The notes under the pieces were generated by a model. It was not told the DNA's origin, ran no database searches, and worked only from the letters and a program-made list of their open reading frames with translations. A DNA stretch of 64,000 bases from an uncultured archaeon (lineage in GTDB: Archaea; Iainarchaeota; Iainarchaeia; Iainarchaeales; 1-14-0-10-31-34): assembly GCA_964608675.1 (NCBI GenBank), contig CAZSOZ010000003.1:53041-117040 (forward strand). The letters run 5' to 3'. The translations under genes and the position numbers were made by a program. Shown one piece after another: positions 1 through 64,000 of this stretch; the first letter of the stretch is position 1, and each line of letters opens with the position of its first letter.

Positions 1-525
1 ACTTGCAATTAAATTTCCTTCCCCTGCAATGAAGCCGTCTGTAATGCTTCTGTAAACATTGTATTCTTGTAAGTCATCTGAATTTGATGCATTCCAAATT
101 AAATTTATTTGCATGTCTCCTGCTGTTGCATTTAAGTCTGCTGGATCCATAGGAGCATTTTTGTCTACTAAAAATTCTTCTGAGTATTTTGATGAATTCT
201 GGTTTCCATCTGTGGTTTCAATAAAAATGTAATAGCTTCCATCTCTTATTCCTGTGGTATTCCATGTATATGTGTTTGTTCCGTTTACTGTTGAGTGAAC
301 GGAAATTATTTCTGTTTTTTCTGTTGAATTAGTATCTTCATCATAATATATTGCTGAAGTCAGTGAATTATTTTCGTCGTATGAAACACTAAAAATAATA
401 TCAAAATCAGTTGTTAAAGAATTTATTTTTGTAGAAGCGTTTGGAGCTGAAATTTCTTCAACTGTTAAAGCTGAAGCAGTTGAAACTAAAAAAACTGCAA
501 GTAAAATAAAAAATTTTGAATTCAA
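1..525 (-). CDS. Secreted Ig-like/fibronectin type III domain protein, N-terminal part (runs off the window edge)
   Basis: Not in the ORF track. Manual translation from TTG at 525: MNSKFFILLAVFLVSTASALTVEE (signal peptide) ...YTWNTTGIRDGSYYIFIETTDG...DKNAPMDPADLNATAGDMQINLIWNAS...YNVYRS. Open to position 1; G-rich RBS at 531-538. Confidence 0.75.
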   Translation of the reverse strand, partial: MNSKFFILLAVFLVSTASALTVEEISAPNASTKINSLTTDFDIIFSVSYDENNSLTSAIYYDEDTNSTEKTEIISVHSTVNGTNTYTWNTTGIRDGSYYIFIETTDGNQNSSKYSEEFLVDKNAPMDPADLNATAGDMQINLIWNASNSDDLQEYNVYRSITDGFIAGEGNLIAS

Positions 526-616
526 TTTATCCCCCCGGAACAAAAATTTTTGTTTTAAGTAAAGAATTAGTAGAATATTCTGATTGAAAATGTTTTTTAA
601 TGCTTTTATTTTTTTG

Positions 617-1519
617 TCAGCATTTCTTTTCTTTTGATTTTTTGTTTTTCCTGAAATTATGCATTATCCAAATTAAGGCAATTCCCAGAAAAAAGACTGT
701 TAAAAGAATTAAGGTTGTCTGCAAATTCCATTCTGGTGTTTGTTCTGCAATTCTTTTGAATGGAACTAAAAGGCTTCCTATAACCAATCCCAGCAAAACA
801 TATAATGTTTTACATCTGTTTTTTTGAAACAAAAAATTTATTGCTCTTGAAATAAAGAACATTCCAATTAATGCTCCTGAAGCTGAAACCAAAAAATAAT
901 CTATTTTTTTTGGCAAATCAGAAAAAATATCTATCATGAATTCCCATAAACCCATTATCAGCAGAATAAATGAACCTGAAATTCCCGGCAGAAACATTGC
1001 ACTTACTGCAAAAAAACCTCCTAAAAAAACATATAAATAGGAAGGAGCAGCATTAACCGGAACAAGAAATGCAAGTGATGCGCCTAATAAAAATCCTATT
1101 CCTCCAAATAAAATGTTTTGTTTTGAATGACTTTTAATGTCATCAAAAATTATTTTTGATGAAGCAATAATTAATCCAGCAAAAAAAGAAACAGTTAAAG
1201 TAAAATAATTTTTTACTAAAAATTTGATTCCTTTTGAACCTAAAAATATTGCTGTTGCAATTCCTAATCCTAAAGCCAACAAAAAAAATACATCGAGTTC
1301 TTTTAGGTTTTTTTTGAGTTCTTTTTTTGTTTCAGGGTTTTTGTTTGTAATGTATTTGACTGCATTAAAAAAAAGTTTTGGAGAAATATTTGAAATGGAT
1401 TTAATCATTTTATCGTAGATTCCTGTAATGAATGCAATTGTGCCTCCTGAAATCCCTGGAATTAAATCACATATTCCCATTAAAAGTCCTTTAAAATATA
1501 ATTTTATTTTTTCGTTCAT
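617..1519 (-). CDS. DUF368 family membrane protein (putative polyprenyl-phosphate translocase)
   Basis: Duplicated signatures MGICDLIPGISGGTIAFITGIY and AMFLPGISGSFILLIMG; multiple TM helices. Confidence 0.9.
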   Translation of the reverse strand: MNEKIKLYFKGLLMGICDLIPGISGGTIAFITGIYDKMIKSISNISPKLFFNAVKYITNKNPETKKELKKNLKELDVFFLLALGLGIATAIFLGSKGIKFLVKNYFTLTVSFFAGLIIASSKIIFDDIKSHSKQNILFGGIGFLLGASLAFLVPVNAAPSYLYVFLGGFFAVSAMFLPGISGSFILLIMGLWEFMIDIFSDLPKKIDYFLVSASGALIGMFFISRAINFLFQKNRCKTLYVLLGLVIGSLLVPFKRIAEQTPEWNLQTTLILLTVFFLGIALIWIMHNFRKNKKSKEKKC

Positions 1520-3112
1520 TTAAATCAGTTTTCCTAACCCTAAAAGAGATAAAATTACTCCTGTGAATCCTTCGCCTGCAATTAATCCTGCTGCAATAAG
1601 CCTTCCTTTTTCTGTCAGCTTTTTTTTGTCTGCAATTAATCTTATTATTCCTCCGATAAACAAAGGAAAACTTAATTCTATTGGTACATATACTCCTATT
1701 CCGAATGCTGCAATAATTATTGCTGACTCAAAAAAAGATATAATTAATGCAAGGATTCCTCCAATTAAAATTCCAAGCAGTAAATTTCCGCTTAAAGTGT
1801 CTGCTTTAATTATTTCGCTTAATGCTACTGCTTGAGGTGCAGGAAGTTCAGGCCCTCCAAAAGAATAAGTTTGATTTAATGCAAGCAGTATTATTCCGAT
1901 TACCATTCCTCCTATTATTACTCCGATTAATTGTGCAATAAACTGGTTTTTTGGTTTTGTTCCTAAAATAAATCCTGTTTTTAAGTCCTGCAGAGTGTCT
2001 CCTGCTATTCCTGCTGAAATACAGACTACTGTAGCAATTATTACAAGGAAAACTGCGTTGAATCCAAAAACAATTTTTGCAGCAATCAATACAATCATTG
2101 CAAATAATTCCATTGGATCAACATTCATTTCTCCTGTTATTCTTCCTCCAATGTATGCCATTACAAATGCTCCGAGAATTGCAATTACTGCCAGAATCAA
2201 ATTCATTTCTGTTATGATTGTGATTGTTCCTGTTAACACAATTAAAATTAATCCAATTAATTTTCTGTTTTCTTTGAATGCTTCCTTCCAGTCAGAAAAA
2301 ATGTTTTTTAATGCAGGAATTCCTTTAAGCAGAAAATACATTATTGCTGTTCCAATCACTATTCCTATTCCTAATGGTTTAGTTAACTGGATTCCTGCAG
2401 TAATTTTGTCTGAAAAAATTCCGTTTGCTATAACATAAGGCAGAATAAAAAAATATGAAGTCACTGCTCCTAAAAACCATATTCCTGTAAATTTTGGTCC
2501 AATCAAGTATCCTCCGGAAAAAGGAATTAATGAAATGCTTGAACCCAAAGAAAACAGTTTTGAAAAAGAAACTTTCAGTGAATCCAAATTAATAAAAGAT
2601 GGAATTATTTTCAGGTAATCCCGCAAAAAAGAAAAAATTATTCCTAAACCAAACATTCCTGCAAGAACTTTTATTTTTTTTCCTTTTTGGTCTCCTGCTA
2701 AAATAATTGATGCTGCTGCTTTTCCGTCTGCATACTCTAATTGTTCTTTTTCTATCATTTGTTTTCTTAACGGAACAGAAAAAATTACTCCTGTTATTCC
2801 TCCAACCAAAGAAATTATTGTAATGTCAGTTAAAGAAATCTGCATTCCGATTATATACAAAGCCGGAACAGTAAAAATTATTCCTGCTGCAAGAAGACCT
2901 CCTGCAGAAGCAATTGTTTGCGCTACATTAACTTCGTTTTTGTTTGTGTTTCCAAGCAAATTTAAAATTCCTAAAGCCATTATTGATGCAGTTGTAATAG
3001 GCCAGTAAACTCCTCCTATTTTGAGTCCGGCAAAAGCAGAATACATGGTAACAATTACTGCCAGAACGCTTCCGATTAACACTGCTCTTAAACTGAGTTC
3101 TTTCATTTGCAT
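1520..3112 (-). CDS. OPT/YSL family oligopeptide transporter
   Basis: [57 protein letters not shown] motifs; many TM helices. Confidence 0.9.
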
Positions 3113-3174
3113 TAAATGTTCAACAATACCTTTTTTATTTTATTTCTTTCAGTTTTAATGCAGGAGGTTTATTT

Positions 3175-3726
3175 ATGCTTGAATGGATTGCATTAATTTT
3201 AGTTATAGTTCTTTTGGGTTTTCTTGTTTTAATTTACAACGGTTTAATTGTAAAAAGAAACAGAGTGGATAATGCTTGGAGCCAGATTGATGTTCAATTA
3301 AAAAAGAGAGCAGATTTAGTTCCTAATTTGGTTGAAACAGTTAAAGGTTATGCAAGGCACGAAAAACAGGTTTTTGAAAACGTTACAAAAGCAAGAACTC
3401 AGGTAATGAAAGCAGGAGACAACGTCCAAAAAAAAGCTGAAGCAGAAAACATGTTAACCGGAGCACTAAAATCTTTGTTTGCTGTAGCTGAAGCTTATCC
3501 TGACTTGAAGGCAAACGAAAACTTTAAGCTTTTGCAGGAACAACTTGATGGAATTGAATCCAAGATTGCTTATGCAAGGCAGTTTTACAATGATTCTGTT
3601 TTGGATTACAATAATTCAATTCAGGTTTTTCCAAACAATGTTTTGGCAGGAATGTTTGGCTTTAAAGAAAAAGAATTTTTTGAAGTGGAAGAATCAGCTA
3701 GAACTGCACCAAAAGTCAGTTTCTGA
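3175..3726 (+). CDS. lemA: LemA family protein
   Basis: N-terminal TM then [40 protein letters not shown] and [12 protein letters not shown]; GGAGG RBS. Confidence 0.95.
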
Positions 3727-3804
3727 CTTTCTTCTTTTTTCTTTTTTTTTTATTTTTTGTTGTCAAATTTAAATATATTTCTTTTCAGTATTATTTGTGG
3801 TTTA

Positions 3805-4698
3805 ATGATTTATGACAGAATTGCAGTAAACAAAAGAAACTCAATTTTATTGTTTGCATTTTTTTTTATTTTCATTTTATTTTTAGGATGGATTTTTGGA
3901 GAAATTTTTGGCTGGGGATTGTTTGGATTAATTTTTGCTTTTCTTTTGGCTTTATTTTTGATTTTTATTTCTTATTATAAAAGTGATTCTTTGGTTTTGT
4001 CTGTTTCTAAAGCAAAACCGGTTAAAGAAAAAGAATGGCCTCATTTATATCATTCAGTTGAAGGCCTTGCAATTGCTGCAGGCATTCCCAAGCCAAAACT
4101 GTATATGATTGATGACACTGCAATTAATGCTTTTGCTACCGGTCGTGACCCTGAACACGCGGTGATTGTTGTAACTAAAGGAGCAGCAACAAGGCTGGAT
4201 AGACTTGAATTAGAGGGAGTTATTGCTCATGAAATGTCTCACATAAAAAATTATGATATAAGGTTCATGATGCTTGTCACTGTAATGGTTGGAACTGCTG
4301 CTTTGTTAAGCAATATTATTTTGAGGAGTTTTTTGTGGGGAGGTCATTCCGGAAATAGGAGAGGTGGAGGAGGAGCTCAATTGGCATTAATTGCTTTAGG
4401 TTTAATTTTTGCTGTATTAACTCCTTTTATTGCTCAGGCAATTAAGTTTGCTATTTCAAGGAAAAGGGAATTTCTTGCAGATGCAGACGGAGCATTATTA
4501 ACTCGTTATCCAAAAGGGCTGGCTGATGCTTTAAGGAAAATTAATGCTGATGCAGAACCATTAGAGGTAGCGAATGAGGCAACAGAAAATTTGTATATTT
4601 CTAATCCCTTCAAGAAAAAACATAAATCTTGGTTTAAGGGAATGTTTAACACTCATCCTCCTTTAGAAGACAGAATAGCAGCTTTGGATAAAATGTGA
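3805..4698 (+). CDS. htpX: M48 family zinc metalloprotease HtpX
   Basis: NAFATG, HEMSH zinc motif, SRKREFLADA, THPPLEDRI. Start moved to ATG 3805 (MIYDRI); lemA-htpX pairing is common. Confidence 0.92.
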   Translation: MIYDRIAVNKRNSILLFAFFFIFILFLGWIFGEIFGWGLFGLIFAFLLALFLIFISYYKSDSLVLSVSKAKPVKEKEWPHLYHSVEGLAIAAGIPKPKLYMIDDTAINAFATGRDPEHAVIVVTKGAATRLDRLELEGVIAHEMSHIKNYDIRFMMLVTVMVGTAALLSNIILRSFLWGGHSGNRRGGGGAQLALIALGLIFAVLTPFIAQAIKFAISRKREFLADADGALLTRYPKGLADALRKINADAEPLEVANEATENLYISNPFKKKHKSWFKGMFNTHPPLEDRIAALDKM

Positions 4699-4734
4699 AG
4701 AATAAATACTTTTTCTTTTTATTAATTTGTTTGT

Positions 4735-5397
4735 ATGAATAAACCTTTTCTTTTTGGAGTTTCAACAGCCAACAGAGGTTTTTTACAGGATTTTTTTCGG
4801 GTTATTCACGAAAAAAATATTTCAGTTAAAGATAATATCGGAGTTGAATACACTCGTTATCATTATGACAGCCTGCCAAGAACCCAACAGGATTTTTTTT
4901 GGAAAGGGGTTATTGATTCTCTTAAAAGAAAGGGGTTCAAGGAAATTGTTTTTCTTGACGACCATAAAACAAGAATGCAAATTGATGCAGTTCATGAAAA
5001 AGGCCGTCCTTTAACTGAAAAAGAAGCAGAACTTGTTTTTGAAAGAGAAAAAATTTTTAAACAAAGGTTTTCTGATTGCAGGGCAGGAATTTTAGGTGCA
5101 GCACATGCATTAAATTTAAAGCAGGACCTTAAAGCCAATGTTTATTTGGATTCTATTTCTTTTTTAATGCATTCAAAAAATTTGATTCCTCTTAATGCAA
5201 TTGATTTGCTTGATAAAAGAAAAAGTCTTGCAAGATATTTTGTTGTGCAGGATATTTTGTCTGGAAAAATCAGGCTTCAAAAAGGTTTTGTTAAAGTGAC
5301 TAAAATAAAAACAAAAAAGAAATCCACAAAAAAAAAATTTAAGAGAAGAAGAAAGCCGGCAAAAACTATTTTAAATCAGAGAAGAAAACCTAAATAA
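4735..5397 (+). CDS. Hypothetical protein with Lys/Arg-rich C-terminal tail
   Basis: 220-aa ORF filling the gap between htpX and mtnP; no recognised family; tail KTKKKSTKKKFKRRRKPAK. Confidence 0.65.
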   Translation: MNKPFLFGVSTANRGFLQDFFRVIHEKNISVKDNIGVEYTRYHYDSLPRTQQDFFWKGVIDSLKRKGFKEIVFLDDHKTRMQIDAVHEKGRPLTEKEAELVFEREKIFKQRFSDCRAGILGAAHALNLKQDLKANVYLDSISFLMHSKNLIPLNAIDLLDKRKSLARYFVVQDILSGKIRLQKGFVKVTKIKTKKKSTKKKFKRRRKPAKTILNQRRKPK

Positions 5398-6166
5398 AAG
5401 CGTTTTTTAGTGCGTGCCTGCATTCACAGTCTTTTTGTGTGTCTATTATTGGAACAACTTTTTTGATTAATTGCTTTAATTTTTTACTGTTTTCTTTCAT
5501 TATTTTGAGAACGCTTTCCACGTTTACAGGAGTTTTTTTCCATACATCATAATCGGTTATTGTTGCAATTGAAGCATAACAAATTTCTGCTTCTCTTGCC
5601 AGAACTGTTTCTGGAACCAAAGTCATTCCAATTACATCTGCATTCCATTTTCTAAAAAGCATGCTTTCTGCTTTGGTTGAAAACCTTGGGCCTTCAATTA
5701 CAATGCAGGTTCCTTTTTCATGAAAACCAAATTTTAGTTCTTTTGCTGATTGAATCAATTTTTTTCTTAAATCAGAGCAGAATGGTTCTGCAACAGAAAT
5801 ATGACATACTTTGTTTTTGTCGTAAAAAGTCTGCTGTCTTTTTGTGGTTTTGTCTATGAATTGGTCAACAAAAACAAATTCTCCTGGCTTAAATTTTTCT
5901 TTCAGGCTTCCTACTGCTGATGAAGCCAGAATTTTTTTTGCTCCAATTTCTTTTAGTGCTTTAATGTTTGCACGATAATTCACGTTTGTGGGGTTGATTG
6001 TATGTTTTGTTCCGTGCCTTGAAAGCAATGCAACTTTTTTTCCTGATATTTCTCCGATTTTAATTGTGCTTGAAGGTTCGCCGAATTCAGTTGAAATTTT
6101 TTTTTCTTCTTTTAATTTAAATAAATCAGGGTCTTCAAATCCTGTTCCACCTATTAATCCAATCAT
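5390..6166 (-). CDS. mtnP: S-methyl-5'-thioadenosine phosphorylase
   Basis: IGLIGGTG, RHGTKH, NYRANIKAL, EGPRFSTKAES, GMTLVPE, ITDYD motifs. Confidence 0.93.
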   Translation of the reverse strand: MIGLIGGTGFEDPDLFKLKEEKKISTEFGEPSSTIKIGEISGKKVALLSRHGTKHTINPTNVNYRANIKALKEIGAKKILASSAVGSLKEKFKPGEFVFVDQFIDKTTKRQQTFYDKNKVCHISVAEPFCSDLRKKLIQSAKELKFGFHEKGTCIVIEGPRFSTKAESMLFRKWNADVIGMTLVPETVLAREAEICYASIATITDYDVWKKTPVNVESVLKIMKENSKKLKQLIKKVVPIIDTQKDCECRHALKNAFI

Positions 6167-6173
6167 TTTTTTT

Positions 6174-6695
6174 TCACTCTGAACTGTAATTAATTAAAGA
6201 AAAAACTTTGTAGGGCTTTAATTTTTTTCTTCCTTTCAAAAAACTTAATTCAATTAAAAAACAAAATCCAATTATTTTTCCGCCGGCTTTTTCAATTAAT
6301 TCTGCTGTTGCTTTTGCTGTGCCTCCTGTTGCCAGCAAATCATCTACAATTAAAACGTTCTCGTTTTTTTTTACTGCATCCAAATGCATTTCAAGTTTGT
6401 CTTTTCCATATTCTTTTTGATAGCTTGCTTTTTGTGTTTTAAAAGGAAGTTTTCCAGGTTTTCTTATTGGAATAAAAGATGCATTTAATTTGTATGCAAT
6501 TATTGCTCCAAAAATGAATCCTCTTGCTTCTGTTCCTGCCACTACATTAATTTTTTTGTTTTTGAAGGGCTCCAGCATTCCTTGAACTGCTTTTTTTACT
6601 GCTTTTGGGTCTTGAAGCAATGTTGTTATGTCTTTGAATATTATTCCTTTTTTTGGAAAATTTGGAATGCTTCTGATTTTTTCTTTTAAGTACAT
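6174..6695 (-). CDS. apt: Adenine phosphoribosyltransferase
   Basis: FPKKGIIFKDITTLL, EARGFIFG, RKPGKLP, VDDLLATGGT PRPP motif. Confidence 0.95.
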   Translation of the reverse strand: MYLKEKIRSIPNFPKKGIIFKDITTLLQDPKAVKKAVQGMLEPFKNKKINVVAGTEARGFIFGAIIAYKLNASFIPIRKPGKLPFKTQKASYQKEYGKDKLEMHLDAVKKNENVLIVDDLLATGGTAKATAELIEKAGGKIIGFCFLIELSFLKGRKKLKPYKVFSLINYSSE

Positions 6696-6710
6696 TAACT
6701 CACTTTTTTT

Positions 6711-7673
6711 TTATTGTTTTATTTTTTTTCTCCAGTAATCAAGCAAATCCTGCATTGTTTTTTCAAAGGGAATTTCAGGTTTCCATCCTGTTTGTTTTCT
6801 GAATTTAGTTGAATCTCCTAATAAAATTTGCACGTCTGACGGCCTTAATCTTTTGGGGTCTTGTTTTACTTCAAATTCTATTTTGCTTATTTTTTGGAGT
6901 ATGTCAACTATTATTTGTATTTTGTATGCTTTTCCTGAAGCAATATTGTATACTTCTCCGGGAATTCCTTTTTCTGTTGCAAGCCAGTATGCTTTAACCA
7001 TGTCTCTTACGTCTGTGTAATCTCTTTTTGCTTCAAGGTTTCCTACTTTTAATACAGGTTCTTGTTCTCCTGTTTCCATTAATGCAACTTGTTTTGCAAA
7101 ATTGCTTGTAACGTATTGTTCTCCTCTTCTGGGGCCTTCATGATTAAAGGCTCTTGTTCTGATGATTTTTAATCCATAGCTTTTATTGTACTGGTAGCCA
7201 AGCAAATCCATTGCCACTTTGCTTACCCCATAAGGACTTAATGGCCTTAATGGATTGTCTTCTGTTATTGGAACTTCGTTTTCTTTTACTAATCCGTATT
7301 CTTCGCTTGAGCCTGCAATTTGAATTCTTATCTCTTTGTTGTGTTTTTTTATTGCTTCAAAAATATTTAATGGCCCGAAAATGTTTGCGTTCATTGTTTC
7401 TATTGGAGATTTCCATGAACTTGGCACAAAAGCCTGTGCAGCTAAATGAAAAATGTATTCAGGGCTGATTTCTTCTATTGTTTTGTCTACTCCATATGAA
7501 TCAGTTATGTCGCATTCTACTAAATTTATTTTTTTGTTTATTTCTTTGATGTTTGATAAGTCTTCGTTTTTTCTGTAGGTTCCGTATATTTCTCCTAATT
7601 TGTTTTCCAGAATATATTCGCTTAAATGGCTTCCTACAAAACCATTTATTCCTGTTATTAATACTTTTTTCAT
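6711..7673 (-). CDS. GDP-mannose 4,6-dehydratase / GDP-4-keto-6-deoxymannose reductase family SDR
   Basis: ITGINGFVG, HLAAQAFVPSSW, GSSEEYG, SPYGVSK, FNHEGPRRG, GNLEAKRDYTDVRD. Gmd versus Rmd cannot be resolved by eye. Confidence 0.85.
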   Translation of the reverse strand: MKKVLITGINGFVGSHLSEYILENKLGEIYGTYRKNEDLSNIKEINKKINLVECDITDSYGVDKTIEEISPEYIFHLAAQAFVPSSWKSPIETMNANIFGPLNIFEAIKKHNKEIRIQIAGSSEEYGLVKENEVPITEDNPLRPLSPYGVSKVAMDLLGYQYNKSYGLKIIRTRAFNHEGPRRGEQYVTSNFAKQVALMETGEQEPVLKVGNLEAKRDYTDVRDMVKAYWLATEKGIPGEVYNIASGKAYKIQIIVDILQKISKIEFEVKQDPKRLRPSDVQILLGDSTKFRKQTGWKPEIPFEKTMQDLLDYWRKKIKQ

Positions 7674-7691
7674 TCAACCACCTTTAAAAAA

Positions 7692-8537
7692 TTAAATTAT
7701 TCCTTTCCATTTATTTTTTGCTTTTTCGTATCTTTCTATGGTGTCTGTGGGAAACCATTGCCCGTTGTAAACATATCCGTATAATTTTCCTTCTTCGCTT
7801 AATTTTGGAAAAACTGCTTCTTCAATTAAAGAGTATCCTTTTGGAAGCATGTCAATTACTTCGGGTTTTAGAATATATGTCCCTGAATTAATTAAATTTG
7901 ATTCTGGTTTAACTGGTTTTTCTATGAATCTTTTTATTTGGTTTCCTTGCAATTCAATTACTCCAAAGTTTTTGGGGTCTTTAACTGAAGTTAATGCAAT
8001 TGTTGCATATGCATTATTTTTTTTGTGGAATGTGTGCATGTCATTCAGGTTAATGTTTGTTAGGTTGTCTCCGTTGAACATAAGAAATTCGTCAAGAAGC
8101 AAATTTTTTGCAAGCCTTAACGGCCCGCCTGTTCCTAATGGTTTTTTTTCTATAACGTATTCAATGTTCATATCCCATTTTTCTCCTGTTCCAAAGTATT
8201 CTTTGATTTGTTCTGCTTTATATCCTAAAGCCATAACTGCGTTTTTTACATGATATTTTGAAAGCAGTTCAATTACGTATTCTAAAATAGGTTTTCCTTT
8301 TATTCCAATCATTGGTTTTGGCGTATTGTTTGTCAAAGGCCTTAATCTTGTTCCTTTTCCTCCTGCTAGAATAAATGCTGTTGACAAATCAGCGCTTTGA
8401 ATTGCTTTTCTTACAAGATATTCGACTGCATGGCTTCGGTTTCTGATTTTTTGTCCGTCAATTTTTTTGTCTATTGCGTTTAGAACTCCGGAATCAATAT
8501 TAATAGTAACCCTTTCCTTTTCATTTTTTTTGTTCAT
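7692..8537 (-). CDS. Ribbon-helix-helix + sugar-phosphate nucleotidyltransferase fusion protein (copy 1, NTP signature intact)
   Basis: N-terminal ERVTINIDSGVLNAIDKKIDGQKIRNRSHAVEYLVRKAI (RHH), then LAGGKGTRLRPLTNNTPKPMI, GTGG, NGD, FIEKP; no C-terminal left-handed beta-helix. Confidence 0.88.
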   Translation of the reverse strand: MNKKNEKERVTINIDSGVLNAIDKKIDGQKIRNRSHAVEYLVRKAIQSADLSTAFILAGGKGTRLRPLTNNTPKPMIGIKGKPILEYVIELLSKYHVKNAVMALGYKAEQIKEYFGTGEKWDMNIEYVIEKKPLGTGGPLRLAKNLLLDEFLMFNGDNLTNINLNDMHTFHKKNNAYATIALTSVKDPKNFGVIELQGNQIKRFIEKPVKPESNLINSGTYILKPEVIDMLPKGYSLIEEAVFPKLSEEGKLYGYVYNGQWFPTDTIERYEKAKNKWKGII

Positions 8538-8559
8538 AATTTTTCATATTATTTATGAT
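8533..8559. promoter_or_regulatory. Putative RHH operator 1: TTCATAA-TTT-TTCATAT-TAT-TTATGAT overlapping the start codon of RHH-NTase copy 1
   Basis: Three TCATA/TATGA half-sites at 10-bp spacing; same layout as 10224-10250; lies between a TTTTAAAA TATA-like box (about 8568-8575) and the ATG. Confidence 0.7.
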
Positions 8560-8612
8560 TACATTCCTTTTAAAAATTAACCGTTGTTTTATTTTTTTTA
8601 GGTTTTTTTTGC

Positions 8613-9425
8613 ATGCTTGGAATAAGTTCTAGTTATTTTGCTTCAAGGGGTTTTTCTGTTTATGATTCAGTTCAGCAGGCGTATTCTTTGGGTTTTAAGG
8701 CAATTGAATTAGGTGCAGCGCATTCTTTTGAAGAAAATTTAAATGAAACAATCCAAAAAATTCATGACGATTTTGATGTGTTTTTTACTTTGCATGGATT
8801 GTTTCCCCCAAGAAAAGAAAAAGTCTGGTTTAATCCTTCTTTGGGTTTAACTCAAACAAATAAAGAAATTATTGATTCTTTTTTTGTTTTTGCTGAACTG
8901 GCCGGCGCAAAACTTATTGGCTTTCATCCAGGTTTTTTGTTTGAAGTTTCTTATGTTGAAAAACAGGGTTTTGGGGAAACCAAAAATTTAAGGCCTTTGG
9001 AAAAAACTGTTTCCTGGAATAATTTGTTTGATGTAATGAATTATTTTAAAGAAAAAAACAGCAATAAATTTTTTCTTGCAATTGAAAATATTACTTCAAC
9101 TGAAGAAAAAGCTTTGGTTTACGGAAAAAATTTTGAGAAAGTTTTCAGTAAATTTCCTTTTTTTGGTTTGCTTTTTGATTTAGGGCATTCTATTACAGAC
9201 AAAACTTATTCTGATTTAATGGAATTCAAAGACAAAATACAGGAAATTCATTTGCATAAACCTGAAGGAAAAAAAATCCATCTGCCTGTTTCTGAAAAAG
9301 ACCTTGAACTGCTTAAGCCAATAAAGCAAATCAATTCAATTCCTGTTATAATTGAGCATTTTAAGGGAATAACAGAAAAACAAATCCTTGAAGAAAAAGA
9401 ATTGTTTGAATCTTTTTTTGGTTAA
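8613..9425 (+). CDS. Xylose isomerase-like / AP endonuclease 2 TIM-barrel protein (sugar-phosphate isomerase/epimerase family)
   Basis: AIELG, TLHG, FHPG, LAIEN, LFDLGH, EIHLH, HLP, IIEH metal-ligand pattern. Confidence 0.8.
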   Translation: MLGISSSYFASRGFSVYDSVQQAYSLGFKAIELGAAHSFEENLNETIQKIHDDFDVFFTLHGLFPPRKEKVWFNPSLGLTQTNKEIIDSFFVFAELAGAKLIGFHPGFLFEVSYVEKQGFGETKNLRPLEKTVSWNNLFDVMNYFKEKNSNKFFLAIENITSTEEKALVYGKNFEKVFSKFPFFGLLFDLGHSITDKTYSDLMEFKDKIQEIHLHKPEGKKIHLPVSEKDLELLKPIKQINSIPVIIEHFKGITEKQILEEKELFESFFG

Positions 9426-10228
9426 ATCATTTTTTTGGCTTTTTCGTAGTCTTTTTTTGTGTTAATGTTTAAGTAGATTCCTTGGAAAGGGTATCCTGTT
9501 AGAAGTCCTTTTTTTGCAAGTTTTGGGAATAAGTCGTTTGAAATGCTTTTCATGTTTCTTGAAATGTATTTGAATATTTCAGGTTCAAAAATATAGTAGC
9601 CTGCATTAATCAGATAACTTGAAGCTTCTGTTTTTGGTTTTTCTTTGAATTCAGTTATTTTTTTTCCTTGTAATACTGCTACTCCGTAATCTTTTGGGTT
9701 GTTTACGGTTGTTAATGCAATTGTTGCAGTTGATTTGTTTGCCTGATGAAATGAAAGCATTTCATTTAAATTAAGACTGCATAATGTGTCTCCGTTTGCC
9801 ACCAGAAAAGTGTCTTTTAGCTGGTTTTTCATTCTCAGCAAAGGCTCTATTGTTCCTGATGCTTTTTCTAATTCAAGAAATTCTGCATCAATCTTTTTTT
9901 GGTTTATTTCTTGAATTATTTCTTCTTTTTCTGCATCCATGCTGACAGTAATTTTTCCTGCATTGAATTCCTGTAAATAGTTTATTACTCTTTCAATTAA
10001 TGTTTTATTATTTAATTCCAGAAGAAACCTGCTTTTTTTTCCTGTTCCTTTAATGAAATCTTTTCCTCCTGCTAAAACAATTGAATTTTTTATTTTGTAG
10101 TCTGAAAGTGTTTTGGATAAAAGGTATTCTACTGCCTGGCTTCTGCTTCTGATGCTTAATCCGTCCACTATTCTGTCTACCTGCTTTAATATATCGTCTT
10201 TTATTGTAATTGTAATTCGTTCTCTCAT
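9422..10228 (-). CDS. Ribbon-helix-helix + nucleotidyltransferase-like fusion protein (copy 2, degenerate active-site signature)
   Basis: MRERITITIKDDILKQVDRIVDGLSIRSRSQAVEYLLSK (RHH); LAGGKDFIKGTGKKSRFLL replaces GxGTRLxPxTxxxPK; NGD, FKEKP and INAGYY retained. Confidence 0.85.
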   Translation of the reverse strand: MRERITITIKDDILKQVDRIVDGLSIRSRSQAVEYLLSKTLSDYKIKNSIVLAGGKDFIKGTGKKSRFLLELNNKTLIERVINYLQEFNAGKITVSMDAEKEEIIQEINQKKIDAEFLELEKASGTIEPLLRMKNQLKDTFLVANGDTLCSLNLNEMLSFHQANKSTATIALTTVNNPKDYGVAVLQGKKITEFKEKPKTEASSYLINAGYYIFEPEIFKYISRNMKSISNDLFPKLAKKGLLTGYPFQGIYLNINTKKDYEKAKKMI

Positions 10229-10250
10229 ACTTTCTCATACTATGTATGAG
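10224..10250. promoter_or_regulatory. Putative RHH operator 2: CTCATAC-TTT-CTCATAC-TAT-GTATGAG overlapping the start codon of RHH-NTase copy 2
   Basis: Perfect 7-bp direct repeat plus perfect 7-bp inverted repeat; TATA-like TTTTAAAA at 10260-10267; lies in the divergent promoter with ugd. Confidence 0.78.
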
Positions 10251-10319
10251 TCATTCTTATTTTAAAATCTTTTTATGCCATTTTACTTTATTGTTTATTT
10301 TTTTTGGGAAGTGATTTTT

Positions 10320-11585
10320 TTGAAGATTTCTGTTATTGGAACAGGTTATGTTGGACTAATTTCAGGCACAGGTCTTGCTTTGAATGGCCATCAAATTGTC
10401 TGTATTGACAGCAATAAAGAAAAAGTTGATTTAATTAACAGTAAAGTTCCTCCTATTTTTGAAAAAGGCCTTAAGGAAGCCTTGAATAAAATTGTTCCTG
10501 ACAGGCTTTCTGCTTCATCTGATTTAAAAAAAGCTGTTTTGGATTCTGATGTTTCTTTTGTTTGTGTTGGAACTCCGTGCAGTAAAGAAGGAAAATGCGA
10601 TTTGACTGCAGTTGAATCTGTTGTAAAGGAAATTGCTTTGGCTTTAAAGGAAAAGACTTCTTTTCATACAATTGTAATTAAGAGCACTGTTGTTCCTTCC
10701 ACTACTGAAAAACTTGTTTTGCCTTTGCTTGAAGAATTTTCAGGAAAAAAGCTGGGAGAGTTTGGCTTGTGTATGAATCCTGAAACTTTAAGGGAAGGTT
10801 TTGCTTTAGAGGATTTTTTGAATCCTGACAGAATTATTCTTGGAATTCAGGATGATAAAACCAGAAAAGCAATGAAGGAAGTTTATTCTTCTTTTTCTTC
10901 TCCTAAATTTTTTTGCGGTTTTTCTGAAGCTGAAATGATTAAATATGCTTCCAATTCCTTGCTTGCAGCAAAAATTTCTTTTATTAATGAAATCGGAAAC
11001 ATCTGCAAGAAACTTGAAATAAATACTTATACTGTTGCTGAAGGAGTTGGATTAGACAAAAGGATTTCCCCTCATTTTTTGAATGCAGGAATAGGTTTTG
11101 GCGGAAGCTGTTTTCCTAAAGATGTTTCTGCTTTGATTGCAAAAGGAAATGAACTTAATATTGAAACTTTTTTGTTGGATTCTGTAATGAAAGTGAATGA
11201 TTTTCAGCCTAAAATTTTTTTGGATTTAATTAAATCTAAAACAGAATTAAAAGAAAAAAAAGTTGGTGTTTTGGGGCTTGCGTTTAAGGCAGGAACTGAT
11301 GATATAAGGGAAAGTCGTTCTATTCCTGTAATTAAAATGCTTTTGGATGAAGAAGCAGAAATTCTGGCTTTTGATCCTCAGGCTGAAGAAAACATGAAAA
11401 AAGAGTTTCCTGAAATTTCTTATTTTGATTCTGCTCAAAAAACAGTTGATGAAAGCGATTTAGTTTTGATTTTAACTGAATGGAGCGAATTTTCTTTTCT
11501 TGAATTTAAAAACAAGCCGGTTTTTGATGCAAGAAACATTTTTAAGAATAATAAACCCAAAAACTATGAAGGGCTGTCTTGGTGA
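10320..11585 (+). CDS. ugd: UDP-glucose/GDP-mannose 6-dehydrogenase
   Basis: KISVIGTGYVG, CVGTP, IKSTV, GFGGSCFPKD catalytic Cys, GLAFKAGTDDIRES. Start moved to TTG 10320 after a GAAGTGA RBS. Confidence 0.92.
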   Translation: MKISVIGTGYVGLISGTGLALNGHQIVCIDSNKEKVDLINSKVPPIFEKGLKEALNKIVPDRLSASSDLKKAVLDSDVSFVCVGTPCSKEGKCDLTAVESVVKEIALALKEKTSFHTIVIKSTVVPSTTEKLVLPLLEEFSGKKLGEFGLCMNPETLREGFALEDFLNPDRIILGIQDDKTRKAMKEVYSSFSSPKFFCGFSEAEMIKYASNSLLAAKISFINEIGNICKKLEINTYTVAEGVGLDKRISPHFLNAGIGFGGSCFPKDVSALIAKGNELNIETFLLDSVMKVNDFQPKIFLDLIKSKTELKEKKVGVLGLAFKAGTDDIRESRSIPVIKMLLDEEAEILAFDPQAEENMKKEFPEISYFDSAQKTVDESDLVLILTEWSEFSFLEFKNKPVFDARNIFKNNKPKNYEGLSW

Positions 11586-11592
11586 TGTTTGA

Positions 11593-12477
11593 ATGAGTGA
11601 AGAAATTAAACCTGTAAAAAAAGCTGTTATTCCTGCTGCAGGGCTTGGAACAAGGTTTCTGCCTGCAAGCAAGGCTGTTCCAAAGGAAATGTTTCCTGTT
11701 GTTGACAAGCCTGCAATCCAGTATATTATTGAAGAAGCAGTTGATTCAGGAATAGAAGACATTATTATTGTGACAGGAAAAGACAAAACTGCTATTGAAG
11801 ATCATTTTGACAGAGTTCCTGAATTGTATTCAAAGCTTGAAGAAAAAGGAAAGAAAGACTGGCTTTTAATGCTTGAAAAAATTGATGGTTTGGCTGACAT
11901 TCATTTTATCCGTCAGAAAGAGCCTTTGGGTTTGGGTCATGCAGTTTTGTGTGCCAAAAAACATATTGGAAACGAGCCTTTTGCTGTGCTTCTTGGAGAC
12001 GATTTAATTTTGTCTGATAAACCTGCTTTAAAGAAATTAATTAATATTTATGAAAAAAATGATTCTTCTGTTTTGTGTGTTCAAAATGTTCCCAAAAAAG
12101 AAATTCCTTTGTATGGAGTAATTAAATACAAAAAAGTTAACGGACAAATTGTTGTTGAAAACATGGTTGAAAAACCTCCTATAAGCAAGGCTCCTTCAAG
12201 TCTGGCTATTGTTGGAAGATATTTATTGAAGCCTGAAATTTTTGGGATTCTTGAAGAAATTCCTTTTGGCAAAGGAAAGGAACTTCAGTTAACTGATGCT
12301 TTAAGGATTTTGAATGAAATTGACAAACTAATGGCTTATGAAATTGATGACGGAAAATGGCTTACTGTTGGAGACAAAACAAGTTATTTGAAGGCCAACT
12401 TAGAGTTTGCTTTAAAGAGAGCTGAAATGAGAAAGGACATTCTTTTGTTTATTAAGGAAATAAACAAGAGAGTTTAA
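11593..12477 (+). CDS. galU: UTP--glucose-1-phosphate uridylyltransferase
   Basis: KAVIPAAGLGTRFLPASKAVPKEM, RQKEPLGLGHAV, LLGDD, VEKP, ELQLTDAL. Confidence 0.95.
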   Translation: MSEEIKPVKKAVIPAAGLGTRFLPASKAVPKEMFPVVDKPAIQYIIEEAVDSGIEDIIIVTGKDKTAIEDHFDRVPELYSKLEEKGKKDWLLMLEKIDGLADIHFIRQKEPLGLGHAVLCAKKHIGNEPFAVLLGDDLILSDKPALKKLINIYEKNDSSVLCVQNVPKKEIPLYGVIKYKKVNGQIVVENMVEKPPISKAPSSLAIVGRYLLKPEIFGILEEIPFGKGKELQLTDALRILNEIDKLMAYEIDDGKWLTVGDKTSYLKANLEFALKRAEMRKDILLFIKEINKRV

Positions 12478-12492
12478 TTAAGGTTTTTTTTT

Positions 12493-13425
12493 ATGATTAA
12501 AGTTTTGGTTTCCGGTGGAGCAGGTTTTATTGGAAGCCATTTATGTGACAAATTAATTGAAGAAAAAAAAGAAGTTTTTTGTATTGACAGTCTTGTTTCA
12601 GGAACAAAAAAAAACATTCAGCATTTAATGAAAAACAGTAATTTTCATTTTTTAGAACAAGATGTAAACAAACTTGTTTTTGAAGAAAAAGTTAATGAAG
12701 TTTTTCATTTGGCTTCTTTGGCTTCTCCTGCTGACTATTTTTCTAAGCCAATTGACACAATGCTTGTGGGTTCAATTGGAACAAAAAATTTGTTGGATTT
12801 GGCTTTGAAGAACAAAGCAAAATTTTTGTTTACTTCTACTTCTGAAGTTTACGGAGATCCTTTGGTTCATCCTCAAAAAGAATCTTATTGGGGGAACGTT
12901 AATCCGATTGGAAAGCGTTCTTGTTATGATGAATCAAAGCGTTTTTCTGAAGCTTTAATTAAGGCTTTTGAAAGAGAATTTGAATTCAAGGGAAAAATTG
13001 TAAGAATTTTTAATACTTACGGCTCAAGAATGAGAATAAACGATGGAAGAATTGTCCCTAATTTTATTAATCAGGCTTTAAACAATAAGCCTTTGACTGT
13101 TTATGGTTCAGGAAAGCAGACAAGAAGTTTTTGTTTTGTTTCTGACATGATTGACGGAATAATTAAAATGATGAATTCTAATTTAACTGGTCCAATTAAT
13201 CTTGGAAACCCTGAAGAGTATTCTGTTTTGGAGTTTGCAGAAAAAATTAAGAAAGCAAGCGGAAAAGAACTTGAAATAAAATTTTTGTCTGCTTTGGAGG
13301 ATGACCCTAAACAAAGAAAACCTGATATTTCTCTTGCAAGAAAAAAACTTAATTGGAATCCTGAATTTTCTTTGGATGAAGGATTAAAAATTACTTTGGA
13401 TTATTTCCGTAAGGCTAATCTTTAA
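12493..13425 (+). CDS. UDP-glucuronate decarboxylase (UDP-xylose synthase) family
   Basis: GGAGFIGSHL, HLASLASP, TSTSEVYGDP, YWGNVNPIGKRSCYDESKR, RIFNTYG, DDPKQRKPDI. Confidence 0.92.
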   Translation: MIKVLVSGGAGFIGSHLCDKLIEEKKEVFCIDSLVSGTKKNIQHLMKNSNFHFLEQDVNKLVFEEKVNEVFHLASLASPADYFSKPIDTMLVGSIGTKNLLDLALKNKAKFLFTSTSEVYGDPLVHPQKESYWGNVNPIGKRSCYDESKRFSEALIKAFEREFEFKGKIVRIFNTYGSRMRINDGRIVPNFINQALNNKPLTVYGSGKQTRSFCFVSDMIDGIIKMMNSNLTGPINLGNPEEYSVLEFAEKIKKASGKELEIKFLSALEDDPKQRKPDISLARKKLNWNPEFSLDEGLKITLDYFRKANL

Positions 13426-13458
13426 TTGTGTTTTGTTAATTATTTTTATTGATTAAAA

Positions 13459-13923
13459 ATGATTGAAGGAATTAAAATAAAAAAATTAAAGAGAATTGAT
13501 GACGAAAGAGGTTATTTAATGGAAATTTTAAGGAATGATGACGAAATTTTTGAGGAATTTGGTCAGGCTTACATTACTTGTGTTAAGCCTGATTACGTTA
13601 AAGGCTGGCATATGCATGAACATCAGACAGACCATTTTGTGTGTGTTAAAGGAAACGCAAGAGTTGTTTTGTGCGATAAAAGAGAAAACTCAAAAACTTT
13701 TAATGAAGTAAATGAATTCATTTTAGGAGAAAAAGAAGAAAACAGAATTTTATTAAAGATTCCAAAAAAAGTAATGCATGGCTTTGAGTCTGCTGACAGC
13801 AAAGAAGCTTTGATTTTAAATTTTCCAACCAAAACATATAATTATGATGACCCTGATGAAATAAGGCTTCCTTTTAATTCAAAAGAAATTGATTTTGAAT
13901 GGAAAGCAAAAAAAGGCGGTTGA
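13459..13923 (+). CDS. rfbC: dTDP-4-dehydrorhamnose 3,5-epimerase family cupin
   Basis: DERGYLMEI, VKGWHMH, HGF; adjacent to rfbB/rfbD/rfbA-like genes. Confidence 0.85.
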   Translation: MIEGIKIKKLKRIDDERGYLMEILRNDDEIFEEFGQAYITCVKPDYVKGWHMHEHQTDHFVCVKGNARVVLCDKRENSKTFNEVNEFILGEKEENRILLKIPKKVMHGFESADSKEALILNFPTKTYNYDDPDEIRLPFNSKEIDFEWKAKKGG

Positions 13924-14880
13924 ATGAATTTACTTGTAACAGGCGGAGCAGGATTCATTGGAAGCAATTTCATTAAACGCTTTATTGAATTTTATCCTGA
14001 AGCAAGAATAGTTAATTTAGATAAATTAACTTATGCCGGCAGGCTTGAAAACTTAAAAGAACTTGAAGGCAACAAAAATTACAAGTTCATTAAAGGAGAC
14101 ATTTGCAATAAAAAAACAGTTCAAAAAGCAGTTAAAGGAATTGATATAATAATTAATTTTGCTGCTGAATCTCATGTTGACCGTTCAATTGTTTCTCCTG
14201 AAGACTTCATTAAAACAGATGTTTTTGGAACTTTTGTTTTATTAGAGGAAGCAAGAAAAAATGATTTGCAGGTAATTCAGATTTCAACAGATGAAGTTTA
14301 TGGAAGCATCGAAAACGGTTTTTTTACTGAAGAAAGCCCTTTAATGCCTTCTTCTCCTTATTCTGCTTCCAAGGCTGGAGCAGACAGACTGTGTTTTTCT
14401 TATTTCAAAACTTATGGTTTGAATGTAAAAATAACCCGTTCTTCCAATAATTTTGGTTCAAACCAGTTTCCAGAAAAATTAATTCCTTTATTTATTACAA
14501 ACCTTTTGGAAGAAAAAAAAGTTCCGGTGTATGGAGACGGAAAAAATGTAAGGGACTGGATTTTTGTTAAAGACAACTGTGATGCAATAATTAAAGTAAT
14601 GAATAAAGGAGAAAAAGGGGAAACTTATAATATTGGGGGCGAAAACGAAAAAACTAATTTAGAAATAACTGAATTCATTTTAAATGAATTAGGAAAAGGA
14701 AATGAATTCATTGAATTTGTTGAAGACAGAAAAGGACATGATTTAAGGTATGCTTTGGATTGCACTAAAATAAAAAAACTTGGCTTTAAGCCAAATCATT
14801 CTTTTGATGATGCGTTAAAGGAAACAATTAATTGGTATAAAAATAATTTTTGGTGGTGGAAGCCATTAAAGAAAAACTGA
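13924..14880 (+). CDS. rfbB: dTDP-glucose 4,6-dehydratase
   Basis: DKLTYAG, FAAESHVDRSI, ISTDEVYGS, SPYSASKAG, QFPEKLIP, DRKGHDLRY. Confidence 0.95.
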   Translation: MNLLVTGGAGFIGSNFIKRFIEFYPEARIVNLDKLTYAGRLENLKELEGNKNYKFIKGDICNKKTVQKAVKGIDIIINFAAESHVDRSIVSPEDFIKTDVFGTFVLLEEARKNDLQVIQISTDEVYGSIENGFFTEESPLMPSSPYSASKAGADRLCFSYFKTYGLNVKITRSSNNFGSNQFPEKLIPLFITNLLEEKKVPVYGDGKNVRDWIFVKDNCDAIIKVMNKGEKGETYNIGGENEKTNLEITEFILNELGKGNEFIEFVEDRKGHDLRYALDCTKIKKLGFKPNHSFDDALKETINWYKNNFWWWKPLKKN

Positions 14881-15731
14881 TTTTTTTAATCGGCAAAGGT
14901 TTTCTTGGAACAAAAATTGTTTCTGTTTTCAAAGAAAAAGGAATCAAAGTTATTACTGCAGGCCTTGAAGAAAAAAATGATTATTCTTTGGATATAACTG
15001 ACGAACAATCTTTGATTTATTTGTTTAAAGACTTGAATCCTGATATTGTTTTGTTGCCTGCTGGAATAACAAATGTTGACTATTGTGAAGCAGAACAAGA
15101 AAAAGCAATAGAAGTCAATATTGAGGGAACAAGAAATGTTGTTGATGCATGCCGTGCTTTTAATTCAAAATTAGTTTTTTTTTCAACTGATTATGTTTTT
15201 GACGGAAAAAAAGGAAATTACACAGAAAAAAACAAAGTTAATCCAATTAATTTTTACGGCAAAACAAAAGTTAAAGGAGAACAGTTTGTTAAAGGATTAG
15301 AAGATTATTTGATTGCAAGAGTTTCTGCTTTATATGGCTTTAATTCAAATAAAGACAAAAACACTTTTGTAAGATATGCAGTTAATGAATTAAAGCAGGG
15401 AAACCAAATTACTGCAGTTAAATTAATTAACTGCCCTACTTTAATTGATGATGTTGCTGAAGCAGTTTTTTTTATGCTTGAAAAAAATTTTTCTGGATTA
15501 TTTCATGTTGCAGGATGTGATTCTTGCTCCAAATATGATTTGCTTAAAAAAATCTGCAAGGTTTACGGTTTTGATTCATGCCAAATAAAAGAAGTTTTGT
15601 CGATTCCTAAATGGAAAGCTCAAAGGCCTGAAAACACTTCTCTTGATACAACTAAAATTCAACTGCAAGGAATTAAAATGAGTTCGGTGGAAGAAGGTTT
15701 ATTGAAAATGAAGGAGCAAATGAAATTATGA
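14850..15731 (+). CDS. rfbD: dTDP-4-dehydrorhamnose reductase family
   Basis: TNVDYCE, FSTDYVFDG, NFYGKTK, PTLIDDVA, AQRPENTSLD; exact start uncertain. Confidence 0.88.
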   Translation: MVVEAIKEKLIFLIGKGFLGTKIVSVFKEKGIKVITAGLEEKNDYSLDITDEQSLIYLFKDLNPDIVLLPAGITNVDYCEAEQEKAIEVNIEGTRNVVDACRAFNSKLVFFSTDYVFDGKKGNYTEKNKVNPINFYGKTKVKGEQFVKGLEDYLIARVSALYGFNSNKDKNTFVRYAVNELKQGNQITAVKLINCPTLIDDVAEAVFFMLEKNFSGLFHVAGCDSCSKYDLLKKICKVYGFDSCQIKEVLSIPKWKAQRPENTSLDTTKIQLQGIKMSSVEEGLLKMKEQMKL

Positions 15732-16450
15732 AAGGAGTAATTCTTGCTGGAGGAACCGGTTCAAGGCTTTTTCCTTTAACTAAAATTACAAACAAGCATT
15801 TGCTTCCAGTTTATAGTAAACCTATGATTTATTTTCCTATTGAAACTTTGCTTGATGCAGGAATAAAAGATATTTTGATTGTTTCAGGAAAAGAGCATGC
15901 AGGAGATTTTTTGAAGCTTTTGGGTTCAGGGAAAGAATTTAATGCAAGATTTACTTATGAAGTGCAGGAGGAAGCCGGAGGAATAGCCCAAGCATTGTCT
16001 TTGGCTGAAGATTTTGCTGACAAAGAAAAAATTGTTGTTGTTTTAGGAGACAACATTATTGAAGATTCAATAAAGGAACAAGCAAAAGAATTCCAGAAAA
16101 CTGATTCTGCTTTCATTTTTTTAAAAGAAGTCTCTGATGCACAAAGATTTGGTGTTCCTGAATTAAATGGAAAAAAAGTTCTTTCAATTGAAGAAAAACC
16201 CAAAAAACCTAAGAGCAGTTTTGCTGTCACAGGAATTTACATGTATCCTCCTGAAGTGTTTAAAGTAATCAAAAATTTGAAGCCGTCTGCAAGAGGAGAA
16301 TTTGAAATAACTGATGTAAATAATTATTTTATTAGGAAAGGAAAACTTAAAGCAAATTTTTTGCAGGGTTTTTGGACTGATGCAGGAACATTTGAATCCC
16401 TGTTTCGTGCAACAAAACTAGTTAAAGAAAAACTTCATAACTCTGAGTAA
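15728..16450 (+). CDS. rfbA: Glucose-1-phosphate thymidylyltransferase (RfbA/SpsI-like, short form)
   Basis: KGVILAGGTGSRLFPLTKITNKHLLPVY, LGDN, EEKP, SARGEFEITD, WTDAGT. Confidence 0.88.
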   Translation: MKGVILAGGTGSRLFPLTKITNKHLLPVYSKPMIYFPIETLLDAGIKDILIVSGKEHAGDFLKLLGSGKEFNARFTYEVQEEAGGIAQALSLAEDFADKEKIVVVLGDNIIEDSIKEQAKEFQKTDSAFIFLKEVSDAQRFGVPELNGKKVLSIEEKPKKPKSSFAVTGIYMYPPEVFKVIKNLKPSARGEFEITDVNNYFIRKGKLKANFLQGFWTDAGTFESLFRATKLVKEKLHNSE

Positions 16451-17532
16451 ACTTTCAAGTATTTTTTCATTACTTTTTCTTTGCTGAACAATTCAGCTCT
16501 TTTTTTTGAAACTTGAACTGCTTTCTCATAAAATTTTTTGTTTGTTAAAATTTTTTCAAGCAATTCACTTAGTTTTTCTGTATTTCCTCTTTCAACTATT
16601 AATTCTTGTTCTTGTTTTATTCCTTTTGGGGATCCAATTGAATCAGTGCATACAACAGGTTTTCCTAAAACTACTGCTTCCATTAAACTTAATCCGAATG
16701 CATCTCCATGCAATGCAGGCACAACAACAGCTTCGCTTTGGCAGTAAAGCTTGTTTAATTCTTCATCTGAAACAAATCCTTTTATTTCAGTGATTTCCTG
16801 CATTCCTTTTTCCTTTATTTTTTCCTTTAATTTTTCTTTTTCATATGCAGGGCCAACAAAAACCAGTTTTGCGTTAACTTTGTCTTTTATTTTTTCGAAT
16901 GCTTCCAGCAAAACATATATTCCTTTGCTTTTATCTATTCTTCCTACAAATAAAATTATTTTTTGTTCAGGTTTGTCGCAAGAAATTTTTTTGAATTTTT
17001 TTTCCGCCCATCCTTGCAAGGTAGTAATGTTTTTTTCTTTGAAGTATTTTTCTTTGAAGTGTTTTTCTAAATTCCAAGTATATGTTGTGGTTTTGTCTGC
17101 TTTCTTTAATGAATTCAATAAAAAGAATTTTTTTATTGGATTAGAAAAATTTTTTTCTAATTGTTCTCTTCCAAAAAAAGTTATTACTGATTTTCCTTTC
17201 ATTTTTTTTGCTAATTGTATTGTTGCAAGCAATGGAGGCATTGTATAGAATCCGTGATAAACATCATATTTTTCTAATTTTTTTCCTGCTTTAATGTAAT
17301 CGTTTATTCTTTGCATTGGTTTTGTTTTATGTATTTCGTGTGTTTTGAATCTGTAAATTCTTACTCCTTTTGTTTCTTCTTTTTCTTTTAAGTTGTTCCA
17401 GTTAGGTGTAAGAATGTCTGTTTTGATTCCTTGTTTGTTTAACCATTGCGCGGCGCCAAAAACCAGTCTTTCTGTTCCTGCTTTGACAGGAAAAGCAAAA
17501 TCTGAAATCAGCAGAATTTTTTTTGGTTGCAT
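16435..17532 (-). CDS. Glycosyltransferase family 4 (GT-B)
   Basis: FPVKAGTE, FVGRIDKSKG, DAFGLSLMEA...GKPVV. Confidence 0.88.
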   Translation of the reverse strand: MQPKKILLISDFAFPVKAGTERLVFGAAQWLNKQGIKTDILTPNWNNLKEKEETKGVRIYRFKTHEIHKTKPMQRINDYIKAGKKLEKYDVYHGFYTMPPLLATIQLAKKMKGKSVITFFGREQLEKNFSNPIKKFFLLNSLKKADKTTTYTWNLEKHFKEKYFKEKNITTLQGWAEKKFKKISCDKPEQKIILFVGRIDKSKGIYVLLEAFEKIKDKVNAKLVFVGPAYEKEKLKEKIKEKGMQEITEIKGFVSDEELNKLYCQSEAVVVPALHGDAFGLSLMEAVVLGKPVVCTDSIGSPKGIKQEQELIVERGNTEKLSELLEKILTNKKFYEKAVQVSKKRAELFSKEKVMKKYLKVYSEL

Positions 17533-18795
17533 TTAATCTTTTCCTATTATTTTGAATTCAGGCAAAGGAACAATAAATTTTCCGCCTTTTTCAAAGAATT
17601 CTTTTTCTCTTTCTTTGAATTCCTTTAAGAAGTGCCATGGGAGAATTAAAAAATAATCTGGGTGCTCTTTTCTTGCTTGTTCTTCTGAAATAATGGGAAT
17701 CATTGTTCCAATTGTTTTTTTTCCAAATTTGTCTGAATTTCTTTCTGCTGCAGCAGAAATCAGTTTGTTGTCTAATCCAAAAAACTGAAGCAGAGTGTTT
17801 CCTTTTGTTGATGCTCCGTACACATAAACTTTTTTTCCTTTTTTTGTTTCTTCTTGGATGAATTCTTTTACTTCTTTTTTTATTTTGTTTACTCTTTCTG
17901 CAAAATCTTTGTAAGGCTTTTTTGTTTCTAATTCAAGTTTTTTTTCTTTTTCTCTTAATTCTTCTAATTTTTTCTTTTCTTTTTCTGAAGCTTCAATTTG
18001 ACTTCCTTTATGCTTAATGTAAATTCTGTAGCTTCCTCCGTTAACGTTATTTAATTCTGCTCCAATTGCTTGCATTTCATGTCTTTCCAGTAAGTTTTTA
18101 AGCGATGTCATTGAATAATATTCTAAATGCTCATGACATATGTTGTCAAATGCATTTTGTTCTAACATTAAGGGCAGATAACTCATTTGAATTATCCATA
18201 AACCGTTTTCGTCTAAAACTTTTTTTACATCTGCAACAAATGCATTAGGATCATCTAAATCATAAAACATTGCAATGCTTGTAATCACTTTTGCTTTCTT
18301 TTCTCCAAACTCTTTTTTAAATGCTTGTGCATTAAAAAAATCATTAATTATTTTTGTTGTTCCTTTCTTTGAATATTTCAGTAAATTTTTTGCGGGATCA
18401 AATCCAATTAATTTTATTCCTGCTGTTTCATAGCTTCTTAATAATGTTCCGTCATTGCACCCAATATCCAAAACTAAGTCTTCTTCTTTTAATTTAATTA
18501 TTTCTTCTGCTTTTTTTGTTATATTCCCTAAAGCTTCAGTCATTGTTTTGTTCATTCCTGAACGATACCAGTAATTATGATACATTAATCCTGAAGGAGT
18601 AGTATGTTTTAATTGCAGTAAACCGCATCCTTCTGAACTCACATCACATAAATTGAGTTCTAAGGGAATTTTTGTTTGCTGTTCTTCTGGTGAATCAACA
18701 AAATTTGACACGTATTGGTTTCCTAATGAAAGTATTTTAATTAATTTTTGGTTTCCGCAAACCCTGCATTTTTGTATTTCTTTTGCTTTTTCCAT
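17533..18795 (-). CDS. NDP-hexose C-methyltransferase family (zinc-binding, class I SAM), copy 1
   Basis: CRVCG, YWYRSG, DIGCNDGTLL, FDNICHEHLEYYS, GGSYR, YGASTKGNTLL, LPWHF. Confidence 0.88.
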   Translation of the reverse strand: MEKAKEIQKCRVCGNQKLIKILSLGNQYVSNFVDSPEEQQTKIPLELNLCDVSSEGCGLLQLKHTTPSGLMYHNYWYRSGMNKTMTEALGNITKKAEEIIKLKEEDLVLDIGCNDGTLLRSYETAGIKLIGFDPAKNLLKYSKKGTTKIINDFFNAQAFKKEFGEKKAKVITSIAMFYDLDDPNAFVADVKKVLDENGLWIIQMSYLPLMLEQNAFDNICHEHLEYYSMTSLKNLLERHEMQAIGAELNNVNGGSYRIYIKHKGSQIEASEKEKKKLEELREKEKKLELETKKPYKDFAERVNKIKKEVKEFIQEETKKGKKVYVYGASTKGNTLLQFFGLDNKLISAAAERNSDKFGKKTIGTMIPIISEEQARKEHPDYFLILPWHFLKEFKEREKEFFEKGGKFIVPLPEFKIIGKD

Positions 18796-18866
18796 TAAAC
18801 CACTAAAATCAATTTTATCATATTATTCTTGCAACAATTTAAATAAGTTAATTTTTTAATCCAGTT

Positions 18867-18875
18867 TTGTACCAA
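18867..18875 (+). promoter_or_regulatory. TTGTACCAA motif, copy 1 (upstream of flippase)
   Basis: TTTTGTACCAAAAACCGC followed by TTTAATAA; intergenic. Confidence 0.65.
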
Positions 18876-18967
18876 AAACCGCTTTAATAAAAGAACTTAA
18901 AATGAAAAAGTATTTAATTAAGTTCATTGGATTTTATTTAGTTAGTCACTTTTTTTTGGTTTATTTT

Positions 18968-20437
18968 ATGAGTACAATAAGGACAATAGGAAAAAACGTT
19001 TGTTTTTTAAGTGCAGGGAATTTAATTCAAAAACTGCTTTCTTTGGCAATGGTAATTTATTTAGCACAAAAGCTTGGAGTAGGGGATTTTGGCGTTTATT
19101 CTTTTGCTTTTTCTTTTGTTTTAATGTTTACTGTTTTTGGCGATTTAGGGGTTGGAACATATATTTTGAGGGAAATAGCTAAAGACAAAATTAGGGCTTC
19201 AAGGCTTCTTGGAGATGCATTTATAGTTAAACTCGGCTTGTTTTTATTTGTTCTTTTAGCAATTTTTCTTTCAATACTTGCTTTTCATTTTTTTTCTCCA
19301 AATGAATACCCTTTTGTAGTGGTGTTTTTTGTTTTGCTTGCAGGCATTTCTTTATTGTTAGATTCAATGGCCGGATTGTTTAGAATGATTTTTTTTGCTT
19401 TCCAGGAAATGCAGTATGAATTTTTTGCCAACACCTTCTATAAACTTCTTTTAGTGATTTTGACTGCCGGAGTATTGTTTTTGGGTTTTGGATTAAAGGA
19501 AGTCTTTTTTGTTGCATTGTTTTCTAGTTTGGTTAATTTTGTTTTAAGTTTTGTTTTAGTACTAAAAAAATTTACTGTTCCAAAAATCCAAATAAATTTT
19601 TCTAGATACAAGAAATTAATTATTGCCGGCCTGCCTTTTTGTTTTTTGGCTGTTTTCATGTCTTTTTATGCTAATATGGATTCTATTATGCTTTCTTTTT
19701 TTAAGGGAAATATTAGTGTTGGTTATTATTCTGCTGCAATGCGTTTAATTAATACGTTGTCTTTTATTCCTGCTGCTTTTATGTCAGCTATTTTTCCTAT
19801 TATGGCTTCTTTTTTTGCTGGATCAAATAAATCCCTTAATTTGGTTATTTCAAAGTCATTCAAGTATTTATTGATTGTTGTTTTGCCTGTTGCTTTTGCT
19901 ACTACTCTTCTCTCTGGAAGAATAATTGAATTAATTTATCCTACAATTCAAGGAAACGATTTTTCGCCTGCTGCTTCTGCTTTAACTATTTTAATTTGGT
20001 TTTCTGTTTTGAATTTCTTGAATTTGATTTTTTTAAATTCTTTGGCTTCAACTGCATTTGAAAAAAAAGCTTTAATTATTGTTGGTGTTTCTTTGTTTTT
20101 TAATTTTTTTCTTAATCTTTTTTTGATTCCTTTATTTGATTTTCAAGGAGCTGCTTTTGCCAGTGTTTTGTCTCAAATTGTTTTCTTTTTGCTTGGAGCA
20201 TATTTTGTTTCAAAGTATTTCTTTGGTTTTCTTTCTTTTTTTAAACTAATTTTTAAAACAGCAGTTAAGCCTTTGATTTCAAGTTTAATTGTTTTTGGTT
20301 TTATTTACTTTTTTTTTTATTTGAATTTTTTCATTTTGATTGTGATTTCTTTAGTTCTTTATTTGATTGCATTGTATTTAATTAAAGGTTTTGATGAAAA
20401 AGATATTTCTTTTTTCAGAAAACTGATTAACAAATAG
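18968..20437 (+). CDS. Wzx/MOP-family oligosaccharide flippase
   Basis: IGKN...YLAQKLGVGDFGVYSFA, DLGV...REIA, DSIMLS...VGYYSAA, IPLFDFQGAAFA; many TM helices. Start moved to ATG 18968. Confidence 0.9.
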   Translation: MSTIRTIGKNVCFLSAGNLIQKLLSLAMVIYLAQKLGVGDFGVYSFAFSFVLMFTVFGDLGVGTYILREIAKDKIRASRLLGDAFIVKLGLFLFVLLAIFLSILAFHFFSPNEYPFVVVFFVLLAGISLLLDSMAGLFRMIFFAFQEMQYEFFANTFYKLLLVILTAGVLFLGFGLKEVFFVALFSSLVNFVLSFVLVLKKFTVPKIQINFSRYKKLIIAGLPFCFLAVFMSFYANMDSIMLSFFKGNISVGYYSAAMRLINTLSFIPAAFMSAIFPIMASFFAGSNKSLNLVISKSFKYLLIVVLPVAFATTLLSGRIIELIYPTIQGNDFSPAASALTILIWFSVLNFLNLIFLNSLASTAFEKKALIIVGVSLFFNFFLNLFLIPLFDFQGAAFASVLSQIVFFLLGAYFVSKYFFGFLSFFKLIFKTAVKPLISSLIVFGFIYFFFYLNFFILIVISLVLYLIALYLIKGFDEKDISFFRKLINK

Positions 20438-20438
20438 T

Positions 20439-21083
20439 TTATTTGAATGCAACTAAAACTATTGTATTGTTTGTTATGCCAATTAAACCCAAAAATTTTT
20501 GTATTGATATAACATGTTTTGTTTTTAGTATTCCTTTTCTTATCAGCCAGCCGAATCCTCTGATGCTTTTGCTTTCATGTTCAACAGAAAAATTTCTGAA
20601 TCCTGCATCAAATGCCACTTGCTTTAATGACTGTTTTGTAAAAGGCCTCACATGCGTGTAATCGTCATAAAAGCTGCTGTGTTTTTTGTCATGCGTCCTA
20701 ATCCAGTCATTTGTCATTACAACAAGTTTCCCGTTTTTTTTAAGGATTCTTCTCAATTCTTTGACCATAAATAAAGGATTTTGAATGTGTTCTATTACAT
20801 AAGAAGAAAACACTGCATCAAATTCTTCGTTTTTGAATGAAAGTTTTTTTGTTAAATCCATTTGCATTGCATTCAATCCTTTTTCTTTGCAGATTTTAAT
20901 TGATTCTTCATCAAAATCTATTCCCTGAATTTGTTTTGGAGCAAGTGCAAGAAATGACCCGACACTGCATCCTGCTTCAAGGATTTTTCCTTTTACATCA
21001 GAAAAATAAGTTTGAAACAAAACACTTGTTTTTGCTGTATCAAAATTTTTTTTAGTAAACTGTTTTTCTGTGTAATAACTCAT
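20439..21083 (-). CDS. Class I SAM-dependent methyltransferase
   Basis: ILEAGCSVG, FDAVFSSYVIEH, ILKKNGKL, FYDDYTH. Confidence 0.82.
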   Translation of the reverse strand: MSYYTEKQFTKKNFDTAKTSVLFQTYFSDVKGKILEAGCSVGSFLALAPKQIQGIDFDEESIKICKEKGLNAMQMDLTKKLSFKNEEFDAVFSSYVIEHIQNPLFMVKELRRILKKNGKLVVMTNDWIRTHDKKHSSFYDDYTHVRPFTKQSLKQVAFDAGFRNFSVEHESKSIRGFGWLIRKGILKTKHVISIQKFLGLIGITNNTIVLVAFK

Positions 21084-21146
21084 TTAATCACTTTTTTATA
21101 TATTAAATCAAAACAACTATTTTAATCTTTCTTTTTTAATTCATTC

Positions 21147-21155
21147 TTGTACCAA
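21147..21155 (+). promoter_or_regulatory. TTGTACCAA motif, copy 2 (upstream of formyltransferase operon)
   Basis: CTTGTACCAAAATAG followed by TTTATTAA; intergenic. Confidence 0.65.
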
Positions 21156-21253
21156 AATAGTTTATTAATCCCTTTTCTTTTTTTATCAGAAAGCTTTAAA
21201 ATCATTTTAAGACAGGTTTACTTCAATAATCTTTTGGTGAATATGGTGAATAT

Positions 21254-22000
21254 ATGAATAATCCGAAAATTGTTGTAATGGGAAAAAATAAGATTGCCTG
21301 GGAATGCAGCAAGTTTTTACTAGAGCAAAAAGAAAATATTGTGGGGGTTGTTGTTGGCGGAAAAGCGTGGCAGGAAAGCCTTGAAACTTTTGCGAAAGAA
21401 AATAATCTTCCTTATTGGAATTTTGAAAAAATTAATTCCCCTGAGGCTGTTCAGAAGTTAAAGGAATTAGAGCCTGACTTCATTTTTTCTTTTCAGTTTG
21501 ACCAGATTCTTAAAAAACAGGTAATTGAAATCCCAAACAAAGGCTGTATTAACCTTCATTTTGCTTTTCTTCCTAATTACAGGGGCTGTCATACTATAGC
21601 AAAGGCAATGCTGAACAAAGAACAATTTCATGGAGTTACTTTGCATTATATGGTTGAAGGCATTGATTCAGGGAATATTATTTCACAAAAAAAAGTTAAG
21701 ATTGAAAAACAATGGACTGCAAGGAACTTATACGATAAACTAACAGAAGAAGGAGTTAACTTGTTTAAGGAAACATGGCCTTTGCTTAAAGAAGAAAAAA
21801 TTGAACCAAAAACTCAAGGAAAAAATTTTTCTTATTATGACCAAAATTCAGTCAACTACAAAGAGTTAGCTAAACTTGACCTAAACAAATTTGATTCATG
21901 GCAGATTAAGGCAATGATTTTTCCGCCTTTTCAGTATCCTTACTTTGAATTAGATGGACTGAAGTTTTTTATTACTAAAGTGGAAAAGAAAAAGGAGTGA
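21254..22000 (+). CDS. Sugar N-formyltransferase (Fmt/GART family)
   Basis: INLHFAFLPNYRG (catalytic N-x-H), GVTLHYM, IDSGNII (catalytic D); short form; first gene before the aminotransferase. Confidence 0.85.
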   Translation: MNNPKIVVMGKNKIAWECSKFLLEQKENIVGVVVGGKAWQESLETFAKENNLPYWNFEKINSPEAVQKLKELEPDFIFSFQFDQILKKQVIEIPNKGCINLHFAFLPNYRGCHTIAKAMLNKEQFHGVTLHYMVEGIDSGNIISQKKVKIEKQWTARNLYDKLTEEGVNLFKETWPLLKEEKIEPKTQGKNFSYYDQNSVNYKELAKLDLNKFDSWQIKAMIFPPFQYPYFELDGLKFFITKVEKKKE

Positions 22001-22004
22001 AAAA

Positions 22005-23108
22005 ATGAAAGTAAATTTTGTTGATTTAAAAAAAATGCATGAACCCATAAGAAATGAAATTGATTTTGCAATAAAAGAAATAGTAGACAATACTGCGTTT
22101 GTTTTAGGCAAGCCGGTTGAATTATTTGAAGAAAATTTTGCTTCTTATTGTCAGGCAAAGTTTGGTGTAGGAGTCAGTTCAGGAACTGCTGCATTGCATT
22201 TGTCTTTTCTTTCTTTGGGAATAGGAAAAGGAGATGAAGTGATTACTGTTCCAAACACTTTTTTTGCTACAGTAGAAGCAATTTTGTACACTGGAGCTAA
22301 ACCTGTTTTTGTTGATGTACAGGAAGATTCATTTAATTTGGATGCAGAAAAACTTGAAGAAAAAATTTCAGATAAAACTAAAGCAATAATTCCAGTGCAT
22401 TTATATGGTCAGCCTGCAGACATGAAGCCAATTCAAGAAATTGCAGAAAAACACGATTTAAAGATTGTTGAAGATGCCTGTCAGGCTCATGGGGCAGAAT
22501 ACAACGGAAAAAAAGCAGGTTCTTTAGCGGACCTTTCTTGTTTTAGTTTTTATCCTGCAAAAAATTTAGGTGCTTTTGGCGAAGGCGGAATGATTACAGG
22601 AAACAATGAAGAATTAATTGAAAAAGCCCGAACTTTAAGAGCCCATGGAGAAAAACCAAAAAACACTCACAACATTGTAGGATTTAATTATCGTTTAGAG
22701 GCATTGCAGGCTTCAGTTTTGAATGTTAAATTAAAGAAATTAGATGAATGGAATTCAATGAGAAGGAATGCTGCAAAAAATTACAATGAAGCCTTGAATG
22801 GATTTGAAGGAGTAATTCTTCCAAAACAAATGCCTTATGCAAAGCATGTTTATCATTTGTTTGTTGCAAGAGTAAAAGAAAGAGAGAAAATACAGAATTT
22901 ATTGAAACAAAATGAAATTTTTACTGGCATCCATTATCCTATTCCTGTTCATTTACAGCCGGCTCTTTCTGATTTCTCTTATAATAAAGGAGATTTCCCT
23001 GTTGCAGAAAAATTAATGAGTGAAATAATTTCTTTGCCAATGCATCCTTTTTTAACTGAAGAAGAAATTGGTTTTGTAGGAGAAAAATTGAAAGAGGTAA
23101 TAAAATGA
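22005..23108 (+). CDS. DegT/DnrJ/EryC1/StrS sugar aminotransferase
   Basis: SSGTAAL, PVHLYGQPAD, EDACQAHG, FSFYPAKNLG (PLP Lys), HYPIP. Confidence 0.93.
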   Translation: MKVNFVDLKKMHEPIRNEIDFAIKEIVDNTAFVLGKPVELFEENFASYCQAKFGVGVSSGTAALHLSFLSLGIGKGDEVITVPNTFFATVEAILYTGAKPVFVDVQEDSFNLDAEKLEEKISDKTKAIIPVHLYGQPADMKPIQEIAEKHDLKIVEDACQAHGAEYNGKKAGSLADLSCFSFYPAKNLGAFGEGGMITGNNEELIEKARTLRAHGEKPKNTHNIVGFNYRLEALQASVLNVKLKKLDEWNSMRRNAAKNYNEALNGFEGVILPKQMPYAKHVYHLFVARVKEREKIQNLLKQNEIFTGIHYPIPVHLQPALSDFSYNKGDFPVAEKLMSEIISLPMHPFLTEEEIGFVGEKLKEVIK

Positions 23109-24040
23109 AAGTTGGGGTTATTGGAGCAGGCTATTTTGGAAAAAACCATGTAAGAGAATATGTTAATTCAGGGTGTGATGTTACAGTATGCGATTTAAAA
23201 GAAGAAAACCTTAATGCAGTGAAAGAAAAACATAAAGTGAACACAACAAAAGACTTGAATGAGTTATTGAATGATTCTGAATTAAAGGCTGTAAGCGTTT
23301 GTACTCAGAATTCAACTCATTTTGATATAGCAAAAAAGTTTTTGGAAAAAGGAAAGCATGTTTTATTGGAAAAACCAATGACTTTGGATTCAAAACAGGC
23401 TTTTGAGTTGGTTGAATTAGCAGAAAAAAGCAGGGTAATTTTAAGTATTGGTCATATTTTTCGTTATAATAATGGTTTAAGAAAATTAAAGGAAATGATT
23501 TCTGAAGGAGAATTAGGCGAAATTTTTTTGGCAAGATTGGTTTGGACTAATTTGAATCCTCCTTTTGAAGACAACAGGGACATTTATTTTGATTTAGGGC
23601 CTCATGCTTTGGATATAATTTATTTTATTTTAGGAAAGCTTCCAAATAAAGTTTCGTGCAGGGGAATTCCTTCAAGGGAAAACGCTTCACAGGATGAAAC
23701 TGCTTTCATTAATTGTGTTGCAGGAAACACTTTGATTAACATTGATGTAAGCTGGGTTACTCCAGAAAAAAAGAGAACTGTTTTTGTAGTTGGTTCAAAA
23801 AAGTCTGCTTTAATTGACTGTATGACACAGCAAATCACTTTAATTAATAATTCTGATATGAGCGAAAAAGAAATTTTTGTTCAGGCAAGCAATCCTTTAG
23901 TTGAAGAAATATTTGACTTCCTTAACGCAGTAAAACAGAATAGCAAAACTGTTTCAGAAGGAAAAGTTGGGGCAGAAATAGTGAAATTAATTGAATTATG
24001 CCATAAATCAATTAAAGAACAAAAAACAGTTTCTTTTTAG
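23105..24040 (+). CDS. Gfo/Idh/MocA oxidoreductase (WbpB/WlbA-like sugar 3-dehydrogenase candidate)
   Basis: VIGAGYFG, HVLLEKPM, DLGPHALD. Confidence 0.85.
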   Translation: MKVGVIGAGYFGKNHVREYVNSGCDVTVCDLKEENLNAVKEKHKVNTTKDLNELLNDSELKAVSVCTQNSTHFDIAKKFLEKGKHVLLEKPMTLDSKQAFELVELAEKSRVILSIGHIFRYNNGLRKLKEMISEGELGEIFLARLVWTNLNPPFEDNRDIYFDLGPHALDIIYFILGKLPNKVSCRGIPSRENASQDETAFINCVAGNTLINIDVSWVTPEKKRTVFVVGSKKSALIDCMTQQITLINNSDMSEKEIFVQASNPLVEEIFDFLNAVKQNSKTVSEGKVGAEIVKLIELCHKSIKEQKTVSF

Positions 24041-24048
24041 GTTAAAAA

Positions 24049-24963
24049 ATGAAAGTCTGTGTTATAATCCCAACTTTAAACGAAGAAGAGTTTATTGGAA
24101 AACTAATTGATTCAATTAATTCAAATTCTTATAAAAAAATAGAAGTAATTGTAGTTGATGACGGTTCAACAGACAAAACAGTTGAAATAGCCAAAAGCAA
24201 AGGAGCAAAAGTTTTTGTTAATTCTCCTGGAAGAAGGGGTCCTTCCTTTGGATGGAATTTTGCTGCAAAAAATACTACTGCAGAGATTTTATGCATTCTA
24301 GGAGCGGATTTCTTTATTTCAGATAAAGATTTCATCAAAAAAGCAGTTCAGGCATTTGATGAAAACACTGTTGCAGTTTACACTTCTTACACTACAATTC
24401 AGGATACTTTTATTGAAAGAATTGCTACAAAAAAAATAGGAGTTTCATTTGAGCCAAGGTTTATCAGAAAAGATGTTTTTCTTAAATTAGGGGGTTTTCC
24501 TTTGATTGGTTTTGGCGAAGACCAAATTTTTTCTTATAAACTCAAAAAGTTTATTAAAGAAAACAATTTAAAAGAAAAAATAGTTAAAGACGCATTTTTT
24601 TCAGGTCACGGAGTGCATTCTTTAAGTGAAATGTACAAGCAGGCTGAATGGTATGGAAAAACTTCAATTCCTTTCATTAAATTGGTTCCAAATGAATTCA
24701 AATTAAAGCAATTCACTTCAGTTTTTTTGCGCCCATTTTATTTCCTTTCTTTTATTTTTTCACTTCTTTCAGTTTACTTTTTTCCTTTAATTGTTTTTTC
24801 AATTCCATTTTTTTTGATTTACTTTAAAATAATTTTTGAGTCAATTAAAGCAAAAAACTTTTTTGTTTTAGGAAAAACTTTTACTTTCCTGTTTTTTGGG
24901 ATGGGAATGTTACATGGATTGTTTCTTTATTTAAGTGGAATAAACAGAAAAACAGGCCATTAA
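24049..24963 (+). CDS. Glycosyltransferase family 2 with C-terminal TM helices
   Basis: VIIPTLNEE, VVDDGSTD, GGFP...GED. Confidence 0.85.
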   Translation: MKVCVIIPTLNEEEFIGKLIDSINSNSYKKIEVIVVDDGSTDKTVEIAKSKGAKVFVNSPGRRGPSFGWNFAAKNTTAEILCILGADFFISDKDFIKKAVQAFDENTVAVYTSYTTIQDTFIERIATKKIGVSFEPRFIRKDVFLKLGGFPLIGFGEDQIFSYKLKKFIKENNLKEKIVKDAFFSGHGVHSLSEMYKQAEWYGKTSIPFIKLVPNEFKLKQFTSVFLRPFYFLSFIFSLLSVYFFPLIVFSIPFFLIYFKIIFESIKAKNFFVLGKTFTFLFFGMGMLHGLFLYLSGINRKTGH

Positions 24964-25589
24964 TTTTTTTTGCAGAATAAAATGCAGTTATGTAGAGAGC
25001 AAAATCCAAAGAAAAAATTTGCAATAATCCTGAAAAAGTATTTTGGCGGAAAAAAGCTTAATCCAACCCAGTACAATTCTGTTTTAAATCCAAATAATTC
25101 ACTGAAACTTGCTTCATCTAAAGGAGAAGGAGGAAGCTTGTGTGTTCTGTCTTTCCAGTACTCTATTCCAGATAAATTCATTACATTAGGAAAAGCAATT
25201 ATTAATGTTCCATTTTTGTTTAATATTTCACTGCATCTTTTAATGAATTTTTCTCTTTCCTGTATTTCTATATGTTCATACACATGGTTTGCTATTATTA
25301 CATCAAATTTTTCTTTTGTATTCCAGAAATCCATATAAAAATTATTTGTTTTCAGCCATTCAACGCTTTTAGAATCAATGTCGTATCCAAAATATTTTCC
25401 TTTGTCTTTCAAAGTTTTTTTGTAAAAAAAGCTTTCTTTTAAGCATCCAAAATCAAGTATTTTTCCTTTGAATTTAATTTTTTTGTCAATAAATTTTAAT
25501 GGTTCAAAAGGAAAAAAAATTTTTTTCGGATTAATTTTTCCTTTTTTTCTTCTTTCAAAAATTTTAGAATAATCGTTTCTTTCTTTCAT
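24960..25589 (-). CDS. Class I SAM-dependent methyltransferase
   Basis: ILDFGC, GYDID, FDVIIANHVYEH, YWKDRTH; resembles 20439-21083. Confidence 0.78.
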   Translation of the reverse strand: MKERNDYSKIFERRKKGKINPKKIFFPFEPLKFIDKKIKFKGKILDFGCLKESFFYKKTLKDKGKYFGYDIDSKSVEWLKTNNFYMDFWNTKEKFDVIIANHVYEHIEIQEREKFIKRCSEILNKNGTLIIAFPNVMNLSGIEYWKDRTHKLPPSPLDEASFSELFGFKTELYWVGLSFFPPKYFFRIIANFFFGFCSLHNCILFCKKN

Positions 25590-25593
25590 TGAA

Positions 25594-26670
25594 TCACTTT
25601 CTTAAAACATTTTCATACACTTCAAGAGTTTCTTTTGCGGTTTTTTTCCAGGAAAATTTGTTTGCCTGCTTTAATCCTTTTTTTTTCAGTGAATTTTGTA
25701 AGGATTTGTTCTCTAAAACTGTTTTTATTTTTTCTCTTATTGTATTTTCATTAATTTTTTCAATTATTGCAGGCATTTTTCCTGTTATTTCAGGAATGCT
25801 TGCATGGTTTGTTGTTAATACAGGGCATCCGCACGCCATTGCTTCAAGTATTGGTAAACCAAATCCTTCATAGCTTGACGGAAAAACACTTAAGTTAACT
25901 GCATTGTAATAATCTGCCAGCTTTTCTTCTGAAACATTTTTTTCATAAAAAACATTTTCAATGTTTTCTTTTTCAATAACTTTTCTTGTTTTTTTCCTTT
26001 GTTCTCCGATTCTGATTAATTCTGCATTCATGTCTTTAACTGCTTTAATTAATTCTGTTGTGTTTTTTCTTTTTTCTTCGGATCCTACATTAAGCAGATA
26101 AATTTTGTTTTCATTTAATCCAAGTTTTTGTCTGGCTTTTTTTTTGTTTGTTTCTCTGAAAATTTTTTTATCATAACCTAAATAAATTGTTTTTATTTTT
26201 TCTTTTTTTATTCCAAATTTTTTGATTAATTCTTGTTTAGTGAAATCTGAAATAGAAATTATTTGGTTTGCTTTTTTCATGGATTTCATTGATTTTTCAA
26301 GGAAAACTCTCATTGCAAAAGGATAATCTTTTTTTAATGCTGAAGGAATTATGTCCATACAGCTTACAATTGAAGGAGAATTGTATTCTGTTATTCCTGC
26401 AATAAACTGATTGCTTGCATGAAATAAATTGTATTCTTTTGGAATTTTTTTTGGATAAAAGTAATGCGAATTAAGGGTTTTTTTGAGTACCGGAAAATTT
26501 ATTCCTGTTCCCAAACTTTTTATTTTGTTTTTTTCTTCGGTGTTTCCCAAAAAAATCATTTCAATGTCAATTTTGTTTTTTAATTCTTGAAATAAACTGA
26601 AAGCATATTTTCCTATTCCTGTTTCTTTTGGGTAATCATTTATTAATGCAGTTTTTGTAGATTTTTTCAA
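25594..26670 (-). CDS. Glycosyltransferase family 4
   Basis: TGIGKY, VGSEEKRKN, FPSSYEGFGLPILEAMACGCPV, FSWKKTA. Confidence 0.9.
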   Translation of the reverse strand: MKKSTKTALINDYPKETGIGKYAFSLFQELKNKIDIEMIFLGNTEEKNKIKSLGTGINFPVLKKTLNSHYFYPKKIPKEYNLFHASNQFIAGITEYNSPSIVSCMDIIPSALKKDYPFAMRVFLEKSMKSMKKANQIISISDFTKQELIKKFGIKKEKIKTIYLGYDKKIFRETNKKKARQKLGLNENKIYLLNVGSEEKRKNTTELIKAVKDMNAELIRIGEQRKKTRKVIEKENIENVFYEKNVSEEKLADYYNAVNLSVFPSSYEGFGLPILEAMACGCPVLTTNHASIPEITGKMPAIIEKINENTIREKIKTVLENKSLQNSLKKKGLKQANKFSWKKTAKETLEVYENVLRK

Positions 26671-27727
26671 TTTCTTTCACCTTTTTTTTCCATCCAAATT
26701 TTTTTGCTTCTTGCAGGCAATTTTTTGAAACCTTGTTTAATTCTGTTTCTTTTTTTTCAAAGATTTTTGTTAAAGAATTTTTTTCTTTAAAGTCAATCAA
26801 ATAGCCGGTTTTATTGTTTTTAATGAGTTCTCTGAATGCCTGAATGTTGTTCACTACGGGAATTGTTCCTGAGGCCATTCCTTCTATTACTGCAATTCCA
26901 AATCCTTCGTATTCTGAAGCAGAAAGATTAAATCCTGCCTGCTTTACTTTTTTTATTAATTTTTTTTCATTTATTTTTCCAGTAAAAAAAATTTTTTTTT
27001 CCAGTTTTTTTTCTTTTATTTTTTCTTTTAATTCTTTTGTTATTCTATGAAAATCTTCTCCTATTATTTCAAGGCTTTTTTTTGGAAACTGTTTGTTTGC
27101 TTCTGCAAATCTTTTAATCAGTAAATCTATTCTTTTGTTTTTTGAAATTCTTCCGACAAAAACGGTTTTGTTGAAATCTTTTTTTCCTTTGAATTCAAAT
27201 TTTTTTGTGTTAACTGCATTCTGGACAAAAACAACTTTATCTGAAACTTTTTTAAATTGTTCAAAATCGTTTCTGCTGTCTGCAATAATTTTGTCTGCTT
27301 TTTTTAAATGATGTTTAAGCCAGTAATCATTATATAATTTTTTCAGCAGACTTTTTTTGTTTGTATGAAAGATTCCTCCGTGAGTGGAAATTAAAACTGG
27401 TTTTTTGTGTTCATTTTTTTTTGCTAAAATGAAATCAGAGAAAAACCCTATTCCATGGACATGTACTAAATCAAAGTTTTTTATGAATTCAATTACTTTT
27501 GGCGCAATTTTGTATATCCTTAAATCCCAGAATGGAATCCTGTTCACTTTGATTCCTTTGATTGTTTCTTTTTCTTTTAATTTTTTTTTTCCTTTACTGC
27601 ATTTATTTAAGCAAACTAATTCTGTTTGAATTCCTGTTTTTTTTAATTCAAGGCATAAATCCAGTGTATATTTTTCTGTTCCTCCTGTGCACGGCCAAAA
27701 ATGGTGCGAAACATGCAGTACTTTCAT
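26636..27727 (-). CDS. Glycosyltransferase family 4
   Basis: WPCTGGTE, STHGGIFHT, VGRISKNKR, SEYEGFGIAVIEGMASG. Confidence 0.9.
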   Translation of the reverse strand: MKVLHVSHHFWPCTGGTEKYTLDLCLELKKTGIQTELVCLNKCSKGKKKLKEKETIKGIKVNRIPFWDLRIYKIAPKVIEFIKNFDLVHVHGIGFFSDFILAKKNEHKKPVLISTHGGIFHTNKKSLLKKLYNDYWLKHHLKKADKIIADSRNDFEQFKKVSDKVVFVQNAVNTKKFEFKGKKDFNKTVFVGRISKNKRIDLLIKRFAEANKQFPKKSLEIIGEDFHRITKELKEKIKEKKLEKKIFFTGKINEKKLIKKVKQAGFNLSASEYEGFGIAVIEGMASGTIPVVNNIQAFRELIKNNKTGYLIDFKEKNSLTKIFEKKETELNKVSKNCLQEAKKFGWKKKVKEIEKIYKNCINK

Positions 27728-28752
27728 TTTTTCACCTTAATGCTTGTTCCGATTATTCCTGAAATCAATCCTGTACAGAAAGCAAGAGTTCTGAAGAAAA
27801 TGAAAGCAGGAGAAATAATTCCGTGAATTAAATTTTTTTTAGCTGACTTTATTGCAAAAGGAGTCATTGAAACTAAAAACATTAGAACACTTATCAAAAT
27901 CATTAAAGTTAATGCAGAATTAATTGAATTGCTGATTATTTGATTGAATTGAAGAATTGAATTAAAAGCCAGTAAACTTATTTCTGTTATTAATGCATAT
28001 ATTAAAAGTATCTGGAATTTAATTGTTTGTGGGGTATAAGAATCTTTTATTATTTTATCTTTGTGTTCTTTGTACATTAAAATTCTCCAATAACCTCTCC
28101 AAAATTTTATTTTCAGGTAATTTAAAAAATTTTCAGGATGTAAATGATAAACTACTGCTTTTGGATTAAAAACCAGTTTTAATCCTTTTTTTTCCATTCT
28201 GTAGCTTAGTTCAGGGTCTTCTCCTGAAGCACTCGGAAAATTTTCGTTGAATCCATTAAAATCAAGAAAAACTTTTTTTTTGTATCCTGCAGAATAGCTT
28301 CCAATAAAATCAATTGAATTTTTTTTTTGCATTGATTTTTTCATTAAATCATATCTATCTTCTATTTCTGTCTGCACGAATTTTGCTGTAAGCGCTTTTT
28401 GTTTTGTTTTGTAGGCTCCCTGCACTCCTGCAATTTCAGGTTCTTCAAACGGGTTAAGCATTTCTTCAATCCAGTTTTTTTTTGCAATACAATCAGAGTC
28501 AGTAAATAAAATTATTTCTCCTTCAGCATTTTTTGCCCCCAAATTTCTTGCTTTCGCAGGACCTGAATTTTTTTTTTGTTGAATTAATTTTATTTTATTG
28601 AATTTTTTTATTTTTTTGATTGTGTTGTCTGTTGAACAGTCGTCAACTATAATTAATTCAAATTTTTTTTTAGTTTTTTGAGTTAAAATTGATTGAATTG
28701 TTTGTTGAATTGTTTTTTCGCAGTTGAATGCAGGGATAATTACTGAAATCAT
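27724..28752 (-). CDS. Glycosyltransferase family 2
   Basis: SVIIPAFN, VDDCSTD, GPAKARN, FTDSDC, GEDPELSYR; C-terminal TMs. Confidence 0.9.
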   Translation of the reverse strand: MISVIIPAFNCEKTIQQTIQSILTQKTKKKFELIIVDDCSTDNTIKKIKKFNKIKLIQQKKNSGPAKARNLGAKNAEGEIILFTDSDCIAKKNWIEEMLNPFEEPEIAGVQGAYKTKQKALTAKFVQTEIEDRYDLMKKSMQKKNSIDFIGSYSAGYKKKVFLDFNGFNENFPSASGEDPELSYRMEKKGLKLVFNPKAVVYHLHPENFLNYLKIKFWRGYWRILMYKEHKDKIIKDSYTPQTIKFQILLIYALITEISLLAFNSILQFNQIISNSINSALTLMILISVLMFLVSMTPFAIKSAKKNLIHGIISPAFIFFRTLAFCTGLISGIIGTSIKVKK

Positions 28753-30242
28753 TTTTTCACTTTTGTGTTTCCTGAAAAAACAGATTTTCCAAGGTGTTTA
28801 ATTAATTCTTTTCCGCCTTTAAAAATTCGTATTCCTTCTTTTGGATTTTTTGCAATTTGTTTCAGCATTTTCAGCCAGTATTTTGGGTTTTTCGCATAAA
28901 ATTCTATTCTTGCTTTATTGCACCATTTAACTAGTTCTTCTGCGCTTAATTCAGGCCTTGAAACAACAGTATTATGCAGTCCTTCTTCTGTAATCCATTT
29001 AGAAAAATCTTCTGTTGAAATAAAACCTTGTTTTTTTGCCCATGAATATGCATGTGTTCCTGGATAAACCATTAAAGGATAAAATTGAGCAGTGTTTGGA
29101 TTAAGGTATTTTGCAAATTCAATTGTTGCTTTCATGGTTTCAGGAGTATCATGAGGCAAACCTAAAATAAAGCATCCGTTTACAAGAATTCCTGCTTTGT
29201 CTGCTCTGTCTTTGAATTCAACCTGCATGCTTTTTGTTTGGCCTTTCAGAATGCTGTTTAAGACTTTTTGGTTTGGGGTTTCAAATCCCACGCACACTAA
29301 TCTGCAACCTGCTTCCTTCATTTTTTTGAGAGTTTCAAAATCAGTGTTAACTCTTGCATTAGTGCTCCAAACTAAATTTATTTTGTTTTTAATTATTGCG
29401 TTGCATAACTGAATTGTTCTTTGCTTGTCTGCTGCAAAAGTGTCGTCTTCAAACATTAATTCATTCAAAAAAGGCATGTTTTTCTGGATAAACTTCAGTT
29501 CTTCAATTACATTTTCAATACTTCTTGCCCTGTAAGATTTTTTCATTGGAATATTGCAGAAACTGCATGAATTAGGGCATCCTCTTGCTGTAAGAATTTG
29601 AATTTCAGGCCAGTTAATTGAAGCATAAAAGTATTCTTTAATCAGTTTTTCTCCGAAATGCCTTAAATAAATTTCAGAAACAAAAGGAAGATCATCTAAA
29701 TTTTCAACAAGCTTCCCTTGTCCATTATGTATAAATTTTCCTTTTTTTTTGAATGCAATTCCTTGAATTCTTTCAATGCTTTTTTTTTCATTTAATGCTT
29801 CTGCAAGAAAAACAACTGTATTATCAAATTCTCCAATACAGATTGAATCAATTGCGTTGCTTTGATTTAATGTCCATTCAGGAAGATTGCTTACATGTGT
29901 GTTTACCATTGTTATATGGCTGTCCGGAAGCACTTCTTTTATTTTTTCTGCAATTTTTATGTCATTAAAAATGCTTGGAGTGCTTGTATCAATTACAATT
30001 AAATCAAATTTTTCTTTTTTTGCGTAATCAACTGTTTCTTTTTTAGTCCATTTTCTTGCAACTGCGTCAATTAATTTTGGGGCAAACCCTTTTTTTTCAA
30101 GTGCTCCTGTTGCGTAAGCCAGATAATATGGATAATATAGTGTTCTGCTTTTTGTTACACACGGCGACCTGCTTTGCCTTGAATAATATTTTTTGAACGG
30201 CGGATTCAACATTAAAATTTTAAATTCAGATTTTTTTTTCAT
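28749..30242 (-). CDS. Radical SAM protein with B12-binding-like N-terminal domain (HpnJ-like)
   Basis: TARGCPNSCSFC, FEDDTF, CVGFE, GCFILGLP, YPGT; N-terminal LNPP...SRSP...YYPYYLAY, DTSTPS. Confidence 0.85.
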   Translation of the reverse strand: MKKKSEFKILMLNPPFKKYYSRQSRSPCVTKSRTLYYPYYLAYATGALEKKGFAPKLIDAVARKWTKKETVDYAKKEKFDLIVIDTSTPSIFNDIKIAEKIKEVLPDSHITMVNTHVSNLPEWTLNQSNAIDSICIGEFDNTVVFLAEALNEKKSIERIQGIAFKKKGKFIHNGQGKLVENLDDLPFVSEIYLRHFGEKLIKEYFYASINWPEIQILTARGCPNSCSFCNIPMKKSYRARSIENVIEELKFIQKNMPFLNELMFEDDTFAADKQRTIQLCNAIIKNKINLVWSTNARVNTDFETLKKMKEAGCRLVCVGFETPNQKVLNSILKGQTKSMQVEFKDRADKAGILVNGCFILGLPHDTPETMKATIEFAKYLNPNTAQFYPLMVYPGTHAYSWAKKQGFISTEDFSKWITEEGLHNTVVSRPELSAEELVKWCNKARIEFYAKNPKYWLKMLKQIAKNPKEGIRIFKGGKELIKHLGKSVFSGNTKVKK

Positions 30243-30253
30243 TTTTTTTCACC

Positions 30254-31132
30254 TTAAATTAATAGCCTGCCAAATTTAATGCTTGCATATAATCTCATTA
30301 ATTTAACTGCAAGCACATAACTTATTCCTCCTAAAAAAATAATTATTGAATGAATTAAACTTTTGTTTTCCATAAAAATAATTCCTCTTGGAGAACTTAA
30401 ATTCATTTTTCCTTTTTTATGCCATAAGCCTGTCGCTGCCTTAAAATCATTTAATGGGTTGACAATAAAACCGAATTTGATGTCTAAAAACTTTTTTGTT
30501 CTTTCAGGATTCTTTTTATACAATAAAACATCATTTTTGTGGTTTTTAATTCTCTTCCATGAATGCCTTAAAAATTCAATGAAATTTTTTGGTTTTTCCA
30601 TTTTGTGGTCATGAAAATATTTTGCGTTAACCTGCTTTACTTCAAATCCTTCATCTAAAATTCTGAAAACTAAATCAGTGTCTTCTCTGTAATAAAAGTA
30701 GTCTTCGTCATATAATCCTGTTTTTTTTAATGCTTTTTTACTGAAGCCAGTGGATGTGCCTCCATGCAAGGAATACCCTGAAACCATTCCAGTTTTCTCT
30801 GAATTAAATCCTTGCATCATGTCTTTCAGCCAGTTTTTTTCCGGAATGCAGTCGTCATCCATTATTATAATGTAATCGTTTTTTGCTTTTTTTATTCCCT
30901 GATTTCTTGCTTTGCATGGTCCTTTTTCTTTTTCATTGTTAATTATTATTACTTTTTTTTGATTTTCAAATTTTTCGAGAACTTTTTTTGTTTTGTCTCT
31001 GCTTCCATCATTTACTACAATTATTTCGTATGCGTTTTCAGGATAATTTAATTCAAGCATTCCTTGAATTGTTTTTCCAATTACTTCCTGCCTGTTAAAA
31101 GTCAGAATCACTATGCTGGCTTTTTTTACCAT
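30254..31132 (-). CDS. Glycosyltransferase family 2
   Basis: SIVILTFNR, VVNDGSRD, ARNQG, MDDDC, YREDTDL. Confidence 0.88.
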   Translation of the reverse strand: MVKKASIVILTFNRQEVIGKTIQGMLELNYPENAYEIIVVNDGSRDKTKKVLEKFENQKKVIIINNEKEKGPCKARNQGIKKAKNDYIIIMDDDCIPEKNWLKDMMQGFNSEKTGMVSGYSLHGGTSTGFSKKALKKTGLYDEDYFYYREDTDLVFRILDEGFEVKQVNAKYFHDHKMEKPKNFIEFLRHSWKRIKNHKNDVLLYKKNPERTKKFLDIKFGFIVNPLNDFKAATGLWHKKGKMNLSSPRGIIFMENKSLIHSIIIFLGGISYVLAVKLMRLYASIKFGRLLI

Positions 31133-32514
31133 TCAATCCCGCCTTTTGTCCAGAAATCTTTTTTGCTTAATTCCAGTCTTTCATGTTCAAATAATTCAAA
31201 TAATTCTTCTTTTTCTGTTATTTTTTTTGTTATTGAAACCATTTTTTTTGAAACATTTCTTCCATATAATTTTTTTCTTTCCTTCATTTTTTTGTTTAAG
31301 TTCTTGTTTTCCATTACTTCTCTGATTATCTTCAATGCAATTTCTTTTTTGATTGGCGGGGCAATTAAATTGCTTCCTTCAAATACTGCTTCTGGTCTGT
31401 CAGAATTAAATCTTAAAACTATTCCTGGAATTCCTAATGAATTTGTTTCTTCCTGAATTGAACCTGAATCTGTTGCAACTGCAGTGCATTTTTGCATTGC
31501 TGCAATTACATCAGTGTATTGAGGCCATACACTGGAATAAATAAAATTTTTGTATTTTTTTGTGAGTTTTTCAGTTTTGTTTTTTAATCCGTATTCTTGT
31601 AATGCTTTTTCTGTTGCTCCCAAAGAAATAAATAAAACATTTTTTTCTTCTTTGATTAATTCAATCATTGAATCATACAAAACTTTAAACCTGTGTTTTG
31701 ATGAAATATTTTCTCTTCTATGAATGCAGAACCTGACTAAATTGCCTTCTTCCAATACAGGGTATTTTTCAAAAATTGAACTTTCTTTTATTCTTTTTTC
31801 TGCAAATTCCAGTGCATCAACAACCGGATTTCCTACAGTAAAAATCCTGTTTTTTTCGTATCCTTCGTTTTCGAGGTGTTCAGCATTTAATTCGGTTGGA
31901 GCAAAATGGATTCCTGCACTTGGAGCGCTTCCCCGGGTATCAAATTGTTCAGGATAAGGTTCATAGGAACCTTTAGTCCAGCCTTCAGGGTTCATCGCTT
32001 TTTCATAGTATTTTTCTGTTTCAAATTCATTCATTAAATAATCAAATATTTTTTTGGATGGAGTCATTGTCCTTAATCCTGCTTCAACATGTGCTACTCC
32101 GTTTTTTAATGCAAAGCATGCAATTCCTCCTGCTAAAGCAGTTGTTGTGTCTCCGTAAGTGTATGGAATAACTTTTTTTCCTATTTTTTCCAAGACTATT
32201 CCTAAACGGTTTATTATCTGGCTTTGCTGTTCAAACAATTTTCCTTTTACATTTAAATTAATATCAGGATTAATTCCAAATTCTTGTTCCATTCCTTTTG
32301 ATAAATTCCATGAATGATGCTGTCCTGAATGAACAACCAAAACAAACTCGTTTTCTTTTTTTAATTCCAAAATTAATGGAGCTTGTTTGATTATATCAGG
32401 TTTTGTTGCTATTAACACTAAATGAACGGGATTTTTTTCGTTTTTTATTTCTTCAAAAAGCCTTTTTCTTACTGTTATTTCGCCTTTTTCTTCTAACAAA
32501 ATTTTTTCATTCAT
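31126..32514 (-). CDS. UDP-N-acetylglucosamine 2-epimerase family (WecB/WbpI-like)
   Basis: ATKPDIIKQAP, HSGQH, GDTTT, HVEAGLRT, VGNPVVD, HRREN, TDSGSIQEE, RPE. Confidence 0.88.
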   Translation of the reverse strand: MNEKILLEEKGEITVRKRLFEEIKNEKNPVHLVLIATKPDIIKQAPLILELKKENEFVLVVHSGQHHSWNLSKGMEQEFGINPDINLNVKGKLFEQQSQIINRLGIVLEKIGKKVIPYTYGDTTTALAGGIACFALKNGVAHVEAGLRTMTPSKKIFDYLMNEFETEKYYEKAMNPEGWTKGSYEPYPEQFDTRGSAPSAGIHFAPTELNAEHLENEGYEKNRIFTVGNPVVDALEFAEKRIKESSIFEKYPVLEEGNLVRFCIHRRENISSKHRFKVLYDSMIELIKEEKNVLFISLGATEKALQEYGLKNKTEKLTKKYKNFIYSSVWPQYTDVIAAMQKCTAVATDSGSIQEETNSLGIPGIVLRFNSDRPEAVFEGSNLIAPPIKKEIALKIIREVMENKNLNKKMKERKKLYGRNVSKKMVSITKKITEKEELFELFEHERLELSKKDFWTKGGIEW

Positions 32515-32601
32515 AAAAAACCATTTTTAAAAAATCAGTTAATATTTCTATTTTAAATTCTCTTTTTTAATATAATTGATTTTGCTTTAATAAAGGGTTT
32601 T

Positions 32602-32610
32602 TTGGTACAA
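32602..32610 (-). promoter_or_regulatory. TTGTACCAA motif, copy 3 (upstream of the wecB-like operon)
   Basis: Minus strand TTTTGTACCAAAAAACCC followed by TTTATTAA; intergenic. Confidence 0.68.
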
Positions 32611-32619
32611 AAGTCAGTT

Positions 32620-33645
32620 TTAAAAAAGATTTAATTTTTTTATTTCTTTTTGGTTTTCTTTAATCCAGTCAGCCACAATTTTAATTCCTTTTTTTGAATC
32701 AGTTTCCGGAACCCATCCAAAAACTTTTTTTGCTTTTGAAATATCTGAAACAAAAACTTTTTGGTCGCCTGGTCTTTCCTTACTAAAAGAATAATTGATT
32801 TTTTTTTCTAAGATTTCTTCTATTAAAGAAATCGCTTCAAGCAGAGAAACAGTGTTTTTTGGCCCTCCGCCTATATTGAATACTTTGCCTTTTGTTTTCT
32901 TTATTTTTTTTTCTGCAAGATAATATGCTTTGCTTAAATCTTCGACATACAATACGTCCCTTACTTGTTTTCCGTTTCCATAAACAGTTAATTTTTTGCC
33001 TAAAAGAACTGCAATAATAAACCATGCAATCCATCCTTGATCTTCTATTCCAAATTGTCTTTTGCCGTAAATACAGCTTTGCCTGAACACAACTGAATTC
33101 AAGCCGTAAATCCTTGAATAATCTCTTGTGTATTGGTCTGCTGAACCTTTACTGCATCCATAAGGAGAAAAAAAATCCAGACAAGTTTCTTCATTTATTC
33201 CTTTAATGTTTTTGTATTCAAATCTTGTTTTTTTTTTTATTAAACGAATTTGTTCAAGTTTTCCGTATACTTTGTTTGTTGAAGAAAAAATTAATACAGG
33301 GTTGTTTTTATTTTTTCTGACTGCTTCCAGAACATTTAAAGTGCCTTTTGCATTAATTTCAAAATCTTTTTTTGGGTTTTTTATTGATTGAGTTACTGCT
33401 GTTTGACCAGCTAAATGATAAACTGCTTCTGCTTGGCTTAAATTTTTTTCCAATGCTTTATTTCTGCTTATATCACATTTAATTATTTTAAGTTTTTTTG
33501 AATACTTTTTTTCCAGGTATTTTTTGTTTTCTTTTGTTCCTTTTCTTGAAAAATCATCAAGTATCAAAATTTCTTCGTTTTTTTTAAGAAAGTATTCAGC
33601 TAAATTTGTTCCAATAAATCCTGCTCCTCCTGTTATTACTTTCAT
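32620..33645 (-). CDS. CDP-paratose 2-epimerase (tyvelose epimerase)-like SDR
   Basis: HLAGQTAVT, DFEINAKGTLNVLEA, SSTNKVYG, SPYGCSKGSADQY, FRQSCIYG, EDQGWIAWF, RPGDQ. Confidence 0.85.
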   Translation of the reverse strand: MKVITGGAGFIGTNLAEYFLKKNEEILILDDFSRKGTKENKKYLEKKYSKKLKIIKCDISRNKALEKNLSQAEAVYHLAGQTAVTQSIKNPKKDFEINAKGTLNVLEAVRKNKNNPVLIFSSTNKVYGKLEQIRLIKKKTRFEYKNIKGINEETCLDFFSPYGCSKGSADQYTRDYSRIYGLNSVVFRQSCIYGKRQFGIEDQGWIAWFIIAVLLGKKLTVYGNGKQVRDVLYVEDLSKAYYLAEKKIKKTKGKVFNIGGGPKNTVSLLEAISLIEEILEKKINYSFSKERPGDQKVFVSDISKAKKVFGWVPETDSKKGIKIVADWIKENQKEIKKLNLF

Positions 33646-33719
33646 TTTTAATCAAAAAAGATTGTTTTTCCAACTCTTTTTAAATAAATTGTTTTCTTGA
33701 TTATTTAAAGGTAATTAAA

Positions 33720-34634
33720 TTGGGCAGAATTTCTTTGTATGCATTTCATTTATTTTTGTTTTCTTTTGTTCTGCATTTTATTGGATTAATTAATCTTTAT
33801 TTTAATCCTTTTGTTTTCAATGAATTTTTTTTTTATGGTTTGCTTCTTGATTTAATTTTTGTTTTTGCAGTTTTTTTTGATTTAGGGATTCCTATTCTAT
33901 TTTTTACTGAAAATAATAAATTCAAGTTCAATCCAATAAATCTTCAAGTTTCTGTAGGAATGACTGCATACAATGACGAAAAAGCAATTGGTCCTTCAGT
34001 AAAACAGTTCAAAGAATTAAAGGAAGTTGTTTCTGTTGTTGTTGTAGACAATAACTGCATTGATAATACGGCTTTGGAGGCAAAAAAAGCAGGCGCTCAA
34101 GTGGTAAAGGAACCAGTTCAGGGTTATGGTTCTGCCTGCATGCGTGCATTAAAGGAAGCAAGAAAAACAGGAAACTTAATTTGTTTAGTTGAAGGCGACA
34201 TGACTTTTTCTGCTTCAGATTTAAAGAAATTAACTGCTTATATTGAAAACGCAGACATGGTTTTAGGTACAAGAACTACAGCAGAAATAATTGATTCTGA
34301 TTCTCAAGTCACTTGGTTCATGCGTTATGGAAACTTGTTTATAGCAAAACTTCTTCAACTGCGTTTTTGGGCAAAAGTAAGATTAACTGATGTAGGTTGC
34401 ACATATAGAATAATCAGACCTGAAGCTTTAAATAAAATAATTGACAAGCTTTACGTTAAAGGTCATTATTTTTCTCCTCATATGATTTTAATTGCATTAG
34501 AAAACGATTTGAAGGTAATTGAGGTTCCTGTTACCTTGAAGAAAAGAGTAGGGGAAAGCAAGGGAGTTGGAGATGACACCGTAAAGGGTCTGATTACAGG
34601 ATTTAAAATGTGGTGGATGATTTTAACTCAGTAA
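33720..34634 (+). CDS. Polyprenol-phosphate glycosyltransferase-like GT2 with N-terminal TMs
   Basis: TAYND, VVDNNCID, QGYGSA, EGDMTF, DMVLGTR, TDVGCTYR, RVGESK. Confidence 0.82.
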   Translation: MGRISLYAFHLFLFSFVLHFIGLINLYFNPFVFNEFFFYGLLLDLIFVFAVFFDLGIPILFFTENNKFKFNPINLQVSVGMTAYNDEKAIGPSVKQFKELKEVVSVVVVDNNCIDNTALEAKKAGAQVVKEPVQGYGSACMRALKEARKTGNLICLVEGDMTFSASDLKKLTAYIENADMVLGTRTTAEIIDSDSQVTWFMRYGNLFIAKLLQLRFWAKVRLTDVGCTYRIIRPEALNKIIDKLYVKGHYFSPHMILIALENDLKVIEVPVTLKKRVGESKGVGDDTVKGLITGFKMWWMILTQ

Positions 34635-36339
34635 TTTTTTTTAATATAATCAAAAAAACAATAATTGAAATAATGCTTATTGTGATTCCAATCCAGTCAA
34701 TCAAGGTTTTTTCGTATTTTAATTCAATTAATCCTTTTTTTGTGTTCAGTATTTTTATTCCGGGTTTGTTGTCTTCTAATTCAAGTTTTTTTTCTTTTTG
34801 GTATGCATTCCATCTAGGAAAAAAACTTTGTTTTAATAAAACATTTCCTCCAAATGATTCAATTAAAATTTTTTCATTTGAAAATTTAATTATTTTTCCA
34901 TTTTCAATCAAAGAAGAAAATTCTTCGTAAACATAAAGTTTTGGAAAAGTTTTTTTTCCTGCAGTTTGGGTTAACCCGCATTTTTTTATGTATTCTTCTG
35001 CATTTTCATCTAATATGATCCAGTAATTAACTGCAGTTTTTTGGATTCCTTCAATGAATTCATTGCATTCAAGTTCCATTGAAATCATTTTTTCTCCTGT
35101 TTTATGGCTTTCTTTTAAAGTATAAGCATTATACCCCCATCCGTTTAATGAAAGTTTTTTTTGTTTGACTGCAATAAAAGAATGAATCACAGGATTGTAT
35201 GGAAGCAATTCATACCTTGAATTATTAGGAATTTTCTCAGCCAGTCCGCTGATTTCATTTATTTTGTATTCTTTCAGCCTTGGTTCTTCAAATAAATACT
35301 GTCTTTCCACAACAGGAAAAAATAAAATTACTGCAGACAAAAAAATTGCGGTTAATGCAATTAAATGATTTTTTTTAATTAAATTTTCTTTTATCATTGC
35401 AAGAAAAGCAAGCAAAATTACAAAAATAAAAAAAGCATGATATGAATGTGCAAAAGGTTTTTCTATTATGGGAACCAAAGGAAAAACCAGTGAAATAACT
35501 GAAAGCAGAAAACTTCCTGTTAAAAGCCTGTTAATTTTTGAATATTTTTGCTTTAATTTTCTAAACAAAAACAAAGATACAACTAATGCAATTGCAAGAA
35601 AAATCCCTGATGCAAGAATTCCAGTTGAATTTAAAAGCATGCCTTTTTGTTCTTGAACAACACTTAAATTTAAAAAAGAAAAAAATGGAATTAACCAAAA
35701 AGAAACAATTCCTGCACTAATCAATCCAGTCAATAAAAGTTTTTTTAATTCGTTTTTTGATTCAATTAAAAAAACAAAACTTAATCCAACAAAAATTAAT
35801 GCACCTAAATGAGACAAAGCAGTAAGGCAGACAAACAATATACTTAAAAAAAAGTATTTTTTTGAAAATTTTTTTTCTTTTAAAAAACTGTAAAATGAAG
35901 CAAAAGCCATAACAAAAAAGAGCCATGCAGTGAATTCATAAAATCTGTTAAAAAACTTGAATAAAATTGGATTAAAAACAAAAAGTATTCCTGAAAGAAA
36001 AGAAAATCTTTTGCTGAACCCAAATTGTTTTCCTAAAAAAATAAAAGCAAAAGGAAAAACCAGCCTTATAATTAGAATAGAAACAGTTAAAGGAAGAGTA
36101 AAGCTTCCAATTCCAAGGAATTTAATAAGGAGGGGAAGCAGTCCAGGCAGAATTAAATCGTATGTTCCTACAGGAATCCCCAAATGCTGTTCTTGAAGCC
36201 AGTTTTCAGAAAAAGAATTATATCTTAATGCATAGCCCGCATAATCAAAGCCTAAATCATCAAAAAAAAATTGAGTGGAAACAACAATCATTAAAACATA
36301 CAATAAAATAATTCCTGCATCAAAAATTTTTTTTTGCAT
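34603..36339 (-). CDS. Polytopic membrane protein, GT-C/YfhO-like glycosyltransferase candidate
   Basis: About 11 TMs, acidic first loop (DDLGFD), large external domain, SFFPRW motif then terminal TM. Confidence 0.65.
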   Translation of the reverse strand: MQKKIFDAGIILLYVLMIVVSTQFFFDDLGFDYAGYALRYNSFSENWLQEQHLGIPVGTYDLILPGLLPLLIKFLGIGSFTLPLTVSILIIRLVFPFAFIFLGKQFGFSKRFSFLSGILFVFNPILFKFFNRFYEFTAWLFFVMAFASFYSFLKEKKFSKKYFFLSILFVCLTALSHLGALIFVGLSFVFLIESKNELKKLLLTGLISAGIVSFWLIPFFSFLNLSVVQEQKGMLLNSTGILASGIFLAIALVVSLFLFRKLKQKYSKINRLLTGSFLLSVISLVFPLVPIIEKPFAHSYHAFFIFVILLAFLAMIKENLIKKNHLIALTAIFLSAVILFFPVVERQYLFEEPRLKEYKINEISGLAEKIPNNSRYELLPYNPVIHSFIAVKQKKLSLNGWGYNAYTLKESHKTGEKMISMELECNEFIEGIQKTAVNYWIILDENAEEYIKKCGLTQTAGKKTFPKLYVYEEFSSLIENGKIIKFSNEKILIESFGGNVLLKQSFFPRWNAYQKEKKLELEDNKPGIKILNTKKGLIELKYEKTLIDWIGITISIISIIVFLIILKKITELKSSTTF

Positions 36340-37325
36340 TATTTTCCTCTGATTTTGTTTTTAATTTCAATAAAATTTATTTTTGAAATATTTTTAAATG
36401 AAATATTAAGTTTTTTAACTGAAATAATTCCAAAAACAATAATAACTATAGTTTGAATTAAATGAATTATTACTGCAAGAGAAACAGCTGAATTCTGATT
36501 TAATCCAAACGCCATAAAAAAAATAATGAATCCTGCTTCAAATGTTCCCAGATAGCTCGGCGCACTAGGAATCATTACTGCAAAACCTGTAATTACAATT
36601 AACAAAAAAACCTGAAATAAACTCAATGGAATTCCTATTGCTGAAGCAGAAAAATAAAAAACCATGCTTTCAGTAAGCCAGACTAAAGATGAATAAAAAA
36701 TTATTAAAATAAAATTTTTTTCTGCGCGGAAAATTTTTCCTGCTTCTTTCATTTCATAAAAAACATATTTTATTTTGTCTTTAAGAGAAGGAAAAATTTT
36801 GGCTGTAATTCTTCCAAGAAACCTGAATTTATCGGGCTTAAAAAAGAAAAAGAATGCAAGCAAAAAAAGCAGCGCAGGCACTATTATGATTGACTTGAAT
36901 TCTTTGGGAATTTCAATAAAAAATAATGAGACTGCAAAGAAACCAAATAAAGTCAGTCCGTCAATTATTCTGTCAACCATTACTGTAGAAAAACTTTTTA
37001 TTTTTCCAATGCTTTTTTTCTTTGATAAAATGTATGCTCTTGCAATTTCTCCTGCTCTTGCAGGAAGCAATGCATTAACAAAAAATCCAGTGTTTGTAAT
37101 AAAAAAAGATTCTTTAAATGAAATTTTAGTTAAAGGCCGGACAACATATTTCCATCTTAATCCTCTGAATACAAAAACAAGAGAGTATAATAAAATTAAA
37201 AACAAAAAATTTTGCAGCCCGATTTTACTTATTTCTTTTAAAACCTGATTTAAATCTATAACTGAAAAAATTAATGCAATTAAAATCAGGCTAAACAGAT
37301 AAGAAAAAATTATTTCTTTTTTCAT
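36339..37325 (-). CDS. Lysylphosphatidylglycerol synthase TM / flippase-like (UPF0104) membrane protein
   Basis: RGLRW, NALLPARAGEIARA, DRIID, PSAPSYLGTFEA. Confidence 0.85.
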   Translation of the reverse strand: MKKEIIFSYLFSLILIALIFSVIDLNQVLKEISKIGLQNFLFLILLYSLVFVFRGLRWKYVVRPLTKISFKESFFITNTGFFVNALLPARAGEIARAYILSKKKSIGKIKSFSTVMVDRIIDGLTLFGFFAVSLFFIEIPKEFKSIIIVPALLFLLAFFFFFKPDKFRFLGRITAKIFPSLKDKIKYVFYEMKEAGKIFRAEKNFILIIFYSSLVWLTESMVFYFSASAIGIPLSLFQVFLLIVITGFAVMIPSAPSYLGTFEAGFIIFFMAFGLNQNSAVSLAVIIHLIQTIVIIVFGIISVKKLNISFKNISKINFIEIKNKIRGK

Positions 37326-37331
37326 TTTTTT

Positions 37332-37796
37332 TCATCCTTCCAAAAAAAATTTAATTTCCTTTATTATTTCAGTGTTATTTTGTTTTACTTCAACAAAATT
37401 TCTTGCTTTTTTTATTGCATTTCCTAAATTTTTCACAGTTTTTTCCATTACAGCTTTGTTTTCTTTTTCTAATGCTTTAGCCAAATCAATTTGATGGTTG
37501 TTAACGTGTTCTTTGAATTTTTTTTCTCTAGGCACAATCACAATAGGCTTTCTGTTTTTTAATGAATTAATTATTGAACCTGCGCCTCCATGAGTTATTA
37601 CAAGACTGCTTTCTTTTATTTTTTTTTCCATTTCTTGTGGAAAAAAAAATTTTTTCCATTTACAGTTTTTTGGTTTTATTTTAGAGTTTCCTGTTTGAAT
37701 CAAAAAATTTTCTTCAAAACTTTCTGCCAGTTTATCTATTGCTTTAATTAACCTGTCAAATCCCTGATTATGTGTTCCTGTTAAAACTAAAATCAA
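37332..37796 (-). CDS. Alg13/PssE-like glycosyltransferase subunit (GT28 C-terminal domain)
   Basis: ILVLTGTHNQGFDRL, IQTG, ITHGGAGSI, VPR...EHVNNHQ. Confidence 0.88.
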   Translation of the reverse strand: MILVLTGTHNQGFDRLIKAIDKLAESFEENFLIQTGNSKIKPKNCKWKKFFFPQEMEKKIKESSLVITHGGAGSIINSLKNRKPIVIVPREKKFKEHVNNHQIDLAKALEKENKAVMEKTVKNLGNAIKKARNFVEVKQNNTEIIKEIKFFLEG

Positions 37797-38239
37797 AAAA
37801 CCGCCCCTTTAAATTTTGCTTTGGGATAAAACTTTAAGTTTTCTTTCCATTGAACTAAAAACAAGTCAGCAAACTTGTATGCAATTTTTCCTGAAAAAGA
37901 AGGTTTTTTTATTCTGCAAAAGCTTTCAATAAAAACAGTTTTTTTTCCCATTAATTTTGCAATAAATAATGCAGGCAAAGCTATTCCTGCTCCGGTTGAA
38001 ATAATTGCATCAGGTTTTTCTTTTAATAAAATTTTAAGGCTTTGAAAAAAATTCCATGCAAACTTGAACGGATTCCTTTTAGGGTCAACTACAAAATAAA
38101 CTTTGTTTTTTTCTGCTAATTCAATTGAATCAAATCTTTTAAAAGTAATAAAAAAATGTTCATGTTTTTTGTAGTATTCTTCAATCTGCTTTATTTCAGT
38201 TAAATGTCCTCCTGCAGAACACGCAATGCACAACTTCAT
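37793..38239 (-). CDS. Alg14/PssD(CpsF)-like glycosyltransferase subunit
   Basis: CSAGGHLTE, PDAIISTGAG, FIESFCR, PSFSGK, FLVQW. Confidence 0.88.
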   Translation of the reverse strand: MKLCIACSAGGHLTEIKQIEEYYKKHEHFFITFKRFDSIELAEKNKVYFVVDPKRNPFKFAWNFFQSLKILLKEKPDAIISTGAGIALPALFIAKLMGKKTVFIESFCRIKKPSFSGKIAYKFADLFLVQWKENLKFYPKAKFKGAVF

Positions 38240-39231
38240 ATTAACCCTGTATTAATTAAAATAATTGTTATAATACAAATTACTGTCTGACTTCCTAAAA
38301 TGATTCCTACAACTTGTTTTTCTGTAAAACTTCCTTGTTTCATTATCCACTGAGTTAATGAACCGCCTTCAGGCCTTGGCTTTAATTTTCCGTTTTCCTG
38401 TGGGATTCCAAAACAATGGCTTTGAAATTTATGTTTTGCTTTGAATCCTAATTCAACAAAAAACAATGCCATTAAAATTACTCCGATTTTTTCAATGTTT
38501 CCCACAATAACTGAAGCTGCAACTGTTGCTCCAAGCATTAAAGTTAATGAATCCCCTGGAAAAATTTTTGCCTGAAACCAATTGAATTTCAAGAAAGCTA
38601 AAATTGCTCCAAGCATTGCAATCAAGAAAAAAATCACTTCAATATTTCCTGAAATAAAAGCAAAATAAAGCAAAGTAGAAATTATTAATGTGCCTAAACC
38701 TGCTTCTAATCCATTCATTCCTGCCAGCATATTGAATGCATTTGATGCTCCTGTAATTCCCAAAGGAATCATTACAAGAGAATAAAAAATGCCTAAATCT
38801 ACTATTATTATAAATGGAATTGACATATAACTGTCTCCAACTGAAACTGCCATTAAAGGAAGTGCAGCAAAAACCGGAAACAATGCATGTTGCCACTGTC
38901 TTATTCCTTTTCTCCATCCAATTAAATCATCCACTAATCCAATAAATCCAATTAATAAAACAGTCATAAACATTGCAAGAAAAGCAGTTAAATTAATTTT
39001 AATTAATTCAAGGTAAGTGGAAATAAAAATTGTTAGTATTATTCCTGTACTGAAACCAAAAATAACGCTTATGCCTCCCATTTCTGCTACCTGTGGTTTA
39101 TTGAATTTGTTCATGTCTTTTCCTGTAAGGTTTCGCATATGCATTCTTTTGATTATAAAAGGAGTAATAATAAAACTTACTCCAAAAGACGCAGTAAAAA
39201 TCAAAATAAAAGAAAGCAATTCAAACAACAT
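38236..39231 (-). CDS. UDP-GlcNAc:dolichol-phosphate GlcNAc-1-phosphotransferase (AglH/Alg7-like, MraY/WecA superfamily)
   Basis: GKDMNK...VAEMGG, GLVDD, NAFNMLAGMNGLE, FNWFQAKIFPGDS. Confidence 0.9.
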   Translation of the reverse strand: MLFELLSFILIFTASFGVSFIITPFIIKRMHMRNLTGKDMNKFNKPQVAEMGGISVIFGFSTGIILTIFISTYLELIKINLTAFLAMFMTVLLIGFIGLVDDLIGWRKGIRQWQHALFPVFAALPLMAVSVGDSYMSIPFIIIVDLGIFYSLVMIPLGITGASNAFNMLAGMNGLEAGLGTLIISTLLYFAFISGNIEVIFFLIAMLGAILAFLKFNWFQAKIFPGDSLTLMLGATVAASVIVGNIEKIGVILMALFFVELGFKAKHKFQSHCFGIPQENGKLKPRPEGGSLTQWIMKQGSFTEKQVVGIILGSQTVICIITIILINTGLI

Positions 39232-39294
39232 TCATTTCACTTTTTTAATAATTGAAATAAAAAAAATTAATGGATTTCTTTTTTAAATAAAAAA

Positions 39295-39303
39295 TTGGTA
39301 CAA
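39295..39303 (-). promoter_or_regulatory. TTGTACCAA motif, copy 4 (upstream of the aglH-like operon)
   Basis: Minus strand TTTTGTACCAATTTTTTA followed by TTTAAAAA; intergenic. Confidence 0.65.
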
Positions 39304-39320
39304 AACTAGTTTTAAAGTCT

Positions 39321-41285
39321 TTATTTTACTTTAAAGATTTTGACTCCTGTGTTTTCATACACTACAGGAAAATAATCAATTGTTGGGTCTTCAAACCAAA
39401 TCTTTACAATCATTGTTTTGTTTGCCGGAGCATTAAACATGTAAAGCCTTGTATTGTCTTTGTCTCTGTAAATAAATCCAGGAACAGTTTCGCTGAACAT
39501 AGTGTTCGGCTGACTAACATAATGAGTAGGCAGTGAATTCATTTGCTGCTGGCTTAAAGTGTTTGACCCGCAGGAATACGTTATTGCTCCGCTTAATTTA
39601 TCCTGAGTTGAAGAACAATTAAATTCTCTTCCAAAATAACTTCCCAGAAACTGATTCTTTTTTTCAGGTTCATCTAAATAAGCATAAACTACCATTGAAT
39701 TCTGTTTTGTAAGCAAATCAGACCCAAAAATAATGTAATCAGAATCATATTGTTTTACTATTTCATATGCTTTGTTTTCGTCTTGGCTTAAAATAAATTT
39801 TGCTACCTGAATGTCTGCATTTAAGTCAAGGTTTCTGTTGTCAATTAATGCAGGTCTTTCTCCAATAAAAGTAATCCAGTGCCCTTCATCCCACCAATTA
39901 AACATTTTTGAGTTTTCAGGAGTATTTTCGCTTAACCATTTTAATGCAGGCTTCCAGCCGTAAGTGTATTCAATGTTTGGTGCATTCTGAGTCATAAAAA
40001 AAGTTCCTGAAGCAATTCCAATCAGCAAAAGAAATCCAAAAGCAACAGCAACAACTTTTTTTTCAAACAAAGTCCTTGATTTCATGAATTCAAAAACATG
40101 ATATGCAGTAAGCCCTGCTCCGACTGCAACAGCTAAACCAAAAGTATAAGTAAATTTTAGTTTGCTCGAAGCCATAAACAAAGTTATTGCAACCCAGTAA
40201 AATATAATGAAAGCAAAATAATCAGATGAATTCCATTCCCTTTTTTCTTTTAAATTAAAAACAAAATTCAGTATTGGAAAAACAATAAATCTCCATAAAA
40301 CAAGAATTAATGCAAGAATTGGAAAAATAATTAAGGCATTATATTTTGTTCCAAAAAACTGTATTCCTGTATTTTCTTCTCCTACAGTCATTCCGAATAT
40401 TCCTTCTCTTCCTCCTTCTCCTGTAAATCTTTCAATATTTTCTTGATTAATTGGAATATATTTTACAATATATTCAATGTCTCTTTTAATCCATTGACCG
40501 TTATCTTTTGCTGTTGCAATAACTCCAAACAAAACAAAAACAATAACAAAAATTTTTCCTAAATGCATTATTTTTTTTGATTCAATTTTATTGAACCACA
40601 TTAAAACAATTGTTGTAATTATATAAAACACTAAAATAAGCGGAATCAGCATAAACATTTCCCATGTCCAAGCCATTATTCCAAAAAATAATGCAGACAA
40701 AACTGCATTTTTAATTGAATTCCTATTAAAATTCATTTCTTTTACTGCTTTAACAAAAAAATAGAATCCGATTACCATCCATAAAAATCCAAGTGCATCA
40801 TCTTCAAATTGTCCTGCCATTGTCCTGTAAACAAATGCAGGAGTAACAGCAGCAATAAAAGCTGCAATATAACCGGTTTTCCTGTTATAAATTTCTTTGA
40901 AAAAAAAATACATTGCAACAGAAATTAATGCTCCATAAAATGCAGGCAAAAATTTAACGAATGCAATCCATAATTCTTTATCATACCCTATTAACCCTAA
41001 AGTAAAAATTGAATAAAATGCTGTAGACAAAAACCAGAATACTGGTGCAATTTTCCAGCCAATATTTGATCCTTCCATTTGATAGTAAGCTAAAGGATCT
41101 TTGTCAGGAACTCCTTCTCCCTGCAAAATATAGCTTCCGACTCTTGCATGCCAGTAAGTGTCAAATTCAAAAAACAATTCGTATTTCATTAAATTAGCTC
41201 TTATTCCAAAAGCTAACAAAAACAATAAAATCAAAATAAACAAGTGTTTTTTGTTTATGGAAGAAATTTTTTCTCTTAAATCCAT
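39321..41285 (-). CDS. aglB: Oligosaccharyltransferase AglB (STT3 family)
   Basis: EFDTYWH, RTMAGQFEDD, TVGEE, WLSENTP...WWDEGHWI, IDN; polytopic N-terminal region plus soluble C-terminal domain. Confidence 0.9.
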   Translation of the reverse strand: MDLREKISSINKKHLFILILLFLLAFGIRANLMKYELFFEFDTYWHARVGSYILQGEGVPDKDPLAYYQMEGSNIGWKIAPVFWFLSTAFYSIFTLGLIGYDKELWIAFVKFLPAFYGALISVAMYFFFKEIYNRKTGYIAAFIAAVTPAFVYRTMAGQFEDDALGFLWMVIGFYFFVKAVKEMNFNRNSIKNAVLSALFFGIMAWTWEMFMLIPLILVFYIITTIVLMWFNKIESKKIMHLGKIFVIVFVLFGVIATAKDNGQWIKRDIEYIVKYIPINQENIERFTGEGGREGIFGMTVGEENTGIQFFGTKYNALIIFPILALILVLWRFIVFPILNFVFNLKEKREWNSSDYFAFIIFYWVAITLFMASSKLKFTYTFGLAVAVGAGLTAYHVFEFMKSRTLFEKKVVAVAFGFLLLIGIASGTFFMTQNAPNIEYTYGWKPALKWLSENTPENSKMFNWWDEGHWITFIGERPALIDNRNLDLNADIQVAKFILSQDENKAYEIVKQYDSDYIIFGSDLLTKQNSMVVYAYLDEPEKKNQFLGSYFGREFNCSSTQDKLSGAITYSCGSNTLSQQQMNSLPTHYVSQPNTMFSETVPGFIYRDKDNTRLYMFNAPANKTMIVKIWFEDPTIDYFPVVYENTGVKIFKVK

Positions 41286-41368
41286 CTGTACCTATAAAAG
41301 AAAATTAAGCAAATGATTTAAATATACGTTTTTTTTATAAGGGAATTTTAAAAATAAAAAAAACAAAG

Positions 41369-42328
41369 TCATTTAACATAACTTTTTTGGCTTTGCTTTA
41401 ATCCTTTGCTTTTCATCCATTCAATTGTTTTCTTTAATCCTTCATCAAGTTCAATTTTTGTTTTAAATCCCAGTTCTTTTTCTGACATACTTGTATCTGC
41501 AATAATTGAATCAATTTCTCCTGTTGCGGTTTCTCCGTGTTCAGGTTCAATTTTTTTTCCCAATACTTGGTTGATTTTTTCAATTAATTCATTCAAATTA
41601 ATGCCTTTTCCAGTTCCTATATTGTATGATTTTCCTTTTGCTTTTTCTCCTGCTTTCATTGCTTTAATTAATCCGTCTGCTATGTCTTCAACAAAAACAA
41701 AATCTCTTGACTGCTTTCCGTCACCGCTTACATAAGGTTGTTTATTTTGCATAATCAAATTAGCAAAAATTGACAAAACCCTGCTCTGCATTCTTGGGCC
41801 GTAAGCATTAAAAATTCTTAAACAAACTGTATCCAGTTCATGTACTTCAGTAAAAAACCTGCAGTAAAATTCTCCAACTTGTTTTGTTAAGCCATAAGGA
41901 GTATTTGGTTTTAACGGCAGTGATTCAGGGATAGGGATTTTTTGTGCTTTGCCGTAAACCACACAACTGCTTGGAAAAATAACTCTTTTAACTGAATTTT
42001 CTTTTGCAGACTTTAATACATTCAAAGTTCCATCAATATTATTTTTATTGTATTCTGCAGGCTTTTTTATTGATTCTCCGACATAACTGAATGCAGCTAA
42101 ATGAAAAACATAGTCAGCTTCTTTTAATGCTTCACTTGTTTCCTGCAGATTGCATATGTTCCCTTGGATTACTTTAATTTTGTTTTTTACATTCTCTAAG
42201 TTTTCTTTGAAGCCGGTTGAAAAATCATCAAAAACAGTTATTTCATAATTTTTTTCTTCAAGCAGTTTTTCAATCAAAGTTGATCCAATGAATCCTGCTC
42301 CTCCTGTAATCAGAATTCTTTCATTCAT
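41369..42328 (-). CDS. NAD-dependent sugar epimerase/dehydratase (GalE/WbpP-like)
   Basis: TGGAGFIGS, HLAA, TPYGLTK, RIFNAYGPR, GDGKQSRDF. Confidence 0.88.
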   Translation of the reverse strand: MNERILITGGAGFIGSTLIEKLLEEKNYEITVFDDFSTGFKENLENVKNKIKVIQGNICNLQETSEALKEADYVFHLAAFSYVGESIKKPAEYNKNNIDGTLNVLKSAKENSVKRVIFPSSCVVYGKAQKIPIPESLPLKPNTPYGLTKQVGEFYCRFFTEVHELDTVCLRIFNAYGPRMQSRVLSIFANLIMQNKQPYVSGDGKQSRDFVFVEDIADGLIKAMKAGEKAKGKSYNIGTGKGINLNELIEKINQVLGKKIEPEHGETATGEIDSIIADTSMSEKELGFKTKIELDEGLKKTIEWMKSKGLKQSQKSYVK

Positions 42329-42409
42329 AGAAAAAGATTTCTTTCTGAAAATATTTTTAAAGTGTTGTCTGCTAGTTTTTTCTTAGAGCTGATTATTTAA
42401 AGGGATTAA

Positions 42410-43663
42410 ATGTATTTTAAAGTTAAAGAATGCAGGGTTTGCGGTTCAAAAGAATTAGAAAAATATTTGAGTTTAGGAAGCATTCCTTTGGCAAACAATT
42501 TAGTTAAAGCAGACAAAACTGATTCAGATTTATTTTTTCCTTTAGAAGTACTTTTATGCAAGAAATGTTTTTTGTCTCAGTTAAGTGTTGTAATTGACCC
42601 AAAACTCTTGTTTTCTGATTATGCTTACAGGACTTCAATTTCTTCCACTTTTCAAAAACATTTTGCTTTAATGGCAAAATTCATTGAAAAAAATTTTCCT
42701 CACACAAAAAATTCTCTTGTAATAGATATTGCCAGCAACGACGGATGCATGCTTCAGCAATTCAAAAAACAAGGTTTTAATGTACTTGGAATTGATCCGG
42801 CAGTAAATTTAGCTAAAATTGCTGAAGAACAGGGAATTCCAACTTTAATTGAATTCTGGAACAAGCAGACAGCAGAAAAAATTGTTTCAGAACAAGGAAA
42901 AGCAAAAATAGTTGCAGCTTCAAATGTTTTTGCACATGTTCATGACATACATCATTTTTTGAAGGGAGTAAAAACAGTTTTAAGTCAAGATGGGATTTTT
43001 ATAACAGAATTTCCTTATGCTCTGCATTTAATTGAAAAAAACGAGTTTGATACAATTTACCATGAACATTTATCTTATTTTTTAGTTAAGCCTCTTCTTG
43101 AATTATTTGAATCAGAAGGACTCAAAATTTTTGATGTACAGGAAATACCAATTCATGGAGGTTCATTAAGAATTTTTTCTAAGCACAAAGAAAACAATTC
43201 AATTGAAGTCAAAGAAAAAAACATTGAATTTTTTCTGCAAAAAGAAAACGAAAAAAAATTATATGACTTAAAAACTTACGAAAATTTTGCTTATAAATGC
43301 ATGGAAATAAAAATTGCTTTCCTTCAATTGCTTTTAAACCTAAAAAAACAAGAAAAAAAGATTGCAGGATATGGAGCAGCAGCAAAAGCAGGAACCTTAA
43401 TGAATTATTGTGGAATAGGAACAAATTACGTTGAATTCATTGTTGATGACGCTGAAACAAAACAAGGAAAAGCTTTTGCAGGAAATCGTGTTTCAATTGT
43501 TCCAAGCTCTTATTTAGAACAAGAGAAACCAGAATTCCTTGTCTTGTTTGCATGGACTATAGCAAAAGAATTAATTCAAAAAACCAGACAACAAGGATTT
43601 AAAGGAAAATATATTATTCCGATGCCTTTTCCTAAAACAGCAGAAAAAGAAAACGAATTATGA
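42410..43663 (+). CDS. NDP-hexose C-methyltransferase family, copy 2
   Basis: CRVCG...CKKC, DIASNDG, NVFAH, FDTIYHEH, HGGSLR, YGAAAKAGT. Confidence 0.9.
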   Translation: MYFKVKECRVCGSKELEKYLSLGSIPLANNLVKADKTDSDLFFPLEVLLCKKCFLSQLSVVIDPKLLFSDYAYRTSISSTFQKHFALMAKFIEKNFPHTKNSLVIDIASNDGCMLQQFKKQGFNVLGIDPAVNLAKIAEEQGIPTLIEFWNKQTAEKIVSEQGKAKIVAASNVFAHVHDIHHFLKGVKTVLSQDGIFITEFPYALHLIEKNEFDTIYHEHLSYFLVKPLLELFESEGLKIFDVQEIPIHGGSLRIFSKHKENNSIEVKEKNIEFFLQKENEKKLYDLKTYENFAYKCMEIKIAFLQLLLNLKKQEKKIAGYGAAAKAGTLMNYCGIGTNYVEFIVDDAETKQGKAFAGNRVSIVPSSYLEQEKPEFLVLFAWTIAKELIQKTRQQGFKGKYIIPMPFPKTAEKENEL

Positions 43664-43682
43664 TTTTTTTTTAAGTGATTGA

Positions 43683-44597
43683 ATGAAAAACCAAAAACTT
43701 GTTTCAATTATAATTACAACATGGAATTCATTTGATTTAACAAAACAATGCATTAATTCAGTTTTAAAAAACACTTTACAGCCCTTTGAAATAATTTTGG
43801 TTGACAACGGAAGCAAAGACAAAAGCATTCAAAAACTTGAAAAAGAATTTTTTGATTTAAAAAACCTTAAAATAATTAAAAACAAAATAAACAAAGGTTT
43901 TCCATATGCTTTAAATCAAGGCTACAGCACAGCAAAAGGCCATTATGTTGTGCATTTAAACAACGACGCATTTGTAACAGAAAACTGGCTGAAAGAATTA
44001 ATTAAAACAATTGATTCAAATGAAAAATTAGTGGTTGTCGGAGTAAAAGAAGTTTCTCCTGAACAATTCAAAAACAAAAAATTAATTCAAGAAATCAAAT
44101 CAAAGCCAAACAAAAAAAAATTAACTTGCCCTGTAGGATGGATAACAAAAAAAAAATTCATTAACGAAATAGGATACACTGATGCAGAACACTTTTCTCC
44201 TATTTATGGAGAAGAAGCAGACTGGAATTTTCGTGCAAGAAAAAAAGGATACCAAATAATTGAATGCAGTAAATGCATTGTAGTTCATTTTTCTTCTGTT
44301 GACTCAAAAAAAGGAATGAAAGCAAAAAATCATTACATTCTGCTTAACACGCACAGGCTCAGGTCATTCTTGTTTAATCTTGGATTAATTGACCTCCTGC
44401 GGTTTGTTCCAGGTATGGGATTAATTTTACTGCAAAGCATTCCAAACCAGTTTTTTTGGTTAATGACAGCTTACTGGAACAACTTAAAAGACATAAAAAT
44501 GATTTTAAAAGAAAGAAAAAAAAGAAACAAAAGCTCTTTTATTCCATTCAAAGAACCAAAATTTTCTCCGCCCTTCAAAATAGAAAAAGAAAATTAA
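43683..44597 (+). CDS. Glycosyltransferase family 2
   Basis: SIIITTWN, VDNGSKD, NQG, LNND, YGEEADW. Confidence 0.88.
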   Translation: MKNQKLVSIIITTWNSFDLTKQCINSVLKNTLQPFEIILVDNGSKDKSIQKLEKEFFDLKNLKIIKNKINKGFPYALNQGYSTAKGHYVVHLNNDAFVTENWLKELIKTIDSNEKLVVVGVKEVSPEQFKNKKLIQEIKSKPNKKKLTCPVGWITKKKFINEIGYTDAEHFSPIYGEEADWNFRARKKGYQIIECSKCIVVHFSSVDSKKGMKAKNHYILLNTHRLRSFLFNLGLIDLLRFVPGMGLILLQSIPNQFFWLMTAYWNNLKDIKMILKERKKRNKSSFIPFKEPKFSPPFKIEKEN

Positions 44598-45712
44598 TTT
44601 TTTAATTCAAAATAAAGTTTTTCCAGTTTTTGAACGCTTGCCCGAATTGAATATTCTTCTTCAAACAATTTTCTTGCTTTTCTTTCAAGTTCCTTTCGTA
44701 ATTCAGGGTTTTCAATTAATTTGTTGATTCCTTCCCCTAAATCTTTTGGGTTTTCTGGCTTAACAATTAAAGCAGAATCTTTCAAGTATTCTTTTACTGC
44801 CCCAACATCAGTTATAACACATGCTTTTCCCATTGCAAGAAATTCAAGCAAAGAAATTGAAGTAGAAAATTCATAAACATATGAATGAGGAGCAATTTCT
44901 GTTGCACCCCAATACTCAGTTTTTTCTTTATTTGAAATGCTTCCAGGAAAAAAAACCACATCATCAACTTTTTCTTTTACTGCAATTTTTTTTAATTCAC
45001 TTGAATTTCCCGGCCCAATGCACAAATACTTGTATTCTGGATGTTTTGCTTTAACGTATTTCATTGCTTTAACAATATACTTTAAACCCAAAACATTTGT
45101 TGTCCACAAACTTTTAATTGAAACAATCAAATGTTCCCCAAAATTTTCTTTTACTTTTTTTCCTTTTGCATTAACATCATAATTTTCTTTGTTTAATGCA
45201 GCAGGAATAACCTGAATTCTTTTTTCGGTTATTCCCCAGGGAAGCAAAAACTTTTTTTTCATGTTTTCAGTCCAGATAACAATTTTATCGTATTTTAATT
45301 TTGGAAGCAAAAATTTTTCTAAAGCAAAAATAGTTTTAGTATGCAGGTTGTTATTGTCTGAAGAAATCATTTCAATCAATAAAACATGAGGAACATTTAA
45401 TTTTTTTTTTACTTTGTCTCCAATCCATCCCATCAAACAATTGGAATGGCTTTGAATTACATCAGGCTGGAATTCTTTTGCTTTCTTTACAATTCTTTTA
45501 TAAAAAAAAGACATAGTGAATTTATGGAATGCATGATGGCCAAAAAAAGGAATCTGCAGGAATTCTGCATTCTTGTGTTTGAAGTCATACGGTTCAGTGC
45601 TGACCACTAAAATTTTATGACCTTTTCTGAGCATTTCTTTTATTATGTCTCTGCAGTATATTTCGCTTCCGCCAATGTCCCCCAAAACAGAAGTAATGTA
45701 AATTATTTTCAT
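44594..45712 (-). CDS. Glycosyltransferase family 4
   Basis: IGGSE, EFSTSISLLEFLAMGKACVITDVG. Confidence 0.85.
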   Translation of the reverse strand: MKIIYITSVLGDIGGSEIYCRDIIKEMLRKGHKILVVSTEPYDFKHKNAEFLQIPFFGHHAFHKFTMSFFYKRIVKKAKEFQPDVIQSHSNCLMGWIGDKVKKKLNVPHVLLIEMISSDNNNLHTKTIFALEKFLLPKLKYDKIVIWTENMKKKFLLPWGITEKRIQVIPAALNKENYDVNAKGKKVKENFGEHLIVSIKSLWTTNVLGLKYIVKAMKYVKAKHPEYKYLCIGPGNSSELKKIAVKEKVDDVVFFPGSISNKEKTEYWGATEIAPHSYVYEFSTSISLLEFLAMGKACVITDVGAVKEYLKDSALIVKPENPKDLGEGINKLIENPELRKELERKARKLFEEEYSIRASVQKLEKLYFELKN

Positions 45713-45784
45713 TTTCAGTTCACTTGAATTATTAATTCATTTCTTTTATTTTTTTAATTTAATATTTTTTGAGTTAATTTTTTT

Positions 45785-47014
45785 TTATTCATTTAAACTG
45801 TAAATAATTTTGTTTTTTCCAAAAACATTCCAGACATCACATATAATACAGTCTTTTTTTGCCAGTTTTTTTATTTTTTCAATTGAAAGAGTCTTGTATG
45901 CTGAATGATTTATTCCTACAATTATTACTTCTGCATCCCTTAACACTTCTTCTGCGCTTTTTTGATTGAATTCTTTGATTAAAGGGTCATGGCATTCAAC
46001 TTCTGCATTTTCTCTTTTTAGTGCTTTTTTTATTTTAAAACTCAAAGAATTTCTTGTGTCATCGTTGTCTGCCTTGAATGCCATTCCAAGCAATGCAATT
46101 TTTTTGTGTTTTAAATCTTTTTTTGCCTTAATTTTTTTCAATAAATACAAAGGAGTTGTTTCATTTATTTTCCAGCTTACTGAAATTAATTCATCAAAAG
46201 GCATTGTGTTAATTAAAAAAAATCCGTCTTTGTATAAACATGGTCCTGCGGCATAACCCGGCTGTTTTACTCCTCCTCTCTTATAATTATGGTTAATTAA
46301 ATGAATTATTTCATATACATTCCTGTCATGTTCTTCAGCTAAAATCATGAATTCATTTGCAATAGAAAAATTAATATAACGGTACATGTTAGTAAAAATT
46401 TTTGCCAGTTCAGCGCTTTTTGCATCTGTTTCCAGTTGTTCATCTGTAAACTCTTTAAAGAATTCAACTGCTTTTTTTGTGCTTTCTTTTTCTATGCCTC
46501 CAATTATTTGAGGAAGTATTTTTGTTTCTTCTATTGCTTTTCCTTGTGCAATTCTTTCAGGACAAAAAGCAAGAAACAAATTTTTTCCTATTTTCATTTT
46601 GCTTTCTTTTTCTATTTTATCTTTTAAGTATTCTGTTGTTCCGGGAGAAACCGTTGAACGCAGGATTATTGTTTGATTTTCTTGGAGGTTTTCAATTAAA
46701 TTTTCTATTACTCCGTCAATCTGCCTGTAATCAGGATTCAAATGTTCATCAACAGGAGTCCCAATAGTTAAAACCACATGCTCTGATTCTTTTACTTTGC
46801 TTAAATCAGTTGAAGGAATAAATTCTTTTCCAGTATATTTTTCCAGTAATTTTTGGGCGTTTTCTTCTTCGAAAGGCATTTCTTTTTTCTTTATTTTTTC
46901 AATGTAGTCTTCTCTTACATCTATTCCGTAAACTTTAAATCCTGCTTGAGCCAAAGTCAAGCATAAAGGCAGTCCAACTCTGCCGATTCCTATTACACTT
47001 ACCGTTTTTTTCAT
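45785..47014 (-). CDS. UDP-N-acetylhexosamine 6-dehydrogenase (WecC/WbpA-like)
   Basis: IGIGRVGLP, LRSTVSPGTT, CPERIAQG, AGPCLYKD, GMAFKADNDDTRNS. Confidence 0.88.
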   Translation of the reverse strand: MKKTVSVIGIGRVGLPLCLTLAQAGFKVYGIDVREDYIEKIKKKEMPFEEENAQKLLEKYTGKEFIPSTDLSKVKESEHVVLTIGTPVDEHLNPDYRQIDGVIENLIENLQENQTIILRSTVSPGTTEYLKDKIEKESKMKIGKNLFLAFCPERIAQGKAIEETKILPQIIGGIEKESTKKAVEFFKEFTDEQLETDAKSAELAKIFTNMYRYINFSIANEFMILAEEHDRNVYEIIHLINHNYKRGGVKQPGYAAGPCLYKDGFFLINTMPFDELISVSWKINETTPLYLLKKIKAKKDLKHKKIALLGMAFKADNDDTRNSLSFKIKKALKRENAEVECHDPLIKEFNQKSAEEVLRDAEVIIVGINHSAYKTLSIEKIKKLAKKDCIICDVWNVFGKNKIIYSLNE

Positions 47015-47049
47015 TTTTTTTTATCACTCTTTTTTTGATTTTTTTTAAT

Positions 47050-48108
47050 TCATTGTCCGTAAAATTTTGAGCAGGTACTGCATGCTTTTGGAGGACTTTT
47101 GGTTTTAATTTTTTTTCTGAATTCCCTGTATTTTTTTCCATTCCAGATTTCTTTTAATGATTCTTGTTTTATGTTTCCCATTACATTTTCTTCATTCATT
47201 CTTGCGTCTGCCATCTGAGGAATAAAACAGCAGGGAATAACGTCTCCGTTTGATGCAATATAAGGATTAACCCAAGGATAAGCGCATCCAGTATTACTGC
47301 TTTTTTTTAATTCAATTTCCGGCCAAGAAAAAACTTTTACCTGTAGCTCTTCTGCTGTTTTTTTTGCTTTTTCTAGTTCAGGTTTAACTTTTTCCGGTTC
47401 AAGGTTCCATAAAGAAAGTTTTCCTGTATTGCTTGACATAATTATTGCAGTAAACATTAAATTGTCTGCTTTTAATTCTTTTGCAAGTTTAACTAATTTT
47501 TCTATTTCATGATAGTTTTCTTTTATTACAACAGAATTAATTCCAAGTTTTGGTTTATTCATTTTTCTTTTATCCCTTAATTCTCTTAATTTTTTAAAGT
47601 TTGCAATAACTTTGTTGAAGTCTGCGCCGTTTCTTATTTTTTCGTAAGTTTCTTTTGTTGCTCCGTCCAAAGAAACAACAATAAAATCCACTTTCAAGTC
47701 GAGCATTTTTTCTGCTTTTTTTTCGTCCAGCAAAGTAAAATTATCATTAAACCAAACATACAAACCTTTCTTTTTTGTGTATTCAATCATTTTCATAAAT
47801 TCAGGGTTAAGCAGTGCTTCCCCAATACCTGTTAAATTTACTACCTGAATGTTTTTGTTTTTGTCAATTAATTTTTTGAATTCACTTAAATTCAAATGTT
47901 CTCCTTTTTCTTTCATAAAAGTGTGTTCGCACATTGCACAATTCAGGTTGCAGGCAGTAGTTACTTCCACCTGTAAGGCAGTAGGATTATATCCTGTTTT
48001 TTCTTTAAATTGGTTTTGTTCAAAAAACCTTTTTCCTGCATTAATTAATCCAAAGAAACCGTTTCTTTTGAATGCTTTTAAAATAAAATCTTTTTTTTTT
48101 TGAAGCAT
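47050..48108 (-). CDS. Radical SAM protein with SPASM/twitch domain
   Basis: CNLNCAMC, GIGEALL, SLDG, CAYPW...NGDVIPCC...GNI...CSTC. Start moved to ATG 48108 after an AGGAG RBS. Confidence 0.88.
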   Translation of the reverse strand: MLQKKKDFILKAFKRNGFFGLINAGKRFFEQNQFKEKTGYNPTALQVEVTTACNLNCAMCEHTFMKEKGEHLNLSEFKKLIDKNKNIQVVNLTGIGEALLNPEFMKMIEYTKKKGLYVWFNDNFTLLDEKKAEKMLDLKVDFIVVSLDGATKETYEKIRNGADFNKVIANFKKLRELRDKRKMNKPKLGINSVVIKENYHEIEKLVKLAKELKADNLMFTAIIMSSNTGKLSLWNLEPEKVKPELEKAKKTAEELQVKVFSWPEIELKKSSNTGCAYPWVNPYIASNGDVIPCCFIPQMADARMNEENVMGNIKQESLKEIWNGKKYREFRKKIKTKSPPKACSTCSKFYGQ

Positions 48109-48189
48109 AATTTTTCTCCTGAATAAAAAAAACAGTATTAAAATTAATATAAACAGGCATGATTTCATTTTTAACTTTATTTATTGTTT

Positions 48190-48198
48190 TTGGTACAA
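48190..48198 (-). promoter_or_regulatory. TTGTACCAA motif, copy 5 (upstream of radical SAM/SPASM gene)
   Basis: Minus strand TTGTACCAAAAACAATAAATAAA; intergenic divergent promoter. Confidence 0.62.
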
Positions 48199-48260
48199 TT
48201 TTCTTTTTGAATGAATTGCTTTAAATTATTAATCAACTATTTTGTTTTAAGGTTTTTTAA

Positions 48261-49229
48261 ATGAAAAAAGCATTAATTACCGGCGGAGCAGGATTCATTG
48301 GCTTTCATTTAGCAGAATTTTTATCTGAAAATCATGAAGTAATCCTGCTTGACAATTTTGCAAGAAGCAAAAAAGACACTGATTTAAAGAAACTTTTAGA
48401 AAAAAATAATGTGTCTTTTATTGAAGCTGATTTAACAGAAAAAAACCAGCTTTCAAAATTGGATTCATATGATTTTGTTTTTCATTTAGCTGCAATAAAT
48501 GGCACAGAAAACTTTTATTCAATTCCAGACAAAGTAATCAAAGTAGGGGTTTTAGGAACAATAAATCTTTTGGACTGGTTTGTTGAACAAAAAAAAGGAA
48601 AATTTTTGTTTTCTTCCAGTTCAGAAACTTATGCCGGGACCATGAAATTACTTAAAGAAAATTTTCCTATTCCTACTCCTGAAGACATTCCTTTAACTAT
48701 AGACAACCCTAAAAATTCAAGATGGTCTTATGGAGGAAGCAAAATAATGAGCGAAATAACTTTGCATTCTTATGCAAAAGTTTATGGTTTTGATTATTCT
48801 ATTGTGAGGTATCATAACATTTATGGTCCAAGAATGGGAGTCCAGCATGTTGTTCCTGAATTTATTAAAAGAATTCTTGAAAAAGAAAATCCGTTTACTG
48901 TTTTTGGAGGACAGGAAACAAGAACTTTTTGTTTTATTGAAGATGCAGTTAAAGCAACTTTAATTGCATTAAACAAAGGAATAAAAGGAGAAACTTATCA
49001 TATTGGAAGAAGCGATGAAGAAATAAAAATCATTGATTTAGCAAAAAAATTATTTATCATTGCAGACGCAAGACCTGAAATTAAAATAAAACCTGCTCCT
49101 GAAGGAAGCGTTAAAAGAAGATGTCCTGACATAAGCAAAATTTCTGCTTTAGGCTATAAACCAGAAATAAAATTAGACCAAGGACTCAAAAAAACATTTG
49201 AATGGTATCAGGAGCATTTAAAAAAATAA
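48261..49229 (+). CDS. NAD-dependent sugar epimerase/dehydratase/reductase (extended SDR)
   Basis: TGGAGFIG, HLAAINGT, SSSETYAG, RWSYGGSK, RYHNIYGPRMG, GSVKRRCPD. Confidence 0.88.
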   Translation: MKKALITGGAGFIGFHLAEFLSENHEVILLDNFARSKKDTDLKKLLEKNNVSFIEADLTEKNQLSKLDSYDFVFHLAAINGTENFYSIPDKVIKVGVLGTINLLDWFVEQKKGKFLFSSSSETYAGTMKLLKENFPIPTPEDIPLTIDNPKNSRWSYGGSKIMSEITLHSYAKVYGFDYSIVRYHNIYGPRMGVQHVVPEFIKRILEKENPFTVFGGQETRTFCFIEDAVKATLIALNKGIKGETYHIGRSDEEIKIIDLAKKLFIIADARPEIKIKPAPEGSVKRRCPDISKISALGYKPEIKLDQGLKKTFEWYQEHLKK

Positions 49230-49244
49230 AATTAAGTGAATTAA

Positions 49245-50459
49245 ATGGAATGCCAGATTTGTTCAAATGAAAAACTTCATAAATTTCTTTTTTTAGGAGA
49301 ACATCCTCCAAGCGATCGTTTTCTTGATAAAAACCAGCTTGACAAACCTGAACCCAAATATCCTTTGGGGGTATTCTTCTGTGAAAACTGCAGTTTAGTT
49401 CAATTGGGTTTTGCGGTTCCTCCTGAAATACTCTTTACTGATTCTTTTGTTTACACTTCTGGTTCCAGCGGAGAACTAGTAAAAAATTTTTTTTCTTTAG
49501 TAGACAAATTAACTCAAAAATTTAATTTGAATTCAAATGATTTTGCAGTTGATATTGGTTCAAATGACGGAACTCTTCTTTCAAATTATCCTGAAAAAAT
49601 AAAAGTTTTAGGTGTTGATCCTTCTGAGGCATCAAAGCTTGCAGTTCAAAAAGGAATTCCAACCCAAAGAACTTTTTTTAATGAAAAAATCGCAGAAAAA
49701 ATTGTTTTAGAGCATGGAAAAGCAAAAATCATTACTGCAACAAACGTTTTTGCTCACGTAAAAGAACTTGATTCTTTTATGAAAGGAATAAAAACGCTTT
49801 TGGCTGATGACGGAGTTTTTGTTGAAGAATCACATTATCTTTTAGACATGATTCAAAAAATGGAATATGATTCTATTTACTTAGAGCATTTGCGTTATTA
49901 TTCTTTAAAACCTTTAATTAAATTATTTGAATTGTACGGCATGCAGGTTTTTGATGCAGAAAGAATTTCTACTCACGGCGGAAGCTTAAGAGTGTATGCA
50001 TGCAAAAAAAATGCTTATAATATTTCAGATAATATTTCAAAAATTTTGAATGAAGAAAAAAAAGCAGGCTTACATGAAAAAAAAACATTTGATGAATTTG
50101 CAGAAAAAGTTTCTGAAACAAAATTCAAGTTAAGGGAAATTCTTTTAAAAATAAAAAAAGAAAACAAAAGTATTGCAGGAATAGGAGCTCCTGCTAAAGG
50201 AAACACTTTGTTGAATTACTGCAAAATAGACAGCAGTATTTTAGATTATTTGGCTGAAAGAGGAAGCTTGAAAGTCGGAAAATTTTCTCCAGGCATGCAT
50301 TTAAAGGTTGTGGACGAAAAACAGGTTTTTGAAGACCAGCCTGATTATGCTTTGCTTTTAGCGTGGAACCTGAAAAACATTATTATTCCAAAACTCAAAG
50401 AAAAAGGCTTTAAAGGAAAATTTATTATTCCTAATCCTGAACCGCATATCTTGGATTAA
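49245..50459 (+). CDS. NDP-hexose C-methyltransferase family, copy 3
   Basis: CQIC...CENC, DIGSNDGTLL, TNVFAH, YDSIYLEH, HGGSLR, GAPAKGNTLL, LLAWN. Confidence 0.9.
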   Translation: MECQICSNEKLHKFLFLGEHPPSDRFLDKNQLDKPEPKYPLGVFFCENCSLVQLGFAVPPEILFTDSFVYTSGSSGELVKNFFSLVDKLTQKFNLNSNDFAVDIGSNDGTLLSNYPEKIKVLGVDPSEASKLAVQKGIPTQRTFFNEKIAEKIVLEHGKAKIITATNVFAHVKELDSFMKGIKTLLADDGVFVEESHYLLDMIQKMEYDSIYLEHLRYYSLKPLIKLFELYGMQVFDAERISTHGGSLRVYACKKNAYNISDNISKILNEEKKAGLHEKKTFDEFAEKVSETKFKLREILLKIKKENKSIAGIGAPAKGNTLLNYCKIDSSILDYLAERGSLKVGKFSPGMHLKVVDEKQVFEDQPDYALLLAWNLKNIIIPKLKEKGFKGKFIIPNPEPHILD

Positions 50460-50500
50460 ACTAATTTTAAAATTTAAATTAAAATAAATATTAAATGAAA

Positions 50501-50620
50501 TGATTAGCAGCGTCTTGGATGCTCCAAGCAAAAGCCCAGTGCAAACCAAATCGCTGGAAGGCTTAACTTCTGGGTTCGGAATGAGTCCAGGTGTTTCCCT
50601 TCCGCTATGACCGCTAATCA
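50501..50620 (-). rRNA. rrf: 5S ribosomal RNA (stand-alone)
   Basis: Minus strand TGATTAGCGGTCATAGCGGAAGGGAAACACCTGGACTCATTCCGAACCCAGAAGTTAAGCC...CTGCTAATCA: 120 nt, pairing ends (helix I), conserved CCGAAC and GAAGTTAAG; GC-rich island; TATA-like box at about -30. Confidence 0.93.
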
Positions 50621-50664
50621 ATAATAATTAAGAAAAGAAAACTTAAAAAACCTTTCAACAGCAT

Positions 50665-51438
50665 TTATTTCTTTTTTTTCTTCTTTTTTTTGCCTGTTTT
50701 TGTTGTTTTCTTTTTGGCTTTCTTTTGTTTTGTTTTAGTTTTTTTTGCAGGCTTTTTTTTAACTGCCTTTTTTGTTTTAGTTTTCTTTTTTTCTGTTTTT
50801 TTTGCAGACGCTTTCTTTTTTTGAATTTTTGGTTTTGGTTCTGTTACTGGTTTAGGCTGTTCTAACCCTATTTCTTCTGCAAACGCAGGAATTTTTACGC
50901 CTTTGTTTACTTTTGAAATAAGTTTTGCTGCTTTCTCTAAACCTTTTTTTAAGAGTTCTTCTTTTTTTGCTCCTGCACAAATTACTTTTCCGTTTTTAAA
51001 CAAAAGCAGAGTTATTTTTGGTTCATCTAATCTTAAAATTGCTCCTGGAAATTGTTCTGGTTCATATTCAACGTTATCCATATTTAAAGCTGTATGAAAT
51101 AAATCTAAATTTTGTTTTAAGTTTGCAGTTGCAACTAAATTAACTACAGTGTAATCAACTTTTTTTAGTACTTTTACTTTTGGCTGGATTTCATGAATTA
51201 ATCTTGAAGCTTTAATTATTCCTAATTGAATTTCTTTTTCGCTTGATGCCCCGGAACAAATTACTTTTCCATTTTTGAATAAAAGCATTGAAACTTTTGG
51301 TTCCTTTAATTTAAGTATTGCTCCTGGAAATTGTTCAGGTTCATATTCAATATTTTGTACGCTTACCGCCAAATTATATAAATCTAAAGTAGCATTCAAT
51401 GTTGCAGATGCAACTAAATTAACAATTTGATACTCCAT
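50665..51438 (-). CDS. tbp: TATA-box-binding protein with Lys-rich C-terminal extension
   Basis: Two repeats NLVA...EYEPEQFPGAIL.L.EPK...LLFKNGKVIC.GA; about 75-aa extension, mostly basic. Confidence 0.95.
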   Translation of the reverse strand: MEYQIVNLVASATLNATLDLYNLAVSVQNIEYEPEQFPGAILKLKEPKVSMLLFKNGKVICSGASSEKEIQLGIIKASRLIHEIQPKVKVLKKVDYTVVNLVATANLKQNLDLFHTALNMDNVEYEPEQFPGAILRLDEPKITLLLFKNGKVICAGAKKEELLKKGLEKAAKLISKVNKGVKIPAFAEEIGLEQPKPVTEPKPKIQKKKASAKKTEKKKTKTKKAVKKKPAKKTKTKQKKAKKKTTKTGKKKKKKKK

Positions 51439-51686
51439 ATTTATTCCTCTCCCCTTAAATTTGTTATGTTTATTTCATTTAAAAAGCTTATATAAAAACC
51501 TAACTAAACCTTTAAAAAGATATTTAAAAAGAAAAAAAACAGAAAAAGAAAAGATAAAGAAAAAGAAAAGATTTTTTTTTAAAGCCATTTTTGTTTTTTT
51601 TTGTTTAAAATTTTCTTTTTAAATCTTTTCTTTCATTAATTATAATTGGTTTACTTAGATTTAAGTAGATATTTAAGGTGATTTTG

Positions 51687-51992
51687 ATGGCTAACAAAAA
51701 AGCAATAGGAAAAAGAGCTAAACAACGAGATACTTTAAAAAGAAGGGAAAGAACTACTGTAAACAAAATGCTTTCTGATTTAAAGGAAGGCCAGACAGTT
51801 CAGATTAACATTAATTCCAGAATTCATGAAGGAATTCCTTTCAGGAGATTTCAGGGGAAAACAGGCAGAATTTCCGGAAAAAGAGGAAGAAGTTATTTAG
51901 TTGATTTAAGAGATGGAAACAAAGCAAAACAAGTTGTAGTTCATCCGGCTCACTTAAAAGAATTAAAAATGATTGCAGGTGAATCAAAATGA
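51687..51992 (+). CDS. rpl21e: 50S ribosomal protein L21e
   Basis: HEGIPFRRFQGKTG, DGNKAK...HPAHLK; GGTGA RBS; conserved archaeal operon. Confidence 0.93.
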   Translation: MANKKAIGKRAKQRDTLKRRERTTVNKMLSDLKEGQTVQININSRIHEGIPFRRFQGKTGRISGKRGRSYLVDLRDGNKAKQVVVHPAHLKELKMIAGESK

Positions 51993-52351
51993 TGGAAGAA
52001 AAAGTTTTATCCAGCAAACCAATTCCTTTAATTAAAGTAAAAGAAATGCTGAAGGAATTATCAAAAGAGGGAGAATTAACTTATGAGCAAAGTCTTACTT
52101 TAAAGTATGCTGACAAGTTTTCAAAGATTCCGAGAACTAAAACAGAAAAATTAATTGAAGAATTAATGAAATTTGATGAAATGACTGAAGAGCTTGCAAT
52201 AAAAACAGCTGACATTCTTCCTCAAAATGAAGAAGTAGTTTCTTTGATTATTGCAAAAAAAGCAAAAATTTCGGATGAAGACACAAAGAACATCGTGAAG
52301 TTGGTTAAAAAATATTATACAAAAGATGAAAAATCATCTAAAAAAAAATAA
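51989..52351 (+). CDS. rpoF: RNA polymerase subunit Rpo4 (RpoF)
   Basis: ELTYEQ...LKYADKFSK, AIKTADILP; follows rpl21e. Confidence 0.88.
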   Translation: MMEEKVLSSKPIPLIKVKEMLKELSKEGELTYEQSLTLKYADKFSKIPRTKTEKLIEELMKFDEMTEELAIKTADILPQNEEVVSLIIAKKAKISDEDTKNIVKLVKKYYTKDEKSSKKK

Positions 52352-52382
52352 TTAAAAAAGTAGATTGGAATGGGTGCTGAAT

Positions 52383-52949
52383 ATGCCGAACGAAGAATAT
52401 GCAATTGTTTTAGATTATCTTCCTACAGGCAAAAGCAGCAGCTTTAAATCTGAACCTATTGCTCAAGTAATCGGAACACAGCATTTTACTCTTTTGGAAG
52501 TAATTCCTTTTGTTTCACTTAAAGTTTTAGAAAAAGTTTATATTGGAAAAGACAAAAGAGAAAAGATTCAATTCATTAAAAGAAGGGTTTCTTTTGGAGA
52601 ATTAACCAATACTTCTGTGTCTGAAATAAACAAAGCAGTGGAAGAAATTGTAAGAGAAAACCCTGAAAAATTTCTTGATTTTTTTAATAAATCAGGTTCT
52701 CTTTCATTAAGAATGCATCAGCTTGAATTGCTTCCTGGTTTAGGAAAAAAACATTTGTTTGAAGTTTTAAAACAAAGAGAAATAAAGCCTTTTGAGTCCT
52801 TTGAAGAAATTCCAAAAAGAGTTAGTTTAATGCCTAATCCAACTAAATTAATTGTAAAGAGAATCCTGCTTGAATTAGAAGAACCTAAATTAAAGCATTA
52901 TTTGTTTGCAAGACCTCCTGCAGTAAGAGAAGAAAGAAGTTTTCGTTGA
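52383..52949 (+). CDS. DUF655 family protein (putative RNA-binding)
   Basis: EEYAIVLDYL, AQVIG...FTLLE, RMHQLELLPGLGKK, PFESFE; conserved position after rpoF. Confidence 0.9.
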   Translation: MPNEEYAIVLDYLPTGKSSSFKSEPIAQVIGTQHFTLLEVIPFVSLKVLEKVYIGKDKREKIQFIKRRVSFGELTNTSVSEINKAVEEIVRENPEKFLDFFNKSGSLSLRMHQLELLPGLGKKHLFEVLKQREIKPFESFEEIPKRVSLMPNPTKLIVKRILLELEEPKLKHYLFARPPAVREERSFR

Positions 52950-52954
52950 TTTAA

Positions 52955-53749
52955 ATGAATTTGTTCGATGAACTAAACAATCTTTCTTCAAAATATCGTT
53001 TTTATCCAAAAAAAGGTTCTAAAACACATTTTATAATTGATTCAGAGTTAATTCAAAGAATTATTTCTTTTGCAGAATTAAAGAAATCAGACAAAGTACT
53101 GGAAGTCAATGCAGGAGAATTTTTTATTGCAAGAAAAATTTCAAAAAAAAGTTCTCTCATTGCATTTGAAAACAGAAAAGAATTAATTTTTTTGCTGGAA
53201 AAAGAATTGAGTTTAAAAGTTAATTCTTTGTTTCTTTCTGCAAAAAAAATTAATTCAAATAAATGCATTTCTTTTCTTTCATCTGATAATTCAACTGAAA
53301 TTTTTGTAAAACTCTTATTTTTTGATTTAAATTTAATGGTGTTAATTCTGCAAAAAGATTTTTCTGCCAGAATTTTTTCTGAACCCGGTTTTGCTGATTT
53401 TAATGCTTTAACTGTTTTAACTAAAACTTTTTTTGAAATTGAATTAAAAGAAAAAATTAATCCGGATTCTTTTTTTCCAAGAACTTCAAGTGATTTTTTT
53501 GCAGTTAAATTTAAAAAAAAGAAAACAAAAATAAAAAACAAAAAAGATTTTTTTGAATTCGTTAAAGCTTTATTCAGATTCAAAAACAGGTCTTTTAATT
53601 CTGCTTTAATTAAAGCAGTTCCTTTAATGAATTTAGACAATAAAACAAAAAATAAAATTATTTTTAAGGCAAAAGAAACAGATTTCAAAGAAAAAATTTA
53701 TTTAATGAATCCAAAAAATTTCGTTGAATTATTTAATTTTCTTTTTTAA
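52955..53749 (+). CDS. RsmA/KsgA-like rRNA adenine dimethylase homolog, degenerate motifs
   Basis: Syntenic with archaeal ksgA; retains D.VLE, LQKDFSARI, SFFP; GQNFL, EIGPG.G and NLPY motifs replaced. Confidence 0.7.
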   Translation: MNLFDELNNLSSKYRFYPKKGSKTHFIIDSELIQRIISFAELKKSDKVLEVNAGEFFIARKISKKSSLIAFENRKELIFLLEKELSLKVNSLFLSAKKINSNKCISFLSSDNSTEIFVKLLFFDLNLMVLILQKDFSARIFSEPGFADFNALTVLTKTFFEIELKEKINPDSFFPRTSSDFFAVKFKKKKTKIKNKKDFFEFVKALFRFKNRSFNSALIKAVPLMNLDNKTKNKIIFKAKETDFKEKIYLMNPKNFVELFNFLF

Positions 53750-55267
53750 TCATCGGATTTTTTCAATTATTACTTCGCCTAATTTAACAGGATTATTTTT
53801 TTCTGCAGTTTGTTTTGCTATTTCAAGTTTTCTTTGGTTTTCTCCATGAATTTCAAATAAAACCTGTCCTCTTTCAATTAAATCGTCTTCTTCAACTTTT
53901 AAGAGGACTCCGGCTTTTTTGTCTATTGGAGCTCCTGCTTCTCTTGCAATTTCTTTTAATACAGTCAAATCAAGTCTTTCAATTTTTCCTGTTTTTTTGG
54001 ATAAAACTTCAATTTTGTTTGAACTTAATTTTATTTGTTTTGAAGAAAAAATTTTGCCTCCCTGTCCTTTAATTATTTCTTTCATTTTTTTTAATGCTTT
54101 TCCTGTTTTAAGTATTTCAACTGCTTTTTTGTATCCTTTTCCTTTTTTTGTTTTTCCTGTTAATTCAAATAATGCGCCTGCGAGCTGGCAGGATTTTTGT
54201 GCCAAATTATCAAATGTTTTTCCTTCAAGTATTTCCATTACATGTTTTGCTTCCAATGCTGCTCCAAAAACAGGACCATTGGGTTTTGTTCCGTCAGTTA
54301 AAAGCACTTCAGTTTTTATTCCCATTTTTTTTGATACTTCAAGAAATTTTTTTGCCATTGTTTCTGCGTTTTCTTTTGTTTTAACTTTGGTGTGCATTCC
54401 TACAGGAATATCTATTACTAAATATTTTGCTCCTACACTTGCTTTTTTTGCCATCACAGAAGCAATAACTTGTCCAGGGGGATCTAAATTTAATGGATGT
54501 TCTATTTCTATTATTTTGTCGTCTCCGGGAGCTAAATCAAGGCTTCCCCCCCAGGAAATTACCCCTCCTGTTTTTTTTGTTATTTCTTTTATTTTTTTAA
54601 TGCTTAAATTAACGTTTGCCAATACTTCCATTGCATCTGCAGTTCCTGCAGCAGAAGTAATGCTTTTAGAAGAAGTTTTTGGAATAAACAAACCGTTTGC
54701 TGCTACAATCGGCACAACAATCATTGTTGCTCTTCCGTTTATTCCTCCAATTGAATGCTTGTCTGCAACAAATTTTTTTCCTAATTCGAGTTTTTGCCCT
54801 TGTTCGATTAATGCTTTAGTCATTGCAATTGTTTCCTCTGAATTAAATCCTCTGATGTATACTGCTGAAACAAATGCGCTTGCTTCAATCTGGCTTAAAT
54901 GATTGCTTGTAATGTCTTTTATAATTTCTTTTATTTCTTTTTCATTCAATGAGTTGCCGTCCATTTTCTTTTTTATGTATTTAACGCTTTTTGGAGTAGA
55001 AACAGGGGTTACAGTTATTTCTTTTTCTTTTCTTACCCCTAAATTTCTTCTTACGTCTTCAAATAATCCTATTTCATTTCTTTTAATCATTGAATCGCTT
55101 GTATCAACTACAGTAATAATTTTTTTTTTGTTTTCAGGATTAATTAATTCAACTCTATCCAAAGCAAACAAGCCGAGTTCTTTTGCTTCTTTTTCATGCA
55201 TGATGCAAATAAGTTTTCCTGCTTCAATGTCAATGAATTTGGCTTTCATTTTTCTTGAATACTTCAT
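53750..55267 (-). CDS. AMP phosphorylase (thymidine phosphorylase family, archaeal long form)
   Basis: N-terminal extension, DKHSIGG, KTSSKSITSAAGTADAME, VMAKK, AREAGAP.DK.AG. Confidence 0.9.
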   Translation of the reverse strand: MKYSRKMKAKFIDIEAGKLICIMHEKEAKELGLFALDRVELINPENKKKIITVVDTSDSMIKRNEIGLFEDVRRNLGVRKEKEITVTPVSTPKSVKYIKKKMDGNSLNEKEIKEIIKDITSNHLSQIEASAFVSAVYIRGFNSEETIAMTKALIEQGQKLELGKKFVADKHSIGGINGRATMIVVPIVAANGLFIPKTSSKSITSAAGTADAMEVLANVNLSIKKIKEITKKTGGVISWGGSLDLAPGDDKIIEIEHPLNLDPPGQVIASVMAKKASVGAKYLVIDIPVGMHTKVKTKENAETMAKKFLEVSKKMGIKTEVLLTDGTKPNGPVFGAALEAKHVMEILEGKTFDNLAQKSCQLAGALFELTGKTKKGKGYKKAVEILKTGKALKKMKEIIKGQGGKIFSSKQIKLSSNKIEVLSKKTGKIERLDLTVLKEIAREAGAPIDKKAGVLLKVEEDDLIERGQVLFEIHGENQRKLEIAKQTAEKNNPVKLGEVIIEKIR

Positions 55268-55320
55268 TTAAATCAACCAATCTATCTAAAAAAGGAATTA
55301 ATAGTTTAAAAAAGCAACGT

Positions 55321-58300
55321 TTAAGCAGAAGATATTTTTGTTATTATAAACAAAATTATTCCTATAACCAGAATTATTGCTAGTGCTGTTGTAGTTGTTG
55401 CATCAACAGTTTCTTCTTGTGGGCAGTTGTCGTTTGGGTTGTCAATGCAGTTTGTCCATGTTCCGTTTGTGCATGTTTGTGTTCCTGGGCATCCTTCTGT
55501 TTTGCAGTTTTTGATTGTGTTTTCTATGCAGGTTGTTGTTGGATTATGTGTTTTTTGTGTTGTTTTGTATCCTGGTTTTTCTGCGGTAATTAATTGTGGT
55601 TGTATTAGTTCTGTGAAGTCTACTAGTCCTTGTGTGTTTGTGTATTTGTTTTCTGTTCCATAGTTTACTCTTACATTGCCCAAAGGATTTTCTTCTGAGT
55701 CAGTGACTTTAATTACAAGCCTGTCTTCTGTTTTGAATGTATACATTTTTAGTTCCTTTAATTTTTCTGGTTGTTTGCAGTCTGTTGGACAGTTTGTTTC
55801 GTTTTCAAATCCTGTTTCACATATGTTATCTCCACAAACTATTTCTTTAAAATTTAATTTAATGGTTTCAGTATAATACCCTGTTTTGGATACTTTAATT
55901 AAATCAAATCCTGTAATTGCTTTTAATTTAACTTGCCCTGTGCTGTCAGTCCAGTATATTTTTTCTGCATAAACTACTTTTGCGTTATGTAGGGGTTCAT
56001 CGTTGGTTACAATTAAAGTGAATGCTTGGCCGTCAACTAATTCAGGGTTGTCTGTTTGAACAGACAACTGTTTTAATTGTCCTGGAGGCAGATTTGTATC
56101 TTGTGCAGGACAATTGTCTTCAGGCACGTCCTGGCATGACTTCCATTTTCCGTTTCTGCATTCCTGTGTTCCCTGACACCCTTGGTTTGTAGTGCAGTAC
56201 TGAATTTCTCCTTCAATGCATTCCCCACAGAATTGTGTTTCCTGAGGTTTGTTTTCTTGTGTTCCGCAGTTTGAATTGTCTGTACAAGTTCTTGTTTGAT
56301 TTCCATCCATACAAGTACTCCATGTAGTACAGCTCCAGTTTTCATCACATGTACATGATGCTGTTTGGTGTATGTCTTCACAACAATATCCTGTTGTGTA
56401 GGTTTCTGTTCCGCAGTAGCATTCTTCTGTTATTTCTCCTTGTGGGCAGTTTGTTGGGCAGGGGGTGTTTCTCCAGTTTCCTGCACAGCAATAACCACTT
56501 GAATATAAGTCATCAGGATTATCTAGTTCTCCGCAGTAGCATTCTTCTGTTATTATTCCTTGTGAGCATGAGAATATGTCTTTAATACAACTTCCCCATT
56601 GCTCGTTTGTACAAGTTTGTGTTCCGCTTGAACCGTCAATCAAACACGCTCTTGTTGTTCCGTTAGTGCATTCTCCTTGGCAAGTTCCCCATTGGCCTTC
56701 TAAAGTACATGTTTGTGTTCCCGGGTTTCCTAATAAAGTCGTACAATTTCTTGTTTCTCCTGAAGTGCATTCAAAGCAGGTTTGTGTTTCTGTTGGTTTG
56801 TTGTTTGTTGTTCCGCAGTCATTGTTGTCTGTGCATGTTCTTGTTTGTGTTCCGTTTTCACAAGTACTCCATGCAGTACAGCTCCAGCTTTCTGTACAAG
56901 TAGCTTGTTCTGTTATTGTAATGCTTATAGGGGTTGTTTGTTTTGATTGAATTTCTGTGTTTTCTGGAATGTAATCTACAAAAAAAGTGTAGGTTTCGCC
57001 TATTGTTCCTGTTGGTATTACTTGCCATGAATTTGTGCAGGTTTCTCCTGCAGTCATATTAGAGCAGGTTTGAGGATTTAATGAAGTTGTATAAAATGGC
57101 TGTGCTCCTATTGTAGTTGAAACCTGTCCTTTTGTATTTCCTTCTGAATAATTTACTGTAAGCATTGCTTGGTTGTCAGGAAACCAAGGGCTGTCATATT
57201 GAATTATTCTTCTTCTTGCATTGCTTGTGCTTCCGTTGTCTTCAATAAATATTACTATGCTGTCTCCTTCCTGCCAATAATTTTTGTTTATTACTTCTTG
57301 TATTATTGGACTTAAATCAGGAGTATTATATGTCTGAAGATAAGCAAATCCAGCAAGGCTATTCCATTCAATTGATGAATTTGATTTTGTTCTTGAACTG
57401 TAATCTGTGTAAGTAGAAAATGCTAAAGGGCTGTCGTCTGTTTGACTTCTAATAATTAAATTAACTGTGTTTTCTGTGTCATCAAATCTTGAAGTTAACT
57501 GAATTGAAGCAGAATTAATTACTGCCCCTGCAGGCACATTTAAATTATTGAATCTGAATGCCATTTCATTTGGAGTTCCATTGCTATTTCCAATTACTCC
57601 TAAATCATGAGTTGTATTTATTGTTGTTCCGTATATCCATGCGTCGTCTGTTCCTTGGCTTATTATTGTGGAAATTTCCGGATCTAGTATTGCTTGAATG
57701 TTTCCGCAGTCAGAGTTATCGCAGGTAATTGAAGTTGAAAAAGTAAATGCGGTTCCGTATTCAACTGAAATATCTGCTTGAGGATTTACTTGTGAAACAT
57801 TTATTGTTGGGTTGGCTGTTGTTGGACAGTTGTCTCCTGAAATGTCTTCACATGTCTGCCATGTATTATTAATACATGTTTGTGTTCCTGGACAATTTTC
57901 TGTTGTAGTGCAATTTCTTGTTGTTCCGTTTGTGCATTCTGTTGCTGTGTCTGGAACCCATAAAGTGATTTCATCTACTCTAGCTGTTCCTTCATAGTCA
58001 TCTGAATGGGGTTCCCCTATATACAGGTATTCTGTAGAGTCATCCATTGCATTAATTAAATCCAGTGAAACCGAGTCAGTTTCTTCAATTAAATTTAGGC
58101 TTTCGTCATATAACCTTAAGATTACTTGGTTGTTTGCTTTTTCTAATTCAACGTAATACCATAACAAAGGATTATACACATATGCTATTTCCCAGTTCCA
58201 TGAAAAAGTGTTCCATACTCCATTTGCCCAAGTTCTCAGTAAATTTCCTCCTGAATTAGTTTCTGGAGCCATGTAAACCATATAAAAAGGAGTTTGAATA

Positions 58301-61065
58301 TGAGCTCCTGTTCCATATTCTAAATGGTCGTCTGAATCCATGTTTACTTTTCTATGCCAGTGCCACCAGTCTTCTGCACATTGGATTCCTGAACAAATTC
58401 CATCTGATATTACCAGCCAGTAAAAGCCGTTTTCATAATAACCTGAATGATCGTTGAATGCAGGGTTATCATAGTCTGCTTGTTCATAATTTCCTATGTC
58501 GTAATCAACTTGTCCTACTTTAACTCTTATTTTGTATTGTGATGGAAGAATGTTTGTTGTTCTTATTAATGCGGCATCATTAAAGTTCGGAGTACTAAAA
58601 ACTGCTTCCTGATTGTTTATTGAAATGCTTCCATTATTAACTAAATGCGGAGTAAGCCAGCTGTCTGTTCCAAATGCAGTGTTGTTTGTTAAACTTGAAA
58701 CAGAATCAAAGTTTTCTTGGTAACGCAAAACCCAGTTAACAGCGTCTCCAGGACAGTTGTCGTTTGGAGTATCTGAACACGAACCCCATGCTCCTCCTGA
58801 ACAAGTTTGAGTTCCCGGGCATGCTTCTGTTGTTGTACAGGATTGTGTTTGCCCATCTGAACAAACCGGACAGGATGTTGTCTGATAATTTCCTGAACAG
58901 CAGTATCCTGAAGAATATTGTGTTCCTCCGCAAAAGCATGAATAAGTTATTTGTCCTTGAGGACATGTAGGACAAGTGTCTCCTGAATCATCTGTACAAT
59001 TTCCCCATACTCCGCTTGTGCATGTTTGTGTTCCTGGACAACCATAAGTTGTTGTACATGATTGTGTTTGTCCTGTTGTACAGCTTCCTGGACAGCTGTC
59101 CCCTGAAATATCTATACAGGAACCACACCCTGAATTATTGCATGAAATTAATCCAGGACAACTTTGGCTTGTAGTGCAACTGTATGAATAAGAACCAGTT
59201 TCTGAAAAATAATCATATGCTTCCCCAAATTGTGCTCCATTTAATAAAATGTTGTTCAAAAAACGGTTGTTTAATGAATCTCCATATCTGTTAAAAACAT
59301 GCACAGTGTATGAATACAAATCATAAGGAGAAGTTAATTTTTCTATTGTAGAGTTTTCAAAAGTAAAATTGTCTCCTCCTGCAAAATAAAACATTATGTC
59401 ATTGCTTTTGAATGTATTGTTTTGCATTTGAACGTTAGATCCACTTGTTGCTGCTGCATAAAAAGGAGTTGCAAAATAATTAGGGTTATTTTCATTTATT
59501 CCTACAAATACATTGTCATGAACTTCAGTGTATCCAACAGGATTTGATATTCTTAATCCTATTCCGTTTCCGTGATTGGAATGAGTTCTTGCTTCAACGT
59601 AATTATTGTAAATATAATAATTGTTTCCTCCTTCTGCCTGTATTCCATAAGCTGTTTTATTGAATCCTTGTTCTTGATTTCTTTGTTCTTTTACTTTAAC
59701 TGTGTTGTCTCTTATTGTAATATTAGTTGAATTATCGTGTTCAATATGAATTCCTCTTCCGCTTGTTAAGTCAATTGTATTATTATATATATCCGTATAT
59801 TTTACGTCATAAAACTGCATCGCAAAAGCTTGAGTGTATTTTGAATTATGTTTTATTGTATTATTGTAGATATTTATTGGGGTTGATGAATCATTATAAG
59901 CACGGTCAAATAAGATTCCTATTTGCGGACTTCCTAAAATTTGGTTGTCATTAATAGTTGTATTTCCCCCTCCTCCAATGCATTCAATTAATGCATACAT
60001 GTTGTCTCTTCTAATTACAATATCTTCTGGATTCTGAGTGAAATCAGTTACATTATAATTGTGATGAGTAAAAGTATTATGATGAATGTTTGATCCATAA
60101 CAATTTGAAGTACTGGCTCCTCCAAAAGCATAAATTGCACTGCTTTCAACTCCCCCCATGCGTGCATTAATATAAGAAACTTCTGCATTTCTTAATTTTG
60201 ATGCAATTGAGTGGCAGAAATAACAATCCATGTTTCCCTGTATGATTGAACCATTAGTTATTGTGAGCCCGTTTTTTGTGTATTCTCCTCCGTATCCTGC
60301 AATTTCATTTGTGGTTATTCCCCTGTAATTTGCTGCAAGAAGCCTTACATAATCAATGTATACTGGTCCTGATTCATAAGACAAATTTGATACGGTTATT
60401 CTAAGATATGCTTCTGTCGGAGTGCTTACGCTAAAAACATATCCGCTGTCTGCTGCAGGAAAAAAATGAAATCCTCTGTTAGTAATTGAAGTCCCGCTTT
60501 GATAGTATTCTGATGTAGCAATAATTTGATTGGATGAATTCAATACATCAATTCTTGCATCTGCACTGTCTGCCTGAAAATTATTAAACATAGCTGAAGC
60601 AATATAATCAATTCCAGGCTCTAAAGTAATAGGGACTGTTGATGTAATTTGAATTGAATTAGGGGCTCCTGAAGAATTAATTCTAATTGAATGGCTTCCG
60701 TCAAACAAAGTCGGATTGCTTGCATTACTGAATGGATCTGGAGGATAATAACTTCCTGCATATCTTTCTGCATGGCTGTCAGAAAAAGTCCATCCGTCTG
60801 CAAGCGTTGAATTTGCTCCTGCTGTTTCAAATCCTCCGTTATAAACCTGCTCAAACGAGACATCAGCATAAGTCACGGTATGGCCGTTTAAATTCAAAGT
60901 TATATTGTCTTCAGTGATAGTAAAACAGGTTCCTGTGCTTGAAACATCCGCAGTTAAATCATATGTTGCTCCGGCTTGATTTAATGTTCCACAACTATTA
61001 ATATTAATTGAATAAACAAAACTTAATGAAAGAATTAAAATTAAAAAGCAAAAGAATTTCTTCAT
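55321..61065 (-). CDS. Large Cys-rich multidomain cell-surface protein (beta-helix, DNRLRE-like and repeat domains, C-terminal membrane anchor)
   Basis: Signal peptide; Asn-rich parallel beta-helix repeats; three Cys-repeat types; DDAW...FRFNNLNVPAGAVINSA domain; terminal TM ALAIILVIGIILFII. Confidence 0.88.
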   Translation of the reverse strand: MKKFFCFLILILSLSFVYSININSCGTLNQAGATYDLTADVSSTGTCFTITEDNITLNLNGHTVTYADVSFEQVYNGGFETAGANSTLADGWTFSDSHAERYAGSYYPPDPFSNASNPTLFDGSHSIRINSSGAPNSIQITSTVPITLEPGIDYIASAMFNNFQADSADARIDVLNSSNQIIATSEYYQSGTSITNRGFHFFPAADSGYVFSVSTPTEAYLRITVSNLSYESGPVYIDYVRLLAANYRGITTNEIAGYGGEYTKNGLTITNGSIIQGNMDCYFCHSIASKLRNAEVSYINARMGGVESSAIYAFGGASTSNCYGSNIHHNTFTHHNYNVTDFTQNPEDIVIRRDNMYALIECIGGGGNTTINDNQILGSPQIGILFDRAYNDSSTPINIYNNTIKHNSKYTQAFAMQFYDVKYTDIYNNTIDLTSGRGIHIEHDNSTNITIRDNTVKVKEQRNQEQGFNKTAYGIQAEGGNNYYIYNNYVEARTHSNHGNGIGLRISNPVGYTEVHDNVFVGINENNPNYFATPFYAAATSGSNVQMQNNTFKSNDIMFYFAGGDNFTFENSTIEKLTSPYDLYSYTVHVFNRYGDSLNNRFLNNILLNGAQFGEAYDYFSETGSYSYSCTTSQSCPGLISCNNSGCGSCIDISGDSCPGSCTTGQTQSCTTTYGCPGTQTCTSGVWGNCTDDSGDTCPTCPQGQITYSCFCGGTQYSSGYCCSGNYQTTSCPVCSDGQTQSCTTTEACPGTQTCSGGAWGSCSDTPNDNCPGDAVNWVLRYQENFDSVSSLTNNTAFGTDSWLTPHLVNNGSISINNQEAVFSTPNFNDAALIRTTNILPSQYKIRVKVGQVDYDIGNYEQADYDNPAFNDHSGYYENGFYWLVISDGICSGIQCAEDWWHWHRKVNMDSDDHLEYGTGAHIQTPFYMVYMAPETNSGGNLLRTWANGVWNTFSWNWEIAYVYNPLLWYYVELEKANNQVILRLYDESLNLIEETDSVSLDLINAMDDSTEYLYIGEPHSDDYEGTARVDEITLWVPDTATECTNGTTRNCTTTENCPGTQTCINNTWQTCEDISGDNCPTTANPTINVSQVNPQADISVEYGTAFTFSTSITCDNSDCGNIQAILDPEISTIISQGTDDAWIYGTTINTTHDLGVIGNSNGTPNEMAFRFNNLNVPAGAVINSASIQLTSRFDDTENTVNLIIRSQTDDSPLAFSTYTDYSSRTKSNSSIEWNSLAGFAYLQTYNTPDLSPIIQEVINKNYWQEGDSIVIFIEDNGSTSNARRRIIQYDSPWFPDNQAMLTVNYSEGNTKGQVSTTIGAQPFYTTSLNPQTCSNMTAGETCTNSWQVIPTGTIGETYTFFVDYIPENTEIQSKQTTPISITITEQATCTESWSCTAWSTCENGTQTRTCTDNNDCGTTNNKPTETQTCFECTSGETRNCTTLLGNPGTQTCTLEGQWGTCQGECTNGTTRACLIDGSSGTQTCTNEQWGSCIKDIFSCSQGIITEECYCGELDNPDDLYSSGYCCAGNWRNTPCPTNCPQGEITEECYCGTETYTTGYCCEDIHQTASCTCDENWSCTTWSTCMDGNQTRTCTDNSNCGTQENKPQETQFCGECIEGEIQYCTTNQGCQGTQECRNGKWKSCQDVPEDNCPAQDTNLPPGQLKQLSVQTDNPELVDGQAFTLIVTNDEPLHNAKVVYAEKIYWTDSTGQVKLKAITGFDLIKVSKTGYYTETIKLNFKEIVCGDNICETGFENETNCPTDCKQPEKLKELKMYTFKTEDRLVIKVTDSEENPLGNVRVNYGTENKYTNTQGLVDFTELIQPQLITAEKPGYKTTQKTHNPTTTCIENTIKNCKTEGCPGTQTCTNGTWTNCIDNPNDNCPQEETVDATTTTALAIILVIGIILFIITKISSA
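55430..59200 (-). repeat. Intragenic Cys-rich protein repeats
   Basis: 7 copies of C..G.T..C....GTQ(T/E)C...W..C, 3 copies of C.QG.IT..C.CG...Y..GYCC, 2 copies of C.E.WSCT.WSTC..G.QTRTCTD...CGT; interrupted by non-repeat domains; boundaries approximate. Confidence 0.85.
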
Positions 61066-61114
61066 TAAAAATCCAATAATAATAATCTTTTATTATTTAA
61101 ATAACTTTTCTTTT

Positions 61115-61828
61115 TTATTGTTGAATTTCATTTAAAATTTGTTTTACTGCCTGCTTTCTTTTCATTTTATATTTTTCTGCCTGAATTATTGGTCTTCCAA
61201 TTACAAGAAAATCTGCTCCTTTTTTTACTGCTTGTTTTGGAGTTAAAATTCTTTTTTGGTCGTCATTAGAAGAAGCATATTCGGGTCTTATTCCAGGAGT
61301 AATACATAAAAAGTTTTTTCCGCAGGCTTTTTTGATTAATTCAATTTCTTTGGGAGAACAAACTACTCCGTCTAATCCTGCTTTTTTTGCATTCAAGGCC
61401 AAATGCAGTACCATTTCTTCAACTGAAGCATTAATTTTCAATTTTTTTAATGTTTTTTCATTCATGCTTGTAAGAATTGTGACTCCAACAATTAATGGTT
61501 TCCTTAAATTTTTTTGTTTGCAGTATTTTTCAGTTTCTTCTCTGGCTTTTTTCATCATTTCAATTCCACCCAAACAATGCACATTAAAAACAAACACATT
61601 CATTTCTGCTGCAGCTTTAGCATAATTTCCTGCAGTGTTTGGAATGTCATGAAACTTTAAATCCAAAAAAATTTCTCCGCCTTTTTTTCTTATTTCTTTT
61701 ACCAGTTCAGGACCGAATTTAACAAAAGCGTCATTCAGTTTAAACATTACTTGATTATTTAGTTCTTCCACTAATTCAAGAATTTCTTTTTTTTCTAAGT
61801 TGTCTAAAGCAAGAAAAATTTTTTTCAT
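61115..61828 (-). CDS. pyrF: Orotidine-5'-phosphate decarboxylase
   Basis: FLDLKFHDIPNT, GVTILTS, DGVVCS, TPGIR, DDQKR, VIGRPI. Start moved to ATG 61828. Confidence 0.95.
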   Translation of the reverse strand: MKKIFLALDNLEKKEILELVEELNNQVMFKLNDAFVKFGPELVKEIRKKGGEIFLDLKFHDIPNTAGNYAKAAAEMNVFVFNVHCLGGIEMMKKAREETEKYCKQKNLRKPLIVGVTILTSMNEKTLKKLKINASVEEMVLHLALNAKKAGLDGVVCSPKEIELIKKACGKNFLCITPGIRPEYASSNDDQKRILTPKQAVKKGADFLVIGRPIIQAEKYKMKRKQAVKQILNEIQQ

Positions 61829-61929
61829 TTTACACACCAAATTTTTTTAATTTCATTTTTTTATTTTTTTTTCAGTTTTTTTTTAATTTTTTTAGTAATT
61901 TTTTTTCTGTTTTTTTCCCTTTATTTTTT

Positions 61930-62595
61930 TTATACTCCGTACTTTTTTTTGTATTCAATCATTTTTTCAAATTTTTTGTCATCTAAAACAATTTTTCCAT
62001 TAATTTTTTTGTTATGCAAATATTCAGTTATTTCATCAAAGTCGACTATTGATTTAACTTTAATTTTCAAGTTATCTTCTATTTCCTGTATTGCGCTTTT
62101 TTCTTTCAGTCCTTTTTCTTTTCTGTTCACTGAAATAATTATTCCTGTTATTTTTGGACTGCCTTCTTTTTTTAGTAATTCAAGTGTTTCTCTTACTGCT
62201 GTTCCGGCAGTAATAACATCATCTATTATCAAAACTTTTGTGTTTTCGTTAACTTTTGTTCCTATGATGTTTCCTTTTTCTCCGTGGTCTTTGCATTCTT
62301 TTCTGTTGAATGCATAACCCTTGTTTATTTTTAGTTCAGCTAATTTTATTGAAGCAGAAACACACAAGGGAATTCCTTTGTATGCAGGTCCAAACAATAT
62401 GTCAAACTCTGAAAAATTTTCTTTTATTGCTTTTGCATAAAATTCTCCGAGTTTTTGTATTCCTTTTCCGTCATTGAACATTCCTGTATTAATGAAATAC
62501 GGGCTTATTCTTCCTGACTTTAAAGTGAATTCTCCAAACTTTAAAGCATTATTTTTTACTAAAAATTCAATAAACTCTTTTTTGTATTCCTGCAT
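61930..62595 (-). CDS. pyrE: Orotate phosphoribosyltransferase
   Basis: LKFGEFTLKSGRISPYF, FGPAYKGIP, NRKE.KDHGE.G, IIDDVITAGTA. Confidence 0.95.
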   Translation of the reverse strand: MQEYKKEFIEFLVKNNALKFGEFTLKSGRISPYFINTGMFNDGKGIQKLGEFYAKAIKENFSEFDILFGPAYKGIPLCVSASIKLAELKINKGYAFNRKECKDHGEKGNIIGTKVNENTKVLIIDDVITAGTAVRETLELLKKEGSPKITGIIISVNRKEKGLKEKSAIQEIEDNLKIKVKSIVDFDEITEYLHNKKINGKIVLDDKKFEKMIEYKKKYGV

Positions 62596-63927
62596 TTATC
62601 TCCCGCCTATAGTTATTTCTTTTCCATGAAACTTTGTGTTTATTTTTCCGTTGTCAAAAACAATTTTTCCTGCAATAATAGTTTTCTCTATTCTTCCTTT
62701 TAATTTTTTTCCATTAAAAGGACTCCATTTACATTTTGAATGCATTTTTTTGTTTTCAATTGCCATTTTTTTGTTTAAATCAACTAAAACGAAATCAGCA
62801 TCAAAGCCTTCCTTTATTTTTCCTTTATTTTTTATTCTGTAAATTTCTGCCGGCTTTTCGCATAACACTTCAATTAATCTCTGCAAAGGCATTTCTTTTT
62901 TTACGGCTTTATCCAGCAGCAAAGGATAAATTGTTTCTACTCCAGGAACTCCTGCAGGAGCATTCCAGTAATTCTTTAATTTTTCTTTTTTTAAATGAGG
63001 TGCGTGGTCTGATGCAACAAAATCAATTTTTCCATTCAATAAATTTTTCCATAAGAAATCATTGTCTTCTTTTGTTCTTAAAGGAGGATTCATTTTTCCA
63101 AAATTCTTTAATTTCTTTAAATCAGTTTCATTTAAAAACAAATGATGCGGGCAAACTTCACAAGAAATTTTTTTTGTTTTCTTTTTTGCTTCAAGAATTT
63201 TTTTTAATCCTTTTTTTGTTGATACATGCAGAAAATGAAGCTTGTTTTTTGTTATTTTTTGTGTTTGCAAAGCTTTTTCTATTGCTTTTATTTCTGCTTC
63301 CCTGCTTCTTATTTTGTTATGGTATTTAACGTCGTTCCAGTTTTTTCTTCCTGCTTTTCCTTTTCCTTTTCTTATTACTTTTTCGTCTTCGGCATGAACT
63401 ATAACTAACCTGTTTTCTTGTTGTGCAAGCCTGAAAATAATTCTTCTGTGAATTTCTTTTTCAATCAGCATTGAAGCAGTTGAAGACCCCATAAAAACTT
63501 TGATTGATTTAATGTTTTTTATTCTTTCAATTTTGCTTGCTTTTTCCGGAGTAGCCCCAAAATGAAAGCCAAAATTAATCATTGAATTTTCTTTTGCAAT
63601 TTTTCTTTTTTCTTCAACTCTTTTTTTTGTTGTTGTAGGAGGCACATTGTTCGGCATGTCGATTACTGTTGTGATTCCTCCTGCTGCTGCAGATTTTGAT
63701 TCAGTTTTCCAGTTTCCTTTCCAAGGCATTCCAGGTTCCCTGAAATGTACGTGAGTGTCAATGCCTCCTGGCAGAAGAAACTTTTTTTTTGCGTCAATTG
63801 TTTTGTTTGCTTTTGTTTTTATTTGAGAATCAGATATTTTTTGAATTTTTCCTTTTTTGCAGAAAACATTTTTTATTACTGTTTTTTTGCCTGAAACTAT
63901 TCTTGCATTTTTTATCAGCAAAGACAT
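62596..63927 (-). CDS. pyrC: Dihydroorotase (multifunctional-complex type)
   Basis: PGGIDTHVHFREPG, DMPN, HAED, HVST, CPHHL, KMNPPLR, SDHAPH. Confidence 0.9.
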   Translation of the reverse strand: MSLLIKNARIVSGKKTVIKNVFCKKGKIQKISDSQIKTKANKTIDAKKKFLLPGGIDTHVHFREPGMPWKGNWKTESKSAAAGGITTVIDMPNNVPPTTTKKRVEEKRKIAKENSMINFGFHFGATPEKASKIERIKNIKSIKVFMGSSTASMLIEKEIHRRIIFRLAQQENRLVIVHAEDEKVIRKGKGKAGRKNWNDVKYHNKIRSREAEIKAIEKALQTQKITKNKLHFLHVSTKKGLKKILEAKKKTKKISCEVCPHHLFLNETDLKKLKNFGKMNPPLRTKEDNDFLWKNLLNGKIDFVASDHAPHLKKEKLKNYWNAPAGVPGVETIYPLLLDKAVKKEMPLQRLIEVLCEKPAEIYRIKNKGKIKEGFDADFVLVDLNKKMAIENKKMHSKCKWSPFNGKKLKGRIEKTIIAGKIVFDNGKINTKFHGKEITIGGR

Positions 63928-63944
63928 GTTTTTCCTTTTTATTT

Positions 63945-64000
<56 letters not shown>

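Follow-up and report, generated by a model that had tools for sequence, protein, structure and literature searches.

Two neighbouring genes of a tiny, uncultured DPANN archaeon, each encoding a fusion of a ribbon-helix-helix (RHH) domain with a nucleotidyltransferase fold (RHH-NTase), carry an array of three half-sites that reaches from the core promoter into the start codon. The sequence evidence suggests, with a probability of roughly three in four, that these arrays are autoregulatory operators at which phased RHH dimers repress their own genes. The window, which is the whole stretch of DNA analysed (64,000 nt), contains the following features at this locus.

6711..7673, minus strand: GDP-mannose 4,6-dehydratase family gene, 18 nt downstream of copy 1 and on the same strand
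7692..8537, minus strand: copy 1, 281 aa, RHH (strand RVTIN) and NTP_transferase with the GGKGTRLRPLT loop intact
8533..8559, minus strand: putative copy-1 operator, gene strand ATCATAA-ATA-ATATGAA-AAA-TTATGAA
8568..8576, unstranded: TATA-like box TTTTAAAAA, between copy 1 and the divergent TIM-barrel gene
8613..9425, plus strand: xylose-isomerase-like TIM-barrel gene, divergent from copy 1
9422..10228, minus strand: copy 2, 268 aa, RHH (strand RITIT) and NTP_transferase fold
10224..10250, minus strand: putative copy-2 operator, gene strand CTCATAC-ATA-GTATGAG-AAA-GTATGAG, a palindrome plus an in-phase third half-site
10260..10267, unstranded: TATA-like box TTTTAAAA, between copy 2 and the divergent ugd
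10320..11585, plus strand: UDP-glucose/GDP-mannose dehydrogenase gene (ugd), divergent from copy 2

On the window strand, positions 10224-10250 read CTCATAC-TTT-CTCATAC-TAT-GTATGAG and positions 8533-8559 read TTCATAA-TTT-TTCATAT-TAT-TTATGAT, in letter-for-letter agreement with an earlier note on this DNA. On the gene strand the half-sites of both arrays are orientated inverted, direct, direct, with the 10-bp period that the note had described. It had also placed each gene's own ATG inside a half-site, and the ATG codons of copy 2 (10228-10226) and copy 1 (8537-8535) do lie within the third half-site of the respective array, appearing as CAT in the low-coordinate half-site because both genes are on the minus strand. 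The TATA-like boxes reported just upstream are likewise present; in the gene-strand view both arrays begin approximately 10 nt downstream of one. The copy-2 box TTTTAAAA is itself palindromic, is separated by 10 nt from the 15-mer palindrome of copy 2, and is the sole other conserved block of the copy-2/ugd intergenic region within the genus. The distance from the TATA centre to the A of the ATG is about 35 nt. The typical archaeal distance is roughly 26 nt, and this excess counts against autorepression. A search for sequencing runs listed three DNA runs from a single study and no RNA run.

The three-half-site pattern TCATA-N5-TCATA-N5-TATGA, allowing up to one mismatch, has two matches in the window against 0.01 expected, and none of 100 shuffles reached two. 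A genome-wide scan, which the earlier note had proposed as a check, confines the pattern to these same two promoters: it occurs twice in the whole 1,206,741-base genome, both times at RHH-NTase genes, against an expectation of 0.002 under a first-order Markov model.

Both proteins are RHH and NTP_transferase fusions, as previously surmised. PF00483 (NTP_transferase) is matched with E values of 1.1e-44 in copy 1 and 2.9e-24 in copy 2. Pfam RHH_1 scores 21.3 bits in copy 2, above the cut-off of 20.5, and 15.8 bits in copy 1, below it; the two RHH domains are 47.5% identical over 40 residues. The RHH superfamily is characterized by an N-terminal strand-helix-helix module of about 45 residues; an AF2 monomer model has coil at residues 1-10 and helices at 11-23 and 29-40, and the motif R-x-R-S-x-A-x-E is invariant in helix 2. 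Over their full length the copies share 37% identity, in keeping with the earlier observation that the proteins have diverged strongly while the array is retained. A tblastn search of the genome found no other close RHH paralog.

Foldseek gave 7d74, 7x8j and 7d72 as best matches. The fold matches are GDP-mannose pyrophosphorylases, as are the nearest solved relatives of copy 1. The loop G-x-G-T-R-(L/M)-x-P-x-T is the signature of sugar-1-phosphate nucleotidyltransferases. In copy 1, GGKGTRLRPLT aligns to GGFGTRLRPLT of 7whr, so that to judge by this loop copy 1 would be an intact enzyme. Copy 2 has LAGGKDFIKGTGKKSRF in place of the usual G-x-G-T-R-L loop, which is absent from the whole copy-2 clade, and its alignments to PDB entries begin at residue 69 or later. 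With this degenerate active-site loop, copy 2 is probably a sensor pseudoenzyme.

The analysis directly shows the sequences of the arrays with their conservation, phasing and uniqueness in the genome, and the domain make-up of the proteins; from these we infer that the two proteins bind the arrays cooperatively, act as repressors and are controlled by a ligand. Each protein would dimerize via its N-terminal RHH domain, and the two-stranded sheet, with R-x-T-x-T in copy 2 and R-x-T-x-N in copy 1, would read one (G/W)TATGA half-site. Three half-sites spaced exactly 10 bp apart would align three dimers along the same helix face, the first about 10 bp past the TATA box and the last over the start codon. 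Occupancy could then block assembly of the pre-initiation complex or promoter escape, and each gene would repress itself. The nucleotidyltransferase-fold domain may mediate contacts between dimers, respond to a ligand of the nucleotide-sugar type, or do both.

Phylogenetic footprinting, a further check that had been proposed, was positive in orthologs and in distant homologs. With at most one mismatch, the palindrome is present in 15/17 copy-2 orthologs and 8/8 copy-1 orthologs. Spacers and flanks have drifted, but the TATA box and the half-site cores show little or no change. The earlier note had stressed the shared TTT and TAT spacers; these are identical in the two arrays of this genome, but vary freely in orthologs, where the cores alone are kept. 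A degenerate third site is seen in three copy-2 homologs (L042, L043 and L046), and one further copy-2 homolog (L010) has no site whatsoever.

The comparison was extended to 434 relatives from species-representative genomes of DPANN archaea and CPR bacteria. An exact core pair 10 nt apart is found in 57 of 92 distinct upstream regions from these groups and in 17 of 60 further metagenomic upstream regions, whereas shuffles give a phased exact pair in 0.15-0.5%. The pair is missing from the remaining 35/92 and 43/60, so the array is not universal. Spacing between adjacent cores is exactly 10 nt in 82/118 cases and exactly 20 in 9/118. When proteins were clustered at 60% identity, 21/44 clusters had the phased pair and eight of the 44 had three phased cores (thresholds of 60-80% were used, single linkage at 50% identity being too coarse, as it merged 88/138 proteins). 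The same array architecture occurs in several archaeal and bacterial phyla. Direct repeats alone are found in many homologs, and in one bacterial clade with an R-I-T-I-T strand no array was seen.

Arrayed-sub-site RHH repressors place phased sub-sites over their own core promoter, and the three 10-nt-spaced cores here extend from the TATA box to the ATG. Among 74 phased arrays, the 30 nt upstream of the first core contain a TATA-like hexamer in 49, TTGACW in seven, both in four and neither in 14; one or other element is thus present in 60/74.

Among the regions compared, strand type and half-site co-vary. The base preceding TATGA is G in 58, A in 23 and T in two of 83 cases in the R.T.T group, and A in six, T in eight and G in none of 14 in the R.T.N (copy-1) clade. 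A metagenome scan for independent R-x-T-x-N lineages returned the copy-1 clade only; because this clade is a single lineage, the T-to-N correlation between strand and site counts as one event. Where the strand is of the K-x-S type, at least two TATGA-type cores occur in 1/9 regions, against 60/83 of the others. A TAGGA-type core is present in 6/9 of these K-x-S regions, and two or more in 3/9 against 1/83 elsewhere. Exact TAGGA/TCCTA cores were counted for this purpose, since ATCCTAC with one mismatch does not discriminate (ATCATAC is one mismatch away). Natural half-site variants include GTATGA, WTATGA, GTAGGA and GTATTAC. A clean split between C..G motifs for copy 2 and A..T motifs for copy 1 was also considered, and is weakened by hybrid TCATAA...GTATGA sites at the PPDK and GAPDH promoters.

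The half-site hexamer invites comparison with NikR, in which Arg3, Thr5 and Thr7 read bases. The link to NikR drawn in the earlier note is borne out at the level of a weak alignment: the best PDB match of the copy-2 RHH domain is E. coli NikR (E 0.043), with ERITIT aligned to QRVTIT, and the half-sites CTCATAC/GTATGAG match the hexamer. Both NikR (1q5v, 2hzv) and copy 2 have an N-terminal RHH domain with an R-x-T-x-T strand, while copy 1 has R-V-T-I-N. The NikR operator is GTATGA-N16-TCATAC (PMC7055735), and the hexamer GTATGA/TCATAC is the same as in the copy-2 operator. The proposed layout is also similar, with a C-terminal domain that binds ligand and joins RHH dimers in a repressor lying over a promoter. 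In NikR, however, this is a tetramerizing metal-binding domain, in place of which there is a sugar-nucleotidyltransferase fold here, and the operator is an inverted pair of half-sites with 16 bp in between, instead of three half-sites of mixed orientation 10 bp apart. Pfam finds no NikR C-terminal domain in copies 1 and 2. Judged by the lack of a metal-binding domain and the different half-site spacing, they are not members of the NikR family.

Other systems share single elements of the scheme. PutA (proline utilization A), in which an RHH domain is fused to enzymes, represses the divergent put genes and switches by membrane association. It resembles the proteins described here in combining RHH and metabolic enzyme in an autorepressor of a divergent intergenic region, but has other enzyme domains, another operator sequence and that membrane switch. 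BirA and NadR are enzyme-repressors with adenylyl-transfer chemistry. They too join a nucleotidyl-transfer enzyme to a DNA-binding domain, giving a repressor that reads metabolic state directly, although with helix-turn-helix domains and unrelated enzyme folds. GMPPA is a catalytically inactive paralog that regulates the GDP-mannose pyrophosphorylase GMPPB. The GMPPA/GMPPB complex (7d72-7d74) provides the best fold matches, the top chains matching the GMPPB sequence, and copy 2, without a nucleotide-binding loop, would fit a sensor pseudoenzyme beside the active-type paralog copy 1; GMPPA, in contrast, lacks a DNA-binding domain and works through protein-protein allostery. Repressors of the omega/ParB, Arc, MetJ and CopG type bind one RHH dimer per short sub-site, cooperatively over promoters. 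Unlike these, the dimers proposed here would carry two large enzyme-fold domains. Arrays that mix direct and inverted repeats (->-><-) are established for omega/ParB of pSM19035 (PMC9499535); the omega repeats are contiguous 7-bp heptads, as against a period of 10 bp here. A literature search on RHH/sugar-nucleotidyltransferase fusions, including in DPANN and other archaea, found no paper describing one; passages of PMC6393860 concern an unrelated minimal nucleotidyltransferase.

The divergent-promoter setting recognized in the earlier note proves to be a conserved pairing. A TIM-barrel gene lies opposite 9/9 copy-1-type genes, and a UDP-glucose/GDP-mannose dehydrogenase gene opposite 31 of the 84 genes with a callable upstream neighbour. 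Control of the TIM-barrel gene and ugd by the arrays therefore stays plausible. For these two divergent genes the same site precedes the palindromic TATA box by about 10 bp, and it may modulate them as well. The start of ugd is likely to be the TTG at 10320, with the longest ORF running from 10275; its orthologs start MNISVIGTGYVG or MKISVVGTGYVG at the matching position, after a Shine-Dalgarno-like GGAGTGAT. The dehydratase family gene downstream of copy 1 is probably co-transcribed with it.

The palindrome is not limited to RHH-NTase genes. Across the six genomes of the genus there are 34 copies of TCATA-N5-TATGA and three of the reversed control, with sites at the promoters of nadA, GAPDH, glutamate dehydrogenase, transketolase, FBPase, alanine dehydrogenase and PPDK. 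This would suit a different global regulator of the genus that binds palindromes, with the RHH-NTase genes as mere members of its regulon, and so would the hybrid sites at PPDK and GAPDH. One genome (G004) keeps A/T-type sites although copy 2 was not detected there, and the exact nadA-type 15-mer is found in two genomes (G018 and G024) in which the query used found no RHH fusion. Outside the genus, however, the palindrome is no commoner than the control (35 genomes, 40 sites, 42 control hits), yet RHH-NTase promoters there carry the palindrome or phased GTATGA repeats. The third phased half-site is restricted to RHH-NTase genes, half-site and strand type co-vary, and the hexamer is also the one read by NikR, whose strand pattern is alike (PMC7055735). 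We consider a separate global regulator unlikely, and prefer binding of the arrays by the RHH-NTases themselves.

A second possibility is that the repeats reflect core-promoter or start-codon context, i.e. an archaeal initiator or leaderless start, or in bacteria a -10-like TATGAT. The palindrome is found in 43/92 upstream regions, and in 28 of these 43 the ATG is exactly in phase, within the third half-site. Moreover, TATGAT is one base off the bacterial -10 consensus and is at -10 distance from TTGACA in two homologs (L099 and L108), and the TATA-to-ATG distance is fixed despite N-terminal tails of unequal length. In 13 palindrome regions, though, the ATG is elsewhere, and the third position is an exact TATGA in nine, with two mismatches in three and four mismatches in one; the third half-site is therefore not an artefact of the start codon. 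TATGA is present at just 10.9% of 750 long-ORF starts in the genome, with T at -1 in 26%. Inverted repeats phased at exactly 10 nt do not belong to the features of a promoter, and no promoter of the genome other than these two has the three-half-site pattern. This explanation is accordingly rated as quite improbable beside autorepression.

It is more improbable still that the palindrome works at the RNA level, folding into a 5' hairpin of the mRNA that hides the start codon. The copy-2 stretch does fold at -7 kcal/mol (z -2.2), and half-site 1 can alternatively pair with half-site 3, but the copy-1 stretch reaches just -1.8 kcal/mol (z -1.4), and homologs with direct repeats only are unable to form such a hairpin. 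With the TATA box just 10 nt upstream, transcription is unlikely to include the 5' arm, and at nadA and transketolase the palindrome is situated upstream of the TATA box. That the arrays are alike only through descent from the duplicated gene, or by chance in AT-rich DNA, is hardly credible: the copy-1 and copy-2 promoters do align end to end, including a GAATG block between TATA box and palindrome, in a genome of 32% G+C, but the proteins have diverged to the extent given above, spacers and flanks have drifted around invariant cores, the expected counts are 0.002-0.01, and other phyla have the same architecture.

Few regulators are recognizable in the tiny genomes of DPANN archaea and CPR bacteria, and we know of no transcription factor from either group with a known operator. 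A tentative proposal, somewhat doubtful when its parts are judged jointly as family, master switch and regulon, is that RHH-nucleotidyltransferase fusions form an undescribed family of metabolite-reading transcription factors in DPANN and CPR, with a NikR-like code, and serve as a master switch in this genus of Iainarchaeota. One member of the pair would then be an active GDP-mannose-type 'trigger enzyme' and the other a sensor pseudoenzyme; they would repress themselves via three-half-site operators and control other genes via two-half-site versions. The targets would comprise ugd and the TIM-barrel gene in nucleotide-sugar metabolism, nadA in NAD synthesis, and GAPDH, FBPase, PPDK, transketolase, GDH and AlaDH in gluconeogenesis, the pentose-phosphate pathway and amino-acid dehydrogenation. 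The putative DNA-binding role is hidden in hundreds of genomes because the proteins are named as plain enzymes, appearing in databases as 'sugar phosphate nucleotidyltransferase' or 'NDP-sugar pyrophosphorylase'. The host organism cannot yet be grown alone, and the locus offers a testable candidate protein-DNA pair, with a 27-bp site, a predicted R-x-T-x-T/N recognition strand and natural specificity variants. Should the wider regulon exist, cell-surface sugar supply would be tied to NAD synthesis and central carbon flow through a sensor derived from an enzyme.

The two neighbouring minus-strand genes studied here, copy 1 and copy 2, each encode a ribbon-helix-helix (RHH) module fused to an NTP_transferase domain. 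The arrays that the earlier note placed over both start codons, each of three half-sites with TCATA/TATGA cores, read in the window as claimed. The features concerned are as follows.

7692..8537, minus strand: copy 1, 281 aa
8533-8559: copy-1 operator TTCATAA-TTT-TTCATAT-TAT-TTATGAT, at the 5' end of the copy-1 ORF
8568-8576: TATA-like box TTTTAAAAA, upstream of the copy-1 array on the gene strand
9422..10228, minus strand: copy 2, 268 aa
10224-10250: copy-2 operator CTCATAC-TTT-CTCATAC-TAT-GTATGAG, at the 5' end of the copy-2 ORF
10260-10267: TATA-like box TTTTAAAA, upstream of the copy-2 array on the gene strand
Next after copy 1, with an 18-nt gap: gene of the GDP-mannose 4,6-dehydratase family
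Read divergently from copy 1: gene for a TIM-barrel protein
Divergent from copy 2: ugd, UDP-glucose/GDP-mannose dehydrogenase gene

Each ATG lies inside the half-site at the low-coordinate end of its array. On the gene strand, the order at both loci is a TATA-like box, ~10 nt, the palindrome TCATA-N5-TATGA and, exactly 10 nt beyond the palindrome, a third TATGA over the ATG. With ≤1 mismatch allowed, the three-half-site core has two matches in the window (0.01 expected; 0/100 shuffles gave two), and the genome-wide scan returned only two in the whole 1.2 Mb genome (32% G+C), against 0.002 expected under a first-order Markov model. The third half-site is seen only at the regulators' own promoters; other palindrome-bearing promoters are without it.

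Footprinting in 40 related genomes, covering copy-1 orthologs and copy-2 orthologs (49–77% identity), bears out the conservation of the palindrome, which is present with at most one mismatch in 15/17 copy-2 upstream regions (exact in 10, one mismatch in five) and in 8/8 copy-1 regions (exact in six, one mismatch in two). One further copy-2 region has two mismatches, and the palindrome is missing in the last of the 17, which is GC-rich. When ten promoter sequences from the two paralogs are aligned, the TATA box, CA.A of half-site 1, TA.GA of half-site 2 and TATG of half-site 3 stand out as invariant or near-invariant columns. The 10-bp period reported earlier therefore stands, but the identical spacers reported with it are a coincidence of this genome, since spacers vary among the orthologs; the conserved features, as judged from the alignment, are the cores and their phasing. 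In one genome (G002; contigs C11 and C43, C41 and C70), the copy-2 gene and the quinolinate synthase gene nadA are each present twice, ~76–79% identical to the query and all with the palindrome; this may reflect a two-strain bin or a duplication.

The two proteins share 37% identity, and both contain Pfam NTP_transferase (E 1.1e-44 in copy 1, 2.9e-24 in copy 2). The N-terminal module of each, ~45 residues, weakly matches Pfam RHH_1, with 21.3 bits for copy 2 (barely over the cut-off) and 15.8 bits for copy 1 (under it). The best solved-structure match of the copy-2 N-terminus is Escherichia coli NikR (1q5v; DNA complex 2hzv; E 0.043), ERITITIKDDILKQVD of copy 2 being aligned on QRVTITLDDDLLETLD of NikR. 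An AF2 monomer model (mean pLDDT 86.7) has coil at residues 1-10, helices at 11-23 and 29-40 and then an enzyme fold, and its best fold matches are GDP-mannose pyrophosphorylases (GMPPB, VTC1). Copy 1 retains the loop GGKGTRLRPLT, which aligns with its counterpart in 7whr. A degenerate stretch replaces this type of loop in copy 2 and the entire copy-2 clade, and copy-2 PDB alignments start only past its position. We read copy 2 as a degenerate enzyme fold that carries a NikR-like domain. Neither a metal-binding domain nor the N16 spacing of NikR sites was found in the two proteins and their operators, so they are not members of the NikR family. No other close RHH paralog was found in this genome (94% complete). 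Outside the window, a separate small RHH gene (contig C5:46035-46277; strand G-R-V-T-V-S) runs into the beginning of the following ORF; by eye the two resemble an antitoxin-toxin pair, and the TATGA-N5-TATGA pair at this junction is probably due to chance.

Downstream of ugd are genes resembling galU, UDP-glucuronate decarboxylase, rmlC and rmlB (translations judged by eye), and the genes around the two copies are predicted to make nucleotide sugars. The longest ugd ORF starts at ATG 10275 (window 10275-10320); orthologs and a Shine-Dalgarno-like GGGAAGTGAT point to TTG 10320 (MKISVIGTGYVG) as the real start.

Searched with the N-terminal alignment, species-representative genomes yielded 434 relatives (best 80 kept), in CPR/Patescibacteria bacteria and DPANN archaea including Iainarchaeota, Aenigmatarchaeota, Micrarchaeota, Parvarchaeota, Pacearchaeota, Woesearchaeota and Nanoarchaeota. 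Metagenomes scanned with the copy-1 alignment yielded another 544 (80 kept). Databases annotate them as sugar phosphate nucleotidyltransferase, NDP-sugar pyrophosphorylase or NTP transferase domain-containing protein, with RHH_1 recorded for some members only. Among the first set's 92 distinct upstream regions, adjacent cores are spaced by exactly 10 nt in 82/118 cases and by exactly 20 in 9/118. The 58 regions of the R-x-T-x-T group average 2.22 TATGA/TCATA cores between -100 and +8, and shuffles 0.44. A phased pair occurs in 57/92 first-set regions, 17/60 new metagenomic regions and 0.15–0.5% of shuffles; among protein clusters at 60% identity, 21/44 have a phased pair and eight have three phased cores. 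Three exact phased cores are present in 31/138 entries. Aenigmatarchaeota have three or four half-sites. Bacterial examples have two or three direct GTATGA repeats beginning 6–16 nt past TTGACA, and therefore overlapping the -10 region. The array is not universal, being absent from one bacterial clade with an MRRSRITITLD N-terminus. Six metagenome loci (L164, L168, L176, L188, L206, L207) have TCATAC-N4-TCATAC direct repeats, flanking a TATA-like box on either side where one is visible, with a single TATGA 19–27 nt downstream, near the ATG, in all except L168 and L207; this appears to be a different operator arrangement inside the same family.

Whether the third half-site is simply the start codon can be judged from 43 regions with the palindrome (≤1 mismatch). 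An exactly phased ATG is found in 28. Another 13 have it elsewhere, and the phased third position has an exact TATGA in nine of these, two mismatches in three and four in one. In three loci (L048, L050, L051) the real start is ~40 nt further downstream, behind a Shine-Dalgarno-like stretch, and TATGA is kept in the third site though its flanks vary. Homologs with N-terminal tails of unequal length still have the ATG in the third site. As a baseline, among 750 starts of long ORFs from this genome, 10.9% have TATGA and 26% have T at -1. We take this, at the level of sequence, as proof that the third half-site is not merely the start codon and is independent of it. In the copy-2 homologs L048-L051, the third half-site is followed by a leader of ~40 nt, up to the ATG, in which ATTTTTAT...GTACCAAA is conserved. 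Within that half-site, the ATG starts a short reading frame, M(K/N)IF..VP, that looks similar in three loci; L049 has ATA at the annotated start position.

Site and RHH strand also vary together. The base contacts of NikR are made by Arg3, Thr5 and Thr7. E. coli NikR (strand R-V-T-I-T) is described as binding GTATGA-N16-TCATAC (PMC7055735). In phased half-sites outside the start codon, the base before TATGA is G58/A23/T2 (of 83) in the R.T.T strand group and A6/T8/G0 (of 14) in the R.T.N copy-1 clade; this clade is one lineage, so its difference counts as one event. At least two TATGA cores are found in 1/9 regions of K-x-S strand proteins versus 60/83 others. A TAGGA/TCCTA core occurs in 6/9 K-x-S regions, mostly directly upstream of the TATA box, and two or more in 3/9 versus 1/83 others. 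Six K-I-S-I-T homologs (L071, L096, L106, L114, L115, L028; Pacearchaeota/Woesearchaeota/Nanoarchaeota-type) have ATCCTAC/GTAGGAT repeats with a period of ~11 nt, immediately upstream of the TATA box, a motif one base from GTATGAT. R-I-S-L-T proteins have GTATTAC/GTAATAC palindromes; in metagenome loci L139, L143, L145, L146 and L165 (R/H-I-S-L-T), GTATTAC-N3-GTAATAC lies between TATA box and ATG and would be another half-site variant.

Seven TCATA-N5-TATGA sites occur in the source genome (14 over both strands versus 2.07 expected), all in promoter regions: copy 1, copy 2, nadA, GAPDH, glutamate dehydrogenase (GDH), transketolase and PPDK. The nadA site (contig C2:31824-31838, outside the window; loci L117-L119, L129) has the layout TCATACTTTGTATGA-N10-TTTTAAAA-N22-ATG. 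Its 15-mer is identical in 4/6 nadA loci of the genus, while the flanks drift, and is absent in G003 and in G004, a genome without a detected copy 2. Across five relatives, six places have TCATAY-N3-GTATGA, all copy-2 or nadA promoters (one for the reversed-palindrome control), and 17 have TCATAA-N3-WTATGA (two for the control): copy 1 (four), GDH (four), FBPase (three), transketolase (two), GAPDH (two), alanine dehydrogenase (one) and one unclear. Pfam was run on a single representative per target; the rest were assigned by eye from N-termini. Genus-wide, TCATAA-N3-(T/A/G)TATGA, often as the exact 15-mer TCATAAAAATTATGA, is seen at PPDK, GAPDH, GDH, transketolase, FBPase and alanine dehydrogenase promoters (loci L216-L232, L234-L237; in the source genome C1:234225, C1:266876, C2:152092 and C7:37467). 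Their recurrence points to a possible regulon of central metabolism built on the same half-site. A clean division into two flavours is blurred by hybrid A..G sites in front of PPDK and GAPDH. The palindrome totals 34 in six genomes of the genus (control 3) and 40 in 35 other genomes of the order (control 42), so the expansion is genus-specific. Some target sites, those at GDH, PPDK and GAPDH, lie at the expected transcription start; others, those at nadA, transketolase and FBPase, lie 10–15 nt upstream of the TATA box, just as the two operators do when viewed from ugd and the TIM-barrel gene.

Negative autoregulation of both genes through the three-half-site operators is the best-supported reading. 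RHH dimers would occupy three half-sites, one helical turn apart, between TATA box and ATG and exclude the transcription machinery; the enzyme-fold domains could supply cooperativity and ligand sensing. We infer binding, the sign of regulation, cooperativity and a ligand from the observed sequences, their conservation and their statistics. All four alternatives are less likely. That a separate genus-wide factor binds the sites, including those of the candidate regulon, is unlikely; that they reflect promoter or start-codon context, against which the displaced ATGs speak, is improbable. An RNA hairpin is very improbable, and a duplication remnant or chance, given the scan and footprinting counts, scarcely credible.

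PutA is a precedent for an RHH domain fused to an enzyme. RHH autorepressors with arrayed sub-sites are a known kind, of which these proteins and their operators would be a variant. Mixed-orientation RHH arrays are described for omega/ParB of pSM19035 (PMC9499535). No description of an RHH-nucleotidyltransferase fusion or its operator turned up in literature searches. This analysis adds the three-half-site architecture with a 10-bp rule seen in both archaea and bacteria, the independence of the third site from the start codon, the strand and site variants, and the candidate regulon.

Follow-up and report, generated by a model that had tools for sequence, protein, structure and literature searches.

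Ribbon-helix-helix (RHH) domains are obligate dimers, in which two strands make the sheet that reads the DNA. In bacteria, PutA, BirA and NadR are trigger enzymes, i.e. single chains that hold both an enzyme and a DNA-binding domain and regulate their own pathway; PutA carries an RHH domain, while NadR has a helix-turn-helix domain joined to an NMN adenylyltransferase. In archaea, the one-component regulators of the TrmB family translate the binding of a sugar metabolite into occupancy of the promoter around the TATA box and the transcription start. To our knowledge, a ligand, operator or regulon has been established for very few of the transcription factors of DPANN archaea. Two further systems bear on the present locus. 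The operator of the E. coli RHH repressor NikR is given as GTATGA-N16-TCATAC (PMC7055735). GMPPA is described as a non-catalytic paralogue of GDP-mannose pyrophosphorylase that binds GDP-mannose and regulates its active paralogue (PMC11228364).

Here we describe two paralogous archaeal genes, each encoding an N-terminal RHH domain followed by a sugar-1-phosphate nucleotidyltransferase fold. With a probability of about 0.7, both products are autoregulating, NikR-like one-component regulators that have the nucleotidyltransferase fold as their second domain, copy 1 being a trigger enzyme and copy 2 a pseudoenzyme sensor.

Two fusion genes, their family and their neighbours

Within the window (the whole 64-kb stretch of DNA that was analysed), the genes are arranged as follows.

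7692..8537, minus strand: copy 1, 281 aa; RHH domain at residues ~7-50 (nt ~8388-8519), then an NTP_transferase domain.
9422..10228, minus strand: copy 2, 268 aa; RHH domain at residues ~2-45 (nt ~10094-10225), then an NTP_transferase-like domain.
5390..7673, minus strand: co-directional run with copy 1, three genes with gaps of 7-18 bp.
6711-7673, minus strand: gmd-like SDR of the NDP-sugar 4,6-dehydratase family, directly after copy 1.
6174-6695, minus strand: adenine phosphoribosyltransferase (apt), in the copy-1 run.
5390-6166, minus strand: methylthioadenosine phosphorylase (MTAP), in the copy-1 run.
8613..9425, plus strand: xylose-isomerase-like TIM-barrel gene, in divergent orientation to copy 1 and in convergent orientation to copy 2 (4-bp overlap).
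10275..16450, plus strand: sugar-nucleotide operon, transcribed divergently from copy 2 and made up of ugd, galU, SDR, rmlC-like, rmlB, rmlD and rmlA genes.

The first-pass annotation had read this pair as paralogous RHH-nucleotidyltransferase fusions, had quoted short RHH motifs from each and knew of no characterised regulator built in this way. Both open reading frames lie where it placed them on the minus strand, and their products are 37% identical over 269 columns (E 8e-58); the motifs are present as RVTINI and RSHAVEYL in copy 1 and as RITITI and RSQAVEYL in copy 2. Pfam NTP_transferase (PF00483) matches copy 1 at E 1.1e-44 and copy 2 at E 2.9e-24, beginning at about residue 50-60, C-terminal to a NikR-like RHH domain of 45-50 residues. 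The fusion is kept across a large, unnamed and mostly archaeal family of at least 4110 protein clusters, and one or more contigs that bear the label of a candidate-phyla-radiation bacterium have it too. The main texts of the openly accessible papers searched yielded neither a description of the fusion nor a regulator built in this way for the nucleotide-sugar supply of archaea.

The identity of the N-terminus as an RHH domain, also proposed at first pass, is upheld by sequence profile and by predicted model. When the N-termini are searched in isolation (49-54 residues), copy 2 matches Pfam RHH_1 at E 2.7e-4 (21.2 bits, above the 20.5-bit cut-off) and copy 1 at E 0.016 (15.6 bits, under it); copy 2 is itself the genome's only RHH_1 match at E ≤ 0.01. 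A profile built from 24 family N-termini recovers NikR, matching the RHH domain of the E. coli protein at E 7.7e-6 and the P. horikoshii protein at E 1.6e-3, and a profile search for the NikR_C domain (PF08753) shows it to be absent from both proteins and from the whole genome. The models of full-length copy 1 (pLDDT 89.5) and of the RHH domain alone (pLDDT 66.9) both have an extended strand and helices at 16-25 and 34-47, which is the beta-alpha-alpha unit of ~45 residues typical of the class, whose N-terminal strand alternates polar with hydrophobic residues. A Foldseek search with the RHH-only model returns no match at E ≤ 1e-3 (best E 0.1), so that only the ranking is informative; its top ranks are all RHH proteins (NikR, Rv0298, ArtA, CdbA and Arc), NikR matching with an rmsd of 1.7 Å over 43 residues. 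The predicted homodimer of copy 1 (two chains, alignment A1) scores 0.41 against a mark of 0.42. Like in NikR, the most conserved N-terminal residues are those of the DNA-contacting strand and of the N-R-S start of helix B; furthermore, the NikR strand QRVTITL matches the family's RVTITI, both being R-x-T-x-T.

The gene order of the copy-1 run is repeated in loci L008 and L009. Across copy-1-type loci, PGM/PMM lies directly downstream in 10/20 and within three genes in 3 more, i.e. a phosphosugar mutase follows in 13/20; the copy-2-type gene is divergent from ugd in all 15 of its loci (L109, L110 and L115 being covered by tblastn). The link to sugar-nucleotide genes hence extends to other genomes. 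The TIM-barrel gene is close to copy-2-type genes in 7 of the 15 loci and is a possible regulon member. The true start of ugd is probably ~45 nt inside its open reading frame, since the Pfam match starts only at residue 17. A search among sequencing runs listed no RNA run for positions 7600-10400, a result that bears on expression neither way. As for the first-pass reading of the context, copy 1 does head a run of gmd-like SDR, apt and MTAP and copy 2 is divergent from ugd-galU-rml, but the names given to two SDRs, 'uxs' (12493-13425) and 'GDP-sugar' (6711-7673), find no confirmation, both falling below every NCBIfam cut-off. A toxin-antitoxin module is rejected: there is no toxin partner, and the RHH domain is fused to an enzyme fold.

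An intact and a degenerate nucleotidyltransferase domain

The roles of the residues in the signature phosphate-binding loop, G-G-x-G-T-R-L-x-P-x-T ... P-K, are known from work on RmlA and GlmU. Copy 1 carries this loop intact (GGKGTRLRPLTNNTPKP; GGKGTRLRPLT...PKP), along with NGD and EKP, the metal- and sugar-phosphate-binding residues that both copies keep; the aspartate of its WxDxG motif is displaced by two positions (WFPTDT), likewise in close orthologues. The loop of copy 2 is degenerate and departs from the signature (GGKD--FIKGTGKKSRF), GTIEP stands in place of GTGGP and YLNIN in place of WFDxG, and the resulting YLNINT has no aspartate at the WxDxG position. With the loop intact in copy 1 and lost in copy 2, copy 1 can be classed as a member enzyme and copy 2 as a relative by fold only.

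The solved structures nearest to the copy-1 model are GDP-mannose pyrophosphorylases (33-34% identity), the GMPPA/GMPPB complex being among the closest; MurU and RmlA are matched as well, and the E values of all these matches go down to 1e-24. The genome holds just 4 PF00483 genes, copy 1 among them, and, UDP- and dTDP-glucose aside, copy 1 is its sole candidate enzyme for making an NDP-sugar. Judged from sequence, copy 1 is predicted to be an active NDP-sugar pyrophosphorylase, most likely for GDP-mannose, and copy 2 a non-catalytic ligand sensor and regulator.

It could be argued that both copies are DNA-binding trigger enzymes, with copy 2 catalytic by means of an unusual phosphate-binding loop, perhaps on another nucleotide or sugar, and that there is no pseudoenzyme sensor. 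Copy 2 does keep LAGG, GT, NGD and EKP, has basic residues after its shortened loop (GKKSRF) and shows weak MobA-like similarity over residues 48-148, while its L009 orthologue still has GGKDSRMFPLT..KPKF. Since NGD and EKP are kept and the MobA-like similarity exists, copy 2 may have residual or altered catalysis. However, 13 of the 15 copy-2-type rows of alignment A3 (counted by eye) have a loop deletion of 2-3 residues and lack the GxGTR arginine, and all 15 have asparagine where WxD has its aspartate. In copy 2 and its orthologues, the arginine of the loop and the last aspartate for metal binding are gone, and the loop drifts freely among them whereas the RHH domain is nearly invariant. 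On these grounds we regard an active copy 2 as unlikely.

The same tendency is seen in the wider family. GGxG[TSE]R together with the lysine is kept in 6/127 RHH-bearing representatives versus 10/17 without RHH (Fisher p 1.5e-7), a count that is biased because the query was copy 2, the degenerate copy; in the same 127 representatives, the GD aspartate is present in 118 and the EKP lysine in 106. Among copy-2 orthologues, conservation is higher in the RHH domain than in the enzyme fold (0.84 vs 0.75; 0.78 vs 0.62), while the order is reversed among copy-1 orthologues.

A candidate operator at both genes

A tripartite site, new in this analysis, is present at both genes. It consists of three 5-bp half-sites with 10-bp spacing, read on the gene strand, and has in each case a TATA-like box on one side and the start codon on the other.

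8534..8558, minus strand: candidate operator of copy 1, TCATA-N5-TATGA-N5-TATGA; the final half-site contains the start codon (8535-8537).
10225..10249, minus strand: candidate operator of copy 2, the same tripartite site; the final half-site contains the start codon (10226-10228).
8566..8579, no strand assigned: TATA-like element CCTTTTAAAAATTA, A+T-rich, ~10 bp upstream of the copy-1 operator; presumed promoter element.
10256..10269, no strand assigned: TATA-like element CTTATTTTAAAATC, A+T-rich, between the copy-2 operator and ugd; presumed promoter element.

The element CCTTTTAAAAATTA sits in the 75-bp region common to copy 1 and the divergent TIM-barrel gene, and CTTATTTTAAAATC may serve both divergent promoters, those of copy 2 and ugd. 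At copy 2, the core of the site is a 17-bp perfect palindrome, CTCATAC-N3-GTATGAG (10234-10250). Repeated or palindromic half-sites in a gene's own promoter are the form of an RHH-type operator, and the predicted sites have it.

TCATA-N5-TATGA occurs twice in the 64-kb window against 0.09 expected, each time directly upstream of one copy, although this holds by construction as the motif was derived from those two sites. Independent evidence comes from its absence elsewhere and from its being conserved in other genomes. Across the 1.2-Mb genome, the tripartite form has 2 perfect matches, at these two genes, and no match with one mismatch; allowing up to two mismatches gives 6, whereas shuffled genomes give more (15-21). 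Five further TCATA-N5-TATGA sites lie near unrelated genes (e.g. NadA, DXR, GAPDH, GDH and transketolase), four of them with A/T-only spacers. A wider regulon is unsupported on both counts.

The layout of TATA-like box, ~10 nt and palindrome recurs at family genes in other genomes. Among 20 same-phylum family promoters inspected by eye, of which 4 duplicate L008/L009, the palindrome is exact in 10, has one mismatch in 6 and two mismatches in 1; all carriers have it at -26..-12, with variable spacers between the half-sites. It is present in all 12 ugd/copy-2-type intergenic regions (9 exact, 3 with one mismatch), but, here as in the other cross-genome comparisons, the count overstates independence because many of the genomes are related. 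An exact TCATA-N5-TCATA/TATGA pair lies upstream in 5/18 distant copy-1-type loci versus 1/1394 background windows, the other 13 having no exact half-site pair upstream. The longest palindrome arm upstream averages 5.5 for family genes (n=22) and 4.46 for controls (n=166), a moderate enrichment (Mann-Whitney p 0.0017), and perfect arms of ≥6 bp are found at 9/22 family targets versus 32/166 controls. For locus L023, start 6007 was used in the palindrome-arm and distant-locus counts, and the locus was omitted from the palindrome listing.

The half-site hexamer of the family, GTATGA/TCATAC, is identical to that of E. coli NikR. A NikR regulon is nevertheless rejected, as the genome is without the NikR_C domain and the half-site spacing differs.

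Could both proteins be merely metabolic enzymes, with the RHH-like segment an oligomerisation or stability module that does not bind DNA and the palindrome bound by another factor or serving as a promoter element? Copy 1 has all catalytic motifs, nothing else in the genome is a candidate for its reaction, copy-1-type genes are usually in an operon with a phosphosugar mutase, like ordinary manB/manC pairs, and sources call these proteins nucleotidyltransferases only. This reading nonetheless seems to us quite unlikely, given that N-terminal conservation peaks, as it does in NikR, at the strand that contacts DNA and at the N-R-S of helix B, that the conserved half-site is the NikR half-site, that the genome shows neither another RHH_1 protein (E ≤ 0.01) nor a NikR_C domain to act on it, and that most RHH-bearing copy-2 relatives have kept the RHH domain while the catalytic loop decayed. 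It is very unlikely that the site acts on RNA, with the proteins or a palindrome-formed RNA structure controlling translation initiation instead of transcription: the third half-site overlaps the ATG in family f1 and the palindrome could form a hairpin if transcribed, but transcription should start 22-27 nt past the TATA-like box, inside the site, so that the full hairpin would not be transcribed, the site and its TATA-like box lie 40-640 nt upstream of the coding start at ugd/copy-2 loci of other genomes, the half-site pair precedes the TATA-like box in distant members, and RHH domains are known binders of double-stranded DNA.

The first-pass annotation had proposed that the pair are regulators which control surface glycosylation genes. 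The regulator half of this proposal is supported by the NikR-type conserved candidate operator, which the two genes and their orthologues have in their promoters, and every in-silico test able to overturn it came out in its favour. The other half has to be narrowed: the detectable regulon is local, comprising the genes' own promoters and their divergent neighbours, and control of the whole glycan cluster is not supported.

Proposed mechanism and relation to known systems

In both regulators, the sugar-1-phosphate nucleotidyltransferase fold would replace the metal-binding domain of NikR. The R-x-T-x-T/N beta-strands of RHH dimers would insert into the TATGA-type half-sites and, since these lie one helical turn apart between the TATA-like box and the start codon, an oligomer joined by the enzyme-fold domains would block recruitment of RNA polymerase at its own promoter, resulting in autorepression. 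The oligomer would also influence the divergent promoter, which for copy 1 is that of the TIM-barrel gene and for copy 2 that of ugd-galU-rml. Once bound in the pocket of the enzyme fold, a nucleotide, sugar-1-phosphate or NDP-sugar would alter geometry or oligomer state, and thereby operator occupancy. Copy 1 is predicted to be a trigger enzyme because of its intact motifs, its uniqueness in the genome and its candidate operator; it would be a functional NDP-sugar pyrophosphorylase, likeliest for GDP-mannose, that doubles as a regulator. In copy 2, the pocket would be retained as the sensor of a pseudoenzyme, and its fixed pairing with ugd-galU makes UDP-glucose or UDP-glucuronate our best guess for the ligand.

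Taken further, these proteins may represent a widespread, unrecognised family of archaeal transcription factors in which a NikR-like RHH repressor senses by means of a nucleotide-sugar pyrophosphorylase fold. Enzyme and pseudoenzyme forms would share one kind of TATGA-type operator, perhaps acting as mixed oligomers, and would link NDP-sugar pools to the genes of sugar activation (ugd-galU, PMM) and, in certain lineages, of gluconeogenesis (glpX FBPase). Such control would be the main one over the supply of precursors for surface glycans in small DPANN genomes, which have very few regulators, and the pair described here would record a transition from enzyme to trigger enzyme to sensor. We hold this broader picture only tentatively, at somewhat less than even odds. 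If true, NDP-sugar pools are wired directly to the transcription of sugar-activation genes. The family comes as a testable package, with thousands of members, a predicted operator with a NikR-type half-site, a small predicted regulon and few candidate ligands, and that half-site matches the code of NikR, for which RHH-DNA recognition is structurally understood. It would also provide a natural series from plain enzyme through RHH-fused active enzyme to RHH-fused pseudoenzyme, in parallel to the way in which eukaryotes meet the same need for homeostasis with GMPPA/GMPPB. Repressors that respond to sugar nucleotides and have short operators are, in addition, possible biosensor parts.

Among the known systems, TrmB regulators differ in having a winged helix-turn-helix and an unrelated sugar-binding domain, with free rather than activated sugars as ligands. 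PutA, BirA and NadR combine, like the family, enzymatic and DNA-binding domains in a single chain, including an RHH domain in PutA and a nucleotidyltransferase in NadR, but they are bacterial, use other enzyme folds in other pathways, and none is known to sense NDP-sugars. The pairing of a non-catalytic with an active protein in GMPPA/GMPPB matches the degenerate copy 2 and the intact copy 1; GalF/GalU are a further case of a non-catalytic paralogue next to an NDP-sugar pyrophosphorylase. However, GMPPA and GalF act through protein-protein contact without a DNA-binding domain, and GMPPA/GMPPB end in a left-handed beta-helix domain, which copies 1 and 2 lack; copy 2, with PF00483 only in its 268 aa and a DNA-binding domain instead of the beta-helix, is comparable to GMPPA by analogy only.

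The closest sequence match of the family's N-terminal domain is NikR, the nickel-responsive RHH repressor (PDB 1q5v, 2hzv, 2bj1). NikR ends in an ACT-like nickel-binding tetramerisation domain (NikR_C) and the family in a nucleotidyltransferase fold of ~225 residues; the family's half-sites are tripartite and 10 bp apart, whereas those of NikR are inverted repeats with N16; and the family's ligand is presumably a sugar nucleotide and not a metal. Copies 1 and 2 are hence not members of the NikR family, which is marked by NikR_C, but they probably resemble it in working: the R-x-T-x-T strand is the same, so is the GTATGA/TCATAC half-site, and in both an N-terminal RHH domain precedes what is, in the family, proposed to be a C-terminal oligomerising and ligand-binding domain.

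Two fusion genes and their family

The first-pass annotation had proposed two paralogous genes, each joining a ribbon-helix-helix (RHH) domain to a sugar-1-phosphate nucleotidyltransferase fold. Both are real open reading frames:

7692-8537, minus strand: copy 1, ORF of 281 aa
9422-10228, minus strand: copy 2, ORF of 268 aa

They are 37% identical across their whole length (E 8e-58), and the Pfam NTP_transferase domain runs from about residue 50 on in each (E 1.1e-44 for copy 1 and 2.9e-24 for copy 2). Downstream of copy 1, at spacings of 7-18 bp, lie genes for a gmd-like SDR, an adenine phosphoribosyltransferase and a methylthioadenosine phosphorylase. Divergent from copy 2 are ugd, galU, an SDR gene, an rmlC-like gene, rmlB, rmlD and rmlA. 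The order and kinds of these neighbours stand as annotated, but neither 'uxs' nor 'GDP-sugar SDR' is confirmed as a name, because both SDRs score under every NCBIfam cut-off. The longest ugd ORF has its ATG at 10275, yet the Pfam NAD-binding domain begins only at residue 17, and a Shine-Dalgarno-like GGGAAGTGA stretch stands ahead of a TTG or GTG near 10311-10320 (in the segment 10275-10330). The true ugd start is probably about 45 nt further downstream, which would widen the intergenic region shared with copy 2 to about 90 bp.

Scanned alone, the N-terminal 49-54 residues of copy 2 match RHH_1 above the curated cut-off (E 2.7e-4), while those of copy 1 fall under it (E 0.016). Residues 3-47 of copy 2 align to the start of NikR (NCBIfam), and a profile of 24 N-terminal sequences matches the RHH domains of E. 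coli NikR (E 7.7e-6, residues 2-44) and P. horikoshii NikR (1.6e-3), with weaker matches to an RHH antitoxin and to CopG. In AlphaFold models, copy 1 (pLDDT 89.5) and the N-terminal domain alone (pLDDT 66.9) both show an extended stretch at the N-terminus and, after it, helices at 16-25 and 34-47. Foldseek with the small isolated-domain model gave no significant match; its top ranks, none significant, were all RHH proteins (NikR, then Rv0298, ArtA, CdbA and Arc), NikR with an rmsd of 1.3-2.1 A over 41-44 residues. The RHH_1 scores, the NikR profile match and the strand and two helices of the models bear out the RHH assignment of the N-terminus, which is strongly conserved in an alignment of 22 family members (MKERVTLTLD..L...D..VDG.KIRNRSHAVE.LL.KAL).

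With copy 1 as query, all matches listed (120 clusters) cover 95-100% of the query at lengths of 274-315 aa, and come from Micrarchaeota, Diapherotrites, Nano- and Woesearchaeota, Altiarchaeota and an Asgard archaeon; all of these listed matches bear nucleotidyltransferase names only, and databases label the family's proteins as enzymes only. The profile search that the first-pass annotation had called for finds the fusion to be family-wide, with sugar genes as neighbours elsewhere too (ugd, PGM/PMM): a profile of the N-terminal 57 positions matches at least 4110 clusters of longer proteins (E <= 1e-6), and PF00483 is present in 119/120 of its listed matches. The N-terminal profile is found in 49/201 sampled genomes of the window's own phylum (23/58 high-quality ones) and in 8/8 genomes of its family, often in two genes about 2 kb apart. 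The fusion is no local accident. One fetched locus (L025), on a contig labelled Candidatus Berkelbacteria, carries a fusion 48% identical to copy 1 that adjoins bacterial trigger factor and ClpP genes; at least one candidate-phyla-radiation bacterium thus seems to carry the fusion, through transfer or mis-binning.

Enzyme-like and degenerate copies, and their gene neighbours

Copy 1 has an intact signature loop (GGKGTRLRPLTNNTPKP) and retains GTGG, NGD and EKP. Its best NCBIfam and structural matches are mannose-1-phosphate guanylyltransferases, under equivalog cut-offs, and for the enzyme-fold part of its model the nearest structures are GDP-mannose pyrophosphorylases (VTC1 and GMPPB; 33-34% identity), followed by tlr0611, MurU and RmlA. 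Only four genes of the genome, which is 94% complete, carry PF00483, and all of them lie inside the window (rmlA, galU, copy 1 and copy 2); copy 1 is therefore the sole candidate enzyme for NDP-sugars beyond UDP- and dTDP-glucose. The genome's one phosphosugar mutase gene lies outside the window.

In copy 2 the loop is shorter and degenerate (GGKD--FIKGTGKKSRF), GTIEP stands for GTGGP, and YLNIN is found where relatives carry WFDxG; NGD and EKP are kept. When copy-2-type proteins are aligned, the RHH domain is almost invariant and the loop is variable, with a deletion of 2-3 residues in most; the conserved blocks lining the pocket are SGTI.P, YGDT, ATIALTTVSNPKDYGV, QKP and NAGYFLFEPEIF. Loops were classified in 144 full-length representatives matched by copy 2, with 6 fragments of <225 aa dropped, and RHH was present in 127/144. 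GGxG[TSE]R plus the lysine is kept in 6/127 representatives with RHH versus 10/17 without it (Fisher p 1.5e-7), in a sample biased to degenerate forms because the query was itself degenerate. Among the 127, the GD aspartate is present in 118/127 and the EKP lysine in 106/127; we take the roles of the loop arginine, loop lysine and aspartates from work on RmlA and GlmU. The enzyme fold is better conserved than RHH among copy-1 orthologues (0.85 vs 0.78; 0.71 vs 0.58), and the reverse holds among copy-2 orthologues (0.75 vs 0.84; 0.62 vs 0.78). That copy 2 is still catalytic would fit its retained NGD and EKP, but is unlikely in view of its loop and of this shift in conservation.

Two further loci, from other lineages, hold tandem RHH-nucleotidyltransferase genes, one canonical and one degenerate (L013, 4897-5667 and 5992-6843; L120, 6001-6870 and 6867-7682), and enzyme/sensor pairs may thus have arisen more than once.

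By tblastn with the window proteins, ugd is divergently adjacent to the copy-2-type regulator in 15/15 loci. Besides the window, L008 and L009, these comprise all 12 copy-2-type loci fetched from elsewhere, whose regulators are 49-57% identical to copy 2. Pfam confirms the ugd neighbour in 9 of these loci, and a galU-like gene usually follows ugd. At copy-1-type loci elsewhere, a PGM/PMM gene is the next one downstream in 10/20 and stands no more than three genes away in 3 others. Family members that are more distant (<=31% identity) adjoin other sugar-modifying genes (DegT aminotransferase, NDP-sugar dehydratase, glycosyltransferases).

Five copy-1-type loci (L014, L016, L022, L024 and L028; ~4700-5900, minus strand) have as divergent neighbour a bacterial-type glpX fructose-1,6-bisphosphatase gene, followed by aldolase and GAPDH-like genes, which suggests that some family members stand where gluconeogenesis and sugar activation diverge. 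Elsewhere in the window's genome, contig C1 (232978-234138; L001 254-1414, minus strand) encodes a full-length DXP reductoisomerase with three Pfam domains (E ~1e-43), a bacterial-type isoprenoid-precursor enzyme unexpected in an archaeon, and contig C7 carries a transketolase/DXP-synthase-like gene.

A candidate operator upstream of both genes

The same layout, TCATA-N5-TATGA-N5-TATGA on the gene strand with the start codon inside the last half-site, lies upstream of both genes:

8534-8558, minus strand: candidate operator of copy 1, tripartite TCATA/TATGA site
10225-10249, minus strand: candidate operator of copy 2, tripartite TCATA/TATGA site

At copy 2 the first two half-sites extend into a perfect 17-bp palindrome, CTCATAC-N3-GTATGAG. 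In family promoters a TATA-like box (e.g. CTTTAAATA) precedes the site by about 10 nt. The palindrome TCATA-N5-TATGA occurs twice in the 64 kb window, only upstream of copy 1 and copy 2, versus 0.09 expected, and the whole 1.2 Mb genome has exactly 2 perfect and 0 one-mismatch matches to the tripartite site. The pattern was derived from the two window sites themselves; therefore the real tests are its absence elsewhere and its conservation in other genomes.

Of 20 further same-phylum family promoters, counted by eye and including 4 that duplicate L008/L009, 10 carry the exact palindrome at -26..-12 from the ATG, 6 carry it there with one mismatch and 1 with two; the remaining 3 have it at a greater distance upstream. 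Freely varying spacers separate the half-sites in these promoters, and such variation is the signature of a footprint. Furthermore, the palindrome is present in 12/12 ugd/copy-2-type intergenic regions from other genera and families (9 exact, 3 with one mismatch), usually followed by a third TATGA. Distant copy-1-type members from other phyla have an exact half-site pair at 10-bp spacing in 5/18 loci, against a background rate of 1/1394 windows, mostly as a direct repeat immediately ahead of the TATA-like box. In a looser test, of the longest perfect inverted repeat <=50 nt from the start, enrichment was only moderate: mean arms were 5.5 in family genes versus 4.46 in controls (p 0.0017), and arms of >=7 bp occurred in 5/22 versus 8/166.

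The RHH domain might serve as an oligomerisation module only, which is improbable. Control at the RNA level, which the start codon's place inside the site might bring to mind, is very improbable.

At L115, L118, L113 and L116 a stretch of 40-75 nt separates the conserved site from the regulator's coding start downstream, and the third TATGA of the site opens a short upstream ORF; L115 has no canonical in-frame start codon directly ahead of the RDRV strand. The 5′ leader of these regulators may have a role of its own. The genome's only other palindrome with copy-2-like C...G inner flanks (TCATACAAAGTATGA; contig C2:31824-31838, L003) lies 41 bp upstream of the quinolinate synthase (NadA) gene, without a third half-site, and may be chance or an additional target. 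A further gene has the copy-1 operator region in common with copy 1:

8613-9425, plus strand: xylose-isomerase-like TIM-barrel gene (AP_endonuc_2, weak CbiR-like match)

Such a gene is near copy-2-type regulators in 7/15 loci (including L108, L111, L115, L116, L008 and L009) and may belong to the regulon.

A proposed NikR-like regulator with a pyrophosphorylase fold

The best-supported reading, to which we give a probability of about 0.7, is a NikR-like one-component system with a nucleotide-sugar pyrophosphorylase fold in the metal sensor's place, for which we infer DNA binding, sign of regulation, ligand and oligomer state. The window's genome (94% complete) encodes no NikR_C domain and, at E <= 0.01, has no Pfam RHH_1 match other than copy 2; hence, the fusion proteins are the obvious candidate binders. 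Many archaeal repressors block polymerase recruitment from a position between the TATA-like box and the start, which is where this site stands. The fusion proteins would repress in this way, their RHH dimers reading TATGA-type sites one helical turn apart. The site appears to overlap the probable transcription start, which would lead to autorepression, and at copy 2 it lies in the intergenic region common to the divergent operon. The enzyme-fold domain would bind a nucleotide, sugar phosphate or NDP-sugar and so tune DNA binding, with copy 1 as a putative trigger enzyme and copy 2 as a putative pseudoenzyme sensor. The candidate operator, regulon and ligand shortlist make the proposed regulator directly testable.

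GTATGA is the usual hexamer of the right half-site, and in copy 2 and several orthologues its partner is TCATAC. PMC7055735 (section 2.1) gives GTATGA-N16-TCATAC as the operator of E. coli NikR; the half-site is thus the same, while NikR's spacer there is N16. NikR's recognition strand QRVTITL has the R-x-T-x-T pattern in common with the family, whose strands are RVTITI in the copy-2 clade, RITITI in copy 2 and RVTINI in copy 1. The proposed pairing of trigger enzyme and pseudoenzyme sensor would resemble that of GMPPA and GMPPB, in which, according to PMC11228364, non-catalytic GMPPA binds GDP-mannose and controls GMPPB. In the main text of openly accessible full-text articles, an RHH domain fused to a sugar nucleotidyltransferase or pyrophosphorylase was not found described. 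RHH one-component regulators and trigger enzymes are both already known, and the fusion would be a variant of these.

Follow-up and report, generated by a model that had tools for sequence, protein, structure and literature searches.

Which factor, if any, co-ordinates the scattered glycan operons of an Iainarchaeales genome? A sequence-only reading of the window (by which we mean the whole 64,000-nt stretch analysed here) had proposed that the word TTGTACCAA, which recurs in five promoters, is a common site, adjoining BRE/TATA on its upstream side, through which a shared regulator co-ordinates these operons. This core reading is supported and has passed the refutation tests set out with it. 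Our best reading, to which we give somewhat better than an even chance, is that a regulator which also controls its own operon occupies this site and co-ordinates the surface-glycan operons, probably by activating them.

Copies of the box in the glycan cluster

The sites and genes concerned are the following; distances of TATA words are from the motif start, and the weight matrix is described below.

18867..18875, + strand: TGTACCA box (TTGTACCAA) of the flippase promoter, the matrix's top match (23.7 bits)
18883-18890, + strand: TATA-like TTTAATAA of the flippase promoter, at 16 nt
18902..20437, + strand: polysaccharide flippase gene (Polysacc_synt, Pfam), likely start the second ATG, 18968
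21147..21155, + strand: TGTACCA box of the formyltransferase operon promoter (17.6 bits, relatives-only matrix)
21161-21168, + strand: TATA-like TTTATTAA of the formyltransferase promoter, at 14 nt
21254..24963, + strand: four-gene run of formyltransferase, DegT-type aminotransferase, GFO/IDH/MocA oxidoreductase and GT2 (ORF map, Pfam)
24960..32514, - strand: seven-gene run of UDP-GlcNAc 2-epimerase-like, GT2, B12-radical SAM, GT2, GT1, GT1 and methyltransferase (ORF map, Pfam)
32587-32594, - strand: TATA-like TTTATTAA of the wecB-like promoter, at 16 nt
32602..32610, - strand: TGTACCA box of the wecB-like operon promoter (19.4 bits, relatives-only matrix)
34603..39231, - strand: five-gene run of GT4 (AglH-like), Alg14-like, Alg13-like (GT28 C), LPG_synthase_TM and EpsG-like membrane protein
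39280-39287, - strand: TATA-like TTTAAAAA of the aglH-like promoter, at 16 nt
39295..39303, - strand: TGTACCA box, as TTGTACCAAT, in the promoter of the aglH-like operon, immediately behind the AglB stop
39321..41285, - strand: AglB/STT3 oligosaccharyltransferase (Pfam STT3 and AglB_core-like)
44594..48168, - strand: three-gene run of radical SAM/SPASM (likely start 48108), UDP-glucose dehydrogenase-like and GT1 (ORF map, Pfam)
48176-48183, - strand: TATA-like TAAATAAA of the radical SAM promoter, at 15 nt
48190..48198, - strand: TGTACCA box of the radical SAM/SPASM operon promoter (18.0 bits, relatives-only matrix)

A scan of the whole window returned exact TTGTACCAA matches at 18867(+), 21147(+), 32602(-), 39295(-) and 48190(-), just as had been reported, and no further exact copy in the 64,000 nt. 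That all five are intergenic and point to named genes agrees with a crude ORF map and with Pfam, by which the genes downstream are a flippase, a formyltransferase, a UDP-GlcNAc 2-epimerase-like, a GT4/AglH-like and a radical SAM/SPASM gene. The reported TATA spacings (16, 14, 16, 16 and 15 nt) were confirmed, except that the fifth word is TAAATAAA and does not begin TTTA. The reported 72-107 nt from box to gene start holds with the second in-frame ATG for the flippase (101 nt) and radical SAM (90 nt) genes but fails with their first ATGs (35 and 30 nt); these later starts are reasonable because the first ATGs lie too near the TATA box. The extended palindrome TTTTG-TAC-CAAAA was not conserved, since relatives mostly read ATTGTACCAAAA. 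Short gaps and overlaps suggest that the four-gene formyltransferase run is one operon, and the seven-gene wecB-like run also appears to be one. The AglB/STT3 gene marks the cluster as one of protein N-glycosylation. Its own transcription unit has no upstream box (no TGTACCA in the 41285-42410 gaps), and the box stands on only five of the ~12-14 units that the ORF map suggests for the cluster.

Five window copies compare with a mean of 0.77 in 100 dinucleotide shuffles, none of which reached 5, while one-mismatch variants were not enriched in the window (29 against 24.96 expected). The 1.2-Mb genome holds nine copies, of which six are intergenic (the five window copies and one at position 41910 of contig C4) and three coding. 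Against an order-3 Markov model of the genome, and with the split taken from the crude ORF map, this is 6 observed for 0.62 expected in intergenic DNA and 3 for 4.5 in coding DNA, so the motif is not equally common in the two. Note that these enrichment statistics are post hoc, and that by intergenic-over-coding bias TTGTACCAA ranks only 301st among 9-mers with at least five intergenic copies. In our view, the word is convincing through its clustering, its fixed orientation, its fixed TATA spacing and, above all, its conservation in relatives.

The shorter TGTACCA occurs 36 times in the genome, ten times in intergenic DNA, and only six of those ten copies are of promoter type, namely the five window sites and C4:41910. 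The promoter-type copies have one orientation in every case: all six intergenic TTGTACCAA copies point toward a gene, with a TATA box 14-16 nt from the motif start, and in 6/6 the 3' end of TGTACCA lies 6-8 nt before the TATA word, as identified by sequence. A weight matrix trained on 39 sites, all from relatives and none from this genome, placed five of the six sites on top, at 17.6-23.7 bits. The sixth, 39295, scored 12.3 bits; the intervening matches were all at or below 16.4 bits and all but one (C2:61408) overlap crude ORF calls.

The regulator operon and conservation of the box

The C4:41910 box heads an operon in which a small three-helix membrane-protein gene is followed by a tandem winged-helix (wHTH) regulator gene.

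C4:42477-42998, another contig of the same genome: tandem-wHTH regulator of 173 residues, just downstream of the ~100-residue three-helix membrane-protein gene

The regulator, with two ArsR-like winged-helix domains in tandem, matches the Pfam models HTH_HVO_0163_N, HTH_24 and HTH_5 above curated cut-offs (PF24266, 63.9 bits, cut-off 31; PF13412, 68.7, cut-off 21.9; PF01022, 51.5, cut-off 22; two stretches each); these family models also match in the controls, M. jannaschii, H. volcanii and M. acetivorans. Its putative recognition helices (GSLQYHLDYL and PSTTSWHL) are nearly invariant, and, of 81 genomes sampled from the order, 65 gave a match to it, 63 of them just one. Since the box also precedes the gene of the wHTH protein itself, this protein is the likely binder, and the box is most likely its docking site.

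Thirty regulator loci were picked by regulator homology alone, without reference to the box. TGTACCA(A/T)AA-N4-TTTATAA stood upstream of the operon in 28 of them, with one-base variants in the other two; TGTACCA ended exactly 7 nt before TTTATAA in 28/30, and an exact second or third TGTACYA box followed 16-20 nt further upstream in 13. In a larger sample of 80 species-level loci the membrane-protein gene was adjacent in 77. Enough upstream DNA was available for 74 loci: 55 had the exact box and TATA, 6 matched a relaxed pattern and, on inspection of the rest, 8 had the same layout with an altered box or TATA and 5 showed nothing. One subclade retains only ACCAAAA of the proximal box, so part of the conserved signal may be BRE and not the factor's site. 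Nowhere is the site stronger or more widely conserved than in the promoter of the regulator operon. In Methanocaldococcus sp. 16A the two genes again form an operon (regulator 52% identical), there behind TGAACCAAAAGATTTATTTAAA, with the variant TGAACCA, and a neighbouring promoter there reads TTGTACTA-N12-TGAACCA-N7-TTTAT.

Conservation in relatives, whose absence had been named beforehand as a possible refutation, was confirmed in both genus and order. The core TGTACCA(A/T) is retained at orthologous promoters within the genus and, beyond it, stands in the promoters of glycan genes in no fewer than ten further families of the Iainarchaeales. At the wecB-like promoter, neither box nor TATA varies among the genus genomes (5/5); at the aglH-like promoter, these two form the sole conserved island of a four-genome alignment (4/4), and the radical SAM/SPASM orthologues in G002, G004 and G005 retain the box. 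In other families, it precedes aglH-like GT4 genes in five (G023, G016, G012, G060 and G017), a radical SAM gene (family f20; G027) and a GT1 gene in G018. When 16 further box-downstream ORFs were scanned, nine were sugar-nucleotide, glycosyltransferase, B12-radical SAM or methyltransferase enzymes; other-family sites also precede genes without an obvious glycan role (2 MetK, 2 YdjM-like, 1 PolX, 1 HisA/F-like and 2 unknown). In the 65 regulator-bearing genomes the composite TGTACCA-N6-8-TTTAW matched 146 times and its reversed control 79 times, a small excess of about one site per genome; in the 16 genomes that yielded no regulator match the figures were 29 and 25. Note that in all these conservation counts related genomes are non-independent observations.

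How the box may act

While the sites, with their spacing, their conservation and their ties to glycan genes and to the regulator operon, are observed, we infer from sequence the binder, the direction of control, the transcript starts and any role of the membrane protein. TGTACCA(A/T) would be the recognition box of a sequence-specific transcription factor, placed at about -45 to -39 by sequence if TATA starts near -31, and because it ends 6-8 nt before TATA it would abut the upstream edge of the A-rich BRE. Since a box lies in the regulator operon's own promoter, the tandem-wHTH factor would autoregulate, through a box at fixed distance from TTTATAAA and often one or two extra boxes upstream. 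Single boxes would place five operons (~20 genes) of the window's N-glycosylation/surface-glycan cluster under its co-ordinated control. Its targets in other families would be sugar-nucleotide enzymes, glycosyltransferases and radical SAM enzymes, and the membrane protein encoded alongside it might connect it to envelope state. We favour activation because archaeal activators that recruit TFB or TBP bind immediately upstream of the BRE.

The same site and binder could work with the opposite sign, which we consider unlikely but still a real possibility: the tandem-wHTH protein would be a repressor or dual-function, blocking TFB at the BRE, and the upstream boxes would give co-operative negative autoregulation. 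Activator-dependent promoters are usually weak, and the consensus TATA TTTATAAA and ordinary A-rich BRE of the regulator operon speak, as we read them, against an activator site, since such a promoter would need no help. The TATA words of the glycan promoters are varied (TTTAATAA, TTTATTAA, TAAATAAA); the genome's BRE consensus is too weak for grading. A box abutting the BRE could equally block TFB: with only 6-8 nt between its end and TATA, its 3' A-run reaches into the BRE position, the ArsR/SmtB-type relatives of the regulator by fold and sequence are mostly repressors, and repressors bound in the promoter region can hinder TFB or TBP, as part of PMC5512572 describes. Against repression, the specific part, TGTACC, lies 9-14 nt upstream of TATA, beyond a BRE whose length is given there as 6-7 nt (PMC5512572). 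Moreover, all sites are upstream of TATA, with none over or after it in any lineage seen. Upstream-of-TATA sites go with activation in the Tgr/TrmBL1 and SurR examples.

The regulator operon and the glycan genes could both answer to some other factor, autoregulation being our interpretation of the boxed promoter. The cluster itself contains two candidates.

7692-8537, - strand: RHH-nucleotidyltransferase (RHH-NTase) gene, clear N-terminal ribbon-helix-helix sequence
9422-10228, - strand: second RHH-NTase gene, likewise with a clear N-terminal ribbon-helix-helix sequence

That one of these, or some other factor, binds the box, the wHTH operon being just one more regulon member, seems distinctly improbable to us. 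Short tandem repeats are common targets of RHH proteins. However, G034 and G075, which gave no match to the wHTH regulator, have RHH-containing matches (query from residue 10 or earlier), and among the matches listed there is none for G023 (99% complete), although G023 is boxed at both the regulator operon and aglH. The wHTH operon is, besides, the one locus with a near-universal box, and its Methanocaldococcus copy is boxed too. Thus, of the binders suggested in the sequence-only reading, the unlinked factor fits best (a tandem wHTH on another contig, its own promoter boxed throughout the order), whereas the RHH-NTases fit poorly.

The box was also rejected as a general core-promoter element. 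Rather than at most promoters, it stands at only six genome-wide, and 253 TATA-anchored windows from this genome have background composition at -16..-9, with no box signal, and only a weak A-rich BRE at -7..-5. The genome (94% complete) has one TFB gene, with no alternative TFB found, and one full TBP plus one weak 24-bit fragment. Since ordinary promoters are blank at the box position and the TFB gene is single, the box is no general promoter element. A transcribed leader element is unlikely too, judged by sequence: the regulator-operon promoters have a single TATA box, which follows the boxes, and in many families the DNA upstream of these boxes is G+C-rich and without TATA, so the boxes could hardly be transcribed from there. 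That the basal machinery reads the box as a long BRE, or that the box is an ops/JUMPstart-like leader element of polysaccharide operons, is therefore highly improbable, even though its 3' half merges with the BRE position, a TTTAA-like word had been noted before four window copies and the TFB gene has a one-base variant, TTGAACCAAAACC-TTTATATA, in front of it; the T-rich words upstream at the wecB-like promoter form an inverted repeat at the preceding gene's end.

Related regulators and significance

Archaeal activators typically bind upstream of the BRE, and for EarA, the ara-box factor and TFB-RF1 the sites of action directly adjoin BRE/TATA on its upstream side, as set out in part of PMC5512572. 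The EarA sites of the Methanococcus maripaludis fla promoter are likewise short (6 bp), multi-copy boxes directly upstream of BRE/TATA, and EarA is a winged-helix activator of a cell-surface structure, proposed to act by helping TFB (PMC5512572, in part). Unlike our sites, which by their sequence context concern glycan genes, those of EarA differ in box sequence and serve archaellum genes; the regulator here, moreover, combines two wHTH domains and is paired with a membrane-protein gene. It does not belong to the EarA family by PF07381 (14.0 bits, cut-off 22, E = 0.044). Ptr2 of M. jannaschii is an Lrp-type protein. Its sites, and those of TFB-RF1 (PF1088, Pyrococcus furiosus) and the Sulfolobus ara-box factor, resemble ours in lying directly upstream of the BRE, from where these factors recruit TFB or TBP (PMC5512572, in part). 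In contrast to the regulator-operon promoter, with its consensus TATA, they act at a weak BRE or TATA.

By domain, the regulator is closest to ArsR/SmtB and HTH_HVO_0163_N (PF24266) proteins, each domain matching an ArsR-type wHTH (HTH_5 9.4e-14, HTH_HVO_0163_N 1.5e-17). Fold matches of the domains are CadC, SmtB, CzrA, NolR and AspA (TM up to 0.79 on target), and domain 1 matches PDB 5duk, an uncharacterised 'putative DNA binding protein', at 7e-12. ArsR proteins are single-domain homodimers and mostly metal-sensing repressors, whereas a single chain of this regulator comprises two wHTH domains and conserved C-terminal helices; its whole chain matches only generic tandem winged helices (ScpB, RPC62; TM ~0.3). 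In the part of the literature covered, only an acetylome study was found to name HVO_0163. ArnR/ArnR1 of Sulfolobus acidocaldarius are also membrane-tied archaeal regulators of surface structures (PMC6396743, in part), but there the regulator itself is membrane-bound, while the regulator here is soluble and shares an operon with the gene of a small membrane protein.

A broader and decidedly speculative reading, which as a whole we think unlikely, joins the box, the tandem-wHTH regulator, its three-helix membrane partner and a hairpin leader with a 16S-3'-end-like loop into one envelope-sensing circuit common to Iainarchaeota and Methanocaldococcus. The membrane protein would report cell-surface or lipid-carrier state, the regulator would switch on the surface-glycan operons and its own operon from just upstream of the BRE, and the leader would add a second, RNA-level control. 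If true, archaeal protein glycosylation would gain its first dedicated regulator, and the DPANN archaea their first defined regulon. If our best reading is true, the box would be a switch for cell-surface sugar synthesis in a tiny DPANN archaeon.

Copies of the box in the window and in the genome

Pfam matches indicate that the window carries a large protein-glycosylation/surface-glycan cluster. Among sequencing runs, the interval 32300-41300 of the window was found in only four DNA runs from one study, with no RNA run among them.

Predicted components of the glycan cluster in the window (Pfam)
39321-41285, minus strand: AglB/STT3
In the window: GT4 AglH-like enzyme and Alg13/Alg14-like pieces
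In the window: flippase and many GT1/GT2 enzymes
In the window: sugar-nucleotide dehydratases, epimerases and dehydrogenases
In the window: C-methyltransferases
In the window: B12- and SPASM-type radical SAM enzymes

Intergenic copies of the box
18867, plus strand: before the flippase gene
21147, plus strand: before the formyltransferase gene
32602, minus strand: before the wecB-like gene
39295, minus strand: before the aglH-like gene
48190, minus strand: before the radical SAM gene
C4:41910 (another contig): before a small membrane-protein gene

The sequence-only reading had proposed that five promoters of this cluster share a cis-element. The window has exactly five copies of the word in question, TTGTACCAA, with the positions and strands originally reported; dinucleotide-preserving shuffles (n=100) averaged 0.77 copies and none reached five. 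One-mismatch variants stay at chance level (29 vs 25 expected). ORF map and Pfam place all five copies in intergenic DNA, each facing the gene that had been assigned to it, and in every case a TATA-like word starts 14-16 nt after the motif start. In the flippase and radical SAM genes the first in-frame ATGs lie 35 and 30 nt from the motif and the second ATGs 101 and 90 nt. Since the first ones crowd the TATA word, we favour the second, as the earlier reading did, as the likely gene starts.

The assembly (1.207 Mb in 53 contigs, 32% G+C, 94% complete; window G+C 30.5%) holds nine copies of TTGTACCAA. Six are intergenic, where an order-3 Markov model expects 0.62, and three are coding, where 4.5 are expected; these copy-number statistics are post hoc. 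Five of the six intergenic copies fall within the 827 bp of intergenic DNA of the 29-kb span of the window copies. When 9-mers with five or more intergenic copies are ordered by intergenic-over-coding bias alone, the word comes no higher than 301st. The core 7-mer TGTACCA has ten intergenic copies in the genome, and only the six listed sites have a TATA word and a gene after them. With a weight matrix built from 39 sites of relatives alone, five of the six rank top in their own genome (17.6-23.7 bits), while site 39295, which has the TGTACCAAT form, scores 12.3 bits; the matches ranking in between reach at most 16.4 bits, and all except C2:61408 overlap crude ORF calls. Over 41 relatives the frequency of the 11-mer TTGTACCAAAA was not above that of the reversed control, so whole-genome counts are uninformative and only context tells.

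Conservation of the box and the general promoters

The box recurs at orthologous promoters in five same-genus and three same-family genomes. Both box and TATA are invariant at the wecB-like promoter in all five genomes of the genus, and at the aglH-like promoter they form the sole conserved island of an alignment with 67% mean identity. The consensus from relatives is (A/T)TTGTACCAAAA. The outer T's are not kept, and the pseudo-palindrome TTTTG-TAC-CAAAA, to which the motif had been extended, is rejected as a unit. The earlier remark that a TTTAA precedes the motif is accounted for at one site, the wecB-like one, by an inverted repeat that closes the preceding epimerase gene. This repeat, ATTAAAAC-N2-TTTTAAT (window 32611-32660), is common to the genus genomes and is probably a terminator.

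Is the box just part of every promoter? In 253 TATA-anchored upstream segments, positions -16 to -9 have background composition, and the only signal is a weak A-rich BRE at -7 to -5; the box is thus not a general promoter element. These TATA-anchored counts were used in place of an expectation-maximisation motif model of general promoters, which was too blurred. Moreover, the genome has one TFB gene and one full-length TBP gene, a second TBP match being a weak fragment; this leaves no other basal factor by which a special BRE could be read. Taken together, the box is a real, conserved, promoter-proximal element and a predicted regulator site.

Some further observations concern these genes and sites. 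The TBP gene (window 50665-51438, minus strand) adjoins the glycan cluster, and its product has a lysine-rich C-terminal tail of about 70 residues. About 130 nt upstream of the TFB gene lies a box variant with one base changed and a shorter spacing, TTGAACCAAAACC-TTTATATA (C2:61408-61432, outside the window). A possible seventh site, CTGTACCAAAAAC-TTTTTAAAAAA (C1:299611-299640, also outside the window), faces a gene for a 447-residue protein that matches no Pfam family; its N-terminal membrane anchor and many N-x-S/T sequons, as we read them, suggest that it may be a surface glycoprotein.

The candidate regulator and its own promoter

The sixth site, C4:41910, reads ATTGTATTA-N10-ATTGTACCAAAAAGCC-TTTATAAA and is followed by a leader of about 165 nt and the gene of a 124-residue membrane protein, with three helices predicted by sequence reading and a weak DUF7471 match. 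Only 11 bases past its stop codon starts the gene of a 173-residue protein with two winged-helix domains (HTH_24, 3.2e-19; HTH_HVO_0163_N, 1.5e-17; HTH_5, 9.4e-14; two stretches each). Its AlphaFold model (pLDDT 84.8) has two wHTH domains, a flexible linker and C-terminal helices. Fold searches with single domains returned ArsR/SmtB-type repressors and AspA, and with the whole chain only generic tandem winged helices; the nearest solved relative by sequence is 5duk, an uncharacterised protein. Based on the distribution and promoter data that follow, we consider this protein a strong candidate for the binder of the box.

Of 81 genomes sampled from the order, 65 have a regulator match, and 63 of these have just one. 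Across the order, the putative recognition helices of its two domains hardly vary. In a first sample of 30 loci, picked by regulator homology alone, TGTACCA(A/T)AA-N4-TTTATAA lies upstream of the membrane-protein gene in 28, and the remaining two carry one-base variants; an exact second or third TGTACYA box stands 16-20 nt upstream in 13 of the 30. A second sample comprised 80 loci from species-level genome records, most of whose lineage-naming titles read Candidatus Iainarchaeum or Diapherotrites. The membrane-protein gene adjoins the regulator in 77 of these. Upstream DNA sufficed at 74 loci. Of these, 55 show the exact box with TATA and six the relaxed pattern; by inspection, eight more keep the layout with an altered proximal box (often only ACCAAAA) or TATA, and five show nothing. 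A site found almost universally before the regulator's own operon is a classic mark of autoregulation, and we infer that this regulator would control its own operon through the box.

Two genomes of the family f4 (L137, G058:C35; L138, G042:C11) have, besides the regulator-operon promoter, a second double-box promoter, TTTGTACTA-N9-TGTACCAAAAT(T/C)CC-TTTATAAATCAAAG. Because the first long ORF after it is 540-800 nt off and matches no Pfam family, this promoter may serve an RNA or a small protein.

The leader that separates the membrane-protein gene from the regulator-operon promoter, about 100-350 nt long, holds a hairpin (C4:41935-42090, outside the window; same place in loci L052-L080). Its stem sequence varies by lineage, its apical loop is a conserved UUCACCUCA(CG), and a long U-run follows. 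Single-sequence folds of 20 sequences put the loop word within the hairpin in 19, and the mean z against mononucleotide shuffles is -3.9. RNAalifold found no consensus structure in a MAFFT alignment of the leaders, since the stems differ in length, and at 13 loci neither Rfam nor ARAGORN recognised a known RNA in the stretch from the box to the membrane-protein gene. The loop presumably resembles the anti-Shine-Dalgarno sequence at the 3' end of 16S rRNA. The hairpin may act as an attenuator or an SD-sequestering leader, or it may be a small RNA. Note that a second conserved word, approximately CAGCWATNRGTATAG, which contains TGTA, lies just past the regulator-operon TATA near the expected transcript start (C4:41936-41965; L054-L078; several families); the same factor may bind it as a second site of low affinity.

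The predicted regulon and its probable mode of control

In other families of the order, box and TATA word precede aglH-like GT4 genes in five genomes (G023, G016, G012, G060 and G017); G027 has them before a radical SAM gene, G018 before a GT1 gene. Only seven of 30 aglH loci have the box; in many others aglH follows aglB with a small spacer or none, and a separate aglH promoter may be lacking there. Further downstream ORFs were scanned in ten genomes, and one double-box promoter precedes a PolX gene.

Products of 16 further downstream ORFs
5: NDP-sugar dehydratases/epimerases
1: UDP-glucose dehydrogenase
1: B12-radical SAM
1: methyltransferase
1: GT1
2: SAM synthetases
2: YdjM-like membrane proteins
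1: HisA/F-like
2: unknown product

The genes behind the box form a coherent predicted glycan regulon. The loose composite TGTACCA-N6-8-TTTAW has 146 matches vs 79 for the reversed control in the 65 regulator-positive genomes, and 29 vs 25 in the 16 genomes without a detected regulator, two of which, both incomplete, have an apparent operon promoter.

A factor site just upstream of BRE is a well-known kind of element. Excerpts of one paper describe archaeal activators as typically binding upstream of BRE and recruiting TBP or TFB, and repressors as binding in or after the promoter; EarA works from four 6-bp boxes immediately upstream of BRE, and the ara-box factor and TFB-RF1 act from similar sites (PMC5512572). 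The specific half of our box lies 9-14 nt upstream of TATA, adjoining BRE, where such activators bind, and by this analogy we favour an activator site. The main rival is a repressor or a dual role: the A-run of the box reaches into BRE, and the TATA of the regulator-operon promoter matches the consensus. As for the binder, the cluster's two RHH sugar-nucleotidyltransferases (window 7692-8537 and 9422-10228, both minus strand) do have N-terminal ribbon-helix-helix domains of about 50 residues, but their distribution does not track the box, with RHH-containing matches in two genomes that gave no regulator match (G034 and G075) and none among the matches listed in G023, which has boxes. RHH-containing matches occur in many families of the order.

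The tandem winged-helix candidate also has a counterpart outside the order. Methanocaldococcus sp. 16A has the same two-gene operon, with a 52% identical regulator, behind TGAACCAAAAGA-TTTATTTAAA, and a neighbouring PepSY-like gene, identified by sequence reading, has the promoter TTGTACTA-N12-TGAACCA-N7-TTTAT. TGAACCA, as in the one-base variant at C2:61408 before the TFB gene, is the form of the box in Methanocaldococcus. The Pfam family of regulator domain 1 also matches in the M. jannaschii, H. volcanii and M. acetivorans controls. In a Methanocaldococcus genome scan the relaxed word TTGWACCAW gave 93 matches vs 78 for the control; it is too degenerate for the regulon to be drawn there.

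Literature searches, within the partial texts they returned, gave nothing on the motif, the regulator or an archaeal glycosylation regulator, and one broad search brought up papers on eukaryotes only. To our knowledge, neither a transcription factor for an archaeal N-glycosylation or surface-glycan cluster nor a worked-out regulon of any DPANN archaeon has been described. The outcome is a concrete, cheaply testable hypothesis, with a box of 7-9 bp, a named candidate protein and defined target operons, and in a cultivable Methanocaldococcus a close homologue has the same promoter layout. A host-dependent or episymbiotic cell meets its partner with its surface glycans, so a switch controlling them would be relevant to the way DPANN archaea handle such contact.
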